The notes under the pieces: model-generated
Told to the model about the DNA's origin: nothing
Seen by the model: the letters and a program-made list of their open reading frames with translations, nothing else
Database searches by the model: none
Part shown: positions 1 to 64,000 of the stretch, piece by piece
Numbering within the stretch: the first letter of the stretch is position 1
How the letters are laid out: every line of letters starts with the position of its first letter
Source of the DNA: Nitrospinales bacterium
GTDB taxonomy: Bacteria > Nitrospinota > Nitrospinia > Nitrospinales > VA-1
Reading direction: 5' to 3'
Assembly: GCA_965262115.1 (NCBI GenBank)
Contig: OZ253496.1
Location: 2,496,001-2,560,000 of the forward strand
DNA: 64,000 bases
Program-made: the position numbers and the translations under genes

Positions 1-555
1 CATGCTCCTTCTTGGGAGTATTTCAGCCAGACCTCCTAGGACATCAGCGATCTGAGTTGTTCCATGTGGTGAAATATTAGCCAAACCATGCAAAATATGC
101 TGAAAATGAGAAGCTTTGGAACGAGGCGGAATATGCTCAACAACCTGGTTGTTAAACAGGGTCAGTCCCACCGCGTCAAATTGTTTCAAAAGCAGATAAG
201 AAAGTGCCGCGACGAGGTTGCGGGCATACTCCATTTTAGAGGCATGCCCATTTAGCGGAGACTGATAGTTCATCGATCCGCTCGCGTCCAGCAAAATTGT
301 GCATTTCAGATTGGTGGATTGCTCAAATTGCTTAACATGATACTTGTCAGTTTTGCCGACAACCTTCCAGTCGATATGACGGATTTCATCTCCTGGAGAA
401 TAATCCTTATATTCCGCAAACTCCACCGAAGACCCTTTGTGGCGACTGCGGTGTCGCCCTGTCAGCAGTCCTTCCACTAGATTCATGGCGGTCATTTTCA
501 GGGTGGAAATACGGGAAAGGACTTGAGCGTCAAACTTTTGTGCTGAGTTTTCCAT
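1..555 (-). CDS. DUF58 domain-containing protein (MoxR-associated), runs off window edge
   Basis: Own translation from ATG at 555: MENSAQKFDAQVLSRISTLKMTAMNLVEGLLTGRHRSRHKGSSVEFAEYKDYSPGDEIRHIDWKV...ILLDASGSM, the classic DUF58 motifs. Absent from the ORF track because there is no stop in the window. Confidence 0.9.
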   Translation of the reverse strand, partial: MENSAQKFDAQVLSRISTLKMTAMNLVEGLLTGRHRSRHKGSSVEFAEYKDYSPGDEIRHIDWKVVGKTDKYHVKQFEQSTNLKCTILLDASGSMNYQSPLNGHASKMEYARNLVAALSYLLLKQFDAVGLTLFNNQVVEHIPPRSKASHFQHILHGLANISPHGTTQIADVLGGLAEILPRRSM

Positions 556-646
556 AAATTTGATTGCAGTTGGAAATAACTATTTTTATATTGTCGCACA
601 AATTGAGAGGCGATTGGGCAAGGGCTTTTTGGCCGAGATAACTCTT

Positions 647-788
647 TACCCCTGCGGAGCACGAAAACTGAGGAAATACCCGTGCCGGGCATGAAGTTTA
701 AGGAAGAGGCCATCACAAATATCACGTGCTCGCCAGTAAGAGCTATTTACCCTTTCGGGGCATGAAATTTATGGAAGAGGACATCACA
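647..788 (-). repeat. Cluster of three 39-41 bp GTGAT..GGGTA mini-elements (outer 647-676+718-726, inner 677-717, third 748-788)
   Basis: Each reads TACCC...GCAYGAA...ATCAC[AG] on the + strand. Removing 677-717 restores a 39-bp copy. Confidence 0.85.
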
Positions 789-914
789 GCTACTGGCCCC
801 GCGCCTAGCGGCGGAGAAACCTCCGCCGGTAATGCCCGTGTCTTTTTGTAGCCCACAATGGGCTCGAGGCTTAATGGGCCATTGCCCATTGCCTCCACGG
901 CTAGTGGCGGTGGG

Positions 915-942
915 TTGACATTGGGAGGAAGCCTTATAGAAT
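915..942 (+). promoter_or_regulatory. Putative sigma-70 promoter of the aminopeptidase
   Basis: TTGACA-N16-TAGAAT, 26 bp upstream of the ATG at 969. Confidence 0.55.
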
Positions 943-968
943 GATCTTTCACTTTAAACAACATATCT

Positions 969-3581
969 ATGAATTCAGTTCGATATTGCAAATGCCATTT
1001 TCAAAATGGCGAGTCCGAGCACTGGGGTATCTTGGATCGCAAGGCCTTTGCCCAAAAGGGGGCGAAAGCACATTTTGCTCCGGACACTCCTTTGCTCCCC
1101 CAGCACCTTTTGCTGGACCTGCATTTTGACTGGGAAGAGGAGCGGGTCTGGGGAAACACCACCTATGACCTGATGGTCAATGGCCATGATGTGCGGGAAA
1201 TCGTGTTTGACGCTGCAAACCTGGAAATAGAGCGGGTGATGATGGGCCGTCGCACGTTAGCATTTGAAAATACCGGCGACCAGATAATCGTGTCACTGGA
1301 TAAGGCTCTCAAATATGGAGGGACCGTGCAGGTGAAGCTGTTTCATTCGGTCACCCGGCCCCCGGCAGGAGTTTATTTCACCAAACCGGATGAGGCTTAT
1401 CCGGACCGGTTCAAAACGGTCTGGACCCAGGGGCAGGATGAGGACTCCAAATATTATTTCCCCTGTTTTGATCAGCCAAATTTTAAACAGACCACCGAGG
1501 TTAAGTTGCATTTGCCCAAGGGAATGTTTGGGTTGTCCAACGGTCGTCTTATTAAAAAGAAGGAAAGCGCCGGGGAATCCTTTTACCACTATAAACTGGA
1601 AATTCCTTACTCGACCTATCTTCTCTCTATTGTAGCCGGGGAGTTTTCCGGGCATGAGAGTCGTATTGGGGGAGTTGATATCAAATGGTATGTTCAAAAG
1701 GGCCGGGAACAAGAAGGCAGGAATGCTTTTAAGGATACTGGAAAAATCATCCGGTTTTTTTCTGATTATACCGGTTACCCTTATCCCTATAAACACTATA
1801 CCCAGATCGCGGTTCCCGAGTTTATTTTCGGAGGCATGGAAAATTTCACCGTCACCACCCAGACGGACCTGACACTTCATGACAACCGAGCCAGACTGGA
1901 TCTGGACTCTAATGGATTGGTTGCCCACGAAGCCGCCCATATGTGGTTTGGCGATGTGGTCACCGCGAGAAGTTGGTCGCATGCATGGTTGCACGAATCG
2001 TTTGCCACTTATTTTGACGCACTCTACACGCGTGAGTCGAAGGGCGAGGGTGAATTCCGCTATCAATTACTGGAAGATGCGGAAACTTATTTCAGTGAAG
2101 ATGCCCACTACCGCCGTCCTATCGTGACCCATATTTATAAAGAACCTATCGATTTGTTTGATGCCCATCTTTATCCGGGAGGGGCGGTGCGACTGCATTA
2201 TTTGAAATCTCTTGTCGGAGAACCTCTGTTCCGCAAGGCCCTGACCCGGTTTCTCAAGCGTCACGAATATGGGCTGGTCGAGACGGTGGATCTGGTACGG
2301 TGTCTGGAAGAGGCCAGCGGAAAAAATTTCGATGAATGGATGGATCAATGGATTTATCGCGGTGGTTATCCCATGCTTGAGATCGGTTACCAATGGGGGG
2401 TGTCAAATCTGGCGGAGATAACGGTAAAACAAACTCAGAAAGCCGAGAAAAAAGAAGGGGCGCTGTTGTTCAAATTCCCATTGAAGATTGAGTTCTATTA
2501 TTCCAGGGGTAGTGAAAAGTTTTCGCTGGAAATTAAAAACAAAGAAGAGAAGTTCAGCTTTCACCTCAAATCCAAACCGCTGTTTTTCAGGCTGGACCCG
2601 GATTACGAGTGCCCGGCTAAAAAAGTGAAGTTGGAAATTTCCCGCTCCCTTCTGCACGAGCAGTTGAAGCGGGATAAGGACCCCATAGGGCGTATCGAAG
2701 CGGCCCAATCCCTTGTTGTCAAGGCCTCACAAACTGACACCAAGATGCTCAGCCTGTGTCTCAAAAAAGAATTACATTGGGGTGTGTCGAATCGTATCGC
2801 CAGAGCCTTAGGTAAAATCGGCGGGGAGTTCGCTCGCGATGGATTGCTTAAAGCGGTGAACAGCCGTGACGCAAAAATTCGTCGAGGCATCATCCATGCA
2901 TTGGGAGAGTTTGTGGATGATGAAAAAGTCATCCGGGCTCTGAAGAAAATTTCCAAGGGTGATCCCTCTTACAGGGTGGAAGCAGAAGCGTTGTCCTCGT
3001 TGGGCCGAATCAAGGCGAAAAACTGTAGAACGTTTCTGGAAGGTTTTCTGGGCAGGCCATCGCATAATGATATCGGACGGTCGGCCATATTCAGAGCCCT
3101 AGCCAACCTGGAAGAAGAACAAGCGTGGGCAACGTTGATTGAGGGTGCGGATTATGGTGCTGCCCGTAGCAGTCGGTTTTCCGCTATTCAGGGACTGGCA
3201 AAACTGGCTGGGCGATTTGAACATCTCAAGCCCGAAGCCATCAATGTCCTGAAGCGGTTTGCCCGGGAAACACGGGGCACTCCCTCCGCAACATTTCGCG
3301 GTAAACTGGCCGCCATTCAGGCCATGGGCGAGTTGGAAGACCTTTCGACAATTTCCACCTTGAGGAGACTGGCTGAGGGCGAAACCGATGGGCGTTTGAA
3401 ACGGAGAGCCGAAGAAACGATTGTACGCCTGTTTGAATCGGCTAAAAAACCTGGCGAGATGAAGTTGATACGATCCGACCTCGATGAATTGTTGAAGGAC
3501 AATAAATCCCTGCGTGATCGGGTGGATATTATGGAAAAACAGAAAGACGCTAAACAAAAATCCAAAAAGAAAAAAGGATAA
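969..3581 (+). CDS. M1-family (PepN-like) zinc aminopeptidase with C-terminal HEAT repeats
   Basis: GGMEN exopeptidase motif, HEAAH-x18-E zinc motif, HEAT-like C-terminus. Confidence 0.92.
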   Translation: MNSVRYCKCHFQNGESEHWGILDRKAFAQKGAKAHFAPDTPLLPQHLLLDLHFDWEEERVWGNTTYDLMVNGHDVREIVFDAANLEIERVMMGRRTLAFENTGDQIIVSLDKALKYGGTVQVKLFHSVTRPPAGVYFTKPDEAYPDRFKTVWTQGQDEDSKYYFPCFDQPNFKQTTEVKLHLPKGMFGLSNGRLIKKKESAGESFYHYKLEIPYSTYLLSIVAGEFSGHESRIGGVDIKWYVQKGREQEGRNAFKDTGKIIRFFSDYTGYPYPYKHYTQIAVPEFIFGGMENFTVTTQTDLTLHDNRARLDLDSNGLVAHEAAHMWFGDVVTARSWSHAWLHESFATYFDALYTRESKGEGEFRYQLLEDAETYFSEDAHYRRPIVTHIYKEPIDLFDAHLYPGGAVRLHYLKSLVGEPLFRKALTRFLKRHEYGLVETVDLVRCLEEASGKNFDEWMDQWIYRGGYPMLEIGYQWGVSNLAEITVKQTQKAEKKEGALLFKFPLKIEFYYSRGSEKFSLEIKNKEEKFSFHLKSKPLFFRLDPDYECPAKKVKLEISRSLLHEQLKRDKDPIGRIEAAQSLVVKASQTDTKMLSLCLKKELHWGVSNRIARALGKIGGEFARDGLLKAVNSRDAKIRRGIIHALGEFVDDEKVIRALKKISKGDPSYRVEAEALSSLGRIKAKNCRTFLEGFLGRPSHNDIGRSAIFRALANLEEEQAWATLIEGADYGAARSSRFSAIQGLAKLAGRFEHLKPEAINVLKRFARETRGTPSATFRGKLAAIQAMGELEDLSTISTLRRLAEGETDGRLKRRAEETIVRLFESAKKPGEMKLIRSDLDELLKDNKSLRDRVDIMEKQKDAKQKSKKKKG

Positions 3582-3585
3582 TGAA

Positions 3586-4158
3586 ATGAATAAGCCCTTT
3601 AATGATGACCCAATAGAAGTGCTGGTGAAAAAGTTTTTGACTCAGAACGGAACGGTTTTGGACTTGCGTTTGAAATATATCGGCGATGAGGGTCTGGAGT
3701 ACCTGGCTCAGTGTCCGGAGTTGGTCGACCTGGAAGTGCTGAACCTGGAAAGAAACGAAATCACCGACAAGGGAGTCCAGGCGTTGGCCGACTCTTCCAT
3801 CATCACGAACCTGAAGGAATTGCACCTGGAAAGAAACGAAATCGGCGATGGCGGAGCCAAAGCCATTGCCGGTTGTGCAAACTTTTCCTACCTGAACTTC
3901 TTGAACTTCTGGAAAAACAAAGTGGGGGCTGAAGGAGCGCAAGCCATTGCCAGCTCCACGATTCTGGTTAATTTAAAAAGCCTTGATCTGGCTCAAAATA
4001 ATATTGGCGATGAGGGTGCCAAGGCCCTGGCCGAAAGTGATACTTTGGCTGGACTGGAGTTGATCGAAATAGTTGGCAGTGGCCTGACCGATGAGGGGAA
4101 AAAACAACTCAAGGAATCCACCGCCTTTCCTAAACTTCAGACCCTTGTTCTGGATTAA
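3586..4158 (+). CDS. Leucine-rich repeat protein (ribonuclease-inhibitor-like, 28-aa repeats)
   Basis: Repeated LxxLxLxxNxIGDxGAxAIA units; ATG 3586 follows the upstream stop. Confidence 0.88.
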   Translation: MNKPFNDDPIEVLVKKFLTQNGTVLDLRLKYIGDEGLEYLAQCPELVDLEVLNLERNEITDKGVQALADSSIITNLKELHLERNEIGDGGAKAIAGCANFSYLNFLNFWKNKVGAEGAQAIASSTILVNLKSLDLAQNNIGDEGAKALAESDTLAGLELIEIVGSGLTDEGKKQLKESTAFPKLQTLVLD

Positions 4159-4277
4159 ACGGGTTGGTTTCTAAAAAAACTGATTAGCTTGGATGCTTTT
4201 TGACCAAGTATTCATGGTAATTGAAAATGGGTGAAATCCCCAGTATTTGCTCATGACTGTTACCCCCAGATGGTGCG

Positions 4278-5543
4278 TTAAGAACCCTTTAAAATATTCA
4301 ATCTATTTTTGAGGGACTGGCTCCAGGCGGTATTGCGGGTATTCACTGTTTCTTCGGCTTGTTGTAGGATGGGTTTTAGGCGTTCGGTATCTCCAAGTTG
4401 GTGGTAGGTTTCAGCCAGATCTATCAGGATATGGGCCTCCTCCTTCCGGTTCTCGACATATTTTGCGGTGGCGAGGCTCTGGACGAAAAATGCCGTTGCC
4501 GATTCCCATTGCCCCAGTTTCCTGTAGTTCAGGCCGATGCCTACCAGCAGTTCCAACTCTTTGTCGTGGTCTTTCTGCCGACGATAACTCTCCAAAGCAT
4601 TTAAGTAACAGTCGATGACTTTTTCAATTTTGTTTTGTTTGACGTAGACGAATCCGAGCCCGTTAAAGGAGCTACCAATGAAAGCGCTGTAGCCATTTTT
4701 TGTGGCGAGAGTCTGTTGTATTTCAAAATATTTTCGAGCCTGGTCGAGATTTCCAGATATGGCGTACGCATCACCAAGGCTGGCAAGTAGTCCGCATTGC
4801 TCTTCTTTGTCGCCTAGCTCTTTTGTGATTTCAAGTTCCTGGAGAAAATAAGCAATGGCTTTTTGAGTCTGCCCTAATCGGGTATAGGCCAGCCCGAGGG
4901 CGGAGATGGCATTTTTTTCGGCTTGTTTGTCGGAAACGGCACGCGCTTTTTTGAGGAAAATAGTTTCGGACTCCACCACCATCCGTAAATCAAGTGCGCT
5001 GGAAGATTTGAGATCGGAGGGTTTGCCGGGCTTGGCATCGTAACCTGCAAGTCGCTGAAAACTTTCTTCAACAGACAGAGACATTTTCTCTTCTACCTCC
5101 CTTTTAAAGTTCAGCTCCTCCTCAATATCTTCCAGAAACTCCTCCAGGTCTTCTTGTAAAAACGCGCTTCTCAATTTATACGATTTAAAATCACTAAGAT
5201 GTTTTAACGCTTCATTGCCACTTTCCGGCAGTGTTGCTCCATCAAGCAGTAAAGAGATAATTATGATGTCTAAATTTATTGCGGAAATGATTTCAAAGTT
5301 AATTCTATCGCCTTGAATCGATCCGTCAATAGTCAGGGCAGAGTGTTCTGAGTAGGACTCTTTGTTGCCGATTACAATAATCAATGCATCACAAAGGGAA
5401 AGGTTTTCGTAGAGGGTGGGGAGTCCATTCGGATTTTCCAAAAATATACATTGACCCTCCAGAGATAACTGGCATTCCCCGATGATATTCTGAACTGTGG
5501 TTTTTAATCTGGGGTCGGTTAGGCTGAAATAAAGAGTTGGCAT
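4278..5543 (-). CDS. TIR-like domain plus tetratricopeptide repeat protein
   Basis: N-terminal CDALIIVIG...RINFEIISA..IIISLLLDGATLP..LKHLS pattern of TIR_2 domains; about 5 TPRs at the C-terminus. Confidence 0.72.
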   Translation of the reverse strand: MPTLYFSLTDPRLKTTVQNIIGECQLSLEGQCIFLENPNGLPTLYENLSLCDALIIVIGNKESYSEHSALTIDGSIQGDRINFEIISAINLDIIIISLLLDGATLPESGNEALKHLSDFKSYKLRSAFLQEDLEEFLEDIEEELNFKREVEEKMSLSVEESFQRLAGYDAKPGKPSDLKSSSALDLRMVVESETIFLKKARAVSDKQAEKNAISALGLAYTRLGQTQKAIAYFLQELEITKELGDKEEQCGLLASLGDAYAISGNLDQARKYFEIQQTLATKNGYSAFIGSSFNGLGFVYVKQNKIEKVIDCYLNALESYRRQKDHDKELELLVGIGLNYRKLGQWESATAFFVQSLATAKYVENRKEEAHILIDLAETYHQLGDTERLKPILQQAEETVNTRNTAWSQSLKNRLNILKGS

Positions 5544-5787
5544 GTTGGGGATTTTTTTACTAACCCGTGCCAATGTGAAGGGGTATCGATTTTAGTTAAT
5601 TTTAGAAGTACGTTCAGTCGTCCTTTTTGAACAGTTCCTTCAACCGGGCCTGGCAACGGAGTTCTCGGGTCAACTCTATCATGATTTTCTCGTTAACGCT
5701 TAAATTCTGTATGCTGGCTTTAGAGAAATAATGGGGAAACGCTGCCCACAGGCTGGGGAGATCCCGGAATTCGTTGTAAGTAGTTAG

Positions 5788-5865
5788 ACGGTCCTGCCTG
5801 GCTTAATCTGCTTTTTCTTGTGTAGCCCATAATAACACCTAAATGGCGTTAGCTGGGGCAGCCCC
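5788..5865 (-). mobile_element. IS1595-family (IS1016-like) left-end remnant
   Basis: Terminus GGGGCTGCCCCAGCTAAC followed by ATG-GYTRKSRLSQ/QDRL, resembling the IS1016 transposase N-terminus; similarity lost beyond this. Confidence 0.55.
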
Positions 5866-6016
5866 AAAAATTTCATTGAACCGTTGTTTTTACATTTTGA
5901 GCCGGTTTTCCAACCAGTTTCGCAAGATTTTGTGAATTGATGGCGTGGCGTACTTTGGGACGTGAAAGCCGTGCAAGGTGGGAGGAGAGAGAAACTGCTG
6001 ATTTATAGCGGTGTCT

Positions 6017-8128
6017 TTAAATTATTTCCATCAACTCCATATAGTTACCCATGAAGTTTTGCAGGACTTTATGCAACGGTTGGTGTTTTGGGTCTGTGAT
6101 GTCGGGGTCCTGGTCAATGAGATGAAAGGCTTCTTTGCGGGCTATTTCCAGCACCCGGATATCGCGGAGCAGGTTGGCGATTTTTAAAATAGGCATCCCC
6201 GATTGCCGGGTGCCCATAAAATCTCCGGGGCCGCGGATTTTTAAATCCTCTTTAGCGATGACGAATCCATCGCCGGAGTTTTGCATGGCTTTCATCCGAG
6301 CCTGTCCTTCTTCGGATACAGGATGGTAGGCCATCAGCAGACAATGGGAGGCGTGGTTTCCTCGGCCCACACGTCCGCGTAGTTGGTGCAATTGGGCCAG
6401 GCCGAACCTTTCGGCATGTTCAATAATCATAACCGTGGCGTTGGGAACGTCGATGCCCACCTCAATGACCGTTGTGGAAACCAGAACCTGAATTTCTTTT
6501 TGGAGGAACCGGGACATGATATCCTGGCGATCTTCTTTTTTAAGTTTTCCATGAATCAGGCAGGCGGTGAAATTTGGAAAGCGTTCCTGGATAAAATCCA
6601 AAACCGTAACAGCGGCTTTTAGGTCCATGACCTCCGACTCTTCGATTAAGGGACAAACCACAAACGCCTGTCTGCCTTGTTGCAACTGTTCTTCCATTAT
6701 GTTGTAGGCTTTTTCCCGCCGGTTCTCAAAAAACAGGTCGGTAGCAATTTTTTGCCGCCCTGGTGGACACTCATCTAAAAGTGAAACATCCATATCTCCG
6801 TAGAGGGTGAGCGCGAGGGATCTTGGGATGGGTGTGGCTGTCATGATGAGAAGATGCGGATGGTCGCCTTTTTTGCCGATGGCTTCTCTTTGCATGACTC
6901 CGAATCGATGTTGTTCGTCAATCACTGCCAACCCGAGTTTTTTAAATTGAATATCTTTTTGAATCAGGGAGTGGGTTCCAACAACAATGTGTGTTTTTCC
7001 GGTCCGTACATCTTCAAAATGGCTTTGCTGTTCTTTGCCTTTGAGCGCGCTGGTTACCAAGCTGAGTTTGATGCCCAGTTTTTCACAGAAGGGGTGGATA
7101 TTTAAATAATGTTGTTCGGCAAGAATTTCTGTCGGAACCATTAACGCAGATTGCGTTCCGTTATCCACAGCTGTCAACAGGGCGATAAGAGCGACAATGG
7201 TTTTGCCGCTCCCGACATCTCCCTGAATCAGTCGGTTCATGGGTTTCTCTTTTTCCAAGTCTTCCATAATTTCACCGAGAACCCTTTTTTGTGCTCCCGT
7301 CAAGGTGAAGGGCAAAAGCTTTGCAAACTTCTTGATGAGTTCTCCGCGGGTTTTAAAGGAGGTCCCTGTGCTCTCTTCTCCCACACGGTTTTTTTTAAAG
7401 GCCAGGGCCAACTGGATCAGGAACAGTTCTTCAAAGACCAGACGCTTTTGCGCTGGGGTCTGAAAGGCATCCAACTCTCTCAGGCAGGAACCTTGTGGGG
7501 GAAAATGAGATTGGGCAAGAGCCTCTGACCGGGGAGGTAAATTATGACGCCGAACCAGGTCATCGGGAAGAAACTCCTCGATCAGATGCAGGTACTTATC
7601 GAGCACATTTTTTATAATGGTGCGCATGGACTTGAGGTGTAGCCCATCGGTGACAGGGTAAACGGGGACAATCTTGCCGATTTCAAGAGATCTGACATTT
7701 TCTCCTGATACTTGCTCGGTATCCGGGTGGATGATCTCCAATCCGGAACGTTTGTTGATAGTAGGTTTTCCTGAAAGAATGATTTTTTGCCCTGTTTTAA
7801 ACTTTTCTTTCATATAAGTTTCGTTAAACCGGAACCATTTGGCTCGGACGATTCCTGTCTCATCCTGAACGATGACTTCAAATACCCTTTTTCGACGTCC
7901 CATGAACATTATTCCGGCATTCAGGACTTCTCCTGTGAGTGTGACATATTCACCGGGAACAGCTTGGGAGATTTTTTTGAATTGGGTCCGATCTTCAAAG
8001 CGGAAAGGCAGGAAATAAAGGCAGTCTTCAATGCTTGTTAGACGCAATTTTTCAAGAAGAACCGCTTTTCTGGGGCCGACCCCTTTTATGAATTGTATGG
8101 GATCGTCCAGGGAAGGTGTGTGTTTCAT
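6017..8128 (-). CDS. recG: ATP-dependent DNA helicase RecG
   Basis: IKGVGP start, QGDVGSGKT, DEQH, MTATPIPR, LHQLRGRVGRG, RGPG motifs. Confidence 0.97.
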   Translation of the reverse strand: MKHTPSLDDPIQFIKGVGPRKAVLLEKLRLTSIEDCLYFLPFRFEDRTQFKKISQAVPGEYVTLTGEVLNAGIMFMGRRKRVFEVIVQDETGIVRAKWFRFNETYMKEKFKTGQKIILSGKPTINKRSGLEIIHPDTEQVSGENVRSLEIGKIVPVYPVTDGLHLKSMRTIIKNVLDKYLHLIEEFLPDDLVRRHNLPPRSEALAQSHFPPQGSCLRELDAFQTPAQKRLVFEELFLIQLALAFKKNRVGEESTGTSFKTRGELIKKFAKLLPFTLTGAQKRVLGEIMEDLEKEKPMNRLIQGDVGSGKTIVALIALLTAVDNGTQSALMVPTEILAEQHYLNIHPFCEKLGIKLSLVTSALKGKEQQSHFEDVRTGKTHIVVGTHSLIQKDIQFKKLGLAVIDEQHRFGVMQREAIGKKGDHPHLLIMTATPIPRSLALTLYGDMDVSLLDECPPGRQKIATDLFFENRREKAYNIMEEQLQQGRQAFVVCPLIEESEVMDLKAAVTVLDFIQERFPNFTACLIHGKLKKEDRQDIMSRFLQKEIQVLVSTTVIEVGIDVPNATVMIIEHAERFGLAQLHQLRGRVGRGNHASHCLLMAYHPVSEEGQARMKAMQNSGDGFVIAKEDLKIRGPGDFMGTRQSGMPILKIANLLRDIRVLEIARKEAFHLIDQDPDITDPKHQPLHKVLQNFMGNYMELMEII

Positions 8129-8186
8129 GGCCCCAATATTAACGTGCAAGTCGTGTGGGAGCAAGGAGTTCTGTTGCGATTGAGCG

Positions 8187-8215
8187 TTGACAGAAAAATT
8201 TTGTGGAAGTATCCT
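8187..8215 (+). promoter_or_regulatory. Putative sigma-70 promoter of relA/spoT
   Basis: TTGACA-N17-TATCCT. Confidence 0.6.
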
Positions 8216-8298
8216 TAACTCAAAGGTTTATCCTTTTTTCATCGACCTTTTTGCGGACCTCTGGTCGAGTAGAAAAAAATGGAGGTTTCATTCCTGCT

Positions 8299-10524
8299 AT
8301 GAAAGTTCAGGATCTTACAGATGCGCTATTGGAATACATGCCTGATGCCGATGTCGACATCATTCTGAACGCCTATATTTATTCCGCCAAGGCTCACCGG
8401 GGGCAGAGCCGAAGATCCGGAGAGGCCTATATTTCGCATCCCCTTGAAGTGGCCTATAACCTGGTGAAGCTAAAGTTGGATGCGACCACCGTAGCCGCCG
8501 GCCTGTTGCACGACACCATAGAGGACACCCTTTCCACCCCGGAAGAAATCCAGGAATTATTTGGTGAAGAAATTTTCCAGCTTGTCGATGGGGTGACAAA
8601 GATCAGCCAGATCCATTTTTCCAGTCATGAAGAAAGCCAGGCAGAAAACTACCGCAAGATGATCTTTGCCATGGCCCATGATATCCGGGTGGTTTTGATC
8701 AAGCTTGCTGACCGGGCCCATAACATGCAGACTCTGGATTCCCTTTCAGAAGAAAGACAAAGAAGGATTGCACGGGAGACCTTGGAAATATACGCTCCCA
8801 TTGCCAACCGTCTGGGTATCGGATGGTTAAAGACCGAGTTGGAGAATGGTTCGTTCCGTTATCTTTATCCAGAAGAGTTTCGCACGATTGAGGAAAAAGT
8901 GGCAAAGGGTAAGGACTATCGCGACAAATATGTAGAAAAAGTCACCTCCCGTTTGGTGAAGGAGTTGGAAGAGGCGGGAATCCCAGGAAAGGTTGCCGGA
9001 CGGCCCAAACAGTTTTTCAGTATCTATAAAAAGATGATGGACCAGAATATAAGTTTTGAAGATGTTTATGATCTGATTGGCGTACGGGTTTTGGTCGAAT
9101 CCTTGCGCGACTGTTATTCGGTTTTAGGGCTGGTGCATTCTCTCTGGAAACCCATACCGGGTAAATTCAAGGACTATATTGCCATGCCCAAGCCCAATAT
9201 GTATCAGTCTCTCCACACTACGGTGATTGGTCCGAGGGGGGAAAGGGTGGAGGTGCAGATTCGCTCTGAGGAAATGCATAAGGTTTGTCAGGGGGGCATC
9301 GCGTCCCACTGGCGCTATAAAGAAAAAACAGATGGTGATGAAAAGCCGATGAACCAACAGTTGTTATGGGTCCGGCACCTTCTTGAAAACCAGAAGGACT
9401 TGAAAAATCCGAAAGAATTTCTCAACGCCTTCAAGGTGAATTTGTTTCCGGATGAGGTTTATGTGTTTACCCCCGGAGGGGATGTGATTGCCCTACCGTA
9501 TAATGCTACTCCAGTTGACTTCGCGTTCCAGGTTCATACTGATGTAGGGTGCCATTGCCAGTCCGCGAAGGTGAATGGGAAAGTGGTGCCTCTGCGTTAT
9601 AAATTGCAAGATGGTGACCAAGTGGAAATCATTGCTTCCGAGGAGGCATCCCCAAACCGTGACTGGCTGGCCTTTGTTAAAACCTCTAAGGCGCGCAGTC
9701 GGATTTCAAACTTTATAAACAACGAAGAGCGCACAAGAAGTTTGAGCCTGGGAAAAGAACTTTTGCAAAAAGAATTACAGGAATATGATCTGGATCCGGC
9801 AGTAGAAATGGCTGGCGAGGCCTTTGAAGAAGCCGCCCAGGCCTGCGGTTTTAATTCCACCGACAGCCTGTTGACGGGAATTGGAATTGGAAAGCTGTCG
9901 ACCCATCATGTTATCGAAAAACTGATCCCGAGGGAAAAGCTGGAGGGCAAAGAGTTTCGTGAGAAGACATTAATCAAGCTAAAGGAAAGCAAGCCGCCGG
10001 AATCCTTGCGTAACGCCATCAAGGTCCAGTGTTTCAATGAAAATATTTTCATCCGTATTGGTAAATGTTGCCATCCTCTTCCCGGGGATCCGATCATCGG
10101 TTATATCACGAGAGGCAGAGGGGTCACGGTGCATCATATTGACTGTCCGAGTGTCGGGAATGTTATCAATGATCCGGAGAGGCTGGTGGGCGTTGAGTGG
10201 GACACGGGTATGAAAACCATTTATCAGGCTCATATCGCGATTGTTGCGGCTGACAAACCCGGAATTATGGCCACCATCAGTCAGGCTTTCGCGGAATGTG
10301 GAATCAATATTACCCGCGCCAATGTTCAACAGGGATCAAACAAAAGAGCTTACTTCGACTTGTCCATAGAGATTCAGGATGTGGAGCACCTGAATCAAAT
10401 TCTTGAAAAAATACGTCAGGTCGATGGTGTGATTTACCTGGAGCGGATCAAGGATTTTAACAAAAACGCGCCGATAAAAAGCAGGTTGGAGACCTTGGGT
10501 GAAAAACTGGGGGCACAGGGATAA
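8299..10524 (+). CDS. spoT: Bifunctional (p)ppGpp synthetase/hydrolase, RelA/SpoT family
   Basis: HD hydrolase (LLHDTIED), synthetase (KDYIAMPKPNMYQSLHT), TGS, CC and ACT domains. Confidence 0.95.
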   Translation: MKVQDLTDALLEYMPDADVDIILNAYIYSAKAHRGQSRRSGEAYISHPLEVAYNLVKLKLDATTVAAGLLHDTIEDTLSTPEEIQELFGEEIFQLVDGVTKISQIHFSSHEESQAENYRKMIFAMAHDIRVVLIKLADRAHNMQTLDSLSEERQRRIARETLEIYAPIANRLGIGWLKTELENGSFRYLYPEEFRTIEEKVAKGKDYRDKYVEKVTSRLVKELEEAGIPGKVAGRPKQFFSIYKKMMDQNISFEDVYDLIGVRVLVESLRDCYSVLGLVHSLWKPIPGKFKDYIAMPKPNMYQSLHTTVIGPRGERVEVQIRSEEMHKVCQGGIASHWRYKEKTDGDEKPMNQQLLWVRHLLENQKDLKNPKEFLNAFKVNLFPDEVYVFTPGGDVIALPYNATPVDFAFQVHTDVGCHCQSAKVNGKVVPLRYKLQDGDQVEIIASEEASPNRDWLAFVKTSKARSRISNFINNEERTRSLSLGKELLQKELQEYDLDPAVEMAGEAFEEAAQACGFNSTDSLLTGIGIGKLSTHHVIEKLIPREKLEGKEFREKTLIKLKESKPPESLRNAIKVQCFNENIFIRIGKCCHPLPGDPIIGYITRGRGVTVHHIDCPSVGNVINDPERLVGVEWDTGMKTIYQAHIAIVAADKPGIMATISQAFAECGINITRANVQQGSNKRAYFDLSIEIQDVEHLNQILEKIRQVDGVIYLERIKDFNKNAPIKSRLETLGEKLGAQG

Positions 10525-10537
10525 CGGGAACTAAGCG

Positions 10538-10732
10538 CTACTTGATAGCCTTAGTTATTTTTCCTGACTTGATGCAACTGGTGCAGATTTTCATGGTCTT
10601 TATAGAACCCCTCATCACCACACGCAGCTTTTTTATATTTGGTTTCCATTGTCGGCGGGTTTTATTATTCGCATGGCTGACATTGTTGCCAAATTGGGGT
10701 TTTTTATCACAAATCTCACATTTTAGGGACAT
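10538..10732 (-). CDS. rpmB: 50S ribosomal protein L28
   Basis: [28 protein letters not shown]...CTSCIK. Confidence 0.97.
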
Positions 10733-10814
10733 CAAATTCTCCGAAATAGATTGTCTTGAAATTGGTTAGATGCTAGCATAACCCTGTTAAAGGGGCAAGA
10801 GTGAATAATCCATT

Positions 10815-11045
10815 ATGATTGTCGATAAAAATACCACGATCAACGAGATTCTCCATGCCTACCCTGAGGCCATGAAGTTTTTTAATGAAAAACAAATGGC
10901 CTGTGGCGGTTGCTTTTCTGTAAAGTTTGATACCTTGGAAAACGGGGCCTTAATGCATGGCATGGAGGTCAGCGCCTTGATTAGCCAACTCGAACAATTT
11001 TTGCAAGCCCTTCCTATCCGTATCGCCTCCGCCCAGCACAAATAG
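10815..11045 (+). CDS. DUF1858 domain-containing protein
   Basis: IxEILxxYPEA..F...MACGGC...TLENGAxMHG pattern. Confidence 0.8.
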   Translation: MIVDKNTTINEILHAYPEAMKFFNEKQMACGGCFSVKFDTLENGALMHGMEVSALISQLEQFLQALPIRIASAQHK

Positions 11046-11161
11046 CTTGTTTCGCCTTAACTTCTTAATCTTTGTTTGGGCGTGGCTTTGGTGTCCAACT
11101 TAGGTTGGAATGAGTGGAAGAACTGTCTTTTCGCGGAAAGAATCAGGGTAGGGGTGAGAAA

Positions 11162-11380
11162 TTAGCCGAGAAACTCCGATTCCGTGATGATGTTTTCGAG
11201 AACTTTTTCAGCAAGTGCTTCAGCGGGAATGTGATAATTGCCATCCCTGATATCATTTTTAAGCTGCTCCAGCCTTTGGGTGTTTTCGGGGCGGATAGCC
11301 GGGGCCGCATTGGCCGTTTCTGTCGCTTTTTGAATATCTTTGGCCTTAGAAGAAATAGCAATTTGCTCGGTGCCACTAAA
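11162..11380 (-). pseudogene. flgM: 5'-truncated anti-sigma-28 factor FlgM
   Basis: Frame reads SGTEQIAISSKAKDIQKA...PAIRPENTQRLEQLKNDIRDGNYHIPAEALAEKVLENII; preceded by an in-frame TAG with no start codon. Confidence 0.75.
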
Positions 11381-11487
11381 CTAAACGGTTTCCCGAACCT
11401 AATAATCCGAAATCCAAATATTGTTCTTTGGTCTAGCTGGCGTTTGGGCTCTGAGAAGCAGTTAAAACCTTGAGAATTTTTTCCCCT

Positions 11488-12420
11488 ATGGAACGGTTAA
11501 GACAGATTCGAAATTTTATGGCGGTTGGGAGCATGGTTTTTGTGCTTTTCTGGAGCTTGCCTGGTTTTGGCAATACTCTCGATTTTGAAAAATACTCCAG
11601 AGTCATCTGGAATTATCTAGAGACTCTCTGTGCTTTTGGCCCAAGAAATCCCGGCAGTGAAGGCTATCGCAAAACCCTGGATTTGATCCGAAAGGTGGGT
11701 GAAAAATATGCGGATCAGGTGGTGGAACATCCATTTTTGGTTCGCACCTCCATGTCGACCTCTGTGGACATGGTCAATTTGGAGCTCAGGTTTGAAGGAA
11801 CCCAGGGTGGTGCCCCGATTTTGATTGGGGCGCATTTCGATACCCGGCCTTTTGCCGATGAGGACCCGGATCCTGCAAATTGGTCAGAACCGATACTGGG
11901 CGCCAACGATGGTGGTTCGGGCACTGCGATTCTGCTTGGACTTGTCCAATATCTCAATCAGCATCCTGTGGCCCGACCTGTCCACCTAGTATTTTTTGAT
12001 GGAGAGGATTTTGGTGCCAAGGATTCCGGATTGAAGCTGTTGGGTTCGACCTATTATGCCGAGCAGTTGGTCAAGGAGGAAAGGGCCAAATGGCCTTACT
12101 GGGTGCTGGTCATCGATATGGTTGGTGATAAGGATTTAGAGATCTTTAAGGAATCTCATTCCATCAAGGGTAGTGCGAGTTTCCTGGACAGGATTTACCG
12201 TGTCGCCAAGGACCAGGGCATTCAGTCCTTGAACGAGAAAATGAAATATACGATTTATGATGACCATTATCCTTTCCACCGCATGGGTATTCCATCGACG
12301 GTGCTGATTGATTTCGATTATCCCTACTGGCACACACTTCAAGACACGCTGGACAAATGTTCCATTAAGAGCATGTTTTCTGTTTTCTCTGTTGTGGTGA
12401 AGACGATCGAGGATTTGTAG
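11488..12420 (+). CDS. M28-family peptidase (glutaminyl cyclase-like), secreted
   Basis: GAHFDTRP, GANDGGSG, FFDGED, DMVG, DDH, YWHT motifs; signal peptide. Confidence 0.88.
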   Translation: MERLRQIRNFMAVGSMVFVLFWSLPGFGNTLDFEKYSRVIWNYLETLCAFGPRNPGSEGYRKTLDLIRKVGEKYADQVVEHPFLVRTSMSTSVDMVNLELRFEGTQGGAPILIGAHFDTRPFADEDPDPANWSEPILGANDGGSGTAILLGLVQYLNQHPVARPVHLVFFDGEDFGAKDSGLKLLGSTYYAEQLVKEERAKWPYWVLVIDMVGDKDLEIFKESHSIKGSASFLDRIYRVAKDQGIQSLNEKMKYTIYDDHYPFHRMGIPSTVLIDFDYPYWHTLQDTLDKCSIKSMFSVFSVVVKTIEDL

Positions 12421-12708
12421 CGTGAATGGGCCACACTGTACGAGGAGAATCGAAATAGACCGGCAAGCGCGGGAGTAGCAATACCGCACTTTAGTACCAG
12501 CTTGGGACTAATCCTTAATTTCCGGATAATGTGTTTAGTGATAGTAATTTCCTATCCCCCTTCTTTAATCCGAGATTTCCCATCTTTAAGAAACACTCTG
12601 AGCCTCACCCATTTTCTGTACCGGTGGTACTCAAGAAAAACCGGCTATTTGACCCTTTGCAAATTTCACCTAAAAAAGTGAAAAAATTGTGTTTTTTCTG
12701 CTTTGCCC

Positions 12709-12737
12709 TTGAGTCAAGATACTATATGTAGTATCTT
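12709..12737 (+). promoter_or_regulatory. hicAB promoter with palindromic operator
   Basis: TTGAGT-N17-TATCTT overlapped by the inverted repeat AAGATACTA-tatg-TAGTATCTT (12716-12737). Confidence 0.7.
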
Positions 12738-12743
12738 ATAAGC

Positions 12744-12974
12744 ATGGGCCGAAGGGACAAAACCATCGGGAAAATGAAGAACAACCCGAAGGGGTGGAGG
12801 ATTGATGACTGCAAGTCTCTGGCGGATCATTTTAATATCGCATGGGTGCATGACAGGTCGAGTCATTGCGTCTTTGATTTTGGAGAAGTGTCTTTAAGCA
12901 TCCCGGCGAAACGGCCCATCAAACCGTTTTACATCAAAAAGTTTATTGTTCTGATTGAGGAGGCGAAAACGTAA
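12744..12974 (+). CDS. hicA: HicA-family toxin
   Basis: NPKGW.., SHxxF, LSIPAKRPIKPFYIK; directly upstream of HicB. Confidence 0.85.
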   Translation: MGRRDKTIGKMKNNPKGWRIDDCKSLADHFNIAWVHDRSSHCVFDFGEVSLSIPAKRPIKPFYIKKFIVLIEEAKT

Positions 12975-12984
12975 GGAGCGAATT

Positions 12985-13392
12985 ATGGAGTATCCAGCAG
13001 AAATCAGAAAATTAAGCAAGGCAGACGGCGGCGGGTTTTTAATCACCTACCCCGACTTGCCGGGGTGTATGTCCGATGGCGACACCGTTGAGGAGGCTTT
13101 TAAGAATGGTGCCGACGCGGTGAAAGACTGGATCAAGGCGCGAAAAAAGCTTGGCAAGGCCATCCCTCCGCCATCACCCTCGCGCGACTTGGGTGGCTAC
13201 AGCGGCAAATATATCCAGCGCGTACCGAAAAGTGTTCACGCGGCACTGGCGAGACGCGCCGAGCAGGAAGGCGTCTCGATGAACCAACTGGGGCTGAGTT
13301 ATCTTGTCGATGGGTTGGGTCGCGGCGGTAAAGACCGGCAAAAGCCTGGTGGTGAATCACCCCAACCCTCTTTAAAAAAGAGGGGGCATTGA
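12985..13392 (+). CDS. hicB: HicB-family antitoxin
   Basis: DGGGFLITYPDLPGCMSDGDTVEEA; YSGK..RVPKSVHAALARRAEQEGVSMNQ DNA-binding domain; RBS AAGGAG. Confidence 0.92.
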   Translation: MEYPAEIRKLSKADGGGFLITYPDLPGCMSDGDTVEEAFKNGADAVKDWIKARKKLGKAIPPPSPSRDLGGYSGKYIQRVPKSVHAALARRAEQEGVSMNQLGLSYLVDGLGRGGKDRQKPGGESPQPSLKKRGH

Positions 13393-13418
13393 ACCACCGG
13401 CCCCGCACTTGGCAGTTT

Positions 13419-14766
13419 TCACTCCCCCCGGAGGGGTCGCCGGAGTTCGGAAAGTCTTTTTTTCGCTTCTTCGTTGAAGGGATCGATTTCCAGAATGGTT
13501 TTCAATTCCTTTTCTGCGTCCTGGATTCTCTGGTCTTTTTTGTGGATTTCATAAAGCTTCCAATGCATGGAGAGAAAATCGATGCCCTGTTTTTGGGAAA
13601 GTTCAAACACGTCGCGGGCTTCATCCATTCGATTGAGCGCGAACAGGGAATTGCCCAGATTGAAATTTGCAATGGCAAATTCCGGGTCCAGGGCCAGAGC
13701 TTTTTTCAAAAGCCTAAGGGCTTCAGCGGCGTCCCTGCTTGTTCAGCGCTGCACCTAAATTGGAAAGTGCCTGGATGAAGTTCGGGTAAACCTGAACCGC
13801 TTTTTTAAACAGTTATACTGCTTTATTCAGTTTTCCCGAACGAAAATAATACCCCCCAAGATTCGATAAGGCTTCCGGAAAACCCGGATTCAATGCCAGG
13901 GTTTTTTCATATTGGCCGATGGCTTTTTCGATCATCCCCAGATCACGGTAGGCAACGGCCAGATCGTAATGGGCCAGAATAAAGTTCGGATCTTTTGCCA
14001 GTATTTTTTCAAACTCATAGAGCGCCTTATTGGGGTCTCCCAATCCATACAGAAAATAATTTCCCCGATAATACATGGCTTCCAGGGAAGTTCGGTCTTC
14101 ATCCAGAAGCTTTTGCAGTGAAAAAGTAGTTTTAGAATCCAAAAACTCCTTAACAGGGTTTATAGGAAGCGCAAGATTGATGGATCGCCCCTCTACCGTG
14201 GCTAATCCAACGACCTTGTTAGATTTGTTGACCACTGGTCCGCCGCTGAAACCCGGGCCGAATGCGGAGGTTGTATAAATAAAAGGTGTTTTGGGATCGG
14301 CTTGGGGATGAACCCCGAGAACAAATCCATAAGTTTGCACGATTTGGCCATTGTCCTCGGTTACCTGAGCGGAGAAATATCCCAAAGCACTGGTGTAGTC
14401 ATAAGGCTTCAGGGAGGAGGAGTCACCAATTTCCAGAGTGGAATAAAATCCTTCCTTTAGTTTTATAATTGCAAAATCTCTGGCCCGGTCAACCTTGAAT
14501 ACTCCTGTCACTTCGGAACGTGAACCATCGGGAAAACGTACGTCAATACTATGGGCATCGACCAGAACGTGGTAATTGGTGACCAGGGTTCCTTCGGGGC
14601 GAGCCACAAAACCCGATCCGGTTCCAACAGTTTTCCCGGCTTTGTCTTTTGCGATGAGCAAGGCCACTGCATTTTTATTGACTTCATAAGCGCTTACGGG
14701 TCCCGAAAGGAACATCAAGCCGATGATGAAGCAATATATAAAGGATAGGAATAAACGGCTTCGCAT
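13419..14766 (-). pseudogene. Trypsin-like serine protease with TPR repeats, interrupted
   Basis: TNYHV and GFSGGP catalytic motifs plus TPRs; in-frame TAA at 13813 and a frameshift near 13730, after which the TPRs continue to 13419. Confidence 0.8.
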
Positions 14767-14989
14767 ATCTTATAGCTTACGCCTTTTTAAAAGGCCGTGC
14801 TTGATTGAGAAAAAACATTATATTGGTGATGAATCAATTCTATAAACTGACTGCAGCGATTACAACTGAATTCAAAGGAAATTAAGAGGGAGGGTTATCA
14901 AGGAAAAACCGGGTTGATGGCATGCGGATTGGGTGGAAATAAAAATCCGGGCCGACTTTGGAGCCGACCCGGACTATTTAAGAGTCTTT

Positions 14990-15403
14990 TTACTTAACGT
15001 TAATCGTCACCGTTGCGGTCAAAGCCGGATCGTAGGGGACGTGATTGCCTTTGGCAAACAGGGTGCGGATGATGTGTTTGCCTGCAGAAAGTTTAATTTC
15101 CTTACAGGTGGAACCATCTCCCATATGGATGTGATTCGCGTCTTTTCCAATCGGCTTGCTCAAGTCTTTTGGCAGGTTCACATCGACAATAATGTGATGA
15201 TGGCCTTTTCCTTCATTAACCCCTTTTTTAGCCGGTTGCACTTCAACCCCTTCTGTGTCCATGCAAACTTTAACCGGGCTTGAGACCATAGCACCGTTAG
15301 GAGGATCGGTGATCGTTACGGCGTTACCTGCGAAAGCACTGCTTGCCCCGGTGATGAAAAGGAAGGCAAACAGCATAGTCAGTTTTGAGTAAATGGTATT
15401 CAT
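14990..15403 (-). CDS. DUF4399 domain-containing secreted protein
   Basis: Signal peptide; GHHHIIVD, HIHMGDG, GKH, H(V)PY motifs. Confidence 0.85.
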   Translation of the reverse strand: MNTIYSKLTMLFAFLFITGASSAFAGNAVTITDPPNGAMVSSPVKVCMDTEGVEVQPAKKGVNEGKGHHHIIVDVNLPKDLSKPIGKDANHIHMGDGSTCKEIKLSAGKHIIRTLFAKGNHVPYDPALTATVTINVK

Positions 15404-15547
15404 TTTTCTGTGTTCCTTATAAAATTGTTGATTTTTTTACTGCTTTGATGAATTCAGAGGGTACTTCTGAGTTAGATTTGAAAAACGCGAAAAAGTTTCG
15501 GAAAAAACAAAAATCTCTGGCAGGTATTAGTATTTTTTCTATTTCCC

Positions 15548-15576
15548 TTGACATCGTAATCCGAGTTCCATAACCT
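15548..15576 (+). promoter_or_regulatory. Putative sigma-70 promoter of mrp
   Basis: TTGACA-N17-TAACCT. Confidence 0.5.
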
Positions 15577-15658
15577 TTAGTATCCAGTTTCATAATCCCC
15601 AGGGAGCTCGTTGGAAGAAAAACTCGTGCGTCCCAATATGTTTTTTTAGGAGGTTTAG

Positions 15659-16546
15659 ATGGTAGTTACAGGAGAATGTCGACTCCTTCACACTTGTGAA
15701 ATGTGTGAGTTTAATAATGAGACCGACTGCAAAGCCGATAAAAATGAGCACAACCGCTGGCTTGTCAACCATCGGATGAATGATATCAAGCACAAGCTTA
15801 TCATAGGCAGCAACAAAGGTGGGGTCGGCAAAAGTACTGTAACCACCAATCTTGCTATTGCCCTGGTGGAAAAAGGCTTTGCTGTAGGACTGGCAGATGC
15901 TGACCTTCACGGTCCCAACATTCCTAAATTATTGCAGGCTGAGGATGTCCGGCTGAAAACCACGGATACAGGGATTGATCCTTATGAAACTAAGAATGGT
16001 CTGAAGGTGGCTTCATTAGGATTTCTCATTGAAGACCCAAATATGCATATTGCCTGGAGGGATGCCGTTAAGTATGACTTCATTATTGAGTTGCTGGGAA
16101 ATATAAACTGGGGCCCGTTGGATTATCTCCTATTCGATCTTCCCCCCGGTACCGGAAATGAGCAAATTACCATCATAGACTTTATCGGTGAGGTCGATGG
16201 CGCTGTGGTAGTCACAACCCCTCAGGATCTGGCGATTCTGGATGCCCGGAAAATGATCTCTTTCGCCCGCGACAGTAATGTCCCCATAGTGGGGGTGATT
16301 GAAAATATGAGCACGATGTCCTGCCCGCATTGTAATGAGAAAATCGATGTGTTCAAAAAAGGCGGAGGGAAAAAATTAGCCGAAGAACTGGTATTGCCCT
16401 ATCTGGGCAGTATTCCCTTTGATGGGGAAATTGTCGCCAATTCCGATAGCGGACAGCCTGTTGTTTTGTCTCGTCCGGATTCCGTAGCCGCTAAAGCCTT
16501 CATGCAATTGGCTGAGAACTGCCATAAGTTCCTCAATCCTGAATAG
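15659..16546 (+). CDS. mrp: Mrp/NBP35 (ApbC) Fe-S cluster carrier ATPase
   Basis: KGGVGKST, DADLHGP, DLPPGTG, ENMS..CPHC; Cys-rich N-terminus. Confidence 0.93.
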   Translation: MVVTGECRLLHTCEMCEFNNETDCKADKNEHNRWLVNHRMNDIKHKLIIGSNKGGVGKSTVTTNLAIALVEKGFAVGLADADLHGPNIPKLLQAEDVRLKTTDTGIDPYETKNGLKVASLGFLIEDPNMHIAWRDAVKYDFIIELLGNINWGPLDYLLFDLPPGTGNEQITIIDFIGEVDGAVVVTTPQDLAILDARKMISFARDSNVPIVGVIENMSTMSCPHCNEKIDVFKKGGGKKLAEELVLPYLGSIPFDGEIVANSDSGQPVVLSRPDSVAAKAFMQLAENCHKFLNPE

Positions 16547-16802
16547 TCCGGCAAAAATTAAAGAACCGAACTTCGCCAGTGGGGAGACTCCCCCGAAATA
16601 ACCCTTTGTGATTTTTCACCCCGCCTTGGCGAGGGTTGAGTCAGGCGGAAAAGCGTTTTTTTGAGGCAAACTTGAATGCAAACAATGGATTGCGTTTTCA
16701 GGAAGGATTGAGGGATAATAATACGATACGGTTAGTTTCTGGATTATAAAAATTGTCCATGACTCTTCGATAAGAGCTTTTCCTTTCTTTTATAAAATAC
16801 AT

Positions 16803-17888
16803 ATGTGTGTTCGCTTTTCTGGTAAATTAATAGTTAAGAAAATACTGGCAGTTTCCTTTTTGCTTTGTGTTGTTGGAGCTGCTGAAGTGTTCGCAGACAC
16901 AATCCAAAACCCTATTTACTCGAATAACCCGATAGCCGCGGAAGTGGATGGGAAACCTATTTACCTGGACGACCTCAAGCATATTCGTATCCAGGAAGCT
17001 CTCAAGCAACTGCATGAAATGCAGACCCGCGCCTTGAAAGAAAAAATTCTCGATAAGCTTGCAAAAAAGCATCCTGACCTTGCTGCGGAAAAGCCTCCCA
17101 AGGTGACGGAAGTGGAAATTAAACAGTTTTATGAAAGCAATCCGGGCATCAAAGAGATAGGAAACCTTTCTCAGGTCAGTGCTGAAATTCGCGATTACCT
17201 GGAAAAAAGTTTCCGGCAGGTTCATGTCGAACAGCAATATCAGCATGCGGTGCGGCAGGGTTGGGTCAAGGTTTATTTGACGCCTCCCAATGATTTTCAT
17301 TTGGTTGCAGGGCTCGGTACAGCCATGGTGTGGACGGAGGAAAAAAATCCTTCAACCCGGCGGGTTTTTGTATTGGAATATTCTGATTTCCAATGTCCGT
17401 TCTGTAAGCGGGTACAAGACACTTTGCAAAAGCTTAGAAAACGCTATTCTAATGAGGTTCAGTTTGGCTACCGCCATTTTCCGCTGCCTTTTCACAAAGA
17501 AGCCCAAGGGATGGCCCAGGCTGTTGAATGCGCCAGGGATCAAAATAAATTCTGGGAACTCCAGGATCTTTTATATAAAAATACTTCCAACGCCGCGAAT
17601 GATAAGGAAGTTATGGGACTGGCCAGGCTCTCGGGAATCGAAGATATGCGGGCTTTTGAGTTTTGCTGGCGAAACGGGAAATATGCAGAGCGAGTGCAAA
17701 ATGATATCCGTGAAGGAGTCGAGTTGGGAATTCAGGGAACTCCGACTTTTATTTTGGGGGCCTATGATCCGGAAACCAGAACCGTTTCCGGCGAAATGTT
17801 TTCCGGCGCGGTGTCAGAAGAAAAGTTTGTCCATGTTATAGAAAAATATCTCTCCTCTACCCGAACCGAAGCTAAGTTGAGCCGATAG
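16803..17888 (+). CDS. DsbA-family thioredoxin-fold protein with N-terminal helical extension
   Basis: EYSDFQCPFC, RHFPL, GIQGTP. Confidence 0.88.
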   Translation: MCVRFSGKLIVKKILAVSFLLCVVGAAEVFADTIQNPIYSNNPIAAEVDGKPIYLDDLKHIRIQEALKQLHEMQTRALKEKILDKLAKKHPDLAAEKPPKVTEVEIKQFYESNPGIKEIGNLSQVSAEIRDYLEKSFRQVHVEQQYQHAVRQGWVKVYLTPPNDFHLVAGLGTAMVWTEEKNPSTRRVFVLEYSDFQCPFCKRVQDTLQKLRKRYSNEVQFGYRHFPLPFHKEAQGMAQAVECARDQNKFWELQDLLYKNTSNAANDKEVMGLARLSGIEDMRAFEFCWRNGKYAERVQNDIREGVELGIQGTPTFILGAYDPETRTVSGEMFSGAVSEEKFVHVIEKYLSSTRTEAKLSR

Positions 17889-17904
17889 CTTTTTCCCTCT
17901 TGCC

Positions 17905-18420
17905 ATGATCAGGATACTGATTTTTATTCTGGCTGGAATGATTGTTCCGGTTTCTATATTCGCGGAATCCATTCCGTTTTCAGCCTCAAGTGCCCCATCC
18001 GGCCCCAGGATAAAATTAAGCACCGTGACCGACAGAGGCACTGTCTATTCAGGTGACCGCTTCAAGCTATACCTATCTGCCCAGATTGAGGAGGGCTGGC
18101 ATATTTATTCCCTGAAACCTATGGATGGCAATGAACTGCTGGCAACTCAAATTACTCTCGATGATAATATTTTCGAAAACCAAGAGCGCTGGCAGGAATC
18201 TCCAACTCGTCTGATTCAGGATGAGGCACAGGAAAAACTGGTCAAAGGTCATGTCAGCACTGCGGAGTTTCATAACAGTTTTCGCGTGCCCAAAAATGCC
18301 AAACCGGGAAACCACTCCATAAACGGGGAACTATTTTACCGGGCCTGCGACAACAATATTTGCACCCTTCCAAAAAGCCTTCCTTTTGCCAGCCAGATTC
18401 ATGTGGGCGGCATCAAATAG
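17905..18420 (+). CDS. DsbD N-terminal-domain protein
   Basis: GWHIYS and YRACDNNIC motifs; signal peptide. Confidence 0.8.
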   Translation: MIRILIFILAGMIVPVSIFAESIPFSASSAPSGPRIKLSTVTDRGTVYSGDRFKLYLSAQIEEGWHIYSLKPMDGNELLATQITLDDNIFENQERWQESPTRLIQDEAQEKLVKGHVSTAEFHNSFRVPKNAKPGNHSINGELFYRACDNNICTLPKSLPFASQIHVGGIK

Positions 18421-18489
18421 CAGGACCAAATTTAGCCAGTAGAATCGTCTTTCCTTATTCAGATACAATAGGATAAACTCGTATTACAC

Positions 18490-19800
18490 GTGCTGATGAG
18501 AAAAGGAGATCAAGAGCAGATGAATAGCCTGATTAAAGAAAGGCTGGACGAGGATGTGTTCCAGTTGCTTGAACGTATTGCCCAGATAGGAGATCGCCTG
18601 GGAGTATCTGTTTATGCAGTTGGGGGATTCGTCAGGGACCTGCTTTTGAATATTCCAAATCAGGATATCGATATCGTCATTGAAGGGGATGGAATCCCTT
18701 TTGCGGTCTGCCTGGTAGAAGAATATGGCGGTAGTGTTAAATCGCATGAGAAATTTGGGACATCTGTTGTTATTTTTCCCGATGACAATCGCATAGATGT
18801 AGCCACCGCACGTAAAGAATATTACGAATATCCTGGTGCCTTGCCCACGGTGAAAAAAAGTTCGGTTAAGTCAGATCTTTTCCGGCGTGACTTCACTATA
18901 AACAGTATGGCAGTTAAACTGACTGATCCTGATTCGTTTTGTCTGATCGATTTTTTTAATGGCAAAAATGATTTAAGAAGCAGGGAAATCCATGTTCTAC
19001 ATAGTTTGAGTTTTATCGATGATCCCTGCAGGTTGTTCAGGGCCATACGGTTTGAACAGAGATTTGATTTTAAAATAGGCAAGCAGGATGAGGTTTTGAT
19101 CCAAAACGCCATTGAACAGCGCTCGATTGATTCTTTAAGCGGAACACGCTTGTTTAACGAGATTAAGCTATTGCTCAGTGAGCAAAGCCCAATGGATTGC
19201 ATACTCAGGATGCGGGAGTTCGACCTGTTTCAGTTTGTTTCCCCGGAAATGTTGAAAGCCCCCAAAGACCTTGAGGTCCTTGAAAGGCTGGAGCCGGTAT
19301 TCCCTTGGGCGGATAGGGTCATTGTTCCCGGAAAACCGGAAATCTGGTACGTCTATTTTCTGGGACTGTTTTATTCCCTGAAGGAAGAAGCGTTTTTAAA
19401 AGCGGCAGACCGTCTACATCTGCCAACGCGCCTGAAAAACTCCCTGCAAGAGGATAGAACTCGTTGTCGAGAAAGTTTGGATCGGCTGGTGTCCCAAAAG
19501 GAGTGGGGTCCGAAGGAGATTTACCATACCTTTGCTAACCTTTCTGTTGAAGCGGTTATATTTTTTATTGCATTGTCTTCCACGGATCGGCTCAATCAGT
19601 ATGCGAACATTTATTTTACCCAGTACCAGGGCAAGGCGGAGCCAGCATTGACGGGGGACGATCTGGTGAAAATGGGACTAAAACCCGGTCCGGTTTTCCA
19701 GTCTGTGCTCAATGCGCTTCGAGAAGCTCGGGTGATGGGCAGGGTGAACTCCAGAGAAGAAGAAGTTGCTCTGGTGGAGGAGCAATTTCTGAATTCCTGA
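18490..19800 (+). CDS. CCA tRNA nucleotidyltransferase / poly(A) polymerase family
   Basis: VGGFVRD, DIDIV, DLFRRDFTIN, DDPxRxFRAIRF motifs. Confidence 0.92.
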   Translation: MLMRKGDQEQMNSLIKERLDEDVFQLLERIAQIGDRLGVSVYAVGGFVRDLLLNIPNQDIDIVIEGDGIPFAVCLVEEYGGSVKSHEKFGTSVVIFPDDNRIDVATARKEYYEYPGALPTVKKSSVKSDLFRRDFTINSMAVKLTDPDSFCLIDFFNGKNDLRSREIHVLHSLSFIDDPCRLFRAIRFEQRFDFKIGKQDEVLIQNAIEQRSIDSLSGTRLFNEIKLLLSEQSPMDCILRMREFDLFQFVSPEMLKAPKDLEVLERLEPVFPWADRVIVPGKPEIWYVYFLGLFYSLKEEAFLKAADRLHLPTRLKNSLQEDRTRCRESLDRLVSQKEWGPKEIYHTFANLSVEAVIFFIALSSTDRLNQYANIYFTQYQGKAEPALTGDDLVKMGLKPGPVFQSVLNALREARVMGRVNSREEEVALVEEQFLNS

Positions 19801-19915
19801 AATCCTGAGCGCTGTCCTGTTCCGATATGTCATGCTCGCCGGTTAAAGCCGGATAGGGATGTGCTATAATGACGATCTAAATTTTCCCTTTAAACATGTG
19901 AAGAGGTGGTGGCTC

Positions 19916-20500
19916 GTGGCAAGTGTTGAATACCTTATTAAGCAGTTTTTAACTTCAGATAAAAAATCTCTCGATTTGAGCAACCAGAATATCGGGGATA
20001 AAGGGGCCATCGCGTTGTCCACATCCAAGAATCTTCGCCGACTGAAAAAATTGATTCTACCTAACAATAATATCAGCGACGAAGGAGTTACAGCGATTGC
20101 CAACTCGGAAAACTTCAAGCACCTGACGGATTTGGATATTTATGGCAATGTTATCAGTGATGATGGGGTCAAGGCGATAGCCGAATCTCCCCATATGAGC
20201 AACCTGAAAAAACTCAGCCTTTATGGCAATTTGGTTGAAGATGAAGGGGCCATTGCAATTGCTGAATCCCAGACGCTTTCAAAACTAAAACACTTGTTTA
20301 TCACCTCAAACCGAATTCGGCGTGAAGGAATTGAATCGCTGCAAAAAGCAAAATGCCGCACCCGACTTTGCATTCTTCATGTGGATGACCTGAAGGACTT
20401 TTATTACGAAGAGGTTACGGATGAGGATGACGAAGACTTGATCAATAGCTGGGAAGAACTCAAGGCCCGGGCTGCCAAGGACGGGGATTCAGAGGATTAA
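19916..20500 (+). CDS. Leucine-rich repeat protein (RI-like) with acidic tail
   Basis: 28-aa LRR units; GTG start after GAGGTGG; extended -10 TGCTATAAT at 19862. Confidence 0.85.
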   Translation: MASVEYLIKQFLTSDKKSLDLSNQNIGDKGAIALSTSKNLRRLKKLILPNNNISDEGVTAIANSENFKHLTDLDIYGNVISDDGVKAIAESPHMSNLKKLSLYGNLVEDEGAIAIAESQTLSKLKHLFITSNRIRREGIESLQKAKCRTRLCILHVDDLKDFYYEEVTDEDDEDLINSWEELKARAAKDGDSED

Positions 20501-20508
20501 TCTTTCCA

Positions 20509-21069
20509 ATGCCAAAGCGAAAGTTTATTTTTCTGTTTGTGTTCTTTCTCCTGCCAGTAAATTTTGGTGAAGCTCAAATCGATTTGTCCTGGCCGGTGGA
20601 TTATGAGAAACTCTTTGCTGAAAACCTGTCGAGGGGAGGCAAGGTTTTAAACCTCTCAAGGAAAAACATAGGAGATGACGGCCTGAAAATTCTCCTCCAA
20701 CAGGAATTCATAAAAAAACTTGAAAAGCTCGACCTAAGATACAACGACATCAGTCCCAAGGGAGCCAAGATTCTGGCTCAGGCCCCACTGTTACCAAAAC
20801 TCAAAACATTGATTTTGAGACATAATTTTTTTTCAGATGAAGGCACATTGGCTTTCGCCAATTCTTCCAGCTTTCCTAATCTGGAGGCGTTGCAGTTGGG
20901 CTGGAATGAAGTCCGGGATGTGGGCGCTTTGGCCTTGGCGAATACGAAAAACTTTCCCAAACTAAAAAAACTCGATTTAAGGGGAAACTTCCTGGCTGGA
21001 AAAACAAAAGAAACCCTCAGGGCCTCCCTGGCTCACCTGAAATCCCTACGCATATTCCAATCCGAATAA
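20509..21069 (+). CDS. Secreted leucine-rich repeat protein (RI-like)
   Basis: Signal peptide plus LRR units. Confidence 0.85.
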   Translation: MPKRKFIFLFVFFLLPVNFGEAQIDLSWPVDYEKLFAENLSRGGKVLNLSRKNIGDDGLKILLQQEFIKKLEKLDLRYNDISPKGAKILAQAPLLPKLKTLILRHNFFSDEGTLAFANSSSFPNLEALQLGWNEVRDVGALALANTKNFPKLKKLDLRGNFLAGKTKETLRASLAHLKSLRIFQSE

Positions 21070-21167
21070 CCGGCGAGCCGCCGGTGACCGTGATATTCTT
21101 CCTTAACCTTCGTGAGCCTGTGATATCCCCTTCGCTAAATTCATGCCCGGAACGGGTAGAACGGGTA
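21069..21167 (+). repeat. ACCGGCGAGCCGCCGGT palindrome followed by a nested pair of GTGAT..GGGTA mini-elements (outer 21089-21118+21159-21167, inner 21119-21158)
   Basis: Direct reading; removing the inner copy restores a 39-bp copy. Confidence 0.85.
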
Positions 21168-21609
21168 AACTGCAATAGCTCACTTCTGCAAGCAAAATTT
21201 ATCTCGGCTTAAAAAGATTTAACCCGGTTCTCTCCTCCCTTCATATGGAGGAGTTGGAGGCGCGTTGCCTTGTCATTCCTCTCTGAAGCCCTCGAAGGAT
21301 TAACCACCGATGCACACAGGGGCTGGGGTGTGATTTATGTCCTGCCAAGCAAGCCCTCGTAAGGTTCATCTGCACGTTTGCCCCGCTATTCCGAAAGCGT
21401 GATAAGATTAAAGTAGTAAACATATCTATGAGAGGCTTATAATTACCAACTTGTAGTCAAGTAGCGACTTGACCCCCTTTATTAAATTTATAGGGAGAAT
21501 GTCATTCGCTACGGTCAAAGCTTTAAAAAGAGTAGAAGGGGAAAAATAGCAAAAAAATAGCTCCAGTTTTTCTATCTTTAATAGACCAGTAAAACTTTGT
21601 GAGGAGCTT

Positions 21610-22074
21610 ATGGTCGATGATGTTGTAATTTGTTCGCATTGTGGAAAGAAGAATCGGATTCCTGAGGAAAGGGATAATATTGGCGCAAAATGTGGTCATT
21701 GCAATTCCTTACTCGATGAAAATTTTTCTGAGATTGAAACTCAGAGATATTCTAGTAAAGCTGTGAGTATTGAGGGAATAATCTCTCTTTTAGCTACCCA
21801 AACAAAAGAAGTCCTTTCCTTGGAGAAGGTAGGGTATAGACTAATTAAAGATCCATATTCCCTTGGTTATATTAAAGCCTTTGCTAACCTCCTCGTTTCT
21901 AAAATTGAAAAAGATGCGTTAAAGCGTCATGAAATCTATGTGCTGGTTCTTAATGAAATCTTTAAAAATCAATCAGAAGATATACGGGAAAGGGCTCATC
22001 TATTAGATAGCTCCAACTTAGATTTTCTGCATGGAAGAACCTTGGGTTGGGAAGAAGCCGCATTACACGTTTGA
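21610..22074 (+). CDS. Hypothetical protein with N-terminal zinc ribbon (TrxC-like CxxC..CxxC), AT-rich
   Basis: CSHCGKKNR...KCGHC; RBS GAGGAG. Confidence 0.65.
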   Translation: MVDDVVICSHCGKKNRIPEERDNIGAKCGHCNSLLDENFSEIETQRYSSKAVSIEGIISLLATQTKEVLSLEKVGYRLIKDPYSLGYIKAFANLLVSKIEKDALKRHEIYVLVLNEIFKNQSEDIRERAHLLDSSNLDFLHGRTLGWEEAALHV

Positions 22075-22395
22075 CTTGAACTACTCTCAAGCTTTAGTGG
22101 AGATTTCTAATTTCTAACGAGAAAACTGTCTACACTTTGTCTACAAGAATTCCACAATAAAGCGGCCATCCAAGTAGGACTAACCGCTTAAAAATTTATA
22201 ATATAGCCAGTTGTGGAAACCTTACCGTAGCAAGATTATTGGGTTTCACGGCCTCGTTATATTCTTCCCAAACTCTCGGGCCCCGAAGCAACTGTGTTAA
22301 ATGTCAAGTGCTGGCAATGAGATTTTCATTCCAGAGTGTTTTTGTTTTGATCATGGTATTGATGATCGTTAATAACTTTCTCATGCATGCGGTAA

Positions 22396-23301
22396 TGAAC
22401 TTCCCCTGTTTTAGTGGACAGTTAGTTAAGAGGCATAGGCCTGTTTCTCGAATTCGGCAGGGCTGAGATAGCCGAGATATTAGTGACGGCGTTGCCGATT
22501 ATAAAACACTTCGATATATTCAAAAATATCCTTCTTTGCTTGCTGACGGGTTTTGTAGTTCCGGTTATGAATGAGTTCCACTTTGAGAGTATGGAAAAAA
22601 CTCTCCGCCACGGCGTTATCCCAGCAATCGCCCTTCCGGCTCATACTGCACTCTATCCCATGAACATTGAGCAAGGCTTGAAAATCGTTGCAGGCATATT
22701 GAACCCCCCGGTCAGAATGGTGAATCAATCCCGGTTTCATGCCGCCGTTCTTCATTGCCATATTTAAAGCTCTCATTACCAACCAACGGGTTATCCAACG
22801 ATCCATGGCCCAACCAATAACTTTACGGTGGAATAAATCCAGCGTCACCGCAAGGTATAACCAGCCCTCTTGAGTCGGGATATAGGTGATATCCGAAACC
22901 CAGCATTGACCGGGCTCAGCAACATTAAACCGCCGTTGCAGTTTGTTTTTTGCCACCGGGTGATTATGTTTGGAATCGGTTGTCACCCTAAACTTTCTTT
23001 TGTGCTTGGCAACGATTCCATGCTCGCGCATAAGACGGGCAATACGATGCCTGCCAATGGCATATCCCTTGTCTTTCAAGTCCTCATGAATTCTGGGACT
23101 GCCATAAGTCTGGCGACTCTTCTTATAAACGGTTTTGATCTCATCAACCCATCGCTGCTTCTCACGGCTCCTCAGGCTCTCGGGGCGGCTCAGCCAGGCA
23201 TAGAACCCACTTCGTCCCACTTCCAGAACCCGGCACATCGGGCTTACCGGAAATGCTTCTCGATGATCCCGTATAAACCGATATCTCATTGGGAACCCTT
23301 C
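22396..23301 (-). mobile_element. Truncated IS3-family element: right IR plus orfB; orfA and left end missing
   Basis: IR TGAACTTCCCCTGTTTTAGTGGACA at 22396; orfB motifs [25 protein letters not shown]. Confidence 0.92.
22426..23289 (-). pseudogene. IS3 OrfB transposase with premature stop
   Basis: TAA at 22480 replaces Ser in RRH*YLGYLSPAEFE; natural stop at 22426. Confidence 0.85.
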
Positions 23302-23446
23302 GAGTACCCCTTGTATGTTGTTCATAAGGGGAATTTGTAGTAGTTGTACCTGTGAGCCCTGTGGGAAGCCGGTTTTGTGTTTTCCACAAGGCTCACAGGT
23401 ACAACTACTACAAATTCCCCTTATGAACAACATACAAGGGGTACTC
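23302..23446. repeat. Long inverted repeat with 57-bp perfect arms
   Basis: 23302-23358 is the exact reverse complement of 23390-23446; imperfect inner stem. Confidence 0.95.
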
Positions 23447-23595
23447 ATGCCGGAAACCGCACCTTGTGGGACGGGAGGCAAGCCTACTCTTGACTGCAAA
23501 TTAGCGGTGATCCAGATCGGTTTGGTTTTTGGAGTCGAAAAAAAATCCAACCCTCCCCAACCCCCTCCCTATGAAGGGAGGGGATATAAAAGTAT

Positions 23596-23633
23596 TACCC
23601 CTGTGGGGCCGAGGGATTGGGAAGAATATCACG
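23596..23633 (-). repeat. GTGAT..GGGTA mini-element (38 bp)
   Basis: TACCCCTGTGGGGCCGAGGGATTGGGAAGAATATCACG. Confidence 0.75.
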
Positions 23634-23692
23634 TGTGCTTGATGGCGTTGTTTGCTTCACGGGCAATGCAATACCGGCCCCACGCCTAGTGG

Positions 23693-23935
23693 TTAGACTT
23701 TGATGATGCCGCTGTCTTCATCATAAAAGAAGGTGTCACCGTCTGGTCCGCGGTAGTTAATTTCCTTAACTTCCCAGATTTGTTTCATTTTGACATCTGC
23801 TTCCGCGGCGTGAAATCGCCCTTTATCTTCCCGCTGCAAAAGGAGAAATTTGTTGTTGTTATTCGAAATAATTTCCCAATAGAAAAAATCACTTTGAACG
23901 GTTCCTTTTTCGTAGTCGATATTGATGATGTTCAT
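23693..23935 (-). CDS. Hypothetical protein (80 aa)
   Basis: ORF directly after ctpA, RBS AAAGG. Confidence 0.6.
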   Translation of the reverse strand: MNIINIDYEKGTVQSDFFYWEIISNNNNKFLLLQREDKGRFHAAEADVKMKQIWEVKEINYRGPDGDTFFYDEDSGIIKV

Positions 23936-23965
23936 TTCTGCAACCTTTTAAATCTTAATGTTTGA

Positions 23966-25522
23966 CTAATAGTTAATATTGGCGGCAATTTCACGGGCTT
24001 TTTCCATAGACCGCTTTTTGCTGGCAACGGTAGTATTTTTCAAAATACGAAGAGCCAGTTCCACGGTTGAATCGTGTTCCGCGCTCAAAGCAATGTCCTG
24101 ATTTTCAAAAAACTTATTGAGACTGGATACTTTTAAGGTCAGCGAAGATTGTATAGGGCTGGCCTTGTCCGGTTTCTGATCCTCTTCCCCCGCGACATCA
24201 TTGACGATATGAATTTCCGGAATAATACCATGTTTGGTGATGTCGATTCCAGAAGGTGTGTAATATTTTGAAGTGGTGAGGCGTAGCCCCGAACCATCGC
24301 TTAATCTGAAGATGGTTTGCACCGAACCTTTGCCGTAGGAATTTTCACCAATGATCAGGGCCTTTCCTGAATCCCGCAATGCGCCGGCGGCAATTTCTGA
24401 TGCGCTGGCGCTGTACTGATTAATTAGAATCGCAACCGGGACTTGATGCAGACTGTCTTTATATAAGCTGCGGTACTCATGGTAATTGTCTCCCCCTCGG
24501 CCTTGGGTATAAACAACCATTCGTCCCTTGAAAAGGAAATGACTGGCCACTTTTACCGATTGGGTGAGCAGTCCGCCTGGATTTTCACGCAAGTCCAGAA
24601 TGAATCCTTTCACGCTATTTTTTTCAGCTTGTTTCAAACCTGTTTTCAATTGTTTCTCGGTTTGCTTGGAAAAACTACTGATCTTTAAATAACCGATCTG
24701 GTTATCGAGCGTTTTATATTCAACGGTGTTGAGTAAAATGATTTTCCGAGTGAGGGTATAGGTTCGGTTTCTTTTTTCGCTTGGCCGCAAAAGGGTGAGG
24801 GTGACATTGGTTTCAGGGTATCCTCGAAGCAGGTTGGCGAGTTCCTCAATATGTATCCCGGCGATTTCCTTACCGTTCACACTCATGAATAAATCATTGG
24901 CAAGAATTCCAACTCTTTCAGCCGGTGAGTTTGCCATGGTTTTGACCACAAACAGCTTGTTATCTTTCATGGTGATCACCATTCCCAAACCGCCATACTT
25001 TCCTTCTGTTTCGCGCATGGACTTTTTAAAGGAGTCCTTGTTCATAAATTGGGAATAGGTGTCAAGCGAACTCATAATCCCTTCAATCGCTGAGTTTTCC
25101 AGATTTCTCTTGGTAATGGCTTTATTAGACTGGTCGTGGAGAAAATAATAAACTTTCTGGAGTTCGTCCCAATCGTGGCTTTTGTCATAAGTCAGTTTAT
25201 ATTGGATGCCTCGACTCTTATACCTTACGGTATTGATGCCGGGGTTTTTGCTGAGTGTCACCAACTCGGAGTCCGCATTTTTTATCATTCCTTCAATCGC
25301 GGCGGAAAATAGTTTTTTATGGTCAGGAGGGTAGACATATTTTTCTGAAACCAAATCCATGATCTCTTCAAATATTTCCAGATCGCTGTTGAAAAAGCCG
25401 GCATCAGCCGTTCCCTTAAAGCCAGCGGGGCCCAGAATATTGACATGGGGCAAACATAGAAGGGCAAAAACCCCTGCCACCAGGCCCAATGAATATTTTC
25501 TCAAGTTTTTATTCGGGTTCAT
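23966..25522 (-). CDS. ctpA: S41-family carboxyl-terminal processing protease
   Basis: PDZ (GGLG), LDLRENPGGLL, SASASEI, GKGSVQ motifs. Confidence 0.92.
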   Translation of the reverse strand: MNPNKNLRKYSLGLVAGVFALLCLPHVNILGPAGFKGTADAGFFNSDLEIFEEIMDLVSEKYVYPPDHKKLFSAAIEGMIKNADSELVTLSKNPGINTVRYKSRGIQYKLTYDKSHDWDELQKVYYFLHDQSNKAITKRNLENSAIEGIMSSLDTYSQFMNKDSFKKSMRETEGKYGGLGMVITMKDNKLFVVKTMANSPAERVGILANDLFMSVNGKEIAGIHIEELANLLRGYPETNVTLTLLRPSEKRNRTYTLTRKIILLNTVEYKTLDNQIGYLKISSFSKQTEKQLKTGLKQAEKNSVKGFILDLRENPGGLLTQSVKVASHFLFKGRMVVYTQGRGGDNYHEYRSLYKDSLHQVPVAILINQYSASASEIAAGALRDSGKALIIGENSYGKGSVQTIFRLSDGSGLRLTTSKYYTPSGIDITKHGIIPEIHIVNDVAGEEDQKPDKASPIQSSLTLKVSSLNKFFENQDIALSAEHDSTVELALRILKNTTVASKKRSMEKAREIAANINY

Positions 25523-25573
25523 TTTTAGATTTTTAGAGCAGGGGTAAAATTGTGCGCGTAGATGGCCTGAAAA

Positions 25574-26200
25574 TTAGCCATTGTTTTTCAAAATGTCTGC
25601 GAAAATTATTTCCAGATTGTCGGTCATCTCATCGGTGCTTCCATTGGTCATGCTGGGCGCCACTTTCAGGACATTGTTAATGATAACTGTTGGCGTTTCA
25701 TTGGCCTTGACCTGCTTGGCCAGTTCCAGCGAACGATCTGTTTTAGCCTTGATAGAAGCTGACTGCATGCCTTCGGCCATCTCTTTACCTATCTTAAAAT
25801 CACGGGCCAGAAACCTGATAACTTTAGGTTGGAAAATATCAATACCCAATTTAAAACTGGTGTCAAATAATTCCTGAGTGAATTCTTCTTCGAGCCCCAG
25901 TTCGTCGGCAATATAAAATGCCATGGCTGGGTAAGCCGTTTGGTCGCCCCAGTAAATGGGAAACTTTTTATGATGAAGCTTGTCCTTGAACTTGGAGCGC
26001 AGGCGTTTGGAGGTTTCCAGGAACCGGTAGCAATGTCCGCAAGAATAATTGAAGAATTCAGCCATCTCGATCATTTTAACATTTTTGAGCTTGCTGATGT
26101 CACCGATCACTTCATACTTGCCGTGAATTTTTTCATCAGCCTGAGCCCATCCGGGTAAAAAGAAAAAAATGGCCAGTAAAATGGCGGAAACCTTTTTCAT
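25574..26200 (-). CDS. DsbA-like thiol:disulfide oxidoreductase
   Basis: EFFNYSCGHC, TP motif, signal peptide. Confidence 0.85.
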   Translation of the reverse strand: MKKVSAILLAIFFFLPGWAQADEKIHGKYEVIGDISKLKNVKMIEMAEFFNYSCGHCYRFLETSKRLRSKFKDKLHHKKFPIYWGDQTAYPAMAFYIADELGLEEEFTQELFDTSFKLGIDIFQPKVIRFLARDFKIGKEMAEGMQSASIKAKTDRSLELAKQVKANETPTVIINNVLKVAPSMTNGSTDEMTDNLEIIFADILKNNG

Positions 26201-26235
26201 GAACGACTCCTTATATTTTTTAAACGGGTACTCAA

Positions 26236-27552
26236 TTAATGTTTGATTTTTGGCCAATATTTCGCGTAATTAAAACGCGGGCTGTGATTTTTTACGTGGC
26301 ATTGCCTGCACGCTTCTGTGGCCTGGCTCCCAAAGCCCGACTGCGGGGCCGATGCGTGGCCCCGTCCGGGACCGTGGCACACCTCGCATTGGACGTTTTT
26401 CAGGCCAGGTGTATACAGTTCGCTGATAAAGCCTCCTGGAAGGTTGAAGCCGACCACGTGGCAAACCAGGCATTCAGGATCAAACGCCTTGTTGATTTTC
26501 CTTAAAGTGTTATAAGCCCGACCATGATGCGAATCTGACCACACCTTATGTTCTGCAGGATGGCAGGTTTTGCACAAGGTGTCGCCAGCGTAAACGGATT
26601 TATTTCTCTTGTTCCGCTTGCCAGCCAGAGTCTCGAAGAACATGGCTTCGACTTTTTCATTATACTGTTCATATAACTTTACCATTTCGGCATCAAATTT
26701 TACACTTGAATCCAGTTTTACCAGGTTATGACTCAAAGATTTATGGCCTTCAGGATCAATCTGTACCCTCAATTCCCCCATTTTTTGTCCCCGGGACGAG
26801 GACTGAACGAAAAGTTTGCCGTTTTTTCTCACTGGTTTCATATCAATGACATCTGATTCGGTGGCAATATGTCCATTGATCACAATATCGACCCCATCAA
26901 GATCCAGGTAATCCAGCGCGGCCTGCCGTTCGGCATGAGTGAGAAGAACAATGAGATCGGGGTTTTCTATCTCACGCATACGGGTGATCAGATTTAAAGC
27001 TGTCTGCTTTGGGTCTTCAATGTTCAGGCCGACATGACCATAAAACAAGCCGGGATCGGCCACCGCCAGGATGCCCACTCTCAATCCGTTTGGCAGCGAT
27101 TTCACCTTTGACCGGGCGGGCTCAAATTGATCGATCATCAGGTTTCCCGCTATCCAGGGGATGTGCGCTCGATCCTTTAAGAATTTGGAACCGTAAACCA
27201 AGTCCCGATCCCCCAGTGCGACTGCATCGTATTGCATTTTTTCCGTTGCGATGAGAAGCGTTTCGGCTTTCAGTTTTCCCTGGCGTGTGGGTTCTTTAAA
27301 ATGGTCGCCGGTATCGACAAGTAAAAGGTTAGGGTGTCGACTCCGCGTATCTTTGAGGTATTGCATTCGCCGCTCGATGCCGCCCTGGTCTTCCTCCTTG
27401 GCACATCCGCAGGGTTTCAGCTCCGCCAGCAGGTTGCCGGTAAAGATAATTAAAACCTCCCTGGGGTGTGCCGTTGAGGTTGTGCTCTGACTTACTGAAA
27501 GACACCCAACTGCAAATATCAGAATAATCAATATCGTTTGTTTCATGATCAT
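26236..27552 (-). CDS. UshA/metallophosphoesterase-like domain fused to a tetrahaem c554-like cytochrome
   Basis: PCGC, GG..RR, DTGD, GH motifs; four CxxCH (CKTCH, CLVCH, CEVCH, CRQCH). Confidence 0.82.
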   Translation of the reverse strand: MIMKQTILIILIFAVGCLSVSQSTTSTAHPREVLIIFTGNLLAELKPCGCAKEEDQGGIERRMQYLKDTRSRHPNLLLVDTGDHFKEPTRQGKLKAETLLIATEKMQYDAVALGDRDLVYGSKFLKDRAHIPWIAGNLMIDQFEPARSKVKSLPNGLRVGILAVADPGLFYGHVGLNIEDPKQTALNLITRMREIENPDLIVLLTHAERQAALDYLDLDGVDIVINGHIATESDVIDMKPVRKNGKLFVQSSSRGQKMGELRVQIDPEGHKSLSHNLVKLDSSVKFDAEMVKLYEQYNEKVEAMFFETLAGKRNKRNKSVYAGDTLCKTCHPAEHKVWSDSHHGRAYNTLRKINKAFDPECLVCHVVGFNLPGGFISELYTPGLKNVQCEVCHGPGRGHASAPQSGFGSQATEACRQCHVKNHSPRFNYAKYWPKIKH

Positions 27553-27731
27553 TAAGGTATCGGAAATTCCTTTTTAAATCAATCGTGGGAACCAGAACAC
27601 TCGTACTTCACGGGCCAGAAAACCAGTATTTTAGAGGGCAAAAGCGTGTTGGGTTGTCGAGGAAAACTGTATTTAGTTATGAAATCTTCGTAAAACCCGC
27701 TAATATACAAGGAAAACGGGGTGGTTAATCT

Positions 27732-28616
27732 ATGCCAATGCGTAAATCTGAAATTCATATGCACTCCATCTTTTCCGATGGTGAATTTTCGCCTGCAGAT
27801 TTGATTGATATTGCGGAAAAAAATGAGGTGTCCATTCTATCCCTCACCGATCACGATACTTTCGATGGCATTCCTGAATTTCTGCAATCTGCGGGGGAAG
27901 CGGAGATCACTGCTTTTCCCGGCATTGAAATCACAGTCAAGTTTCATGATTTTAATATTCATATGCTGGCTTACTTCAAAGACTATGAATCCATCAAACC
28001 GGAATTCAGGGCTCGTGTGAAAACAATGACCGATACCCGGGAAAAACGTATGCGCCAGTTGATCGAGCGGATCAACGAGGTCATTCCTGAAAGGTTTCAG
28101 GGCGCGATTGAATTTGAGAATGTGAAAAGAGCAGCCGAAGGGGTTCTTGCCCGACCGCATCTCGCACGCGAGATGGTCAGGCTCGGCATTGTGTCGAGTA
28201 CCGGCCAGGCCTTTGAGCGCTATCTGGTGAAGTATAATGTCGAACGGGAAAACCTGGACGCGCCAACCGCCATCAGCATGGTGCGGGAAAGTGGCGGTGT
28301 CCCGGTCCTGGCTCATCCGGGAGAGCGATCCTATTCGCTCATTTGTCCCGAAAAGGGGCGACAACCCGAAAATGCTCCCGTTTTGCTGGAAGAGTTGAAG
28401 CAGATGGGGCTTTTGGGCCTCGAATGCCATTATCCCTATCATGAAAGAATGGGGACAGTGGATTATTTTATCGACATGGCCCATAGTTTCAATTTGATCG
28501 TTACCGGTAGCCGCGACTTTCACGGATTCAACTCACACCAGAAAGTCAATATTTTTGGCACCACCAAAATGGAACCTGTTTTTCTCGAACAGTTCCAGGA
28601 AGTATGGTCCTCCTGA
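27732..28616 (+). CDS. PHP domain-containing protein
   Basis: HMHSIFSDG, TDHD, GIE, AHP, GSRDFHG. Confidence 0.9.
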   Translation: MPMRKSEIHMHSIFSDGEFSPADLIDIAEKNEVSILSLTDHDTFDGIPEFLQSAGEAEITAFPGIEITVKFHDFNIHMLAYFKDYESIKPEFRARVKTMTDTREKRMRQLIERINEVIPERFQGAIEFENVKRAAEGVLARPHLAREMVRLGIVSSTGQAFERYLVKYNVERENLDAPTAISMVRESGGVPVLAHPGERSYSLICPEKGRQPENAPVLLEELKQMGLLGLECHYPYHERMGTVDYFIDMAHSFNLIVTGSRDFHGFNSHQKVNIFGTTKMEPVFLEQFQEVWSS

Positions 28617-28626
28617 AAGTGGGCGA

Positions 28627-29700
28627 CTACGGCAACTGAAAGCTCACCATAATACCGCCCATCACATCATCCAGCACGAAATCTTTTTTCGGACTACCGG
28701 GGTGGCCGTTGTGACAGTTAACACAACTGCGCGTCACAGCGATATCCGGATAAATAGCCTGGAAATATTTTTTCCGACCCACCTTGGAATGCTTGATATA
28801 AGGGCGAATGGGGTGCACCTCTACACTTTCCAGTCCGTTCTGCTCAAACTCGTTGGCAGGCCGGTTTTGCGGATTGATGGGGTAAAGGCTGATCAAACGA
28901 AAGTCCAGTCCCAGTCGTTTGGACTTAATCGCTGCGGCGCTGTTCAATAAGAACTGCGCCGGAAGCATGAGAGCGTTTTCATTTTTCCACTTTTCCTTGG
29001 AATGCAGAATGCCTTGCTCCTCCAACCGGTTGACAACATGCCGGGCATATACTGTGCGGTCTGATTCCAGCACCGAGTGCACATAGTCCGCCACCACTTC
29101 CGGAGCCAGCTGGAACTTTTCATCGACATTTCTTTCTGTCCGCCTGCCCAAAGGCAGGTCAATGATGATTCCCCCCATCACGTCGCCTTTTTTAAAATCT
29201 GTTTTGGGGCTGTTGGGGTGATTGTTGTGGCAGGTGACGCAGGTTTCCGAAACAGCGATGTCCGGGTAGATGGCCTCAAAATACCAACGCCCTTCACGCG
29301 GAACGATCCAGGTGAAAGGCTGGTCCGGATTCTTCACGACTTCTTCCAGTCCGAGTTTTTCGTTTTGCGATCGCGGTGCGTTATGGTTATTGAGGGGCCA
29401 GAGGCTCATCAGCCGGTACTTCATGCCGATCCCGTGCGAGTTAGAAATTTTGGAAGACATCGAAAGAAACTGGGCCGGCAAAAGCAATGTCTTTTCCCGT
29501 TCCCAGTTTTCAGAAGCGTTGAGAGAGTTCTGCCGGGATAAATGTCCAACCACCTGCTTGGAGTAAGTGGTCCGTCCGGCTTCCACCACCGCGTGGATGA
29601 AGTCGGCCGCCAGTCCGGCGAGGATTCTCTGCTCCTGACTTTGAGCCGGGGAGGGGATAAACAGGAAGAACAGAGCGATACAGAACGCGAAAGATTTCAT
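28627..29700 (-). CDS. Tandem DUF3365 (Tll0287-like) c-type haem protein
   Basis: Two internal repeats, each with LPAQFL and CxxCH...DVMGGI. Confidence 0.82.
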   Translation of the reverse strand: MKSFAFCIALFFLFIPSPAQSQEQRILAGLAADFIHAVVEAGRTTYSKQVVGHLSRQNSLNASENWEREKTLLLPAQFLSMSSKISNSHGIGMKYRLMSLWPLNNHNAPRSQNEKLGLEEVVKNPDQPFTWIVPREGRWYFEAIYPDIAVSETCVTCHNNHPNSPKTDFKKGDVMGGIIIDLPLGRRTERNVDEKFQLAPEVVADYVHSVLESDRTVYARHVVNRLEEQGILHSKEKWKNENALMLPAQFLLNSAAAIKSKRLGLDFRLISLYPINPQNRPANEFEQNGLESVEVHPIRPYIKHSKVGRKKYFQAIYPDIAVTRSCVNCHNGHPGSPKKDFVLDDVMGGIMVSFQLP

Positions 29701-29793
29701 GGGCCTACCTCCCTAAAAGGTGCGCTTACCGTAAATATAGGTTCCAAAAGGTTAAAACTCAATACCGTCCAGATGGGGAGAGAATAGGGTTTT

Positions 29794-29871
29794 CTATTTC
29801 CACATGGCATAGAGTGTGAGTGCCGCCATCATGGCGCCCATAATTATTCGAATCCAGATGTCTGTGTTCAT
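29794..29871 (-). CDS. Putative 25-aa single-helix membrane peptide
   Basis: MNTDIWIRIIMGAMMAALTLYAMWK with AAGGGG RBS; own translation. Confidence 0.45.
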   Translation of the reverse strand: MNTDIWIRIIMGAMMAALTLYAMWK

Positions 29872-29890
29872 TAGTCACGCCCCTTGGCAG

Positions 29891-30097
29891 GAGAGCTTTG
29901 CATAACCTGAGATTACCCTTTCAGGGCACGAAAGTTTTGGTGAAATATCACGTCTTCATCGCGTACGCTCTTCAGAATGACAAAATAGCTCTTTATTGTC
30001 ATGCCGAGCTAGTGATATTTGACCTTTGAATTCTTGCCCTGTAGGGGTATCTCGAAGCATCTCGCTTTTTTGATTTTTCGACTTACGCAAAGGTCTC
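29891..30097 (-). mobile_element. MITE (GAGACCTTTGC.. TIRs) carrying two inserted 39-bp mini-elements (29914-29952, 30011-30049)
   Basis: Colinear with the reverse complement of 46234-46361 once the two inserts are removed; flanks CCTTGGCAG and CTTAGGCAG look like a decayed 9-bp TSD. Confidence 0.88.
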
Positions 30098-30185
30098 CTT
30101 AGGCAGGGGAGACAGATAGTAAGGTTTTGACGCCGAGACAACTTTTTTCCAGTCCATGAACGCTATTTACCTCTGCGGGGTACGC

Positions 30186-31601
30186 CTAGTGGGCCGGTTT
30201 GCCTTTCCAGCGCTGGACGTCTCGCATGAATTTTCTACGGTCCATGTCGGCGTCCCAGGGAAAAATATCCATCAAAGGTTCCAGGGCATAATTCGACTTG
30301 TCTTCTGGGGGGAGCTCGAATCCGCCATCGGTGATGCGGTAGATATTATTAAATGTCCGGTAATTGCCACACAGGGTGACATAATCCCAAGCCGTGGTCC
30401 CTTCTATCAGGGCGCAGAGTTCCGATGAAGAGATACCTTCGTAGAGATTAATTTTTCCGATGTCGCCTTTTTGAAGCTGAGGTTTTCCGGGTTGACCAAA
30501 GTCTACGGTCCATGTCTGGGGGCCGTCTTGCCCGAACACTTCCAGTTGATAAACGATCTGCCAATGTTGCCAGCCTTCCAGCAACTCGCTGTTTAAAATT
30601 CGCTCAAGCAAACAGTCTTCAATGAAGTCACCCACCACTTTCATTTCCCTTACATACTCTTCAGGATCGGTGGTTTGAGTGGTGATCACCGGAACGTAGG
30701 CGTGTGGTTTGAATGTGATCAGGTGGCTGTCATCTTCCCGGACACGCACGAATTCGGAGGCCTGTTTTTTAATGTGGACTTCATCAGCCGAGATATGCGC
30801 TACATCTCCGGAAAAAAACGGTGCACTGGGAACTTCCGGGCAGAATGCTTTCAGATCGCGTAGAAACTGATCCTGCGTTATAGGAAACGAAACCTGGTTC
30901 ATGAACAATAACTCGTCCCGGTACCGGAACGCCGCAGAACCGGGCACAACAAATCTGGGATTCAGGGCTTTTACCACATTCAGGAAAGTGCAGTACTCGT
31001 CAACGGGCAGGGTGAGCGGTTTATTGTAGGAGAGGTTTCCTTCAATCAACGGAACAAAGCGGGAATGAAAAAAATCTATCTGACCGTATAATTCACCGAT
31101 CCGTTGGATGATGTCAGGGTTCACCAGAGAATCCACCTGATTCCAGATCGTCACTTCTCCGTCATTGACCAGCAGTCCATGTTCAGGAAAAGGATCTTCA
31201 GCGGTGCTCAACTGGTTGCGTGAAGGGGTCGGGGTGATGGTAACATCCTTGACTTGAATGGGTTCGAAATCTGCAACCACTTTTACATTTTTAAATTCCA
31301 GTTCATTAAGAATGTCGAGCAGAAGATCGTCCTGAGGCGCGAAGATGAGTGTGTCGGGCGTGATGATCCTCTTATTTTGTACCAGATAAGCCAGGGTGTG
31401 CACATCGAAATGGTCCTGATGCCGGTGTGAAATATTGAGGACATCCAGCGGTGGTACTTTGTCCTTTTCCAGAACGATGCTGGGACACAGCGTGTTGATT
31501 TCTTCCCAAAGATAATCGAACCAGACGGGATCGGTCAGGATCGTGGTTTCTTTAGATTGGATAAGCAGGCAGGCATGTCCGACCAGAGTCGTCTTGATCA
31601 T
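30186..31601 (-). CDS. MBL-fold metallo-hydrolase (UlaG-like)
   Basis: GHAC, TDP, SHRHQDH motifs. Confidence 0.85.
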   Translation of the reverse strand: MIKTTLVGHACLLIQSKETTILTDPVWFDYLWEEINTLCPSIVLEKDKVPPLDVLNISHRHQDHFDVHTLAYLVQNKRIITPDTLIFAPQDDLLLDILNELEFKNVKVVADFEPIQVKDVTITPTPSRNQLSTAEDPFPEHGLLVNDGEVTIWNQVDSLVNPDIIQRIGELYGQIDFFHSRFVPLIEGNLSYNKPLTLPVDEYCTFLNVVKALNPRFVVPGSAAFRYRDELLFMNQVSFPITQDQFLRDLKAFCPEVPSAPFFSGDVAHISADEVHIKKQASEFVRVREDDSHLITFKPHAYVPVITTQTTDPEEYVREMKVVGDFIEDCLLERILNSELLEGWQHWQIVYQLEVFGQDGPQTWTVDFGQPGKPQLQKGDIGKINLYEGISSSELCALIEGTTAWDYVTLCGNYRTFNNIYRITDGGFELPPEDKSNYALEPLMDIFPWDADMDRRKFMRDVQRWKGKPAH

Positions 31602-31764
31602 GTTTCAATTCTCTGTTTTATAAGGAGAAATGAGATTAACCGATCAGGACAGGTAATTCAAGTCCCACTCGGCGTGGGGCCAGCGTGCAATAACTTTTGT
31701 TTTCTGGCAAACAGTGTTGGCGGCAAAACAAAGACATTGCTAGTTACCAGCGGAGGTACTCCGC

Positions 31765-32006
31765 CTAGTGGCTGAGGAATTTTTTCAGGGTTTTATCGCA
31801 AATTTTTTTACCTTCGATTTCGAGATGTCGAGCACCTGGGAAATTTCCGCCGAGGTCAGTTCTTCATGGCAGTGCAAGGCCACCACCAGTCTTTCCTGTT
31901 CATTGAGCATGTCAATGGCCTCGGCAATTTCCGCCTTCCAGCTTGCCCGGTCTTCGGGCGATAGGGGCATTTCTTTGGCCTTTGTCAAAATCGCGGTCTC
32001 GTTCAT
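31765..32006 (-). pseudogene. Stand-alone FliA-like sigma region-4 protein, frameshifted in an A7 run
   Basis: AEAIDMLNEQERLVVALHCHEELTSAEISQVLDISKSKV; one extra A gives KKICDKTLKKFLSH* ending at 31765. Confidence 0.65.
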
Positions 32007-32019
32007 TGGAACCCCCGTT

Positions 32020-32163
32020 TTAGTGAAGTTTTTTCACGTTTGTTGTTTGTCTATTCCATTTTAATGCCATGCGTTTGCCTTTGCGATAGACATTCCAGCC
32101 AACGCGGTTTGCGGTATCTCTAAACATCTGTGCTAAAAGTTCATCTACAGTCAAGTTTTTCAT
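32020..32163 (-). CDS. Small hypothetical protein (47 aa)
   Basis: MKNLTVDELLAQMFRDTANRVGWNVYRKGKRMALKWNRQTTNVKKLH; strong RBS GAGGAGGAG. Confidence 0.6.
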   Translation of the reverse strand: MKNLTVDELLAQMFRDTANRVGWNVYRKGKRMALKWNRQTTNVKKLH

Positions 32164-32214
32164 AACTCCTCCTCTGTCTGAATTTTGACACAGCCACCTT
32201 GTTTTATTTACAGG

Positions 32215-32230
32215 GCAATTCGCATGCCAA
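32215..32230 (-). promoter_or_regulatory. Sigma-54 (-24/-12) promoter
   Basis: TTGGCATGCGAATTGC, i.e. GG-N10-GC, about 50 bp upstream of the 47-aa ORF. Confidence 0.7.
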
Positions 32231-32290
32231 AACCTGCAACTGCCCTCCAGTTGGTACTTTTCAGAAATATTAAATCAGGAATTCGACCCT

Positions 32291-32698
32291 TTATAAAGGG
32301 TTAGGCCGGTAGGAGTATTGATGCCCCAACGGATTGTGGGGCTGGGGAGACGATTTCTTTGTCCCTTGGTGCGTAGATAAGTAATCCAAAATTGCTTTTC
32401 TCAGGCTTGGTTCCAGATCCCACAAACCTTGCTTTTTTTGCATCCATGTCAATGTTTGATCCCACTGCTTCCGGGGCATGCGGTTTTGTAGAATGATGGC
32501 GGTGGAATGGCACGCAGTACAATTCTCAAGAACCTGTTTTCGCCCCGTTCCCGGTGCCAGTCCCTGGTATTGGAAATCTTCACTGAAACCCATATTGGGG
32601 ATCGTCCATAATATGGATAAAACCAAAATCAATCGAGCCATTAGCGACTGATTTTTTTGCGGGGAGTTCATAGTTCCTTTGTGGAAAAACCTTTCCAT
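32291..32698 (-). CDS. Monohaem cytochrome c (SorB-like partner of the sulfite dehydrogenase)
   Basis: CTACHS, W..WMQ..QGLW, ILDYL; follows the molybdo-subunit. Confidence 0.8.
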   Translation of the reverse strand: MERFFHKGTMNSPQKNQSLMARLILVLSILWTIPNMGFSEDFQYQGLAPGTGRKQVLENCTACHSTAIILQNRMPRKQWDQTLTWMQKKQGLWDLEPSLRKAILDYLSTHQGTKKSSPQPHNPLGHQYSYRPNPL

Positions 32699-32704
32699 TT
32701 TCTT

Positions 32705-33953
32705 TCAAAGCACGGTGACGGCGACTCGGTGCGTGGCATTGTTCAAATAGCCTTTGGGATTCCATCCCGGCACCACCATGGGTTGCATCACTCCGGCAGT
32801 GTCTATGGCTCTTGCCCAAATCTCATAATAGCCTCTTTTCGGAAAACCAAGCATCGTGCTCCAGTTTTGCCAGGCAAAAGGATTGGCCGGAGGAGTCAAC
32901 GACGTTTCCCCCCAATTGGCCCCAAAATCGATCGACACATGCACGGTTTTTACGCTACTATCACCTGCCCATGCATGCCCTCGCACCTGAAGAGGTTTCC
33001 CATATTTCCAGTTGAGCCGGGACTTTGGAAAAGTGATCAGTGATTTCACGGGCATCGATTCGATGATCTTCATATCTCTCTTAGGCACATGCGCGCCGGG
33101 AGGTACCGGGTAACGGGGAACCCGGTAGGAATAACCTGTCATCTTGGGTCCGTCATGTTCCCGGTCACGAACGGTAATGTGTTTCAGCCATTTGATGGAG
33201 GTCGATCCGGGCCAGCCTGGTGTGACCACGCGCAGGGGAAACCCATGTAGAGCGGGAAGAGGTCGACCGTTCATTTCCCAGGCGATCAGAGTATGCTCAT
33301 CCATTGCCTTACTGATGGGAGTTCCCCGCGAAATAGGTATTTTGTTAGGATCGCCACTCAAATGCAGGTCGTTTCCATAATAACCCGTGTAGACGGCGGA
33401 GTTCTTCAGTCCCGCAGAACGAAGTACATCGCCCATGCGTACGCCCGTGTAGGTTGGCACAACCCACCGCACCATAGGTCCATTGGTTGCCCTTTGCTGG
33501 AGGATCGTAACCCGCCCTCCCGTTGCCTCCGCATTCGATCTGCAGGGAATAGGTGTATGGCTTGAATCGTTTAAGTTGCTCCAGAGTCAGGACCAGAGGG
33601 TTGTGCACTTCGCCGTCGACGGTGAGCGTCCATCCTTTGGCATCCATTTCATGGGCAGAAGGCGGGACGAGTCCATTATTCCTCACGAAATGCCGGTCAT
33701 TAGGTGTTATCTCGTCATCTAAAAAGTGTGGGAGGGTCTCGGCATTTAATGGCCGATTGTTCAAAATTCTCAATCCGTTCTTCCCCGGAATCGATATGTC
33801 ATCCAGAGGATCTGCGTTAGCGACAGCCATCCACCCGGAATAAGAAGGCCGTAGAAGAGGCAGAGAAAAATCCACTGCGATAGTCAGGGCTGTTAAACCT
33901 CCGTACTTTAAAAATGCTCGGCGAGAAGCGTTTGGTTTTTGGCGATTACTCAT
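32705..33953 (-). pseudogene. Sulfite-oxidase-family molybdoenzyme (SorA/SoxC-like), frameshifted
   Basis: Tat motif SRRAFLK, HFVRNNG, ECGGNGR, HGFPLR, GYLNN; +1 frameshift near 33460 (GAVGCA/TYTGV). Confidence 0.85.
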
Positions 33954-34186
33954 GGTCTAAAATTTTTCTTTGTAGATTTTTAGATTGGGTTTGTTCAGAT
34001 TGTATCAGTTATCCTTATTTGGGCAAAAGAAACCCAACATGAAAAAGAATATTTTTTGAAATGATTATTTATTACACATCCACTCAAATGGGTTGATTTC
34101 AGTTTTTCCTTCCTCTTCCCGCTAAAGCCCGGTAAAATTCAGCTACTCCAAAACTCTAAATCCTTATCAAGGGGAGTTAAAACTCT

Positions 34187-34978
34187 ATGAAATGTTTTCT
34201 TCAGTTGGTTTTTTTTGCAATGCTAAATCTGGCCACCGTCGCCCACGCCGAGGTTCAAACTCAGGAGATTGAATACACCCAGAACGGCACAACTTTAAAG
34301 GGTTTTCTTGCTCACGACTCAGCTATTAAAGCTAAAAGACCAGGAATCTTGGTCGTCCACGAATGGTGGGGGCATAACGAACATGCAAGAGACCGTGCCC
34401 GCATGTTGGCCGAAATCGGTTACACGGCTTTGGCGGTGGATATGTATGGCAACGGAAAAACAGCCGACCACCCCAAGAAGGCCGGCGAGTTCATGAACGC
34501 CGCTTTCAAGGATTGGGAAACCTCCAAAGACCGGTTCAATAAAGCGAAGGAAGTTCTGCAAGCTCATAAAACTGTTGACCCCGAGCGGATTGGTGCGATC
34601 GGGTTCTGCTTTGGCGGTGCGGTGTCCATTCGCATGGCACGAGGTGGCGCCGATCTGGATGGCATCGTTGCTTTTCACAGTTCCCTGCCTTTGGAACCGG
34701 CGGTTACAAATATGAAGGCGTCCGTCCTGGTCATTAATGGATCGCAGGATTCCTTTCTAAAACCCGAAACGGTGGGTTCTTTTTCCAGTCAAATGATGGC
34801 AGGCAATGTGGATTTTACTTACCTGAACTTACCTGGGGTGAAGCACAGCTTCACCAACAAGCAGGCGGACGAGTTTAGGAAAAAATTTGATATTGGAGCG
34901 CTAGAATATAACAAGCAGGCGGATGAACGGTCCTGGTCGGCAATGCAGAGATTTTTCCAGCGTGTGTTTAATCAGTGA
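34187..34978 (+). CDS. Dienelactone hydrolase family protein
   Basis: HEWWG, GFCFGG, HSF motifs. Confidence 0.92.
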   Translation: MKCFLQLVFFAMLNLATVAHAEVQTQEIEYTQNGTTLKGFLAHDSAIKAKRPGILVVHEWWGHNEHARDRARMLAEIGYTALAVDMYGNGKTADHPKKAGEFMNAAFKDWETSKDRFNKAKEVLQAHKTVDPERIGAIGFCFGGAVSIRMARGGADLDGIVAFHSSLPLEPAVTNMKASVLVINGSQDSFLKPETVGSFSSQMMAGNVDFTYLNLPGVKHSFTNKQADEFRKKFDIGALEYNKQADERSWSAMQRFFQRVFNQ

Positions 34979-35637
34979 GTGCATTGCAGATTTCCGTAAA
35001 TGATCAGTCGTTCACTCCTCAGCGGATTTTTTGCATCGGCAAAAATTATGATGAGCATGTGAAAGAACTGGGGGGACAGACGCCCGAGGAACCGGTAGTG
35101 TTTATGAAACCGGTTTCGAGCATTGTTTCTCCCGGTGAAACCCTTTGCATACCTCGCCATGGCGAGCTTTTGCATCATGAAGTGGAAGTGGTGCTTTTGA
35201 TCGGTCGAGAAGGGCGGGATATTTCTAAAGCCGAGGCCTTGTCGTATATTTTCGGCGTTACTTTGGGATTGGATTTAACCCTGCGCGATGTTCAGGGCCG
35301 GTTGAAAAAAGTCGGCCTGCCTTGGGAGCTTTCCAAGGCGTTTGAGCAGAGCGCACCTTTAGGTCACTTCAAGGCTTATGATTCGAATTCTATCGACTTG
35401 GAAAACTTTTCGTTCACCTGTTCGGTCAACGGGAGCCTTCGCCAACAGGGCAACACTTGCGAGATGATTTTCCCCATCAGGAGTTTGATTCATACGTTGA
35501 GCGGGTGGTGGACGTTGCAACCGGGGGATATTATTTTTACTGGCACCCCATCTGGGGTGGGTCCGCTTGAGTCCGGCGACCGGGTTGACATTGAAAGTCC
35601 CGTAACAGGCCCATTTTCCTGGACTCTTTCTCCCTAA
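34975..35637 (+). CDS. Fumarylacetoacetate hydrolase family protein
   Basis: CIGKNY, FMKP, HHEVE, GDIIFTGTPSGVG. Confidence 0.92.
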   Translation: MSALQISVNDQSFTPQRIFCIGKNYDEHVKELGGQTPEEPVVFMKPVSSIVSPGETLCIPRHGELLHHEVEVVLLIGREGRDISKAEALSYIFGVTLGLDLTLRDVQGRLKKVGLPWELSKAFEQSAPLGHFKAYDSNSIDLENFSFTCSVNGSLRQQGNTCEMIFPIRSLIHTLSGWWTLQPGDIIFTGTPSGVGPLESGDRVDIESPVTGPFSWTLSP

Positions 35638-35993
35638 AGAGAACAATTCTCCTTAATACTTTTATCGACTAACTTCTTAAGTCTTAAAAATTCGTCAAGG
35701 ATACGATTTGAAAGAACGGCGTAATCTTTTTTGATATGGCCGTTGGAGAAATATTTGAGAGGTTTCACTCCTTTTTCTTTTAAGAGTATTTTTAATGTTT
35801 AAGGTGGAAGTTTTAGCGCTACTCCAAACTTGCCGCAAGAGATAAAGATATTCCCATTTACATAGCCTGCCACCGCACCAAAACATTTCTTAAACTCAAG
35901 GTTGTGTGTGCTTGATAAGCGGGGGCGGACTTTTTTTAGCAGGCTTTCTAATTGGTCACGGTAAGGATTATCTTTCACTTTATCCATTTCCAA
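35634..35993 (-). pseudogene. TfoX/Sxy N-terminal-domain protein with internal stop
   Basis: KCFGAVAGYVNGNIF..ALKLPP* then in frame TLKILLKEKGVKPLKYFSNGHIKKDY. Confidence 0.7.
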
Positions 35994-36004
35994 ATGTTCG
36001 GGAT

Positions 36005-37030
36005 TTAAAATAGATTGTCCTGGTTACCTTGACTCGGTGGGAGTTTGTTGAAATGTTTGTAGGCCAGGGGTGTGGCGACGCGGCCACGCGGGGTGCGCTG
36101 GATGAATCCGCTCTGGATGAGATAGGGTTCCAGCACATCTTCGATGGTGTCTTTTTCTTCGCTGATGGATGCGGCCAGGTTTTCGATGCCGACCGGTCCG
36201 CCGGAATATTTTTCGATCATCGCCAGTATGAGTTTGTGATCCATTTTGTCCAGTCCTTTGCCATCCACTTCCATCATTTCGAGAGCACTGGCGGCGACCT
36301 CGCGGGTGATCATGCCATCGGCTTTCACTTGGGCATAGTCACGCACGCGTCTTAACAGTCGGTTGGCAATTCTGGGTGTGCCGCGCGATCGGCGCGCGAT
36401 TTCATTGGCTCCTTCGGGGACGATGGCGATTTCAAGGATTCCGGCCGAACGGGTGAGGATGATTTCCAGTTCCTTCTCGCTGTAATAGTCGAGCCGATGC
36501 ACCACTCCAAACCGATCCCGCAAGGGAGAGGTGAGGAGTCCGGCCCGGGTTGTGGCTCCGACAAGGGTGAAGGGTGGCAGTTCCAATTTGATGGAGCGGG
36601 CGCTTGGTCCCTGGCCGATCATGATATCCAGTTTATAGTCTTCCATCGCCGAGTAGAGAATCTCTTCGATGACGTTCGAGAGTCGGTGGATCTCATCGAT
36701 GAACAGCACATCGCCTTTTTTCAGGTTGGTCAGAAGCGCGGCAAGGTCGCCGGTCTTTTCAATGACCGGACCCGAGGTGCTCTTGATGTTCGCACCCATT
36801 TCAGCCGCGATGATGTTTGCGAGGGTGGTTTTGCCCAGTCCGGGCGGACCGTAAAACAGCACATGGTCGAGGGACTCCTCCCGCATTTGTGCTGCGGATA
36901 TAAAGATGTTGAGATTCTCCTTGATCTTTTCTTGCCCGACATACTCGGTCAGGTGGCTGGGCCTGAGACTGTTATCGAACTGGATTTCTTCGTTGTCCGG
37001 TCCCGAATCTATAAGTCTGTCTTCATCCAT
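36005..37030 (-). CDS. ruvB: Holliday junction branch migration helicase RuvB
   Basis: [32 protein letters not shown]. Confidence 0.98.
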
Positions 37031-37085
37031 TTATTTTTCCTGTGGGTGACACCTGTTCAGGTGATACCTGTTCGTGTGATGCCCA

Positions 37086-37679
37086 CTATAATATATTCAA
37101 ACTTTCTTTAATAAGGTCTTCGAGGCCGACATCCTTGCCGTTTTGGTTATAAATTGTTTTCAGTGCTCTTTCCGCTTCCGGTTTTTTATAGCCCAGGTTG
37201 CAAAGGGCTGAGAGCGCGTCATCATAAAAACCTTCTCTTGGCGTGGTTTCAGGGCGATGGTCCAATTCCAGCGCCAAGTCTGCGAGTTTGTCTTTCATTT
37301 CCAGAGTGAGACGTTCTGCGGTTTTTTTGCCGACACCGGGAATGGTGCTCAGTCTGGCAGCGTCATTGTTCATCACGGCGGACAATAAATCTGCCGGGGA
37401 CATGCCGGACAAGATGCCGAGAGCCAGTTTGGGCCCGACCTTGTTGATGGTGATGAGTTTTTGAAAAATGGTTTGCTCTTCTTCTGTCAGGAAGCCAAAG
37501 AGTTTGAGTTCGTCTTCCCGCACGCGGGTGTGTATCCGGAGTGACACCGTCTGGCCCAGATTGGGCAGGGCGTAATAGGTGGATAGAGGTGTGAAAACCT
37601 GATAGCCCACGCCATTGACATCAACAATGGTGTATTCGGGGGACTTGTAAGTCAGTTGTCCTTTAAGGTGGGCGATCAT
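37086..37679 (-). CDS. ruvA: Holliday junction branch migration protein RuvA
   Basis: MIAHLKG, VNGVGY, VGPKLAL, PGVGKKTAER. Confidence 0.97.
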   Translation of the reverse strand: MIAHLKGQLTYKSPEYTIVDVNGVGYQVFTPLSTYYALPNLGQTVSLRIHTRVREDELKLFGFLTEEEQTIFQKLITINKVGPKLALGILSGMSPADLLSAVMNNDAARLSTIPGVGKKTAERLTLEMKDKLADLALELDHRPETTPREGFYDDALSALCNLGYKKPEAERALKTIYNQNGKDVGLEDLIKESLNIL

Positions 37680-37686
37680 GTTTTGT

Positions 37687-38187
37687 TTATCCCTTGGCCT
37701 GTTTGATTTTCTGTTGCAGTTCGGCGTTATGAATATGGCAGATGGCGACAGCTAGCGCGTCGGAGGCGTCAAACGGTTCGGGTTTCTCTTTTAGGCGCAG
37801 CAGGGTCGAAACCATGTCGCAGACCTGGTTTTTATCGGCGCGTCCATAACCGACGACCGATTGCTTGACCTCCAGCGGACTGTATTCGGCAACTTCAATA
37901 CCGCAATTGACGGCGGCCAGCAGAGAGACACCGCGGGTTTGCCCGAGTTTTATTACTGTCTTTGCATTGGTGGCGTAGAACAGGTCTTCCACTGCCACCA
38001 CATTGGGCTGGAATTTTTCCATAGCGAGTATCAGTTCGTCATAAATAAGCTTGAGTCGTTCGGGGAAGGATTGTTTTGGCGAAGTGCGCACACTGCTCCA
38101 GTGCACGGCATGCAGGTCGCCTTTGATTTCTTCGACAATGCCGAGCCCGGTGCAGTTACTGCCGGGGTCGATTCCCATGACACGCAT
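37687..38187 (-). CDS. ruvC: Crossover junction endodeoxyribonuclease RuvC
   Basis: GIDPG, AVE, VKQSVVGYGRADK, DASDALA. Confidence 0.97.
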   Translation of the reverse strand: MRVMGIDPGSNCTGLGIVEEIKGDLHAVHWSSVRTSPKQSFPERLKLIYDELILAMEKFQPNVVAVEDLFYATNAKTVIKLGQTRGVSLLAAVNCGIEVAEYSPLEVKQSVVGYGRADKNQVCDMVSTLLRLKEKPEPFDASDALAVAICHIHNAELQQKIKQAKG

Positions 38188-38247
38188 TTTTTTTAGCCTT
38201 AGTGAAAGGATTAACTATTGGGATGGGCCACCGCTACCTGTATGAGT

Positions 38248-39003
38248 TCAGCTACCCTCTATGATAGCGGCCATGACATCATCCGAGATGTCAAAATTGG
38301 AATAGGCTTTTTGGATGTCGTCGTGGTCTTCCAAAATATCCATCAATTTGAGCAGTGCTTTACCTTTTTTCTCATCAAGGGAAACAGTATTTTGTGGAAT
38401 ACGGGTGATCTCCGCCATTTCCATCGGCACTTTGCCATCTTCGAGAGTTTTGCGCACCGTCTCGAAACTTTCAACACTGGTGATGATCTCGTAGTGATCG
38501 TCGACGGTCTGCATGTCATCAGCACCGGCATCGATGGACAGTTCCATCAGATCGTCTTCGCTTTTTGCTTCGGTCTTAACGGTGATGAGTCCTTTTTTTT
38601 CGAACATCCACCCGACACAGCCATTTTCGCCAAGGTTTCCGCCAGCTTTACCCAGGGCGGCGCGAATTTCGCTGACGGTGCGGTTTTTGTTGTCGGTCAT
38701 CGCTTCCAGAAAGATGGCTGCCCCGCCGGGACCGTATCCTTCATAGGTGTGCTCTTCATAGTGCACGCCTTCCAACTCGCCGGTGCCTTTTTTGATGGCG
38801 CGGGTGATGTTGTCCACTGGCATGTTCTTGCTTTTTGCGATCGAGATGGCGGTTCTAAGTCGTGGGTTGCCATCGGGGTCTCCACCCCCGATGCGTGCGG
38901 CTACAGTGATTTCTTTAATGAGCTTGGTGAAAATTTTTCCGCGTTTGGCGTCGGCAGCACCCTTTTTATGTTTTATACTGGCCCACTTGGAATGACCCGA
39001 CAT
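38248..39003 (-). CDS. yebC: YebC/PmpR family protein
   Basis: [30 protein letters not shown]. Confidence 0.96.
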
Positions 39004-39085
39004 ATTCGTTCCTCTATTCAAAAAAATTATAAACTATGAGTAATTTAACATAATCTATGATCGTCTCTCAACTTCGTATGAGTTT

Positions 39086-39742
39086 ATGACCGAGAAAACG
39101 GTAGAAATAAAAATTTCCGGAAAAACCATCCAGGCCAGGGTCGGAGAAACCCTCGTGCATGCCCTTTGGGCGGCGGGAATGGCCGAAAGTGTCAAGGTTG
39201 GTTGCGCCGGAGGGGTCTGCGGGGCCTGCACCGTTACTTTACGTTATTCTGACGGCCAAACAGGAGGCACGGAACTGGCCTGCATGAAACCCGTGGAGGC
39301 CGGGATGGAAGTCTTCCCCTGTCCCGTTGATGCCGATGCCCCTGTGATACCGGTGGCCCAGCCGGAACTTTCCCATCTGCAATCGGCGTTTCCCACGCTA
39401 GACCGGTGTACCAAATGTGGAAGCTGTACCACTGCCTGCCCTATGTCTATCCCGGTGATGGACTCAGTTTTACGCATGCAAAAGGGCGAGTTCCAAGCGG
39501 TGGCGGAAGATTTTACCACCTGCATCCATTGCGGGCTCTGCCGGTTCGTGTGCGAAGACAAAGTCAAACCACATAATATGGGACTCTGGATACGCCGCTC
39601 TCTCGGCATGAGCCGGGATATTGCGATAGAAAAAACCGAGGTCAGTGTTGAACAGGAGTGGAAATATCTGCTGGATGAAAGCAGCGAACAGAGGCTTCAA
39701 AGAGCCCGACAATTTCGTAAGTCAGGGAGGATTGAGCCATGA
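39086..39742 (+). CDS. Iron-sulfur protein (2Fe-2S plus 2x4Fe-4S), fumarate-reductase B-like
   Basis: GCAGGVCGAC..LAC; CTKCGSCTTACP; CIHCGLCRFVC. Confidence 0.88.
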   Translation: MTEKTVEIKISGKTIQARVGETLVHALWAAGMAESVKVGCAGGVCGACTVTLRYSDGQTGGTELACMKPVEAGMEVFPCPVDADAPVIPVAQPELSHLQSAFPTLDRCTKCGSCTTACPMSIPVMDSVLRMQKGEFQAVAEDFTTCIHCGLCRFVCEDKVKPHNMGLWIRRSLGMSRDIAIEKTEVSVEQEWKYLLDESSEQRLQRARQFRKSGRIEP

Positions 39743-41295
39743 TGGAATGGGCGAAAGAGTCTCTGGAAAAGCTTGAAAGTTAGCGTCCGGCCCGGCTCAA
39801 TCAGTCCGCGCCCATTCCTGACTCAGCCCAGGCAGAGGAACTTCTCAAACAATACCATCCGGATTACCTGGGCCACGAGAGGCAGGTGACCGTTGGCCCC
39901 AACGCCGGGGACCAGAAATTTCCTTTAGAGCTTGCCCAATTATTGGAGGGCGACAGTCCTATCGAGTCGGGCTACGTTCCCAACCCTGAGATAGAAACCG
40001 ATGTTTTAATCATAGGAGGCGGCGGAGCCGGGGCGGCCGCGGCCCTGACCCTGGAAGGGTCAGGACTCACTGTTCATCTGGCCACCAAACTCAGGCTGGG
40101 CGATTCCAACACGGTGATGGCCGAAGGGGGTATTCAGTCTGCCCTCGGTCCTGACGACTCACCAAGGCGGCATTTTGCCGATGCCCTGGTCGGTGGGCAC
40201 GGCAAAAATGATCCGGACCTGTTGCGGATTCTTTGTGAACAGGGTCCCGAAAGCATTCGCTGGCTCAGTCAGCTTGGTTGTCTGTTTGATCAGAATGAGG
40301 ACGGACAGTTTCGCTTGCGCGGTGGCGGCGGGACTTCGGTGCCGCGCGTTTTAGCCTGCCGGGATTACACGGGTCTTGAAATTATGCGAGTGTTGAAAGA
40401 CGCGGTGCGCCTGACCAGCACCCGGTTACTGGAAGAACATGTGGCGATGGAACTGGTCGATGATGGCATGGGCCGGGTGACCGGCGCCATTTTATTTGAC
40501 CGCAATGCGGGAAGACCGGTCTGCGTTTCGGCGCGGACAGTGATTCTGGCTACTGGTGGCAGCGGACAGCTTCGCTTGCAGGGATTCCCCACCAGCAACC
40601 ATGTCGGTGCGACCGGTGATGGTCTGGTGCTTGCCTACCGACAGGGGTGCCGACTTGTTAATCTGGACAGTTATCAGTATCATCCTTCAGGCGCCTGCTA
40701 CCCGGAAGCCCTGGCCGGGCAGTTGGTGACTGAGGCGATCCGGTCGACCGGAGCCCAGGTGGTCAATGCCGAAGGCGTGCACTTTATTGACGAGATGGCT
40801 TACCGCGATGTGCTGGCCGGGGCCATCATCAAGGAAATTGCCGAAGGAAGAGGCGTGAAAACTCCGCATGGCAAATCAGGAGTGTGGCTCGATACCCCGA
40901 TGGTTGATTTGAAAAAAGGGGAGGGGACACTGGCTCGCCAGTTTCCCGGATTTATACACCGTTTTGAGCGTTATGATATTGACCCGGCGAAAACACCGAT
41001 TCTGATTTATCCCACACTGCATTATCAGAACGGTGGCATTCGGGTGGATTCGGAATGCAGGACCGATATCGGCGGGCTCTGGGCCGCGGGAGAAGTGACC
41101 GGCGGATTGCACGGTAAAAACCGCCTCATGGGAAACTCATTGCTGGATATCACCGTGTTCGGCCGGAGGTCGGCCCAATCGGTTCTCGACAATATTCCTG
41201 AACGGGGAGTTGTGACTCTCACCAACCTGCAACGGTTTCGTGCAGAACGAGCGAAGATAGAAAGTGAAACGGTATCTCCTAAATTTTTTCCATAG
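39739..41295 (+). pseudogene. Soluble fumarate reductase / L-aspartate oxidase-like flavoprotein with in-frame TAG at codon 15
   Basis: ATG 39739 (RBS GGAGG, overlaps the upstream stop), TAG 39781-39783, then the same frame with GGGGAG, SNTVMAEGG, QYHP, HYQNGG, RLMGNSL. Confidence 0.75.
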
Positions 41296-41402
41296 GCTTC
41301 GGGGATGAAACTGACCACAGCCAAAGTAGAAGAGAAGCCGGAGAAGGAAACCAACTCCAGTAGTTTTGAGCCGCCGAACCCCTTTAACTTTTAACCGTTC
41401 TT

Positions 41403-41972
41403 ATGATGGATTTCCTTTTCACCGCAGATGGACTCAAAATTTTCGTCTTCCTGGCAGTGGTACTCGCTCTGGTTTATGCCTGGCGAAGCAGGCAACATCG
41501 GCTAGCCGGAGATCCCCAGGTTGTGAAGGATCAGCTCAACCGGTTGGGAGCCGACTACACCGTCTTGTCTGATGTGGTGCTATCCGCCGAGTTGGGAATG
41601 ATGGATGTGAGTCATGTGGTGGTTTCGCCTTATGGAGTGTTTGTTCTGACTGTCAAAACCGAAGCGGGAAAAGTGACGGGACGGGAAGGGGATCGGGAGT
41701 GGAACATCAAATCGGCTAAGGATGTTTTGTATAACCCGTTATGGGAAAACCGCAAGCATGTCAATGCCTTGGAACAAGTCATCGGTTCGGTCTACTTCGT
41801 CCCCACCGTGGTGTTTACCCGGGCGATGTTAAAGGGAGAGTTTGGCATTCATGTTGTCCGACTTAAGGAATTGATCCCTTATATCGAGAAAAGCAAAACA
41901 CCCCGCTTGTCATCGGACAAGCGGGATGAAATAATACAAAAACTCCGCCGACCAGAGGTCGGCGGCAACTAG
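41403..41972 (+). CDS. NERD (nuclease-related domain) protein with N-terminal TM helix
   Basis: HVVVSPYGVFV..K..G, NPLWEN..H pattern; catalytic residues appear degenerate. Confidence 0.75.
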   Translation: MMDFLFTADGLKIFVFLAVVLALVYAWRSRQHRLAGDPQVVKDQLNRLGADYTVLSDVVLSAELGMMDVSHVVVSPYGVFVLTVKTEAGKVTGREGDREWNIKSAKDVLYNPLWENRKHVNALEQVIGSVYFVPTVVFTRAMLKGEFGIHVVRLKELIPYIEKSKTPRLSSDKRDEIIQKLRRPEVGGN

Positions 41973-42068
41973 CCTTGACTGTATCTGGCTAGAAAAGAGT
42001 TATCTCGGCTTAAATTGAGCAAGTGTTCGTCGAGGACGTTTGCCTGCAATCGAGAGCCATTGCAAGTT

Positions 42069-42108
42069 TACCTCGTTGGGGCACGAAATTGATGTTGAAG
42101 ATATCACG
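42069..42108 (-). repeat. GTGAT..GGGTA mini-element (40 bp)
   Basis: TACCTCGTTGGGGCACGAAATTGATGTTGAAGATATCACG. Confidence 0.8.
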
Positions 42109-42301
42109 CCTGGGCGGTGGTGTCTATATTGTTTGCCTGTGCCTGAAGGTATAGAGTGCTCTATGGCTTCCACGGCGGGCTGAATGAGAGAAACGGTCGC
42201 TTCACCTTCCTGTTTTTGGACATCTTGCGCTGTTTTTAAGGCCGTGGCATGAAACTGCGCGCTCACTCCTTGAGTTGCTCCGAAGTATTCACTGGTGTCA
42301 T
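42104..42301 (-). pseudogene. YjfB-like putative motility protein, frameshifted
   Basis: ALKTAQDVQKQEGEATVSLI...GTG/NNIDTTA with frameshifts at both ends. Confidence 0.55.
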
Positions 42302-42340
42302 AATGCGATTCCTTTCAAATAAGGTTACCCCCTATAGGGC

Positions 42341-42367
42341 TTACCGGCAGAAAGTTGAGAAACTTTA
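42341..42367 (-). promoter_or_regulatory. Sigma-28 promoter
   Basis: TAAAGTTT-N11-GCCGGTAA (consensus TAAAGTTT-N11-GCCGATAA) upstream of the yjfB-like relic. Confidence 0.7.
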
Positions 42368-42581
42368 GTGAAAAATAAATTTTTATTTTACTAAAAAACA
42401 ATGGTTTTGCGGTGTATTCCCCGATTGCAGGGCGAATCTTATAAAGCTTTGCGTTTTTATAGACTCGTTGCAGTCAAAATATTGAAAATGATAAATTCAG
42501 GCAGGTATTTTTTCGAAAAACGGAATAAATGCATTACAATGGCACTCATTCGTAGAATTAGAACTGGATGCAGGAGCAAAG

Positions 42582-43139
42582 ATGAAAAGGTTAATGATTT
42601 TGGCTGTAGCTTTATTGGGGTTTTCGGTTATGTTGAGCGGGTCTTCTTTGGCGGTATCCAAAGAGTACCTGTTTCCACCATCCACCTATAAACCCTCTTG
42701 TGATACTTCTAAAACAACGGTTTGTACGATAGAAATCTGGCTGGCCCACAAACATAAAAAGCAGAAGAAGGAGATTCGGGGTTTTTTGAAAGCCAAGACT
42801 ATTAAAGTATTGAACCACACTATCCAGTTCTGGAGGCCTAAAGGAGGGCACCCCCCGACAAATATTGCCATTGGCAGTGCTGTGAGCGCGGAAGACGCGC
42901 GCATGGTGATTGATTTTGCCTTGAAATATAACGATCGCGTGGACCTTCTGGTTTTGCGTCCGCTTAATCCGCCAAATTATGTAGCAATAGCCACTTCGGC
43001 CTGGGACGAACTATCGCAAATCCCCATCAATCCGGAGGATCTTGAAAAGTTGCGAGACCCAAAACTGACTACCGAAGAGTTCCATTCCCTTTACTATGAA
43101 CTCACCAATGAAGGGAACGTCCAGAATAAATTCTACTAA
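42582..43139 (+). CDS. Secreted hypothetical protein
   Basis: Signal peptide, RBS AGGAG. Confidence 0.75.
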   Translation: MKRLMILAVALLGFSVMLSGSSLAVSKEYLFPPSTYKPSCDTSKTTVCTIEIWLAHKHKKQKKEIRGFLKAKTIKVLNHTIQFWRPKGGHPPTNIAIGSAVSAEDARMVIDFALKYNDRVDLLVLRPLNPPNYVAIATSAWDELSQIPINPEDLEKLRDPKLTTEEFHSLYYELTNEGNVQNKFY

Positions 43140-43303
43140 CCCTCTACCGAGGGAGGCGATTGGCTCTACGCCTTCGGCGGTCGCGTTAGCGTCACCGCCC
43201 CATTGCCACCGGCGGCTACGCCGGGGGTTTGACAAACCGGGTCGGATTTGATAGAAGCTAAGCCTTTGAATTATAAAAAATTTTACTTTGTAGGAATGTG
43301 CCC

Positions 43304-43618
43304 ATGCTTGATTTAGCATTTGCCATGGCCCCTTCGCCAGATGGAGCGGGTCCAGGGGGAGGAAGTTTGCTGGCGTTGTTGCCGCCGATGATCATGATGT
43401 TCATGATCTTCTACTTTGTGCTCATCCGTCCCCAAAAGAAAAAACAGGATGAAGCACGTAAAATGATCGATGAATTGAAAGAGGGAGACACGGTTGTGAC
43501 CTTGAGCGGCATTCATGGAACCGTTAAGAAACTGAAAGAAGATACGATCATGCTGCAAATTGCCGACAATGTCAGGATCAGGATCAACCGCTCTTCCATC
43601 GGCACTAAAAAAGATTAA
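43304..43618 (+). CDS. yajC: Preprotein translocase subunit YajC
   Basis: FYFVLIRPQKKK, GDTVVTLSGIHG. Confidence 0.95.
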   Translation: MLDLAFAMAPSPDGAGPGGGSLLALLPPMIMMFMIFYFVLIRPQKKKQDEARKMIDELKEGDTVVTLSGIHGTVKKLKEDTIMLQIADNVRIRINRSSIGTKKD

Positions 43619-43641
43619 ATTGAGGCATGAAGTCTTAGACA

Positions 43642-45195
43642 ATGTATAGAGAACTTAAATGGAAATTTCCTTTGATACTCTTCGTAGTGTTGGGTGCGGT
43701 GTGGCTTGCCTATCCCCTGAAGGAAAAAATTTCCCTGGGGCTTGACTTGCAGGGAGGGATGCACCTCTTACTCGAGGTCAAGGTCGAAAAGGCGGTCGAA
43801 GCCAGCTTGGAAAGGTTAGAGGATGATATCAAACGAGGTATTGCCGAAGAAGATTTGGAAGTAGACCGCGTCAGAGCCACCTTTGCAGATCGACGAGTTA
43901 ATGTGCGGATGGTGGATGAACTGGATTTGCCGCCGGTGAAAGAGGTTATGCAAGGATATCATTTTTTCAGTCTGGTCAGTGAGGACTCCGATGGGCTTGG
44001 GCTGGTCTATCAGATGAGCGAGGATCAGGTTAAGCAGATTGAACAAAACGCGGTGAGCCAGGGGTTGGAAACGATCCGCAACCGGGTGGACCAGTTTGGG
44101 GTTTCGGAACCAACCATTCAGTCTCAGGGGGAAAAACGGATTCTGGTGCAGTTGCCTGGCGTGAAAGATCCAGAACGGGCCATCAACCTGATCGGAAAAA
44201 CCGCTCGCCTTGAATTCAAACTGTTGGACGAAGAAAACAGTCTGCAACAGGCGCTTCAAGGAAATGTTCCCGAAGAATCTGAAATTTTGTATCAAAGGGT
44301 AGAAAATAAGGAAACGGGTGGGGTCACCAAGGAGCCTTTCCTTATAAAGAAACGCACGGTTTTGACGGGCGAAACTTTGACGGGCGCAGAGATTCGATTT
44401 GATTCGGATTTTAATGAACCTTATGTCTCTTTGACTTTCAACAGCGTCGGCGCCATGATTTTTCAGCAGGTGACGCGTGAGAACATCAAAAAACGTCTGG
44501 CTATTGTTTTGGACGGCAATGTGTACTCGGCTCCGGTTATTCAGGATGAGATCGTGGGCGGACGGGCGCAGATCACGGGCCAGTTCACTTCAGAAGACGC
44601 GAGAGATCTGGCCATTGTCCTCAGGGCTGGTGCGCTTCCTGCGCCGGTGGTCATTCTCGAAAACAGGACGGTAGGACCCTCGTTGGGCCAGGATTCCATT
44701 AACAAGGGAATCACTTCCATTATTTATGGAGGCATTCTTGTTATCGCATTCATCGTTATTTATTACAAGTTGTCCGGCGTTATCGCGGTGACGGCGTTGT
44801 TCCTCAATATTGTTCTCCTGGCAGGGGCACTGGCTTATTTTGGCGCGGCTTTAACATTGCCGGGTATCGCGGGAATCATTCTCACTGTGGGTATGGCTAT
44901 TGATGCCAACGTGCTGGTGTTTGAGAGAATCCGCGAGGAAATAAAAATTGGCAAAACGGTGAGGGCCGCGATCGAAGCGGGTTTTTCCAAAGCCTTTCGC
45001 ACCATTGTTGACGCGAATATCACCACCTTTATTGCTGCGGTGGTTCTGTTTCAGTTTGGTACAGGCCCGATTAAAGGGTTCGCCATTACTTTATGTATAG
45101 GGATTGCGGCCAGCATGTTCACTGCAGTTTTTGTGAGCCGGGCTATTTTTGACGGGACCATGAGCCAGGTAAAACTGGATAAACTAAGCATCTAA
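43642..45195 (+). CDS. secD: Protein translocase subunit SecD
   Basis: LGLDLQGG, RVDQFGVSEP, DANVLVFERIREE. Confidence 0.97.
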   Translation: MYRELKWKFPLILFVVLGAVWLAYPLKEKISLGLDLQGGMHLLLEVKVEKAVEASLERLEDDIKRGIAEEDLEVDRVRATFADRRVNVRMVDELDLPPVKEVMQGYHFFSLVSEDSDGLGLVYQMSEDQVKQIEQNAVSQGLETIRNRVDQFGVSEPTIQSQGEKRILVQLPGVKDPERAINLIGKTARLEFKLLDEENSLQQALQGNVPEESEILYQRVENKETGGVTKEPFLIKKRTVLTGETLTGAEIRFDSDFNEPYVSLTFNSVGAMIFQQVTRENIKKRLAIVLDGNVYSAPVIQDEIVGGRAQITGQFTSEDARDLAIVLRAGALPAPVVILENRTVGPSLGQDSINKGITSIIYGGILVIAFIVIYYKLSGVIAVTALFLNIVLLAGALAYFGAALTLPGIAGIILTVGMAIDANVLVFERIREEIKIGKTVRAAIEAGFSKAFRTIVDANITTFIAAVVLFQFGTGPIKGFAITLCIGIAASMFTAVFVSRAIFDGTMSQVKLDKLSI

Positions 45196-45199
45196 ATAT

Positions 45200-46096
45200 A
45201 TGAGAATCATTAGTAGCGACACCCATTTCGACTTCATGGGTAAAACCAAAATGACCCTGACCATTTCAGGGTTGGTGATCCTGATCGGCTTGGGGTCCAT
45301 TGCCCTGTCCGGCGGGTTGAAGTTTGGCATCGACTTTTCCGGTGGAACCCTGATTCAATTACAGTTTAAAACTCCGCCGGATATAGAAGTGATTCGCGAT
45401 GGGTTGAAGACCATTGGCCTTGGCGAGAGCACGATTCAGGAGTTTGGAACGAAACGCGACATCCTCATTCGTGTACAACGTTCAGAGGAAAAACTGGAGG
45501 AGGTAGGTTCTCAGGTTCGCAACAGTCTGGGTGGAAAATTTAATAAGGCGGATATCACCATCGAAAGGGTCGAAATGGTGGGGCCGAAGGTGGGCCGTGA
45601 CTTGAGAGAAAAAGCCCTTCTTTCCATCTTGTACGCCATCATCGGTATTGTGATTTATATTTCCTGGCGCTTTGAGTTGCAGTATGCCATCGCCGCGATC
45701 ATTGCTCTAATTCATGATGTGCTGGTCACCATGGGCGCGTTTTCAATTTTGGATAAAGAATTCACCCTCGTGATTGTTGCCGCGTTTTTAGCCATCATCG
45801 GTTACTCCCTGAACGATACCATTGTCGTTTTTGACCGCATCCGGGAAAACAATCGCCGAAGAGGAAAAAACACGCTTGTTCAAACTATCAATGCCAGTAT
45901 CAATCAGACATTGAGCCGGACACTGCTCACTTCCGGAACAACGTTGATGGTGGTTATCGCCCTTTTTTTCTTTGGTGGAGAAATCATTCATGATTTTTCT
46001 TTTGCCCTGCTGGTAGGCGTCCTGGTCGGAACCTATTCCTCTATTTTTATCGCCAGCGTGTTTCTGGTTTACTGGGACTCTCGACGGCGAGCGTAA
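45200..46096 (+). CDS. secF: Protein translocase subunit SecF
   Basis: GIDFSGG, GYSLNDTIVVFDRIRE, GTYSSIFIA. Confidence 0.97.
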   Translation: MRIISSDTHFDFMGKTKMTLTISGLVILIGLGSIALSGGLKFGIDFSGGTLIQLQFKTPPDIEVIRDGLKTIGLGESTIQEFGTKRDILIRVQRSEEKLEEVGSQVRNSLGGKFNKADITIERVEMVGPKVGRDLREKALLSILYAIIGIVIYISWRFELQYAIAAIIALIHDVLVTMGAFSILDKEFTLVIVAAFLAIIGYSLNDTIVVFDRIRENNRRRGKNTLVQTINASINQTLSRTLLTSGTTLMVVIALFFFGGEIIHDFSFALLVGVLVGTYSSIFIASVFLVYWDSRRRA

Positions 46097-46413
46097 CCGG
46101 CGAGCCGCCGGTGGCAGTGTGATAGCTCGTTGAGCCGAGGGTATCGTTCTAGCTATCGTGATATTTGTAATATCCCCAACATTAGCCTTCATGCCCGGCA
46201 CGGGTACTTCCCAAGCTTTTACCCTTTCAGGGCGAGACCTTTGCATAAGTCGAAAAATCGAAGAATCGAGATGCTTCGACAAGCTCAGCATGACGATACT
46301 GGGCCATTTTGTCATTCTGAGGAACAAGGTGACGAAGAATCTCGACTTATGCAAAGCTCTCTTTCAGGGCATGAAGGCAAATAAAGAAATATCACACGTG
46401 CTCCGCAGGGGTA
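46096..46413. repeat. Composite repeat: palindrome 46096-46112, outer mini-element 46157-46413 containing inner copies 46166-46206 and 46220-46396
   Basis: Removing the inserts gives CGTGATATTCTTCCCAAGCTTTCGTGCTCCGCAGGGGTA (39 bp). Confidence 0.85.
46234..46361 (+). mobile_element. 128-bp MITE with 20-bp TIRs and 9-bp TSD
   Basis: TIRs GAGACCTTTGCATAAGTCGA and TCGACTTATGCAAAGCTCTC (19/20 match); TTTCAGGGC duplicated at 46225-46233 and 46362-46370. Confidence 0.92.
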
Positions 46414-46554
46414 AAACGATATACCCAGTTACCAACCGTTCAGCCTTGATAAGTTTCCCGCCAGTCTGAATTCATCTGTCCGTTGGAATCATTTGCAATC
46501 TTCTTTGAGCCCGTGCTACATTCAGATTTAAGCCTGCTAAAGAGAGTTTAATTA

Positions 46555-47295
46555 ATGAGTGTTTCCCCAAAACTTCAACTTCAGCAACTGATCCTTTTGC
46601 AGAACCTGGATGATGAGATTGGTGGGCATAAAAAACTACTCGCTGAAATTCCTGTTCAGTTAGATGCTGGTCGCGCGGAACTGGAAGATATAAAGAAAAT
46701 CCTTTCAATTGCTAAAGAAGAAATAGACACATTACAAAAAAATCGTAAGGCTATTGAGTCGGAGGTTCAGGGCGAAAATGACCATATGGCGAAAGCCAAG
46801 ACGAAACTAACAGCGGTAAAAACCAACAAGGAATACACCGCTATTCTTGCCGAGGTCGATGCGATTAAGGTAAAGGTTGCCGGGCTGGAAGATAAAGAAC
46901 TGGAAATCATGGAAGCCCTTGAAGAAAAGCAAAAGGAGATTCCGGGAGTCGAAAAAAATTTCAAGGAAGAGGACGCCCGCTTCCAGGAATACAAAACAAA
47001 AAAAGATGGTGAATTGAGCAGGATGAAGCAAGAGTTGGATGTCTTTATCGCCAAGCGTGAGACGCTAATGGAGCAGGTTGATAAAGTGTTAGTGCAACGC
47101 TATGAAAAAGTTGCGAAATCCCGCGAGGGCAGGGCGGTCGCCTTGTTGCAGGAAAATATTTGCCAGGGATGTTTCCAGCAGATTCTACCGCAGATGGTGA
47201 TAGACGTTAAAGTCGGTGAAAAAATCCAGCAATGCTCAAACTGCTTGAGTTTTTTATATTGGGAAGAAATTCCAGAAGCCGCAACGCCGAAGTAA
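46555..47295 (+). CDS. C4-type zinc ribbon coiled-coil protein (DUF164)
   Basis: L..LQNLD start, long coiled coil, CQGC..CSNC. Confidence 0.88.
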   Translation: MSVSPKLQLQQLILLQNLDDEIGGHKKLLAEIPVQLDAGRAELEDIKKILSIAKEEIDTLQKNRKAIESEVQGENDHMAKAKTKLTAVKTNKEYTAILAEVDAIKVKVAGLEDKELEIMEALEEKQKEIPGVEKNFKEEDARFQEYKTKKDGELSRMKQELDVFIAKRETLMEQVDKVLVQRYEKVAKSREGRAVALLQENICQGCFQQILPQMVIDVKVGEKIQQCSNCLSFLYWEEIPEAATPK

Positions 47296-47661
47296 ACCGG
47301 GTGATCGCTGTTTCGGCTTTATGGCCGGGAGAGAGGAAAGTCCGGGCTCCACAGGGCAGGATACTCCGTAACGCGGAGTGAGGGCGACCTTAAGGAAAGT
47401 GCCACAGAAAATACACGGCCTACCCGGCTCATGTCGGCGGCAAAGGTGAAAAGGCGAGGTAAGAGCTCACCAGTACCGTTGGTGACAGCGGTAGCTTGGT
47501 AAACCCTATCCGGAGCAAGATCAAATAGGAAAGTGCTTGAGGGCGGCCCGTCCGATACTTTCGGGTTGATTGCTTGAGCCTGCTGGCAACAGCAGGCCTA
47601 GATTAATGGTCACCACTTCATGCTTCATGAAGTACAAAACCCGGCTTATGGTTTACTTCGG
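47287..47661 (+). ncRNA. rnpB: RNase P RNA (class A)
   Basis: GAGGAAAGTCCGGGCTCC, AGTGCCACAGAAA, ACAAAACCCGGCTTA; P1 helix CCGAAGTAAACC/GGTTTACTTCGG. Confidence 0.97.
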
Positions 47662-48022
47662 CTACCCGGCCTGCTAGGCGCAGGGCCAAAATACAATAGC
47701 TTTTGTTTGCTGGCAAAGAGTTGTCTCGGCTTGAAGAGCAGTTGCTGTTTGTCTGTCCTGTGTTGTGCTACGTCACTTGCCTCCATGCCTAGAGGCTGGA
47801 GTCTCGTCATGTGGCTCCGAATTTGGGGTCTGGGAGTGCCACGCTGTGCAGGGCGTTGACGAGCAACACCATTATTGCCAGCAGGGTGATCGGTAGAATG
47901 TAATGGGAAACAGGTGGTCGGCGTAGCTGCTGGGGGCAAATAGCCATGACTTTCTATGCGTTCCCGTGTGCCCTACAGCTTGCAATAATATTTATGCCAC
48001 GAAGTGTGCTATAAAAGTCATA

Positions 48023-48994
48023 ATGAGTCCTGATCCTTCCCTAAAATTTCGGTGGGTGATTGTTGTTGTTTTGGGGCTGTACTTTATGGCTTCTCCCGCC
48101 TTGGCTGACACGTCTCACGTAACCAATTATTTTTCCACCAACTCGCTATTGAACAAAGACGAGTTCGTTTTCGAGAGCGCAGGTGAAGAACCGCTTTTGG
48201 CCGAAAACAGAACCTATTCCTCAGCTCTAAGAGAAAAAACAGAGCGGAGTAGTTTGCGCGGCAAAATAAAACTGGATAGCAACTACTTCAAAAGTATTTT
48301 CACGGATACCGGTTATTCCCTGACATCTCCCTGGCGCTGGGACAAGTTTGACTGGGCCACCGCTTCCATTATGGCGGGTGTCACCGGAGTATTTTTTGTT
48401 CTGGATGATGAGATCAAGGACGAGGTTCAAGGTAGCCGAAGCTCTACCACCGATGACTTGTCGGATATTTTTGAACCGTTTGACAATGGGGCTATTACCA
48501 TCCCCGTTTTGGCTGGACTTTATCTTTATGGCCGGTTTGGTGAGAATGATAAAATTGAACGAACCGCTTTGCTGGCCACTGAAAGTTTTTTGATCACGGG
48601 GTTGTTCGCTACGGTTTTAGAGGTGAGTATGGGACGGCACCAGCCTTCCAAGGGAAACTCCGCCGATACTTTTGATGGCCCCAGCACGAGCAACAAATCA
48701 TTTCCTTCCGGCCATTCCTCAACCGCCTTTGCCATTGCGACGGTGGTGGCCAGCGAATATGAACATATTCCTTTTATAGCCCCAATTTCCTACGGCATTG
48801 CTGCCATGACGGGTTTTTCTCGAATGAATGATAATAAACATTGGGCGTCAGATGTTGTTTTTGGCGCGGCACTGGGCTACTTCACCTCGAAAACCATCCT
48901 CAAGCTCCACAGCAACAAAAAAGACCGGCACTTCACCATCTATCCCCGCGCTGATCATAGAGGCGGCGGTTTGGTCTTGTCGCCCCGATTTTAA
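48023..48994 (+). CDS. PAP2-family phosphatase
   Basis: SFPSGH, SRMNDNKHWASDV; motif 1 degenerate (E..GRHQP). Confidence 0.85.
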   Translation: MSPDPSLKFRWVIVVVLGLYFMASPALADTSHVTNYFSTNSLLNKDEFVFESAGEEPLLAENRTYSSALREKTERSSLRGKIKLDSNYFKSIFTDTGYSLTSPWRWDKFDWATASIMAGVTGVFFVLDDEIKDEVQGSRSSTTDDLSDIFEPFDNGAITIPVLAGLYLYGRFGENDKIERTALLATESFLITGLFATVLEVSMGRHQPSKGNSADTFDGPSTSNKSFPSGHSSTAFAIATVVASEYEHIPFIAPISYGIAAMTGFSRMNDNKHWASDVVFGAALGYFTSKTILKLHSNKKDRHFTIYPRADHRGGGLVLSPRF

Positions 48995-49031
48995 GACAGA
49001 TCTGGAATGAAGTTTTAATTCGTGACAAGTG

Positions 49032-50645
49032 TCACTGGCTTTCGGCCCAGGCGGCCAGTTTCTCGCGGAAGATTTTCGCGTTATGCCTGACGTCCACCGG
49101 GAATTCCGGATAGAAAAGTATTTTCTTGATGGAGCGTGTGTGCGCAGAGGCGGCTGCGATTCCCAACAATTCTTTTATGAAGGTTTCCTGGTCTTTAGCA
49201 ACTCTATCCGCATTCTCCGATTCTATAATTATAACGGGTTCCCGATTGCGTCCTTTGCCCACCAGCGCGGAGCGCCTGACATCAGGATGCTGGTTGAACA
49301 AGGCTTCGCAGGGAATGGTGAATAGAGTTTCCGAATTGGTGACGACACGATGGCTTTTTCTGCCGCAGAACCAAAGCCGGTTTTGTTCGTCCCATTTGCC
49401 AACATCGCCCATCCTGTGCCAGAAGGTTTCGCCGTCCTGGATTTTTGCCAGACGAGTGACGTCCTCTTGATTGAAATAGGTTTTAGTGACCCAGGGAGAC
49501 TTCACGATAATTTCTCCTGTTTGACCCTTGGGGATTTCCAGATCCTCTCTCCATTTGAGAATAGGTTCCTCTGAAATTCGTATGATTTTTATTTCAACTC
49601 CGGGTACCGGTTTGCCGACGCAGGTTCCTTCGCCTTTTTCTGACTGAGGCCATGTCTCATTGACGATCTCCTGTCTCTCTATGGAAGTGACGGGGAGAGC
49701 TTCGGTGGCTCCATAGGGAGTCAGGACTTTGCAGTCCGGTTGCAAAATGGACTCGAAACGCTTGAGCAAAGTTCCGGAAACGGGAGCACCGGCAATCAGG
49801 ATGCGCCGGAGGGAAGAAAGCTGTACCCCGTTTTTCTGACAATGGCGGCTGACCGTATCCCAAAGGGCCGGGGAACCAAAACTGCTGGTGATGCCATAAT
49901 TCTGGATGGGGTGGATAATGTTTTCAGGGTTCACCTTTGCCGGACGTGTGGAATCCATATCCGGAATCACGCTGGTCATTCCCATTCCTGTACTGAACAA
50001 ACCAAACAGGGGAAACGTGGGTAAATCTTTTTCTCCGGGAAGAATACCGAAGTGCTCGCGTAGAATTCGGGTTTGCTGGTCGAACATGCCATGAGTATAA
50101 AGCACCCCTTTTGCCGGGCCGGTACTACCACTGGTGAATAAAACAGCCGCTTCCTGACCTTCAGGGGTTTCGCCGATCTGGTATTCGGTTTGCCCACTCC
50201 GCTTTACCTGATCCAAGGTGGGGCCACGCCAGAACCATTTTCTTCCAACGGTAACTGAAAGTTGAACCGACTTGAATGGGGTCGGCATCAGGGTTTTTAT
50301 GGCATGCGCTAAAGGAATGGCGATGATTCCCCGGGGCTCGGACTGCTTGATGCAATGCAGAACATTTTTTTTGCCCAGCCCCGGGTCAATCAGGACGGGA
50401 ACCCCTCCGGTTTTGAACAATGCGAAGGTCAGTGTTACAAACTCCATTCCATAAGGAACCATCACCAGAACCCGGTCTCCCTTTTTCATTCCGTAGTGAA
50501 GAAGGCCGGAAGCAATTAGATTGCTCTCCTCTTCCAACTGCTTGAAAGTGATTTGGCTTTTGCTTCGCATTTCAATGATTGCAGATTGGTCTGGCATCTC
50601 TTTTGCCCAATGCGCCAGACTCGCGGAGATATTGCAGGATTTCAT
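49032..50645 (-). CDS. oleC: OleC-like adenylate-forming enzyme (olefin beta-lactone synthetase / fatty acid-CoA ligase)
   Basis: FTSGSTGPAKGV, TPYGATE, WHRMGD, C-terminal FPVDVRHNAKIFRE typical of OleC. Confidence 0.8.
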   Translation of the reverse strand: MKSCNISASLAHWAKEMPDQSAIIEMRSKSQITFKQLEEESNLIASGLLHYGMKKGDRVLVMVPYGMEFVTLTFALFKTGGVPVLIDPGLGKKNVLHCIKQSEPRGIIAIPLAHAIKTLMPTPFKSVQLSVTVGRKWFWRGPTLDQVKRSGQTEYQIGETPEGQEAAVLFTSGSTGPAKGVLYTHGMFDQQTRILREHFGILPGEKDLPTFPLFGLFSTGMGMTSVIPDMDSTRPAKVNPENIIHPIQNYGITSSFGSPALWDTVSRHCQKNGVQLSSLRRILIAGAPVSGTLLKRFESILQPDCKVLTPYGATEALPVTSIERQEIVNETWPQSEKGEGTCVGKPVPGVEIKIIRISEEPILKWREDLEIPKGQTGEIIVKSPWVTKTYFNQEDVTRLAKIQDGETFWHRMGDVGKWDEQNRLWFCGRKSHRVVTNSETLFTIPCEALFNQHPDVRRSALVGKGRNREPVIIIESENADRVAKDQETFIKELLGIAAASAHTRSIKKILFYPEFPVDVRHNAKIFREKLAAWAESQ

Positions 50646-50651
50646 GGTGGG

Positions 50652-51392
50652 CTAGGGTAAGTCGAGAGCCATCTTGACCAGAGGCAGGGTCACTTTTTTC
50701 TTTTTGATATAAGACTCCTGGTTGATGGTCGTGACCGCATTTTGAATGGAAATAAAATCTCTGGGAATGCGGGACAGCAGAAAATGAATGATGGGTACCG
50801 GCAAGGTCAGGTTGATATCTTTTGCCAGCTTCATAATAATTTTGGCGGTGGCGGCATCATCAATTGGTTTGATTTCTGCCACCATTCCCCACTGAAACCG
50901 CGAGGTCAGGTAACTTTTCATTGCAGAATTTTTGTCAGGAGGCAGACTCGCGGTGAACGCAAGTTTGCCACCCTTTTCCGTAATATGGTTGTAAATATAA
51001 TAAAGCTTTTCCTGTGCTGTCGGGGAGTGAGCAATGCATTCGACATTATCAATGAGAAAAAAATCAACGTTCAAAAGTTGATCAAGAGACTGTTGGGCCT
51101 CGGGTGAGATGCCGTCTCCTATCTTGTCAGAGAAATCATTTCCTTGAATGCAGACAGCGCGCAACCCATTTTCTGCTGCTTGATTGCCTATGGACAGGAG
51201 TAAATGGGTTTTTCCCAGGTTTTTTTGACCGAAAAGATAGAGGACTTGAAAGACAACCGGATTCCCGGAGCAGAATTCCTTCGCCGTCTCAAAAGCGATG
51301 TGTGAACCATCCGAAACCACAAAGTTGGAAAAATTATGCTCCGGATGAGAGGGAAAATTTAAAATTAACTGTTGGCCGGGTTTGTCGGTCAT
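50652..51392 (-). CDS. hda: DnaA-family AAA+ protein, Hda-like
   Basis: QLILNF clamp-binding motif, NFVV, LGKTHLL, LTSRF. Confidence 0.8.
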   Translation of the reverse strand: MTDKPGQQLILNFPSHPEHNFSNFVVSDGSHIAFETAKEFCSGNPVVFQVLYLFGQKNLGKTHLLLSIGNQAAENGLRAVCIQGNDFSDKIGDGISPEAQQSLDQLLNVDFFLIDNVECIAHSPTAQEKLYYIYNHITEKGGKLAFTASLPPDKNSAMKSYLTSRFQWGMVAEIKPIDDAATAKIIMKLAKDINLTLPVPIIHFLLSRIPRDFISIQNAVTTINQESYIKKKKVTLPLVKMALDLP

Positions 51393-51403
51393 GGCTTCCC
51401 TGA

Positions 51404-51823
51404 TTACTTCGGGCCGGACTGAATTTCAATATAAGCTCTGCCCAAGGTGGTTTTTATCATCAGGACGCAAACCCAGCCTTCTTTTTCGTAGTTCAGGATT
51501 GTGGTTTCATGTTTGATGGAATTGACCATGCTCCAGCCTTTGTTGATCATTTCGTCCTGGTAAAAGCTGACGACATCCCTCAGGTTACTCCAGCCGGAAT
51601 AGAAAAACCGACCCACCTTGACGGCCCCACTTCCCGACTCATAGACAAAAGATTTTGAATGGTCCCGTTCAAACCCATTGGGGACGGGAATGTCCGAAAA
51701 AGGATAGACCATTTCAGGGGGAGGGGGTGGCGGTGGGGGTGTAGCGGCAGTCATTTCTTCCCACGTCGCGCATCCGGTCAACCAAACGCCAAACAGAAAA
51801 AACAGGAACAGTCGTTTAACCAT
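51404..51823 (-). CDS. Putative lipoprotein
   Basis: Lipobox LTGC, Pro-rich linker, FSDIPVP. Confidence 0.75.
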   Translation of the reverse strand: MVKRLFLFFLFGVWLTGCATWEEMTAATPPPPPPPPEMVYPFSDIPVPNGFERDHSKSFVYESGSGAVKVGRFFYSGWSNLRDVVSFYQDEMINKGWSMVNSIKHETTILNYEKEGWVCVLMIKTTLGRAYIEIQSGPK

Positions 51824-52010
51824 TTATACCTCCTCCAAAATAGACCACCAGTAGCCCTGCCATCATGAGGCAAAAACCGATCACCCTCAGAGTGCCATCG
51901 GGTATTTCTGGAACTTTACGGGCAAAAGCTTTCACCTGCTCCGGGAAACAAAAATAAGGGATTCCTTCAAAGACCATCATTAAACCGATAGCGGACAGGA
52001 ACAGGCTCAT
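51816..52010 (-). CDS. DUF2065 small membrane protein
   Basis: AIGL..VFEGIPYF.FP...LRVIG. Confidence 0.85.
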   Translation of the reverse strand: MSLFLSAIGLMMVFEGIPYFCFPEQVKAFARKVPEIPDGTLRVIGFCLMMAGLLVVYFGGGING

Positions 52011-52524
52011 GTCCTGGGCCGATTATAAACAGGAAAAAATATTCGCATAATTTTTATTTTGATATTCTCAAATCTCAGGCAGGCCGGAAGATGAGAAAAC
52101 CCTTTCTGTGACCGGTTAGTTCGGTTGGTCGGCTTGAGGAACAGCCATTGCCTGTTACGATTATCTTTTATCTCATAAAGTGAGTCAATACATAATTGGC
52201 GGGAAAAAGGTGTGGAAAAGTTGTAAAGAACGGAAAAAGCATTATATAATCGTCAGGATCGCCTGTTCCTTCAAATGTCCATTTTTGGACTTGGTCCACC
52301 GGCCTTTTGTTGCGGAAACAACCATTCCAGTAAAAAAATGGTTGGATCTTTATGTTTCCGCAGATCGGGATTTTAGATTAATTTTTTTTAACTGAAATAT
52401 TTGTTGCTAAAGTATTAAGCTATATTTAGTTTAACCGCTCTTTTATGAGAGCCTGGGTTGTATTGCCCGAGACTCCTTTTGCAGAATTTTATTTTTGTTA
52501 TTTGTCAAATGAGGATTAGAAAAC

Positions 52525-53991
52525 ATGTTTAGATCTTTTGTCCATCGTGCCCGTGTAACTTCATCGGTTTTTGTGTTTTTACTTGCATTTGGGCTGGTTG
52601 TTTCTCCAGAGACCATTTTTGCGCTAAGCAGTAATACCCAGTCGCTTGCGAGCAATATTTTTGTGGAAATTGCAAAAAAGCAAAACCCTGCTGTGGTTAA
52701 TGTGAGCACCAAGGCGAAGGCGGCACCGCAGAGAAATTTCCCAAGGTCCCGTCCTGGACCAGGGCAGGACCGGTCTCCCGATCCCTTCCGTGATTTTTAT
52801 GACCGTTTCTTTGGCGAGCGTCCGAATCAGCGACCGAAACGGGGTATGGGTTCCGGATTCGTGATCGACAAGGAGGGTCATATCCTGACCAACTATCATG
52901 TGATAGAAGGGGCCGATGAAATTGTGGTGATGCTTGAGGATAATGGAAGTGAAAAAGAATACACCGCTACCCTGATAGGGTCGGACTCAAAAACCGATAT
53001 TGCCTTGATTAAAATCAACCGCGAATCGGGGGACAATAAGGCGTTCCCTTTTCTAAAACTGGGAAGTTCCGAAAACCTTGAGGTGGGGGAATGGGTGGTA
53101 GCCATCGGTAACCCTTTTGGTCTCAGCCACACCGTTACGGTGGGCGTAGTGAGTGCCTTGGGCCGGAGCATTGGTGCCGGCCCCTATGATGAATTCATTC
53201 AGACCGACGCTTCGATCAACCCGGGTAATAGCGGAGGGCCGCTGATAAATCTCGAAGGGGAAGTGATTGGGATCAACACCGCCATCATTTCAGGAAATAC
53301 TGGCGGAAATGTGGGGATCGGATTTGCTATTCCTATTAACATCGCCAAGGGAATTTTAAAAGACCTGAAAGAAACGGGATCGGTAACCCGTGGCTGGTTG
53401 GGGGTCATGATCCAGAAAATCACTCCCGAGTTGGCCAAATCTTTCGGCCTCAACCAAAGTGAGGGGGCTCTTGTTGGCGATGTCATTCCTGATGGTCCTG
53501 CCGCTAAGGCGGGAATACAACGCGGAGATGTTATTATCCGGTTTAACAATCAGCCGGTAAAGAAAATGGAAGATCTTCCCAAAATCGTTGCCGCGACCAC
53601 CCCAGGGCTGAGGGTCGATGTCGAGGTGATTCGTGACAGTTTCCGGAAAATACTCCAAGTAACCATAGAAGTATTGAAAGATTCGCAGGAAACGGTGGTG
53701 GCCAAGGCCGATCCTCTGGGCCTCCAGGTTCAGGATATTAACGAGGAGTTGGCGAAAAACCTGCAATTGCAGAGTGGGGAAGGGGTTCTGGTTTCCGATG
53801 TGACCGCCGGAAATGCTGCGTCAGAAGCGGGTATCCGCCGGGGAGATGTGATTTCGGAAATGAACCGCGCTACAGTCAGAAATATGCAGGACTACCAGAA
53901 TCTGTTGGCCGCCGTCGAAAAGGGCTCGTCCGTCCTGTTTCTGATCAAGCGGGGAGGAAGTACCATATATATTGCTGTCAAAGTTGAGTAG
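52525..53991 (+). CDS. Do/DegP/DegQ serine protease (2 PDZ)
   Basis: TNYHV, DIAL, GNSGGP, two PDZ domains. Confidence 0.95.
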   Translation: MFRSFVHRARVTSSVFVFLLAFGLVVSPETIFALSSNTQSLASNIFVEIAKKQNPAVVNVSTKAKAAPQRNFPRSRPGPGQDRSPDPFRDFYDRFFGERPNQRPKRGMGSGFVIDKEGHILTNYHVIEGADEIVVMLEDNGSEKEYTATLIGSDSKTDIALIKINRESGDNKAFPFLKLGSSENLEVGEWVVAIGNPFGLSHTVTVGVVSALGRSIGAGPYDEFIQTDASINPGNSGGPLINLEGEVIGINTAIISGNTGGNVGIGFAIPINIAKGILKDLKETGSVTRGWLGVMIQKITPELAKSFGLNQSEGALVGDVIPDGPAAKAGIQRGDVIIRFNNQPVKKMEDLPKIVAATTPGLRVDVEVIRDSFRKILQVTIEVLKDSQETVVAKADPLGLQVQDINEELAKNLQLQSGEGVLVSDVTAGNAASEAGIRRGDVISEMNRATVRNMQDYQNLLAAVEKGSSVLFLIKRGGSTIYIAVKVE

Positions 53992-54042
53992 AGCATTGTT
54001 TTACCTTCGATTAATTTTTTCACTTTTTCACCCTGTCTAAGC

Positions 54043-57464
<3,422 letters not shown>

Positions 57465-57474
57465 GTCAAACCCT

Positions 57475-58788
57475 TCAGCGGACAGCGGATGAGTGGACTC
57501 GTCGGCGGATTGGCCGTTTCGCGGGTCTTCGACCGTCAGGTTTCCTGGCTCTCGGAGGGGGACCGCGCCGCTTTCGTATCGGAGGCTTGCCTTCCTTTTC
57601 TTCCAGAAACAATTCCTCTTCGGGCCAGGATACGGGGATTTTGTTTTTCAGGTAATCCTCGACCCGTTCCAAATGCTGGGCGAAATCTTCACAGCAAAGT
57701 GTGATGGCGGTGCCCTTGTTTCCTGCTCGTGCGGTTCTGCCTATGCGATGCACATAGTCTTCCGCGTCCTGCGGTAAATCATAATTAATGACATGCGTGA
57801 TATTGTCGATATGCAGTCCTCGCGATGCCACGTCCGTGGCGATGAGGATATCGAGAGCACCTTCCTGAAATTTTTCCAGTACCCGAATTCGGGCCTTCTG
57901 GTGAAGGTCGCCGCTAATTTGTCCGGCGTTAAAGCCGTTGTGGTTCAATTTCCACTCAAGAATCTCGCATTCAATTTTAGTGTTGGAAAAAATCAGAACT
58001 TTTTCCCCGGCCTCTTTTTTCATCAAACCTAAAAGGAGGTTGAATTTTTCATGTTGTCCGACGTGATAGAGTATCTGGGTGACCTCGTCCACCACCGCTT
58101 TTTCCGGCTCGATGGCTACCCTGACCGGATTGTTCATGTGCTCGTAACACAACTCCATAACCCGGTGATTGAGCGTTGCCGAAAATAGCATGGACTGGCG
58201 CTTGTCATAGGGCGAACAGTTGCGGAATAAATAACGCAGGTCGGCAATGAATCCCATATCAAACATGCGGTCGGCTTCGTCCACGACCAGAACTTCCACC
58301 TGTTTCAAACTGAAGAATTTTTGCTTGTAGAAATCGATCAACCGGCCCGGTGTGGCGATCAGGATGTCCACCCCATCCTTGATCTGGTTTATCTGTTTGT
58401 CATAATCCACTCCGCCGATAACACAAACCGTGCGGAACGAGCAATGCTTGCCTAAGAGTAGGGCATCCTTTTCGATTTGCCTTGCCAGTTCGCGGGTCGG
58501 AGCGATGATCAATGCTCGTGGACCGGCTTTTCCTTTAGGCGCGAGTGGTGGAGTGTTTTCTAACAGCCGGGTGAACAGGGTGATCAAAAACGCCGCGGTT
58601 TTTCCCGTTCCGGTCTGTGCTTGCCCTGCCAGGTCCTTGCGCCCAAGAGTGATGGGCAGAGACTTGCTCTGGATCGGTGTGCAGGTTACAAATTTCGCGT
58701 CGCGAATGCCCTTTAAGACTAGTTCTGGCAAGGCCAGAGATTCAAAGGTCAGTAGTTCCAAAAGATGCTCCGGGTGGGCACTTCTCAC
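57475..58788 (-). CDS. DEAD-box RNA helicase (RhlB-like)
   Basis: AQTGTGKT, DEADRMFD, SAT, HRIGRTAR; start position uncertain. Confidence 0.93.
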   Translation of the reverse strand: MRSAHPEHLLELLTFESLALPELVLKGIRDAKFVTCTPIQSKSLPITLGRKDLAGQAQTGTGKTAAFLITLFTRLLENTPPLAPKGKAGPRALIIAPTRELARQIEKDALLLGKHCSFRTVCVIGGVDYDKQINQIKDGVDILIATPGRLIDFYKQKFFSLKQVEVLVVDEADRMFDMGFIADLRYLFRNCSPYDKRQSMLFSATLNHRVMELCYEHMNNPVRVAIEPEKAVVDEVTQILYHVGQHEKFNLLLGLMKKEAGEKVLIFSNTKIECEILEWKLNHNGFNAGQISGDLHQKARIRVLEKFQEGALDILIATDVASRGLHIDNITHVINYDLPQDAEDYVHRIGRTARAGNKGTAITLCCEDFAQHLERVEDYLKNKIPVSWPEEELFLEEKEGKPPIRKRRGPPPRARKPDGRRPAKRPIRRRVHSSAVR

Positions 58789-59159
58789 AGGGACTCTTGA
58801 GAGTTAGAGCCTTAATTTTCAAGTGGTTAAAAATCTTTGTTGAAGATAAAGGTCATTATGAGGGGCTTACCCTTGATTTGCAACTCAAATTTCATTTTTC
58901 TTGACTTTGGAGGGGGGGAAATGTTTAAATTATCCTTCAATTTTGATTCCGGTAGTTACCCAGATTCTAGGCCCGCCTGCACTTGATTTCAAAGAATTTT
59001 CCCTTTGATTTTCAATGGTTTTTGTTTCAGAAGCGGGACGAACCGGAAAATTGGAATAAGGCCGGAAAGTGGGGCAATTGTTATCGTTTTTTATCCGGCC
59101 TTTACCGGATAGGCTCGTTTTAGATGAACCACGGGTTTTTCGCGTTTTGAGGTGAATTT

Positions 59160-60872
59160 GTGATTCAACATGATGTGCTGATTGTGGGTGCCGGTCTCGC
59201 CGGGATGCGTTGTGCCCTGGAAGCCTGTAAGGAGTTGGATGTTGCCGTGTTGACCAAGGTGTATCCTTCCAGATCCCATTCCGGTGCGGCGCAGGGGGGT
59301 ATTGCCGCTTCTTTGGGAAACTCGGAGCCGGACAGTTGGGAAGAGCATATGTACGACACCGTCAAAGGTGGCGACTTTCTCAGCGACCAGGATGCGGTGG
59401 AAGAGTATGTCAAAGCCGCTCCCAGGATTATCTATGAATTAGAGCATATGGGTTGTGTTTTCAGCCGTACGCCGGATGGGAAAATTGCCCAGCGCAGTTT
59501 CGGTGGGCATTCCAAACCGCGCGCCTGTTTTTCTGCCGACCGCACCGGCCATGCCATTCTACATGCCCTGCATGAACAACTCATGAAGAATGCGAAATCC
59601 GTTAAAATTTATAGCGAGTGGTACATGCACTCGCTGGTTGTTGATGGCGATCGTCGTTGTAACGGTGTGGTGGTCAGCAATATCCAGACCGGGGAAGTGG
59701 AAGTGATTCAGGCCAAGGCCGTGGTATTTTGTACCGGGGGATATGGCAGGGTATACAAATTCACTTCCAATGCTTTTGCCAGTACGGCCGATGGAGTCAT
59801 GGCCGCGTTCGATGTAGGGATTCCCCTGGAAGATTTGGAATTTGTCCAATTTCATCCATCGGGTTTGTATCGCCAAGGAATTTTATTTTCTGAAGCAGCG
59901 CGGGGAGAAGGAGCTTATCTCCTTAATGGAAAAGGCGAACGCTTCATGGAACAGTATGCCCCGTCGCGCATGGAACTGGCCCCCCGCGACATCGTAGCTC
60001 GGGCCGAGCAGAGCGAAATGGATGCCGGGCGTGGTGTGAACGGTGAAAACTGTATTCATCTTGACCTGCGCCATTTGGGTGAGGCGCGGATCATGGAACG
60101 TCTGCCGCAAATCAGGCAACTGGGTATCGACTTTTTGGGTGTAGACTGCATCAACGAATGTTTGCCCATTCAGCCTACTGCGCATTATTCGATGGGTGGT
60201 ATCCCGACCGATAAATATTCTCACGTAATTCTTGATGAAAAAGGCACCCGCATGAACGGATTTTTTGCCGCCGGGGAATGCGCCTGTGTCTCCGTTCATG
60301 GTGGTAACCGGCTGGGTACAAATTCCCTTCTGGAAGCAACGGTGTTTGGAGAACGTGCGGGTAAATCCGTACTCGAATATGCCGTGGGCATTGACTACGG
60401 AAACGTCAACGAAGGGCAGGAAAAAGCCCGGGTCCTGAAAAAGTTTGAGGATATTTTTCAAAGAGATGGCTCGGAAAGCTATAACGACATCCGTAATGAG
60501 ATGAAGGATATAATGATGAGCCATTGCGGGGTTTTTCGCGATGAGAAAAAACTCAAAGTCTGTATTGAAACCTTGAAAGGACTGCAGGAAAGGTTCAAAA
60601 ACGGTAGAGTGACCGATAAGGGCAAGCTGTTCAATACAGAAATTTATGAAATTCTGGAATTGGGAAACATGCTAGGGATTTCCCGGCTGATCGCCAATGG
60701 TGCCCTGCAAAGAAAGGAAAGCCGGGGCGGACATTTCCGCACGGATTTTCCGAAACGCGATGACGAAAATTTTCTCCATCATTCAATGACCTACGACTCC
60801 CCAGATGGACTGGTGGTGAAAAAGAAATCGGTCGTGATCACCAAATATCAACCCGCAGAAAGAACTTATTAA
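59160..60872 (+). CDS. sdhA: Succinate dehydrogenase/fumarate reductase flavoprotein
   Basis: [10 protein letters not shown] covalent-FAD motif, QFHP, HYSMGG, RLGTNSL. Confidence 0.95.
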
Positions 60873-61813
60873 TGGCGACTTTCAGGATCAAGCGCTTCAA
60901 TCCGGAAAAACAACCAGAACCTTATTTTGAGGACTTCCAACTGGACATCCAACCGGGGATTACCCTTCTGGATTGCATGAACCAGATCAAGTGGACATTG
61001 GATGGAAGTTTTACTTACCGGATGTCCTGCCGCAGTGCCATTTGCGGGTCCTGCGCCGTTAAAGCGAACGGTCACGCCCTGCTGGCTTGCCAACGTCAGG
61101 CCGAACACATTGTCGATAACGACGAGACCATTACGCTAGAACCTTTGGGCAATATGAAGCCGATCAAAGACCTGGTGGTCGACTTCACCCCGTTCTGGGA
61201 CAAGGTCAACAAGGTCAAACCTTATCTGGAACCCAAAGAAGCCCCGCCGGAAAAAGAACGTCCCCAAAGTCAGGAAGAATTTTTGAGGATCGACGATTCA
61301 AGCACCTGCATCATGTGCGGGGCCTGCTATTCCGACTGCAATACCCTCGAGGTGGATGAGAACTTCCTCGGGCCGGCGGCTCTTGCCAAGGCGCAAAGAT
61401 TTGTTGGCGATTCCCGTGACTCCCAAACCTTCGAGCGGGTTAAAGAACTCAGCGAACCGGGCGGCATCTGGGACTGCACCCACTGCGGCGAATGTGTCGA
61501 GCGTTGCCCCAAACCGGCGCGTCCGTTTGACCGCATCAAAGAAATCATGACCGTGGCCCTGGAGCAAGGTGTGCACAACAATAACGGAGCCCGGCACGCA
61601 CTATCCTTTTTTAATTCCGTAAAAAGAAGCGGTAATCTGAATGAGAACAGGATTCCCGTTGAGTCGATGGGATTTTTCAATATTTCCGGATTGTTGAGCC
61701 TGCTTCCTGTCGGGTTGCGCATGTTCTTTAAGGGCAAGGTTCCCCCGATCATTCATCACTCCATTGATGAAGTGGACGATGTTAAACGAATTTTCAAGGA
61801 GTTGGATCAATGA
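60872..61813 (+). CDS. sdhB: Succinate dehydrogenase iron-sulfur subunit (type E, extended)
   Basis: [33 protein letters not shown]. Confidence 0.95.
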
Positions 61814-62688
61814 AGTTTGCCTTGTTTACCGGATGTGTTGCCAAAGGGGCAACCCGGGAACTGATGCTTTCCACCACCAAAGCCGCCGAAGGCCTCGGGT
61901 TTGAATTCATAGAAATGAAAAGCGCTTCCTGCTGTGGTGCCGGGGTGGTTTCCGAAAAAAGCCCTCTGCTTGCCGATGCGCTGAACGCGCGTTCGTTTTC
62001 CATCGCCGAAAAACAAGGGCTCGATATCGTCACCATCTGTTCGACCTGCCAGGGCACCTTGAAAAAAACTGAAGCTCAGCTCAATGCAGATGCCGAATAT
62101 AAAAAGAAGGTCAACGACATCCTCGAGGAGGGTGGGCACCAATATAGCGGCAAGACACGGATCAAACATTTCGCCAACATTCTCGCTACTGATGAAGGCA
62201 TGGCGAGGTTGAAGGAACGCATCAAAAGACCCCTGACCGGGTTAAAGGTTGCTGCGTTTTATGGTTGTTATGTCCTGCGTCCTTCAGAAAACTCAGACTT
62301 TGAGAATCCGGATAATCCCACAGGTATGGAAGATATTTTTGCAGCACTGGGCGCAACACCGGTTTATTATCCCAGTCGCATCAAGTGTTGCGGGTTTCCC
62401 ATTGTTATGATGAACAAACCGGCTTCTCTTGATATGTCGGGCAACGCCCTGCTGGAGGCGATCGATCACGGCGCCGATGTTGTGGCGACCGGATGTCCGC
62501 TTTGTCATTTGAGCCTCGATTCTTATCAGCCGGAAATTGAAATTTTGCAAAAGAAAAACAATTCCATCCCCGTTCTGCACCTTCCCCAACTGGTTGCACT
62601 GGCCTTGGACTATTCCCCCAGCGAACTCGGCATGGATAGACACATCGTCTCCACCCTCAAAATCAACCAGATCCTCGCTACCACTTAG
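61810..62688 (+). CDS. sdhE: CCG-domain (HdrB-like) SDH anchor subunit
   Basis: Two CCG domains (GC..CCG..CxxC); follows sdhB. Confidence 0.88.
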
Positions 62689-62689
62689 T

Positions 62690-62810
62690 CCCGGCGAACC
62701 GCCGGTGGCCGTGATATTCTTCCAAAGCTCTCCGGAGTACTCGTGTCGGTGTTATGTCAAAACTTTAACCTTCATGCCCCGAAGGGGTATGTGATAATTC
62801 ACCTTAACTA
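62690..62810 (+). repeat. Palindrome plus mini-element cluster (partial 62710-62739, full 62750-62789, partial from 62790)
   Basis: CCCGGCGAACCGCCGGTGGC then CGTGATATTCTTCC..., TGTTATG..TTCATGCCCCGAAGGGGTA|TGTGATA. Confidence 0.8.
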
Positions 62811-62895
62811 TTAAAAAATTTTCTTCATACAAAATGGCACGATGAACCAAAAATGGTTGTAAAGTAAGATAGAGGTAAGAAAATTAAGAATCAGT

Positions 62896-63624
62896 GTGAG
62901 CGATGAACCCGCTGAAATAATACTCTTAAAAATAAAAACTTTAAATAAAGTGGCGAACCGGGAACATATTACACTGCTCAGGAGTTCAGTAGAGAGGTGG
63001 AACATTTGGAGAAAAAGCAATCCAAACATCGAGCCCGATCTGGATCGCGTCGACTTCAATGGCGCTAACCTGAGCAATGCCAACCTCAGAAAAGCTAATT
63101 TCTATATGACCCTACTCAACGGCGCCAATTTGCAGGGCGCGAACCTCACCAAAACCTTCTTCGCCGGTTCGGATTTGCGAGGCGCCAACCTCAACGAAAC
63201 CGATTGCCCGGGAGTGAAGTTCAATGGTGCGGATTTATGCGGATGCTCCTTCAAGAAAGCGAAACTGAGAAAAGTAGATTTCAGTGACCGCGATCTTCGC
63301 GACGTCGACTTCAGTGAAGCCGACCTGAGAAGAGCCGATCTACGAAAGTCTAATCTTGAAAAAGTAAACTTCTTCAAAGCCGATCTTCGTAAGACCTTGC
63401 TCACTGAAGCCAATCTCACAGAGGCGTATCTGTCTTCGGCGTGGTTGCAGGAGACCGACTTACAATGGGCCAACCTCAGCAAGGCTATCTTGCGTTATTC
63501 CGTTAACCTGACCCCCGCCCAGGTCCAATCGGCGAAGATGGACCGCGAAACCAAAGTTCCCCACTACCTGAAGATCCACTGGATTTCTGAAACGGATTTC
63601 CGCTGCGAAAAAAAGACAGGGTAG
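62896..63624 (+). CDS. Pentapeptide repeat protein
   Basis: WNxWR..P.I.PDL leader followed by A[ND]Lxx repeats. Confidence 0.9.
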   Translation: MSDEPAEIILLKIKTLNKVANREHITLLRSSVERWNIWRKSNPNIEPDLDRVDFNGANLSNANLRKANFYMTLLNGANLQGANLTKTFFAGSDLRGANLNETDCPGVKFNGADLCGCSFKKAKLRKVDFSDRDLRDVDFSEADLRRADLRKSNLEKVNFFKADLRKTLLTEANLTEAYLSSAWLQETDLQWANLSKAILRYSVNLTPAQVQSAKMDRETKVPHYLKIHWISETDFRCEKKTG

Positions 63625-63849
63625 AGAATCTGATGCCGCGACCGCTTTCTTTAACTTCCCTTTGCTAAACCTTAGTCAATAGTTCAGAGTTGCTACCCAG
63701 CAAAAACTGCGGGACATTTGCGGGACTTTTCAAACTAACTCAAGCTTATTCTCAATATGCTGGTGCTTCTTTAAGGTATTAAGAACTAGGTAGGTTATCA
63801 GATAAGCCGCCCAATCATGAGCGGTTAAAGACGCGGGGTTCGCTGGCCT

Positions 63850-63888
63850 CGTAATATTCTTCCTAAACTCTCGTGCCACGGAGGGGTG
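63850..63888 (+). repeat. GTGAT..GGGTA mini-element (39 bp, diverged)
   Basis: CGTAATATTCTTCCTAAACTCTCGTGCCACGGAGGGGTG. Confidence 0.75.
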
Positions 63889-64000
63889 CTCACGCCGGTG
63901 ATATATAAAAACTTTAGCCTTCATACCCTTTCTATGGCAGTTTATTTTGCAGCCCGTTTTTATATGCTAAAACCATAGATTGTGTTCCCTTTAATCCCCC

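Follow-up and report, generated by a model that had tools for sequence, protein, structure and literature searches.

A family of short units, 39–41 bases long and ending in a small hairpin, is present in about 300 intergenic copies in the genome of a Nitrospina-type bacterium (G000). These units are mobile and leave no target-site duplication (TSD), and their insertion preserves length exactly, yet often alters the target bases at positions -4 and -3. The copies discussed individually below come from a 64-kb stretch of this genome (hereafter, the window).

Structure and distribution of the units

The consensus of the unit is N-GTGATR-spacer-TTC-N'-TGCCC-x-GNA-x'-GGGTA. The ends are fixed and asymmetric, with no terminal inverted repeats, and half of the unit is an unpaired variable spacer with 11–15 free bases. 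We detected 303 copies in the source genome, compared with at most two in a Markov control; the strict right end matched 248 genomic positions and the full pattern 230, against 2 and 0, respectively, in an order-4 Markov control. Units were found across six genera of Nitrospinota, and head-to-tail arrays occur. Only 6 of 302 copies fall within ATG-initiated open reading frames (ORFs) of at least 200 amino acids, which account for 66% of the genome, in agreement with the preliminary description of the window, where the units were considered non-coding. G000, G013, G007 and G019 are rich in units, and G009 and G017 of the genus have none. There was no Rfam match at gathering scores, in line with the earlier impression that this is not a named family; no description was found in the literature searched, and there is no likeness to the CRISPR arrays of these genomes.

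All 14 copies listed in the preliminary description were recovered at the same positions: eight exceed the threshold of our automatic score, another four are host units, reduced to 39–40 nt once their inserts are removed, and two are degenerate. The host unit at 647–726 (minus strand; 39 nt without the insert) carries, after its base 9, a 41-nt unit of the T:A type (677–717, minus), and another 41-nt T:A unit, common to G013, is located at 748–788 (minus). The host unit at 21089–21167 (plus) is split just 5' of the GNA loop, with a 40-nt unit within its hairpin (21119–21158, plus). The 38-nt unit of C type at 23596–23633 (minus) and the 40-nt unit of C:G type at 42069–42108 (minus; absent from the G019 orthologue) are degenerate and score below the threshold, yet align. 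The MITE at 29891–30097 holds two 39-nt units within CGTC-type repeats, one of C:G type at the site GAAGA|ATC (29914–29952, minus) and one of A:T type at GAGCT|TGTC (30011–30049, plus). With both removed, the remaining 129 nt align to the 128-nt MITE at 46234–46361 with one unrelated 1-nt gap, confirming the empty site noticed previously. The latter is a MITE of the usual IS5 type that shows a 9-bp duplication; it hosts units elsewhere and does not belong to the unit family. This MITE interrupts the hairpin of a reversed 40-nt unit (46220–46396, minus) which, together with a 41-nt unit (46166–46206, plus), is carried by the host unit at 46157–46413 (plus; 39 nt without inserts). Behind the 40-nt unit at 62750–62789 (plus), in head-to-tail order, a second unit starts at 62790, truncated here and intact in G013, and a 39-nt degenerate unit ending in GGGTG occupies 63850–63888 (plus). 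Two additional units had been missed: the left part of a unit at 22253–22288 (plus, approximate boundaries), ending at the GAA loop, where it is interrupted by an IS110 remnant that is itself split by an IS3, and a decayed unit at 62710–62739 (plus, approximate boundaries), intact in the G013 orthologue.

The first base, N, forms a Watson-Crick pair with N' in 372 of 430 distinct units, compared with 194 expected, and the type of this pair switches within 5 of 20 spacer clusters. The x and x' positions of the hairpin also covary, the GNA loop is present in 285 of 303 units, and the covariation score of 10 window copies was not reached in any of 500 shuffles. With the unit ends joined, N:N' pairing was predicted in 179 of 210 units, and the junction hairpin folds better on the unit strand (-4.4 vs -3.1 kcal/mol); folding of single units is no better than that of shuffled sequences, the prediction for linear units contains no two-pair N:N' helix, and circular folding yields a signal near 0. 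The pairing of N with N' likely keeps the two ends next to each other. The covariation supports the unit being a folded single strand, in line with part of the preliminary description. The GTGAT sequence and the loop G and A are conserved though unpaired, which suggests that they are read by a protein.

Mobility, target choice and rewriting of the flank

Comparison with parts of G013 (1.6 Mb) and G019 (1.2 Mb) revealed the empty sites in relatives that the preliminary description had proposed to look for: single units are both gained and lost exactly, and the length is preserved to the base in 13 of 15 orthologous presence/absence events, none of the target being duplicated. The unit at 677–717 is exactly absent from the G013 orthologue, which retains the host unit, and the site of 46166–46206 is empty in G019, and in G013 it holds a unit whose spacer differs. 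Recent insertions distinguish G000 from G013, and many absences in relatives are those of a whole MITE. There was no exact excision joint among the contig matches listed, and no intermediate of movement was seen in the contigs. The orthologous events support the existence of a real, non-autonomous, near-minimal mobile element with asymmetric ends and no TSD, as originally proposed.

The insertions had also been described as clean, which is correct with respect to length and the lack of duplication but not to the bases at -4 and -3. Where a unit resides within the hairpin of another unit, these bases are AG rather than CC in 14 of 18 distinct filled sites (representing 6 insert clusters and 7 host clusters), and in none of 355 empty hairpin sites. 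AG was found in 39 of 41 rows of the source genus, and in 85 rows from 17 genomes, only AG, CC or AA were present, the last in two rows. The change from CC to AG can be traced directly in three orthologous pairs (G000 positions 1346882, 2081146 and 2442661) and is exemplified in the window by the host unit at 21089–21167, with the left arm TGAGCC compared with the intact TGCCC-x. The host-specific x:x' pair is retained around the rewritten bases. A second host repeat carries the identical change at 8 of its 10 filled sites, and its eight commonest empty forms (145 sites) all lack it. It was never seen in the hosts GAAGA, TATT and GAGCT, and is absent from genus g19, where 12 of 12 filled sites are unaltered. 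On the right, base +2 differs in two orthologous pairs, and 30 of 45 filled GAGCT sites have a TCTC flank. The unit copies share kinship, so that P values overstate.

The preliminary description reported no obvious target motif; there is indeed no fixed one, but a weak and degenerate motif, G-n-R-S-n|n-W, exists and is matched by the unit's own end, GGGTA. The targets comprise 137 site classes, unique sequence among them; most copies, however, sit inside other repeats, with one site filled by many variants, and CGTC-type repeats are the commonest host. No fixed position of a hairpin in the targets was found. The spacer was considered as a linear guide and rejected, early z values of up to 5.7 being lost on the 137 site classes; for guide-target pairing, no register exceeded z 3.0, and the best single position reached z 2.6 (800 tests).

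Possible mechanisms and the search for the moving enzyme

We tentatively favor, with slightly less than even confidence, a scenario in which the unit likely moves as a folded single strand and likely brings into the new site a few bases from its former left flank, where these would often replace target bases. The first two bases of the moving strand would pair next to the 3' hairpin, bringing both ends side by side; a candidate protein would read the hairpin and cut after GGGTA as well as after similar G-n-R-n-n sites in targets; the short donor tail of left-flank bases would anneal to the target; and host repair would remove one of the two competing flaps, producing both changed and unchanged sites. 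Bases -4 to -1 are shared by similar units at unlike loci five to eight times above permuted, and natural AGC-N sites, the potential donors, are common targets. Positions -7, -6 and +5, +6 are also enriched, 1.5–2.1 times, so the sharing partly reflects leftover host homology. AG was found in just 16 of the 137 site classes; random donors would give varied changes, and therefore a biased donor pool is needed. In 3 of 4 informative cases, base -1 derives from the host rather than the donor, so carry-over of the flank requires matching at -2 and -1, and the differences at +2 and in the TCTC flank are unexplained by a left tail only. Templating of AG by fold-back was rejected because the upstream bases would give AA, which occurs in two of the 85 rows.

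No enzyme moving the units was found in the genomes searched. It is possible, if doubtful, that the unit represents a novel type of minimal mobile DNA, in which a 40-base strand with its ends together chooses targets by likeness to its old flanks and replaces part of the target with a small number of bases from the flank, length unchanged, under the action of an enzyme outside the HUH, DDE, IS110 and reverse transcriptase (RT) groups, possibly a GIY-YIG nuclease. The best candidate mover seen, albeit quite unlikely to be the right one, is a small (96-aa) GIY-YIG nuclease that accompanies the CGTC-type repeats. Close matches are present in 14 of the 23 genomes of the genus, and these hold more units (P 0.006, with kin not independent); the gene is missing from G004, which has 44 units, and a true unit was found at only 1 of 80 metagenomic GIY-YIG loci. 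Several other candidates were rejected. Cas1 occurs in 4 of the 5 genomes rich in units, but the arrays bear no relation to the unit, whose insertion duplicates nothing; tyrosine recombinases of G000 gave 4 hits, with a unit near just one fragment; and ORFs lying between two units are mostly genes of the host.

The preliminary description attributed mobilization to an HUH enzyme, for which there is no support. We consider it unlikely that a Y1 transposase (RAYT- or IS200-like), encoded by a lost or visiting gene, acts in trans to paste a flank-free single-stranded circle after G-n-R-n-n, with the flank changes arising later or through repair. The lack of TSD, unlike ends, a 3' hairpin with a short loop, head-to-tail arrays and the fit of GGGTA to the target motif are all compatible with this route, as is the pairing partner located 5' to the foot of the hairpin, which resembles the guides of IS200/IS605 (PMC8266576). 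The genus has Y1 proteins of 328 aa, with Y1 genes in 7 of its 23 genomes, but searches with PF01797 and NF047646 gave no hit of note in G000, G013 or G007, although recent insertions separate the first two, and none of the 8 Y1 loci examined has a unit nearby. Furthermore, the GTAG tag is absent, guide-target pairing was not found, and there is no clear replication-strand bias in G000 (159 vs 143); non-nested units of G013 divide 30 vs 40 by replication orientation, and units of one relative 18 vs 2 by contig strand. A fixed CC-to-AG change does not appear to belong to the described chemistry. No IS91 transposase scored over the cut-off in 5 unit-rich genomes, where the control also matched nowhere. 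Long copies in which both ends surround an ORF, suggested previously, were not found in G000 and the parts of G013 and G019 covered, where 34 residual right ends border host genes or repeats.

With no moving enzyme in evidence, a route without any dedicated enzyme would be for units to spread as copies of their repeated hosts (a CTAG repeat, CGTC repeats and other units) undergo gene conversion or template switching, and to ride on the IS5 MITE, with the fold only setting the boundaries. The prevalence of copies inside other repeats, the filling of one site by many variants, the changes in both flanks and the whole-MITE absences are in its favor; nevertheless, the 137 site classes that include unique sequence, the exact ends at unrelated sites, the conserved unpaired bases suggestive of a protein and the x:x' pair kept around the rewritten bases render it distinctly improbable. 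Finally, copying of AG from a fixed guide by an IS110 bridge recombinase or an RT would fit a change always to AG, an IS110 that recognizes the unit hairpin, and the targets of DGR systems, which use a DNA hairpin whose loop is fixed and show marker coconversion (PMC3240598). This is very improbable: IS110 is abundant in G000 only (24 matches, one partial in G013, none in G019) and is bordered on each side by a CT core, which the unit lacks, the RT is broken in G000 and was not found in G007 or G019, and no guide sequence was found.

Comparison with known systems

Non-autonomous derivatives of IS200/IS605 (PATE) resemble the units in the lack of TSD, unlike ends, a hairpin and a likely single-stranded form. 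The unit differs in having one hairpin only, a pairing base within the unit, no fixed tetra- or pentanucleotide target and no TnpA, and no autonomous copy with matching ends was found in G000 and parts of G013 and G019. Of the marks of IS91/ISCR rolling-circle elements, a Y2 transposase and a fixed tetranucleotide target, the unit shows no fixed target; unlike DDE MITEs, including the adjoining IS5 MITE, it lacks terminal inverted repeats and target duplication; and unlike an IS110 derivative, it does not repeat a core at its junctions. The SDRs described by Elhai et al. in 2008 in Nostoc reportedly have no TSD and no known enzyme, and were proposed to spread via recombination with their flanks. 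These very small repeats of Nostoc punctiforme, described as possibly mobile (PMC2884548), are about 20 bp long, compared with 39–41 for the unit.

REP, BIME and REPIN sequences with RAYT are similarly short, intergenic, high-copy, hairpin-bearing, lineage-restricted and targeted by IS110, and an intermediate with a free 5' tail, possibly pairing, was proposed for REPINs (PMC3116915). The unit, however, lacks GTAG and has TTC-N' at the hairpin foot (compared with the REP definition in PMC8266576), moves singly at fixed length rather than as an inverted doublet, is half unpaired spacer, and rewrites its flank; the richest unit genomes have no RAYT gene. CGTC repeats, described as lacking a transposase (Di Nocera et al. 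2013, PMC3733652), are likewise small and enzyme-less but form a separate sequence family into which units insert.

The N:N' pairing of the ends, the rewriting of the flank, the weak target motif and the parasitism of the hairpin by IS110 are new here. The unit bears on the question of how repeats shorter than 50 bases can spread in the absence of a transposase: its exact ends, covarying fold, target motif and visible footprint make the mechanism testable with oligonucleotides, and a natural scar-free inserter with a free middle would be of interest as a tool. The IS110 of G000, which inserts into the unit hairpin with a CT core, resembles the IS621-type IS110 elements that target REPs (PMC11208160) in both the core and the repeat target; this likeness concerns the parasite rather than the unit itself, and provides a new pairing of an IS110 with its target, for which a candidate guide can be read.

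Sequence, fold and distribution of the unit

All 14 copies of the unit that the preliminary description listed in the window were found at their positions. They follow the consensus N-GTGATR-(11-15 bases, mostly pyrimidines)-TTC-N'-TGCCC-x-GNA-x'-GGGTA, where N and N', as well as x and x', are pairing positions. In the genome of the window (G000; a single contig of 2.68 Mb), 303 copies were scored, of which 229 are distinct and 295 are 39-41 nt long, and the count reaches 332 once nested units are peeled, with a Markov control yielding 0-2 matches to the pattern. The units are indeed non-coding, just 6 of 302 copies being contained in long ORFs. They also form head-to-tail arrays of 2-5 members and nest inside one another in both orientations.

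The full pattern is present in 20 of 22 relatives from the genus (0-337 copies) and in none of 16 sampled genomes from other families; the right end was detected in 31 of 92 genomes of the phylum (6 of 27 genera), and the titles of records sharing it refer mostly to Nitrospina-type bacteria. An Rfam search with the unit gave no match. Two viral contigs, L400 and L401, each hold a full unit, and such contigs are a possible route between genera. A Firmicutes genome (L040, L075) contains tandem repeats that end in the hairpin motif of the unit and lack the GTGAT end. In the genome G062, all 13 unit right ends among the matches listed for contig C1 lie on one strand (18 vs 2 genome-wide), possibly reflecting a replication bias.

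The x:x' pairing holds in 275 and the GNA loop in 285 of the 303 copies; GNA triloops are stable in DNA. Of 430 distinct units from three genomes, 372 pair their first base with N' (194 expected), with the pair type switching inside 5 of 20 spacer clusters of at least 3 members, and a covariation count on ten window copies agrees. Together with a near-fixed G2:C pair, this pairing would bring the 5' end of the unit to the foot of its 3' hairpin; a G-T pair and the loop favor the consensus strand for the fold. Linear units fold no better in energy than shuffles, and predictions for them lack the two-pair helix, so that the end pairing would need a protein or joined ends. Joining the ends would carry the stem across the junction; of 210 such joins, 179 are predicted to form the N:N' pair.

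Exact insertion and altered flanks

We compared units with their orthologous sites in two genomes each ~95% identical to that of the window, covering 1.6 Mb in G013 and 1.2 Mb in G019. Of the 442 comparisons, 364 lacked a local anchor; the unit was shared in 37 and absent as a single unit in 12, with other differences in the remaining 29. Nine of the 12 absences were exact in length under the stricter pass; a looser pass gave 15 single-unit events (13 exact, one at -1, one at +1). The window unit at 677-717 is exactly absent from the G013 orthologous site, and at 46166 G019 has an empty site where G013 carries a different unit variant. With zero duplicated bases, these absences bear out the earlier claim of mobility without target site duplication. 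The family is real and mobile.

The supposed lack of an obvious target motif held only in part, as there is a weak one: the flanks of 137 site classes depart from random, with G at -5 in 71, C/G at -2 in 109 and A/T at +2 in 109, and the unit's own end conforms to G-n-R. No spacer-target pairing is left after controls, and a target hairpin at a fixed position was not seen.

Insertion is clean in its exact length and absent duplication but not in the target bases -4 and -3, which are often altered. For a unit inserted immediately 5' of another unit's loop, the expected host arm is TG-CC-C-x; 14 of 18 distinct filled hairpin sites (6 insert clusters, 7 host clusters) read TG-AG-C-x, and AG occurs at -4,-3 in 0 of 355 empty units. 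With both bases left free, the pattern returned AG 66, CC 17 and AA 2 times (85 rows, 17 of 70 genomes). Because 30 of these rows belong to g15, a genus in which the identical string may stem from a natural repeat, the safe count is restricted to other genera: AG in 39 of 41 rows in this genus vs none of 14 in g16 and g19. The CC-to-AG change recurs in 8 of 10 filled sites of another, unrelated host repeat; in three orthologous pairs the filled genome has AG and the empty relative CC, and mismatches between orthologous filled and empty sites peak at -4 (4/13) and -3 (5/13). Among 26 AG rows, two of which are duplicates, base -1 pairs with the host x' in 25; it follows the host in 3 of the 4 rows where it is informative. 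The AG change likely arose more than once because a single origin demands paired changes in a broken hairpin. Other host repeats are unchanged when filled, and several of these have GAGC to begin with. Where similar units occupy unlike loci, they have bases -4..-1 in common (38 vs 4.8, 27 vs 5.2 and 46 vs 5.5 pairs), and sharing is enriched at distal positions as well.

Possible mechanisms and candidate enzymes

We tentatively favor, at somewhat below even confidence, a scheme in which a protein would cut the unit after GGGTA and the unit would travel single-stranded and folded, carrying a short left tail from the old flank; the tail would anneal to the target, and host repair would complete the insertion. 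Such annealing would account for the exact length, absent duplication, mixed outcomes and preference for repeated hosts, although it does not explain well the constant AG and occasional +2 differences. Mobilization by an HUH enzyme supplied in trans, as originally proposed, now appears doubtful: no Y1 gene was found in G000, G013 or G007, and none of the 8 Y1 loci from other members of the genus has a unit within ~1.5 kb. A search for IS91 transposases returned nothing over the cut-off, with the controls silent too, and the 34 leftover right ends adjoin host genes or repeats and reveal no long copy with unit ends around an ORF. The majority of unit copies are located within other repeats; spread by conversion without any dedicated enzyme is nevertheless unlikely. 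A guided or copying enzyme is quite improbable; reverse transcriptase is patchy among genomes and broken in G000.

The CGTC-type repeats, the commonest hosts of units, have been described without a dedicated enzyme (PMC3733652). They flank a GIY-YIG nuclease gene (96 aa; G000:C1:2573200-2573538, record L020:1483-1821) in 68 of 80 metagenome loci (L320-L399) vs 6 of 93 distal windows, which makes this small nuclease a candidate enzyme for these repeats. The gene is a mobile cassette missing from the orthologous site of G019. Its presence loosely tracks unit number, and a unit is present at just 1 of the 80 loci.

IS110, neighboring elements and known kinds of repeats

An IS110 (24 Pfam matches, ~25 copies in G000, e.g. 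C1:2144779-2145975) parasitizes the unit and inserts only in the GAA loop of the unit, with a CT core; the unit's arm lies to the right in 25 of 25 copies and to the left in 24, the sole case of both unit ends around an ORF. Bridge RNAs carry target halves in an internal loop (PMC11208160); at the IS110 left end, duplicated in one copy, both target halves fall in a predicted internal loop, and candidate target guides are readable. An IS110 remnant (window 22289-22397) is interrupted by an IS3-family transposase (22480-23550; one of ~17 copies). The 128-bp MITE (46234-46361 and 29891-30097) has a 9-bp duplication in 34 of 53 G000 copies, and G013 holds a 1173-bp IS5-family element with its ends (L199:8795-9736). 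In L043 and L044, the IS5 element interrupts kilobase-long arrays composed of CGTC-type repeats and units. Three cas1 loci lie near G000:C1 2126375, 2643996 and 768805, with an array detected in G000 at the third only; the G013 counterparts of the first two hold long arrays. The window also encodes a class A RNase P RNA (47289-47663).

Literature searches returned no description of the unit family, and where its membership in the REP, IS200/IS605, MITE and IS110 groups was open to testing, the family failed. Its targeting by IS110 is REP-like, and the unit behaves like a REP/REPIN or, compared by description only, an SDR-type small mobile repeat.

Follow-up and report, generated by a model that had tools for sequence, protein, structure and literature searches.

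The window analysed here is a stretch of 64,000 nt from a Nitrospinales bacterium (GCA_965262115.1, contig OZ253496.1, positions 2,496,001-2,560,000, forward strand), and it carries scattered copies of a non-autonomous 39-41-nt repeat with the consensus N-GTGAT...TC-N'-TGCCC-x-GNA-x-GGGTA, where N is the first base of the element and N' the base just before its 3' hairpin. The element is found as precise insertions, in hundreds of copies, in marine Nitrospina-type bacteria. A preliminary description listed 14 copies in the window, three of which (647, 677 and 748) lie outside the interval 21089..63888 that it gave for them; a fifteenth is interrupted by an IS110 remnant. The features are as follows, with the pair in each copy given as N:N'.

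647..726, minus strand: element copy, C:G, a host split by the copy at 677-717
677..717, minus strand: element copy, T:A, nested behind GTGATATT of the host 647..726
748..788, minus strand: element copy, T:A
21089..21167, plus strand: element copy, C:G, a host with its hairpin interrupted by 21119-21158
21119..21158, plus strand: element copy, T:A, nested in 21089..21167
22255..22288, plus strand: fifteenth element copy (C:G), 5' part, followed by the IS110 right end from 22289
23437..23443, plus strand: fifteenth element copy, 3' end AGGGGTA, behind the IS110 left end
23596..23633, minus strand: element copy, C:G, 38 nt (hairpin minus one base)
29891..30097, no strand assigned: MITE-like carrier with inverted ends GAGA(G/C)CTTTGC, which amplifies the element copies inside it
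29914..29952, minus strand: element copy, C:G, within the carrier 29891..30097
30011..30049, plus strand: element copy, A:T, within the carrier 29891..30097
42069..42108, minus strand: element copy, C:G, hairpin degenerate
46157..46413, plus strand: element copy, C:G, a host split twice (by 46166-46206 and 46220-46396)
46166..46206, plus strand: element copy, T:A, nested in 46157..46413
46220..46396, minus strand: element copy, T:A, antisense in the host 46157..46413 and split by a MITE at 46234-46361
62750..62789, plus strand: element copy, T:A, with the truncated start of a further copy behind it, head-to-tail
63850..63888, plus strand: element copy, C:G

Four host copies (647, 21089, 46157 and 46220) were rebuilt by removal of the later insertions, and with nested inserts taken out in this way all 14 listed copies are Watson-Crick paired at N:N' (7 C:G, 6 T:A and 1 A:T), exactly as the preliminary description had claimed. 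The fifteenth copy (22255-22288 plus 23437-23443) is also paired. The MITE at 46234-46361 shows a 9-bp duplication, the carrier at 29891..30097 is absent from a relative's contig, and the site class of the copy at 30011 comprises 27+9 clonal copies in the genome.

With a profile in which N and N' were left unscored, 331 genome copies score above 18 bits, and the locally shuffled genome gives no match above 10 bits. The element is high-copy and extragenic, only 17 of the 331 copies lying within ORFs of at least 150 aa, which make up 75% of the genome, and it is present in 20 of 22 genus relatives. Viral contigs gave four matches, three of which resemble real copies in phage or prophage DNA, with no enzyme recognised adjacent to them, and no autonomous long version bearing the element's ends was found among orphan 3' ends.

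Covariation of the two ends

With the profile blind to both positions, 303 of the 331 genome copies pair at N:N', as do 93 of 103 insertion-site clusters (C/G 2x2 table 29, 6, 1, 67; Fisher p=1e-18) and, in 800 kb of the relative G013, 120 of 131 copies. Pairing was found in 142 of 163 genome-scan loci, which may overlap the G013 stretches and which, like the metagenome loci, contain a small number of chance matches from other taxa; the pattern used for the genome collection left out N'=T, and A:T is therefore undercounted in that sample. Twelve loci judged to be chance matches were dropped before the target-preference and site-class tests, and six non-Nitrospina loci before internal sequences were compared with pair state. 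The genome-wide covariation that the preliminary description wished to see examined holds after clonal collapse, with pairing in 149 of 176 insertion-site classes across Nitrospinaceae; among non-tandem site classes the figure is 127 of 152 (permutation mean 69, maximum 89). All four Watson-Crick states are found.

The covariation had been called perfect, and within the window it is, but beyond it C.A is a frequent exception, with 100 of 147 metagenome copies paired. N=C with N'=A is the main departure from pairing (C.A n=52 versus T.G n=5 among 398 unique sequences); in one target class 23 of 28 copies are C.A. This combination is associated with a preceding G (11/18 versus 23/133 site classes, p=2e-4), which a circle model leaves unexplained. 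Read from the opposite strand, C.A is G.T, and some of it may arise by recombination in tandems.

Insertion sites and target preference

Of 103 clusters, 40 had an empty-site match, and 35 of these fit an insertion with N inside the element and without duplication; among relatives, 45 of 153 sites had a match, 38 of them fitting likewise. N was rejected as a target base or 1-bp duplication, which fits 0/40 and 1/45 of these matches. In 35 of 152 site classes the base that starts the right flank is identical to N. A comparison of filled and empty orthologous sites for the 131 G013 copies gave 125 without unique anchors, 2 shared, 1 exact empty site and 3 others. The target preference is weak and degenerate, G-N-R-B-N/ (the slash marking the joint, here and below), and the element's own GGGTA end fits it; among 113 non-self site classes, G stands at -5 in 75, a purine at -3 in 83 and a base other than A at -2 in 109. 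In 28 of 152 non-tandem classes the right flank starts with a base complementary to N' (permutation mean 31.5): the target is not chosen by N'. The N:N' pair is intramolecular. The variable middle was likewise rejected as a target guide, its complementarity to the flanks, in fixed register or register-free, not exceeding permutation, and the 91 sites inspected for a shared fold around the target cut gave no positional signal.

Orientation relative to the upstream gene shows no bias (99 same, 119 opposite). Insertions of the IS200/IS605 family are biased to the lagging-strand template; no such bias is seen for the element, of which 170 of 331 copies and 42 of 103 site clusters lie on the leading strand, the replication origin being placed from GC skew. 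No circularly permuted single copies were seen.

Hairpin, predicted folding and tandem copies

The element has one hairpin, on one strand, with a G-N-A loop and flush with the 3' end, and its foot reads T-T-C-N'. The GNA loops noted previously recur genome-wide (G in 283/301, A in 295/301). Compensatory stem changes, also noted previously, are real, but they are confined to the loop-closing pair (C:G 178, G:C 79, T:A 16 of 301), and the proposed stem extension is upheld by covariation at N:N' but not at the second pair, G+1:C, which gives no covariation evidence because it is near-invariant (273/301) and has no double changes. The pair on the 3' side of the A/N nick is near-invariant as well (T:A 287/301). 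That only two pairs covary, N:N' and the loop-closing pair, while the remaining stem is fixed in sequence, counts against a circle model; no second covarying stem was found, and the 5' part of the element is pyrimidine-rich.

The predicted probability of the N:N' pair (mean over 87 site representatives, DNA parameters) is 0.02 for the linear strand, 0.10 for the linear strand with flanks, 0.73 for the circle and 0.82 for the junction, and 0.54-0.63 for the bottom strand. In tandems with different N, 29 of 35 upstream copies and 34 of 35 downstream ones keep their own pair, and the cross-junction pair is found in 6 of 35, these 35 tandem pairs being non-independent, with many in a shared carrier. 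Tandem neighbours have identical hairpins in 27 of 52 cases (permutation mean 8.7, maximum 18), an excess that points to homology-dependent steps outside the circle model. Since the joint is already present in chromosomal tandems, GGGTA/NGTGAT reads, earlier suggested as a search target, are not diagnostic of circles. Contigs of four runs, compared over the window up to 45 kb, contained no element-size joint among those shown, and contigs cannot reveal rare circles.

Search for a mobilising enzyme

The genome (94% complete) has no match over cut-off to the Y1 HUH family PF01797 and none to the Y2 family PF04986 or the YagK-type HUH family PF11726. Y1 (PF01797) occurs in 7 of 22 relatives, in none flanked by the element, and neither Y1 nor RAYT was found in G013, the genome with the most copies. 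The RAYT model NF047646 matches 8 of 23 genus genomes below cut-off, with no match in this genome, G013 or G007, and the flanks of the NF047646 loci that were read hold no intact element copies. PF00239 yielded no cognate gene, and the reverse transcriptase family PF00078 is present as a broken fragment only, with no intact gene in the genome. No convincing candidate was recognised by eye in an HUH-motif scan of 3023 ORFs, and no cognate gene among the 21 ORFs with element copies on both sides or among the ORFs that neighbour copies at genome-scan and metagenome loci. Three intact tyrosine recombinases and three cas1 genes are present, and the single CRISPR array that a simple scan detected has no spacer derived from the element.

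The genome has 26 IS110 right ends, 24 of which match the element hairpin by strict pattern, and the IS110 core CT lies inside that hairpin, on the antisense strand. The local IS110 targets the element and is not its mover, and as an IS110 landing site the element shapes the genomes of these nitrite oxidisers. A role as IS110 donor was rejected, as the element shares no core dinucleotide and ends in N and A with clean empty sites. Of the 22 relatives, 5 were found to have IS110 (as short frames, 123 aa and 154 aa long, in G013 and G019) and 6 to have IS3. Ssn-like genes, present in 14 of 22 genus relatives and in this genome, have CGTC/TGTC repeats of their own on either side, and the element is inserted into these; it was rejected as such a repeat or Ssn motif, having neither a terminal CGTC/TGTC tag nor a cognate place beside an Ssn gene.

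Comparison with known systems

It is a long-standing question how repeats of less than 50 nt that lack an enzyme of their own move with exact ends (REP singlets, CGTC repeats, SDRs). As far as the available text of PMC3597680 extends, the element resembles IS608 (IS200/IS605) in its exact ends, lack of target duplication, strand-specific hairpin, pairing of bases at the hairpin's 5' foot with an end, and proposed right-end/left-end junction. It differs in its single hairpin, flush with the 3' end, where IS608 has two and linkers of 19 and 10 nt, in a paired base that belongs to the element itself and is situated 3' of the cut, in the lack of a fixed target tetranucleotide, of a recognised TnpA and of replichore bias, and in its total length of 40 nt (PMC3597680). 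Among IS200/IS605 traits, exact ends and absence of duplication are thus found in the element, whereas a Y1 enzyme, two hairpins with linkers, a fixed target and strand bias are not.

With REP and REPIN sequences, as these appear in the accessible parts of PMC8266576, PMC3116915 and PMC3733652, the element shares its hundreds of short extragenic hairpin repeats, lineage restriction, clustering with other repeats and targeting by IS621-like IS110; unlike them, it has no GTAG (or GTGG) tag at the 5' hairpin foot, consists of one asymmetric, exact-ended copy instead of an inverted doublet, has no RAYT gene that we could find, and has two covarying ends. The CGTC-tagged repeats with Ssn GIY-YIG nucleases (PMC11893778, PMC3733652, both in part) are likewise repeats that form ssDNA hairpins, and they lie in the same intergenic clusters, but they host the element and are distinct from it, and they flank their own nuclease genes. 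A literature search, with supplements outside its scope, found no description of the element or of such an end pair. The element may be likened to the SDR of Nostoc punctiforme, a cyanobacterial repeat of 21-27 nt that Elhai and colleagues reportedly described in 2008 as very small, mobile, self-nested and enzyme-less, with compensatory changes that keep its structure.

Proposed mechanism and alternatives

We see about an even chance that the element is a mobile DNA of 39-41 nt whose top strand moves as ssDNA, with its ends brought together through N:N' and joined into a circle of ~40 nt. The end-joined reading of the preliminary description gains indirect support from the pairing of each copy with its own N', the predicted circle and junction folds and the four pair states, whereas its analogy with IS608 and RAYT guides is only partly right: pairing bases do lie at the hairpin foot, but the choice of target does not depend on N', the base that pairs is 3' of the cut, and the genome has no Y1 or RAYT match. 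The top strand would be released as ssDNA, its 5' end (N and G) would fold onto C-N' at the foot of the 3' hairpin, bringing the two ends together at a nick, and the A/N junction would be sealed into the circle by a strand-transfer enzyme (peel-and-paste) or by a ligase on the self-made splint. The circle would then be reopened at exactly A/N and transferred into a single-stranded target. Neither a circle nor an excision product was seen, which counts against this model, as do the missing HUH genes (Y1, RAYT, Y2, YagK-type), the lack of lagging-strand bias and the looser covariation of some lineages. We infer release, sealing, exact reopening and transfer alike; a site-specific enzyme would be needed at least for reopening, given that no permuted single copies were seen. 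One end-to-end base pair in four Watson-Crick forms suggests a structure for the intermediate, and the junction stem-loop would be a defined bait for the mobilising enzyme. Should that enzyme insert a 40-nt single strand seamlessly and with loose target preference, it would offer new tool chemistry.

It is unlikely, although it accounts for the absence of permuted copies and of an observed circle, that N:N' is a guide-type contact positioning the 5' cut, with the ends held on protein and a linear strand transferred without a covalent circle. The same pair can form by fold-back of a linear strand, and IS608 and REP select cuts via bases 5' of the hairpin foot (PMC3597680 and PMC8266576, in the parts available), but the unaided linear strand is predicted to pair at only 0.02-0.10, known guides pair 5' of the cut and so pick the target, which N' does not, and the flanks are not complementary to the variable middle. 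Where internal sequences are identical, double transversions (C:G/G:C, T:A/A:T) are easier in one templated step than by two mutations, conversion between tandem neighbours is visible, and C.A corresponds to a bottom-strand G.T, a common polymerase error; these observations fit covariation written by copying or repair of a folded strand, one base being templated or corrected on the other and the pair a by-product. We nevertheless hold that reading to be rather improbable, as plausible single-change intermediates (A.A, C.A, T.G) exist, the genome has no intact reverse transcriptase, and juxtaposed ends would still be required.

The remaining alternatives fare less well. Movement by an IS110 bridge recombinase, an Ssn-type GIY-YIG nuclease or an IS3 transposase is suggested by the match of 24/26 IS110 right ends to the hairpin, the wide occurrence of Ssn-like genes and the frequent position of the element within Ssn-type repeats; yet the IS110 core lies away from the element ends, IS110 and IS3 are far less widespread among relatives than the element, and Ssn-like genes have repeats of their own and occur in genera without the element, making such a mover very unlikely. 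An RNA copy of retro- or reverse-splicing type, with the pair formed in RNA, would suit the conserved stem G.T(U) pair (287/301) and would turn C.A into antisense G.U, but we regard it as highly improbable: G-N-A loops of three bases, with each of the four bases at N, are a signature of DNA mini-hairpins, the reverse transcriptase is a broken fragment, orientation to genes is unbiased, and Rfam gave no match at element sites. Two or three clonal subfamilies descended from chance-complementary ancestors are the least credible source of the pattern. A:T is here largely one insertion amplified by a MITE, and pair types correlate with middle length; pairing nevertheless survives collapse to site classes and is replicated in G013, A:T recurs, with different middles, in six more loci, and G:C occurs at three sites. 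The occurrence of all four pair types, together with two different Watson-Crick states on identical internal sequences (5 of 335, C:G versus G:C twice), is not explained by so few subfamilies.

Comparison with ligase substrates

A specific form of the circle model, which we think doubtful, has the element carry its own ligation splint: a nicked dumbbell would be sealed by the host NAD-dependent ligase, and a host or unrecognised nuclease, with no known transposase, would open and insert it. If true, this would be a mobility route without a dedicated HUH enzyme, and the minicircle would, to our knowledge, be the smallest known circular mobile DNA. According to the available part of PMC11352879, T4 ligase circularises, without a splint, linear ssDNAs that have a 3' hairpin (at least 3 bp) and 2-4 bp at the 5' side; the substrates include a 39-mer, the short series has a GAA loop, and a small loop is best placed 3' of the nick. 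The element resembles these in its 3' hairpin with 2 bp at the 5' end, intramolecular nick, length of ~39 nt and polarity, but the substrates are synthetic and were ligated in vitro, and what is available of that source is silent on cellular excision or insertion.

Escherichia coli LigA, in the portion of PMC4797296 at hand, is strict on a nick's 3' side and tolerant at the 5' side, adenylylation proceeding at 5.4 versus 6.8 per s with a 5' C:A and falling to 0.7 with a 5' T:G; overall rates for C:A and T:G are about two-fold apart by our own arithmetic from these data. The match is weak, because C.A is also G.T on the other strand and may come partly from tandem recombination, but the element parallels this tolerance in that its 3'-side pair is near-invariant and C.A is commoner than T.G.

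Structure and distribution of the element

The mobile repeat has the layout N-GT(G/T/A)AT-[pyrimidine-rich, 15-17 nt]-TC-N'-TGCCC-x-GNA-x-GGGTA and is 39-41 nt long, N being its first base and N' the base just before its 3' hairpin. Besides the source genome (G000; 2.68 Mb, 94% complete, in one contig, C1), the genomes that carry it belong to Nitrospina/Nitrospinaceae: 20 of 22 further genomes from its genus contain it, with up to 369 strict matches per genome, and none of the 18 genomes searched from other genera does. Long open reading frames hold 17 of the 331 copies in G000, and insertion has mostly been into other intergenic repeats and into the element itself. No bias of copies is seen with respect to gene orientation or, in G000, replichore; the density of copies in G000 correlates negatively with distance to the origin placed by GC skew (Spearman -0.62, p=7e-4, 26 bins). 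Three viral contigs with phage or prophage gene content (L144-L146) hold one Watson-Crick copy each and are a possible vehicle for the element between hosts.

Table. Features of the window and, in the last line, of the wider genome (contig C1)
3514-4158 and 19859-21069: several LRR/TPR repeat proteins
21070-21084, 23683-23692, 31665-31771 and 41988-42014: small palindromic repeats of further, unrelated families (CCGGCG-AGC-CGCCGG, CCACTAGGCG, GAGTTATCTCGGCTTAA)
22289-22304 and 23312-23436: IS110 remnants
22480-23550, minus strand: region of an IS3-family transposase that is nested with ends of IS110
29891-30097 and 46234-46361: MITE-like carrier, ~9-bp duplications, GAGA(G/C)CTTTGC as its inverted ends
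47289-47663, plus strand: RNase P class A RNA, the sole Rfam match in the window
55443-57464, plus strand: NAD-dependent DNA ligase gene, ordinary housekeeping
C1:768805, 2126375 and 2643996: three cas1 genes

The palindromic families are frequent hosts for the element, and the MITE-like carrier, itself made of CGTC-type repeats, amplifies element copies. The LRR/TPR proteins and cas1 genes would be in keeping with a symbiont lifestyle.

Small dispersed repeats (SDRs) belong to the very small mobile repeats for which no enzyme is known, an established kind. REP singlets and CGTC repeats are also of this kind (PMC3116915, PMC3733652). A literature search, which did not extend into the SDR paper, found neither this element described nor a repeat of this sort with its two ends paired.

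Covariation between the two ends

The preliminary description had N and N' complementary in 14 of 14 window copies, which is correct once nested inserts are taken out, and a fifteenth copy, interrupted by an IS110 remnant, is complementary too. Across G000, a strict pattern that ignores N and N' finds 216 copies, 201 of them complementary; a profile that scores neither base finds 331, of which 303 are complementary, and has no match in a shuffled genome. Split host copies, once their inserts are removed recursively, pair in 12 of 14 cases. Pairing is likewise seen in 120 of 131 copies from 800 kb of the 2.86-Mb genome of a relative (G013), at 142 of 163 genome-scan loci and at 100 of 147 metagenome loci. 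In mutual information over all position pairs (386 unique sequences), N-N' ranks second to the loop-closing hairpin pair. The compensatory stem changes also described earlier hold for that loop-closing pair and fail elsewhere: G+1:C is fixed in 273 of 301, with deviations that are single changes only, the remaining stem pairs are fixed, and no pair beyond these two covaries.

Many copies are carried inside larger carriers. The A:T copies (N:N') of G000 derive mostly from one insertion within a MITE, and the carrier MITE at window 29871-30097 is missing from the contig of a relative. When copies sharing an insertion site are collapsed into site classes, 93 of 103 pair in G000 (p=1e-18) and 149 of 176 in all data; with tandems removed, 127 of 152 pair, against a permutation mean of 69. 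All four Watson-Crick states (T:A, C:G, A:T, G:C) are present, A:T also at six other loci with different middles (the variable internal sequence) and G:C at three sites. Among 335 distinct middles, 13 carry more than one N/N' state and five carry two Watson-Crick states, two of these being C:G versus G:C. Because pairing survives the collapse, four states occur and the same middles carry different states, the complementarity neither breaks down in the larger sample nor reduces to a few clonal subfamilies, although, owing to short sequences and recombination, independent double changes cannot be counted firmly; the probability that the covariation is a clonal artefact is close to negligible.

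Insertion sites and tandem copies

Empty sites match best with N inside the element and zero duplication in 35 of 40 matched clusters (of 103 in G000) and in 38 of 45 matched sites in relatives (of 153). Among 113 non-self site classes, the target preference is G(-5) in 75, purine(-3) in 83, not-A(-2) in 109 and A/T(+2) in 91. The GGGTA end of the element itself fits this preference, which accounts for the head-to-tail tandems. The target's next base is not selected for complementarity to N' (28 of 152, permutation mean 31.5), nor is the middle complementary to the flanks.

The constraint acts inside a single copy, since tandem members with unlike first bases keep their own N:N' pair (29 of 35 and 34 of 35) while complementarity across the junction is seen in 6 of 35, clonal rows included. 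In 27 of 52 unique pairs of tandem neighbours, copies with unlike middles have identical hairpins, an excess over the permutation mean of 8.7 that is partly clonal; the array at G000:C1:814897-815055 is an example.

The exceptions are dominated by C.A (N=C, N'=A), with 52 of 73 mismatched unique sequences (T.G 5, A.A 5, G.A 3). This mismatch is associated with a preceding G (11 of 18 versus 23 of 133 site classes). The class is rare in G000 and found mainly elsewhere, for example at the metagenome and genome-scan loci L048, L173 and L207. Among antisense insertions into another copy at GGGCAYG|AA, 23 of 28 are C.A. Some C.A copies sit upstream in a tandem and seem to have been converted by their downstream neighbour.

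Proposed route of transposition

In the most likely route, to which about an even chance is given, the top strand of the element would be released and would fold both its ends into a nicked helix; the nicked ends would be joined into a circle, which would then be reopened and inserted seamlessly, much as in the peel-and-paste transposition of IS608 (PMC3597680). The ends, the covariation and its confinement to one copy are shown by the data, and release, joining and the enzyme are inferred. With DNA parameters, the N:N' pair has a predicted mean probability over 87 representatives of 0.02 when the top strand is linear and free, 0.10 when flanks are added, 0.73 in the circle and 0.82 across the joined ends; for the bottom strand the values are 0.54-0.63. 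The G-N-A loop, in which all four N occur, favours single-stranded DNA and the top strand. As no circularly permuted single copy is seen among the junction motifs examined, any circle would have to be opened precisely at A|N, the junction of the 3' and 5' ends, which requires a site-specific enzyme. The element stands outside the IS608 family: it has one hairpin that lacks a linker, it pairs on the 3' side of the cut, its target is not fixed, and no TnpA was found.

Among the alternatives, a guide-type, non-covalent synapsis with no circle is the best placed, yet improbable; somewhat less weight falls on the rewriting of one base from the other by templating, and an RNA route is far less likely than either, the G-N-A loop favouring DNA and the reverse transcriptase match in G000 being a broken fragment. 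Within the circle route, it is doubtful, to about the degree that templating is, that the element is self-splinting and sealed by a host ligase.

In vitro and without a splint, T4 ligase circularises substrates with a stable 3' hairpin and two 5'-end pairs, and the element shares their architecture, polarity and 39-nt size (PMC11352879). NAD-dependent ligases of bacteria discriminate strictly on the 3' side of a nick and tolerate a 5' C:A (PMC4797296, PMC4737175), preferences with which the element's fixed 3' T:A pair and C.A class are compatible; this is a lead rather than proof, because Tth ligase readily seals T:G as well and overall rates differ little.

Candidate enzymes

No match to a Y1, RAYT, Y2, YagK-type HUH or serine recombinase was found in the 94% complete G000. 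Y1 genes occur in 7-8 relatives, none flanked by the element and one in a genome without an intact copy. The reverse transcriptase fragment looks eukaryotic and non-LTR-like; it lies within G000:C1:1-100000, an AT-rich region (38-44% GC) with a 73-bp tandem repeat and zero element copies that is possibly host DNA in the assembly.

That an IS110, Ssn-like or IS3 enzyme moves the element is highly unlikely. The Ssn-like GIY-YIG genes have CGTC-type repeats of their own on either side, and these repeats are hosts for the element. The IS110 has its core away from the element's ends and was detected in 5 of 22 relatives. In Nitrospinaceae, small genes of the Ssn-like GIY-YIG type fall into four or more subfamilies, every one flanked by a CGTC/TGTC repeat type of its own (G000:C1:2573200-2573535; relatives L324-L351). 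Apart from the IS3 region in the window, seven IS3 copies each contain one identical element copy and have broken frames.

The IS110 is IS621-like (316 aa, a 24-member protein family, ~240 nt of non-coding DNA upstream), and 24 of its 26 right ends in G000 lie inside the element hairpin by strict pattern, inserted at an antisense-strand CT core (for example G000:C1:120523, 658371 and 2115285). The upstream region, predicted from sequence to carry target and donor guides, matches both halves of the element-hairpin target when compared with PMC11208160. It apparently holds a natural bridge RNA programmed against the element, which this IS110 parasitises as IS621 does REPs.

Follow-up and report, generated by a model that had tools for sequence, protein, structure and literature searches.

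How repeats of REP size spread is a long-open question, as the excerpted text of PMC8266576 puts it. REP, BIME and REPIN–RAYT systems, as portrayed in parts of three papers (PMC8266576, PMC3116915 and PMC3733652), are short, high-copy, intergenic, hairpin-bearing, non-autonomous, clustered and targeted by IS110, and they share all of this with the unit of about 40 bases that we describe here. IS200/IS605 elements and their non-autonomous derivatives (covered in part by PMC8266576) resemble the unit in leaving no target duplication and in having a subterminal hairpin, a strand-specific anatomy and a probable end-to-end junction.

Three such units occur in a nest of mobile elements in a 64-kb window (the whole stretch of DNA that was analysed, to which bare positions refer) of G000, a genome of 2.68 Mb in a single contig from a marine bacterium of the Nitrospina type. 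The nest itself matters less than the unit, since nested mobile elements are ordinary and the unit's behaviour is not. The unit family offers exact ends, pairs of filled and empty alleles and a reproducible two-base mark at the target; these restrict the possible chemistry and bring the mechanism within reach of tests.

The nest behind secF

The nest is placed between secF and a coiled-coil/zinc-ribbon gene, with RNase P RNA next downstream. It consists of four successive insertions of two kinds of element, an IS5-type MITE and three units of 39–41 bases:

45200–46096, + strand: secF, an open reading frame (PF02355, E = 4e-68) with a stop codon that runs into base 1 of the hairpin 46096–46112
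46096–46112, no strand: G+C-rich hairpin, defined by its fold, where secF stops; it forms a repeat family of its own (D5)
46113–46156, no strand: left part of the putative host repeat in which the outer unit was inserted, from orthologues; it includes 46118–46143, with a core seen with other flanks
46157–46165, + strand: first 9 bases of the outer 39-base unit (C-start/G class), from peeling; contiguous with the 46207–46219 part in G007
46166–46206, + strand: forward 41-base unit of the GGCAC loop class, at the reused site after base 9, with no duplication
46207–46219, + strand: middle part of the outer unit, its pyrimidine-rich spacer, from peeling
46220–46233, − strand: hairpin end of the reverse 40-base unit, including the first copy of the 9-base duplication (46225–46233); uninterrupted in G013 and G007
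46234–46361, no strand: 128-base MITE with IS5-family terminal inverted repeats; its interior is a pair of TGTC-ended palindromes
46362–46370, no strand: second copy of the 9-base target duplication, an exact match to 46225–46233
46371–46396, − strand: remainder of the reverse unit to its start, at the reused opposite-strand site
46397–46413, + strand: 3′ hairpin and fixed end of the outer unit, from peeling; one additional unit follows it head-to-tail in G013
46555–47295, + strand: coiled-coil/zinc-ribbon gene (PF24481, E = 2.6e-15; PF02591 below the cut-off), the orthology anchor
47289–47663: RNase P RNA (RF00010), overlapping the last bases of the coiled-coil/zinc-ribbon gene

Automated peeling of the whole genome, innermost layer first, removed the forward unit and the MITE with one duplication copy, then the reverse unit and then the outer unit. 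All coordinates of the three-level nest in the preliminary description were confirmed in this way. Layer removal rebuilt three intact units of 39, 41 and 40 nt and one 128-nt MITE with an exact 9-base duplication; the rebuilt outer unit (39 nt, + strand) spans 46157–46413, the rebuilt reverse unit (40 nt, − strand) spans 46220–46396, and each rebuilt unit fits the G000 family of 280 copies. The palindrome that was said to precede the cluster is present at 46096–46112; it has 13 genomic matches and also occurs in G013 and G007. Similar copies of this hairpin repeat are found in the window at 21070 and 62691. The interpretation of 46118–46143 as a 26-bp minimal variant of the unit had to be given up: it reads GCGATA, not GTGATA, in G013 and G007, and its core recurs with other flanks four times in G000 and three times in G013, so that it belongs to another repeat. 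Similar sites, one of them empty in G013, point to 46113–46156 as the host repeat of the outer unit. An Rfam search of the window returned RNase P RNA only. At 23302–23446 the window holds a 66-base inverted repeat, 97% complementary, with a 13-base loop.

Alignment of the secF intergenic region across relatives, which had been proposed as a check, revealed intermediate states in two genomes. The G007 locus has the outer and reverse units only, with neither the forward unit nor the MITE. The G013 locus has the outer unit, the reverse unit and, at the same base as in G000, a different forward unit; the MITE is absent. An allele with the outer unit alone was not found among the orthologous loci compared, and the nest is absent from 12 other same-genus loci, one of which has a single unit there. 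The order of insertion can thus be recovered, as the preliminary description had claimed: nesting forces outer unit, reverse unit and MITE to follow one another, and G007 and G013 match earlier states. Parsimony suggests that the reverse unit preceded the forward unit. The forward variant of G013 differs from that of G000 at 9 spacer positions (counted by eye), and the G000 variant has five matches in G000 and none in G013; the two forward units therefore reflect a second insertion or a conversion, not drift.

Mis-assembly is excluded, as independently assembled relatives share the outer and reverse units. A contig from run X6, which belongs to another study, omits exactly 137 bases, corresponding to the MITE and one duplication copy. 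Contigs from run X1, which may be the source sample, match 45700–46185 and 46315–46900 without difference, and none spans the middle.

The 128-base element is an ordinary IS5-family MITE. It resembles other members in having terminal inverted repeats common to a resident IS5-type transposase gene and a duplication of fixed length, and it shows no essential difference from them; its interior is made up of TGTC-ended palindromes, often holding units. The family has 79 paired copies, 43 of them with an exact 9-base duplication. A 1,173-bp insertion sequence, intact in G013 and in fragments in G000, has the same ends (the first 16 bases of the MITE are identical to it) and 9-base duplications, exact in three of its four full copies, and its transposase matches PF01609 and PF05598 (IS5-type). 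MITE targets are C-rich/G-rich palindromes, with stems of at least five pairs at 15/44 and 31/76 sites, as against about 75 of 1,000 random non-coding sites. The MITE does not favour the unit: only 1/44 and 0/76 exact MITE sites lie within one. The general preference for palindromes, together with these counts, therefore explains the MITE in the nest: it hit the reverse unit because the unit hairpin fits its target consensus.

At 29891–30097, the window holds a 207-base MITE with a unit (29914–29952) at a site used by more than 150 units in G013 and G000; this composite appears to spread as a whole. Small GIY-YIG genes (G000:C1:2573218; G013:C1:1118932, 1938018 and 81264) have TGTC-ended palindromes alongside, like those of the MITE interior. 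They are candidate partners of such palindromes because CGTC-type repeats are said to be without a dedicated transposase in the excerpted text of PMC3733652. DUF559 genes (9 matches in G000, for example C1:377385, 660936, 735444, 1034378 and 2140509) have inverted C-rich/G-rich hairpin repeats alongside, of a kind often hit by the MITE and by the 40-base unit alike.

The 40-base unit and its targets

The unit consists of a YGTGATA start, a pyrimidine-rich spacer and a TTCR-TGCCC-loop-GGGTA end. We found 280 copies in G000 (250 at a stricter cut-off) and 460 in G013 (in 2.8 Mb of its 2.86 Mb), with 14 and 7 in reversed-sequence controls; nearly all are intergenic. The strict pattern was present in 16 of 18 same-genus genomes and in none of 12 from other families of the order. 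In an all-species scan, 77 of the 80 loci listed were titled Nitrospinota; of the other three, one is a genuine unit and two probably match by chance. A search of viral contigs gave four matches, and two IMG/VR contigs (L161 and L163) carry genuine units, possibly as a route between genomes or as host DNA in the contigs.

Insertion of the unit leaves no target duplication: repeats between the flanks measured 0–1 base at 429 of 455 sites, with a maximum of 3. When 219 and 417 units were compared with orthologous loci, 40 and 30 were resolved, and 12 and 3 of these (15 among 70) had an exact empty orthologous site with zero length change. The family represents hundreds of natural insertions, and the unit is still mobile.

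Base 1 of the unit covaries with the purine R at the hairpin foot (T–A in 257 and C–G in 173 of 493 distinct units), and both states are seen on near-identical spacers (2 identical pairs and 21 pairs with one mismatch). The two ends of the unit therefore likely pair with each other. A second end pair shows weak covariation (P = 0.01). The base-1/R pair lengthens the hairpin only when the unit start is placed after the unit end, so that a circular fold closes the stem across the junction; such folds have hardly any stability (−0.6 to +2.2 kcal/mol). Of 277 five-base loops, 253 have a GNA core and 263 a paired closing position. We also observed head-to-tail arrays of identical 39-base units, with one spacer variant, at L345:1979–2570 (14 copies) and G000:C1:814839–815074 (4 copies). 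Some units in G013 combine the left flank of one known site with the right flank of another, which suggests deletions between two units.

Empty sites in G000 exist uninterrupted elsewhere as multi-copy repeats in 168 of 210 cases, compared with 147 of 600 non-coding sites taken at random, and they also form better folds than controls matched for G+C. The target word is limited to a G at −5 (66%) in about 316 contexts; there is no fixed tetranucleotide. Some units lie within other units, and because unit copies are kin, the ratios here are descriptive and the P values overstated. In G000, 37 of 250 units are nested, with 32 host contexts against 2.2% of non-coding DNA (P = 2e-15); in G013, the numbers are 22 of 434, and 20 contexts against 4.0% (P = 0.29). 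The proposed comparison of nesting frequency with intergenic space therefore gave enrichment in G000 and none in G013. Head-to-tail placement adds 15 units in G000 and 56 in G013.

Insertions inside units are confined to about five bonds, including both bonds used in the secF nest. Nine hosts have an insert at the site after base 9, and at least 10 have one at the opposite-strand site. Each has its own unit variants: inserts after base 9 have the GGCAC loop in 9/9 cases (30/440 distinct units overall), and among distinct inserts at the opposite-strand site, 8/9 carry a TG placed six to seven bases ahead of R (40/440 overall). The three bases after the unit are YYY at 37/41 sites of GGCAC-loop units and at 43/480 sites of others. 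The earlier suggestion that the elements prefer one another or hairpins thus stands for the unit, where it comes down to a few exact bonds that are used again and again; the MITE prefers palindromes in general and not the unit. Two further nests are present in the window:

21089–21167, + strand: second nest, with unit 21119–21158 within the hairpin of another unit and the AG change described below at 21115–21116
647–726, − strand: third nest, with unit 677–717 at the site after base 9; the site is empty in G013

Insertion is accompanied by a change in the left flank. When a unit lies where the loop of another unit begins, the host CC at −4/−3 has become AG in 24 of 34 cases, is CC in 9 and GG in 1, and AG is absent from intact unit hairpins (0/206 and 0/376, or 0/582). 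In an unrelated second host repeat, AG was found in 17/22 filled copies, 0/46 intact copies in G000 and 1/39 in G013 (pattern counts, which may include chance matches). Five clear ortholog pairs have CC when empty and AG when filled, with the neighbouring bases kept. Of five further genomes, three contain a single site with both AG and a unit, and an intact AG hairpin is absent from all five. Relative to the nearest empty paralogs, substitutions were most frequent at −4 (25/132 sites) and −3 (19/132), with 6–16 at other positions. The forward and reverse units of the secF nest show no AG change.

A template for AG is absent from the inserted unit and from nearby sequence. One native repeat site agrees with the unit hairpin site at 8 of 10 positions, the sole difference being AG at −4/−3; it has 11 empty copies in G000 and 85 in G013, three copies filled with that right flank, and is used by units in G013. 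Going by this match, it is a candidate donor for AG. For the second host repeat, we identified no native donor of AG. Across 350 context pairs, units that are related but lie in unrelated hosts agree in their flanks from −5 to +4 more often than unrelated ones (at −2, 0.57 compared with 0.34; at +1, 0.55 compared with 0.27). Sharing is at background from −8 to −6 and from +5 to +8, and is somewhat raised at −10, −9, +9 and +10, so host relatedness was not wholly removed from the comparison. An apparent one-sided carry-over of donor flanks, strong at first, came to 7/49 compared with 5/51 once duplicates and large classes were dropped. Left flanks can also differ widely between near-identical units, which shows that flank inheritance is not universal.

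How the unit may move

This behaviour likely points to an undescribed way of moving. We tentatively favour a single-stranded unit with paired ends that carries short donor flanks, which guide it to look-alike sites; because the AG change needs a template and flanks are shared from −5 to +4, we infer a single-strand intermediate that includes donor flanks. The unit would move as a single strand, its two ends pairing into a dumbbell. End pairing would join the donor's left and right flanks and recreate about 9 bases of the donor's own empty site, and these would base-pair with a target of similar sequence, in most cases a hairpin repeat whose single strand is exposed. The unit would loop out and be joined in by a nicking and joining enzyme, with mismatched flank bases sometimes fixed to the donor's version, giving AG. 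Donors nested in a unit would home to the same bond in other units, as units resemble each other, and so build Russian dolls. Filled and empty orthologs show zero net change in flank length at unit insertions. Nine bases of partial homology are very short, which limits the flank-guided reading. It is possible, though doubtful, that the unit is the first of a class of minimal mobile DNA that is guided by its own flanks and overwrites target mismatches, served by an unrecognised Nitrospinaceae protein that nicks and joins single-stranded DNA. If so, target specificity would be inherited and would evolve without change in a protein or an RNA guide.

A mobilising enzyme was not found among the families searched (Y1 and Y2 HUH, reverse transcriptase, tyrosine recombinases, GIY-YIG, DUF559 and GxxExxY). 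Reverse transcriptase was discarded, being present in only two of five genomes and broken in G000. Of the candidate enzymes, unit-rich genomes have in common only two tyrosine recombinases of about 300 amino acids, which from their size and ubiquity we read as XerC/XerD. The small GIY-YIG and DUF559 genes have other repeat families alongside; GxxExxY is limited to G008, with a different repeat in the 231 upstream bases (upstream side only), and an ORF with an HUH motif was spurious. Inspection of the 13 and 31 genes with units on both sides gave no plausible mobiliser, and no gene was reached from orphan unit ends.

It is rather unlikely that the unit is instead a non-autonomous element that forms an exact single-strand circle, is re-inserted in trans by an HUH-type enzyme (IS200/IS605- or RAYT-like) and has its target read by the protein or by pairing of the unit. 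The stem that is complete only across the end-to-start junction, the absence of target duplication and the arrays of identical head-to-tail units (14 in L345, 4 in G000) would all fit, and cleavage beside a hairpin selected by a guide is a mode of HUH enzymes in the excerpts of PMC8266576. However, PF01797 (Y1 HUH) matched in 7 of 31 genomes and in none of the unit-richest (G000, G013 and G007), with the eight loci elsewhere not flanked by units, and PF04986 (IS91-type Y2) gave a single 47-amino-acid fragment in 23 genomes. The targets lack a fixed tetranucleotide, and we saw no general complementarity between spacer and flank (left 5 bases, z = 0.7); one register among the 27 tried reached z = 4.4 with a small effect. 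A flank-free circle also offers no template for AG.

Another unlikely explanation dispenses with a dedicated enzyme: template switching or gene conversion between copies of a host repeat would copy the unit and a few neighbouring bases into an empty copy. It would suit the 80% of empty sites that are multi-copy repeats (168/210), the co-conversion of flank bases and the lack of any shared candidate enzyme in unit-rich genomes beyond the two recombinases of about 300 amino acids, and conversion could also account for the two forward variants that occupy one site in G000 and G013. Yet the unit ends are exact over about 300 different target contexts, the change is limited to −4/−3 while host bases 5–10 away are kept, the base-1 covariation and GNA loop imply selection by a reader of the fold, and for some of the empty orthologous sites no repeat partner is evident.

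Random insertion, with nests surviving only in dispensable repeats and with AG variants that were already there being picked out or selected afterwards, is very improbable. In its favour, self-nesting is not enriched in G013 (20/434, P = 0.29) and nearly all copies are intergenic, as expected under purifying selection, but the reuse of single bonds already contradicts it, as do the separate unit variants at each of the roughly five bonds within units and the absence of AG from 582 intact hairpins and from orthologous empty alleles. The earlier suggestion that such sites are simply the only tolerated ones likewise leaves single-base reuse, the coupling of variant to target and the flank change unexplained.

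An IS110 element is aimed at the unit. G000 has 24 PF01548 matches, all to one IS110, represented by

G000:C1:120331–121586: IS110 copy L311 (PF01548 and PF02371; DEDD and Tnp20), with about 25 other copies

The IS110 ends abut the arms of the unit hairpin (left, 25/26; right, 26/26). The DNA before the gene is predicted to fold like a bridge RNA (z = −3.4), with one loop that matches the unit on both strands and another that matches the IS110's own junction. The bridge RNA of IS621 similarly has one loop for the target and one for the element's own junction, in the text seen of PMC11208160. If the predicted fold is right, the G000 IS110 would be a known kind of bridge-RNA element directed at the 40-base unit. 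One copy lies in a unit in an IS5 remnant (C1:131168–133357), another three-level nest. That the IS110 recombinase, with its bridge RNA, mobilises the unit as well is hardly credible. In favour, nearly all IS110 copies lie in the unit hairpin, predicted target guides match that hairpin and AG is the complement of the IS621 CT core (in the excerpt of PMC11208160), but by these guides the unit is a target, the donor guides fit the junction of the IS110 and not that of the unit, AG lies two bases outside the unit and on one side only, G013 has the most units and a single broken IS110 copy, and the incomplete genomes G008 and G018 have no PF01548 match.

Comparison with known systems

If flanks guide insertion, as in the reading that we favour, the unit would provide scarless, sequence-directed DNA insertion unlike that by bridge RNAs or IS608 guides. 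We found no prior description of the 40-base family in the literature searched, which left most subscription journals outside its coverage. Small dispersed repeats SDR1–8 of Nostoc, 21–27 bases long and limited to Nostocaceae, were reportedly described by Elhai and colleagues in 2008. By this description, these repeats (cited in PMC5861425) are like the unit in being tiny and mobile, with a site preference and no known enzyme.

The unit works like a non-autonomous single-strand element of the REP or IS200 type, yet lacks several of the features by which members of either type are recognised. The palindromes of REP and REPIN sequences are tagged at the foot by GTAG or CGTC, whereas the foot of the unit is TTCR (493 distinct units). 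The mobile form of REPIN is an inverted doublet; the unit is single and asymmetric, with two fixed ends, and is present or absent singly at 15 orthologous sites. RAYT genes are flanked by their repeats, whereas unit-rich genomes have no RAYT. The parts of PMC8266576, PMC3116915 and PMC3733652 that bear on these systems, from which these traits are taken, describe no left-flank change like that of the unit. IS200/IS605 elements have two hairpins and a fixed target of 4–5 bases on the left, whereas the unit has one hairpin, no such target and a length of 40 bases; they also have a cognate TnpA with the same ends, and none was found for the unit.

IS621 (PMC11208160) and ISPpu10 (10.64898/2026.03.19.712850), in the text available of each, are like the G000 IS110 in targeting REPs or stem-loops and in having a left-end RNA, predicted in G000, with target and donor loops; the G000 element differs in that its target is a still-mobile 40-base unit. 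[quoted passage not shown] SE adds a 6-base footprint on the right and encodes tyrosine recombinases; at the 40-base unit, bases on the left are replaced with no gain in length, and the unit encodes nothing.
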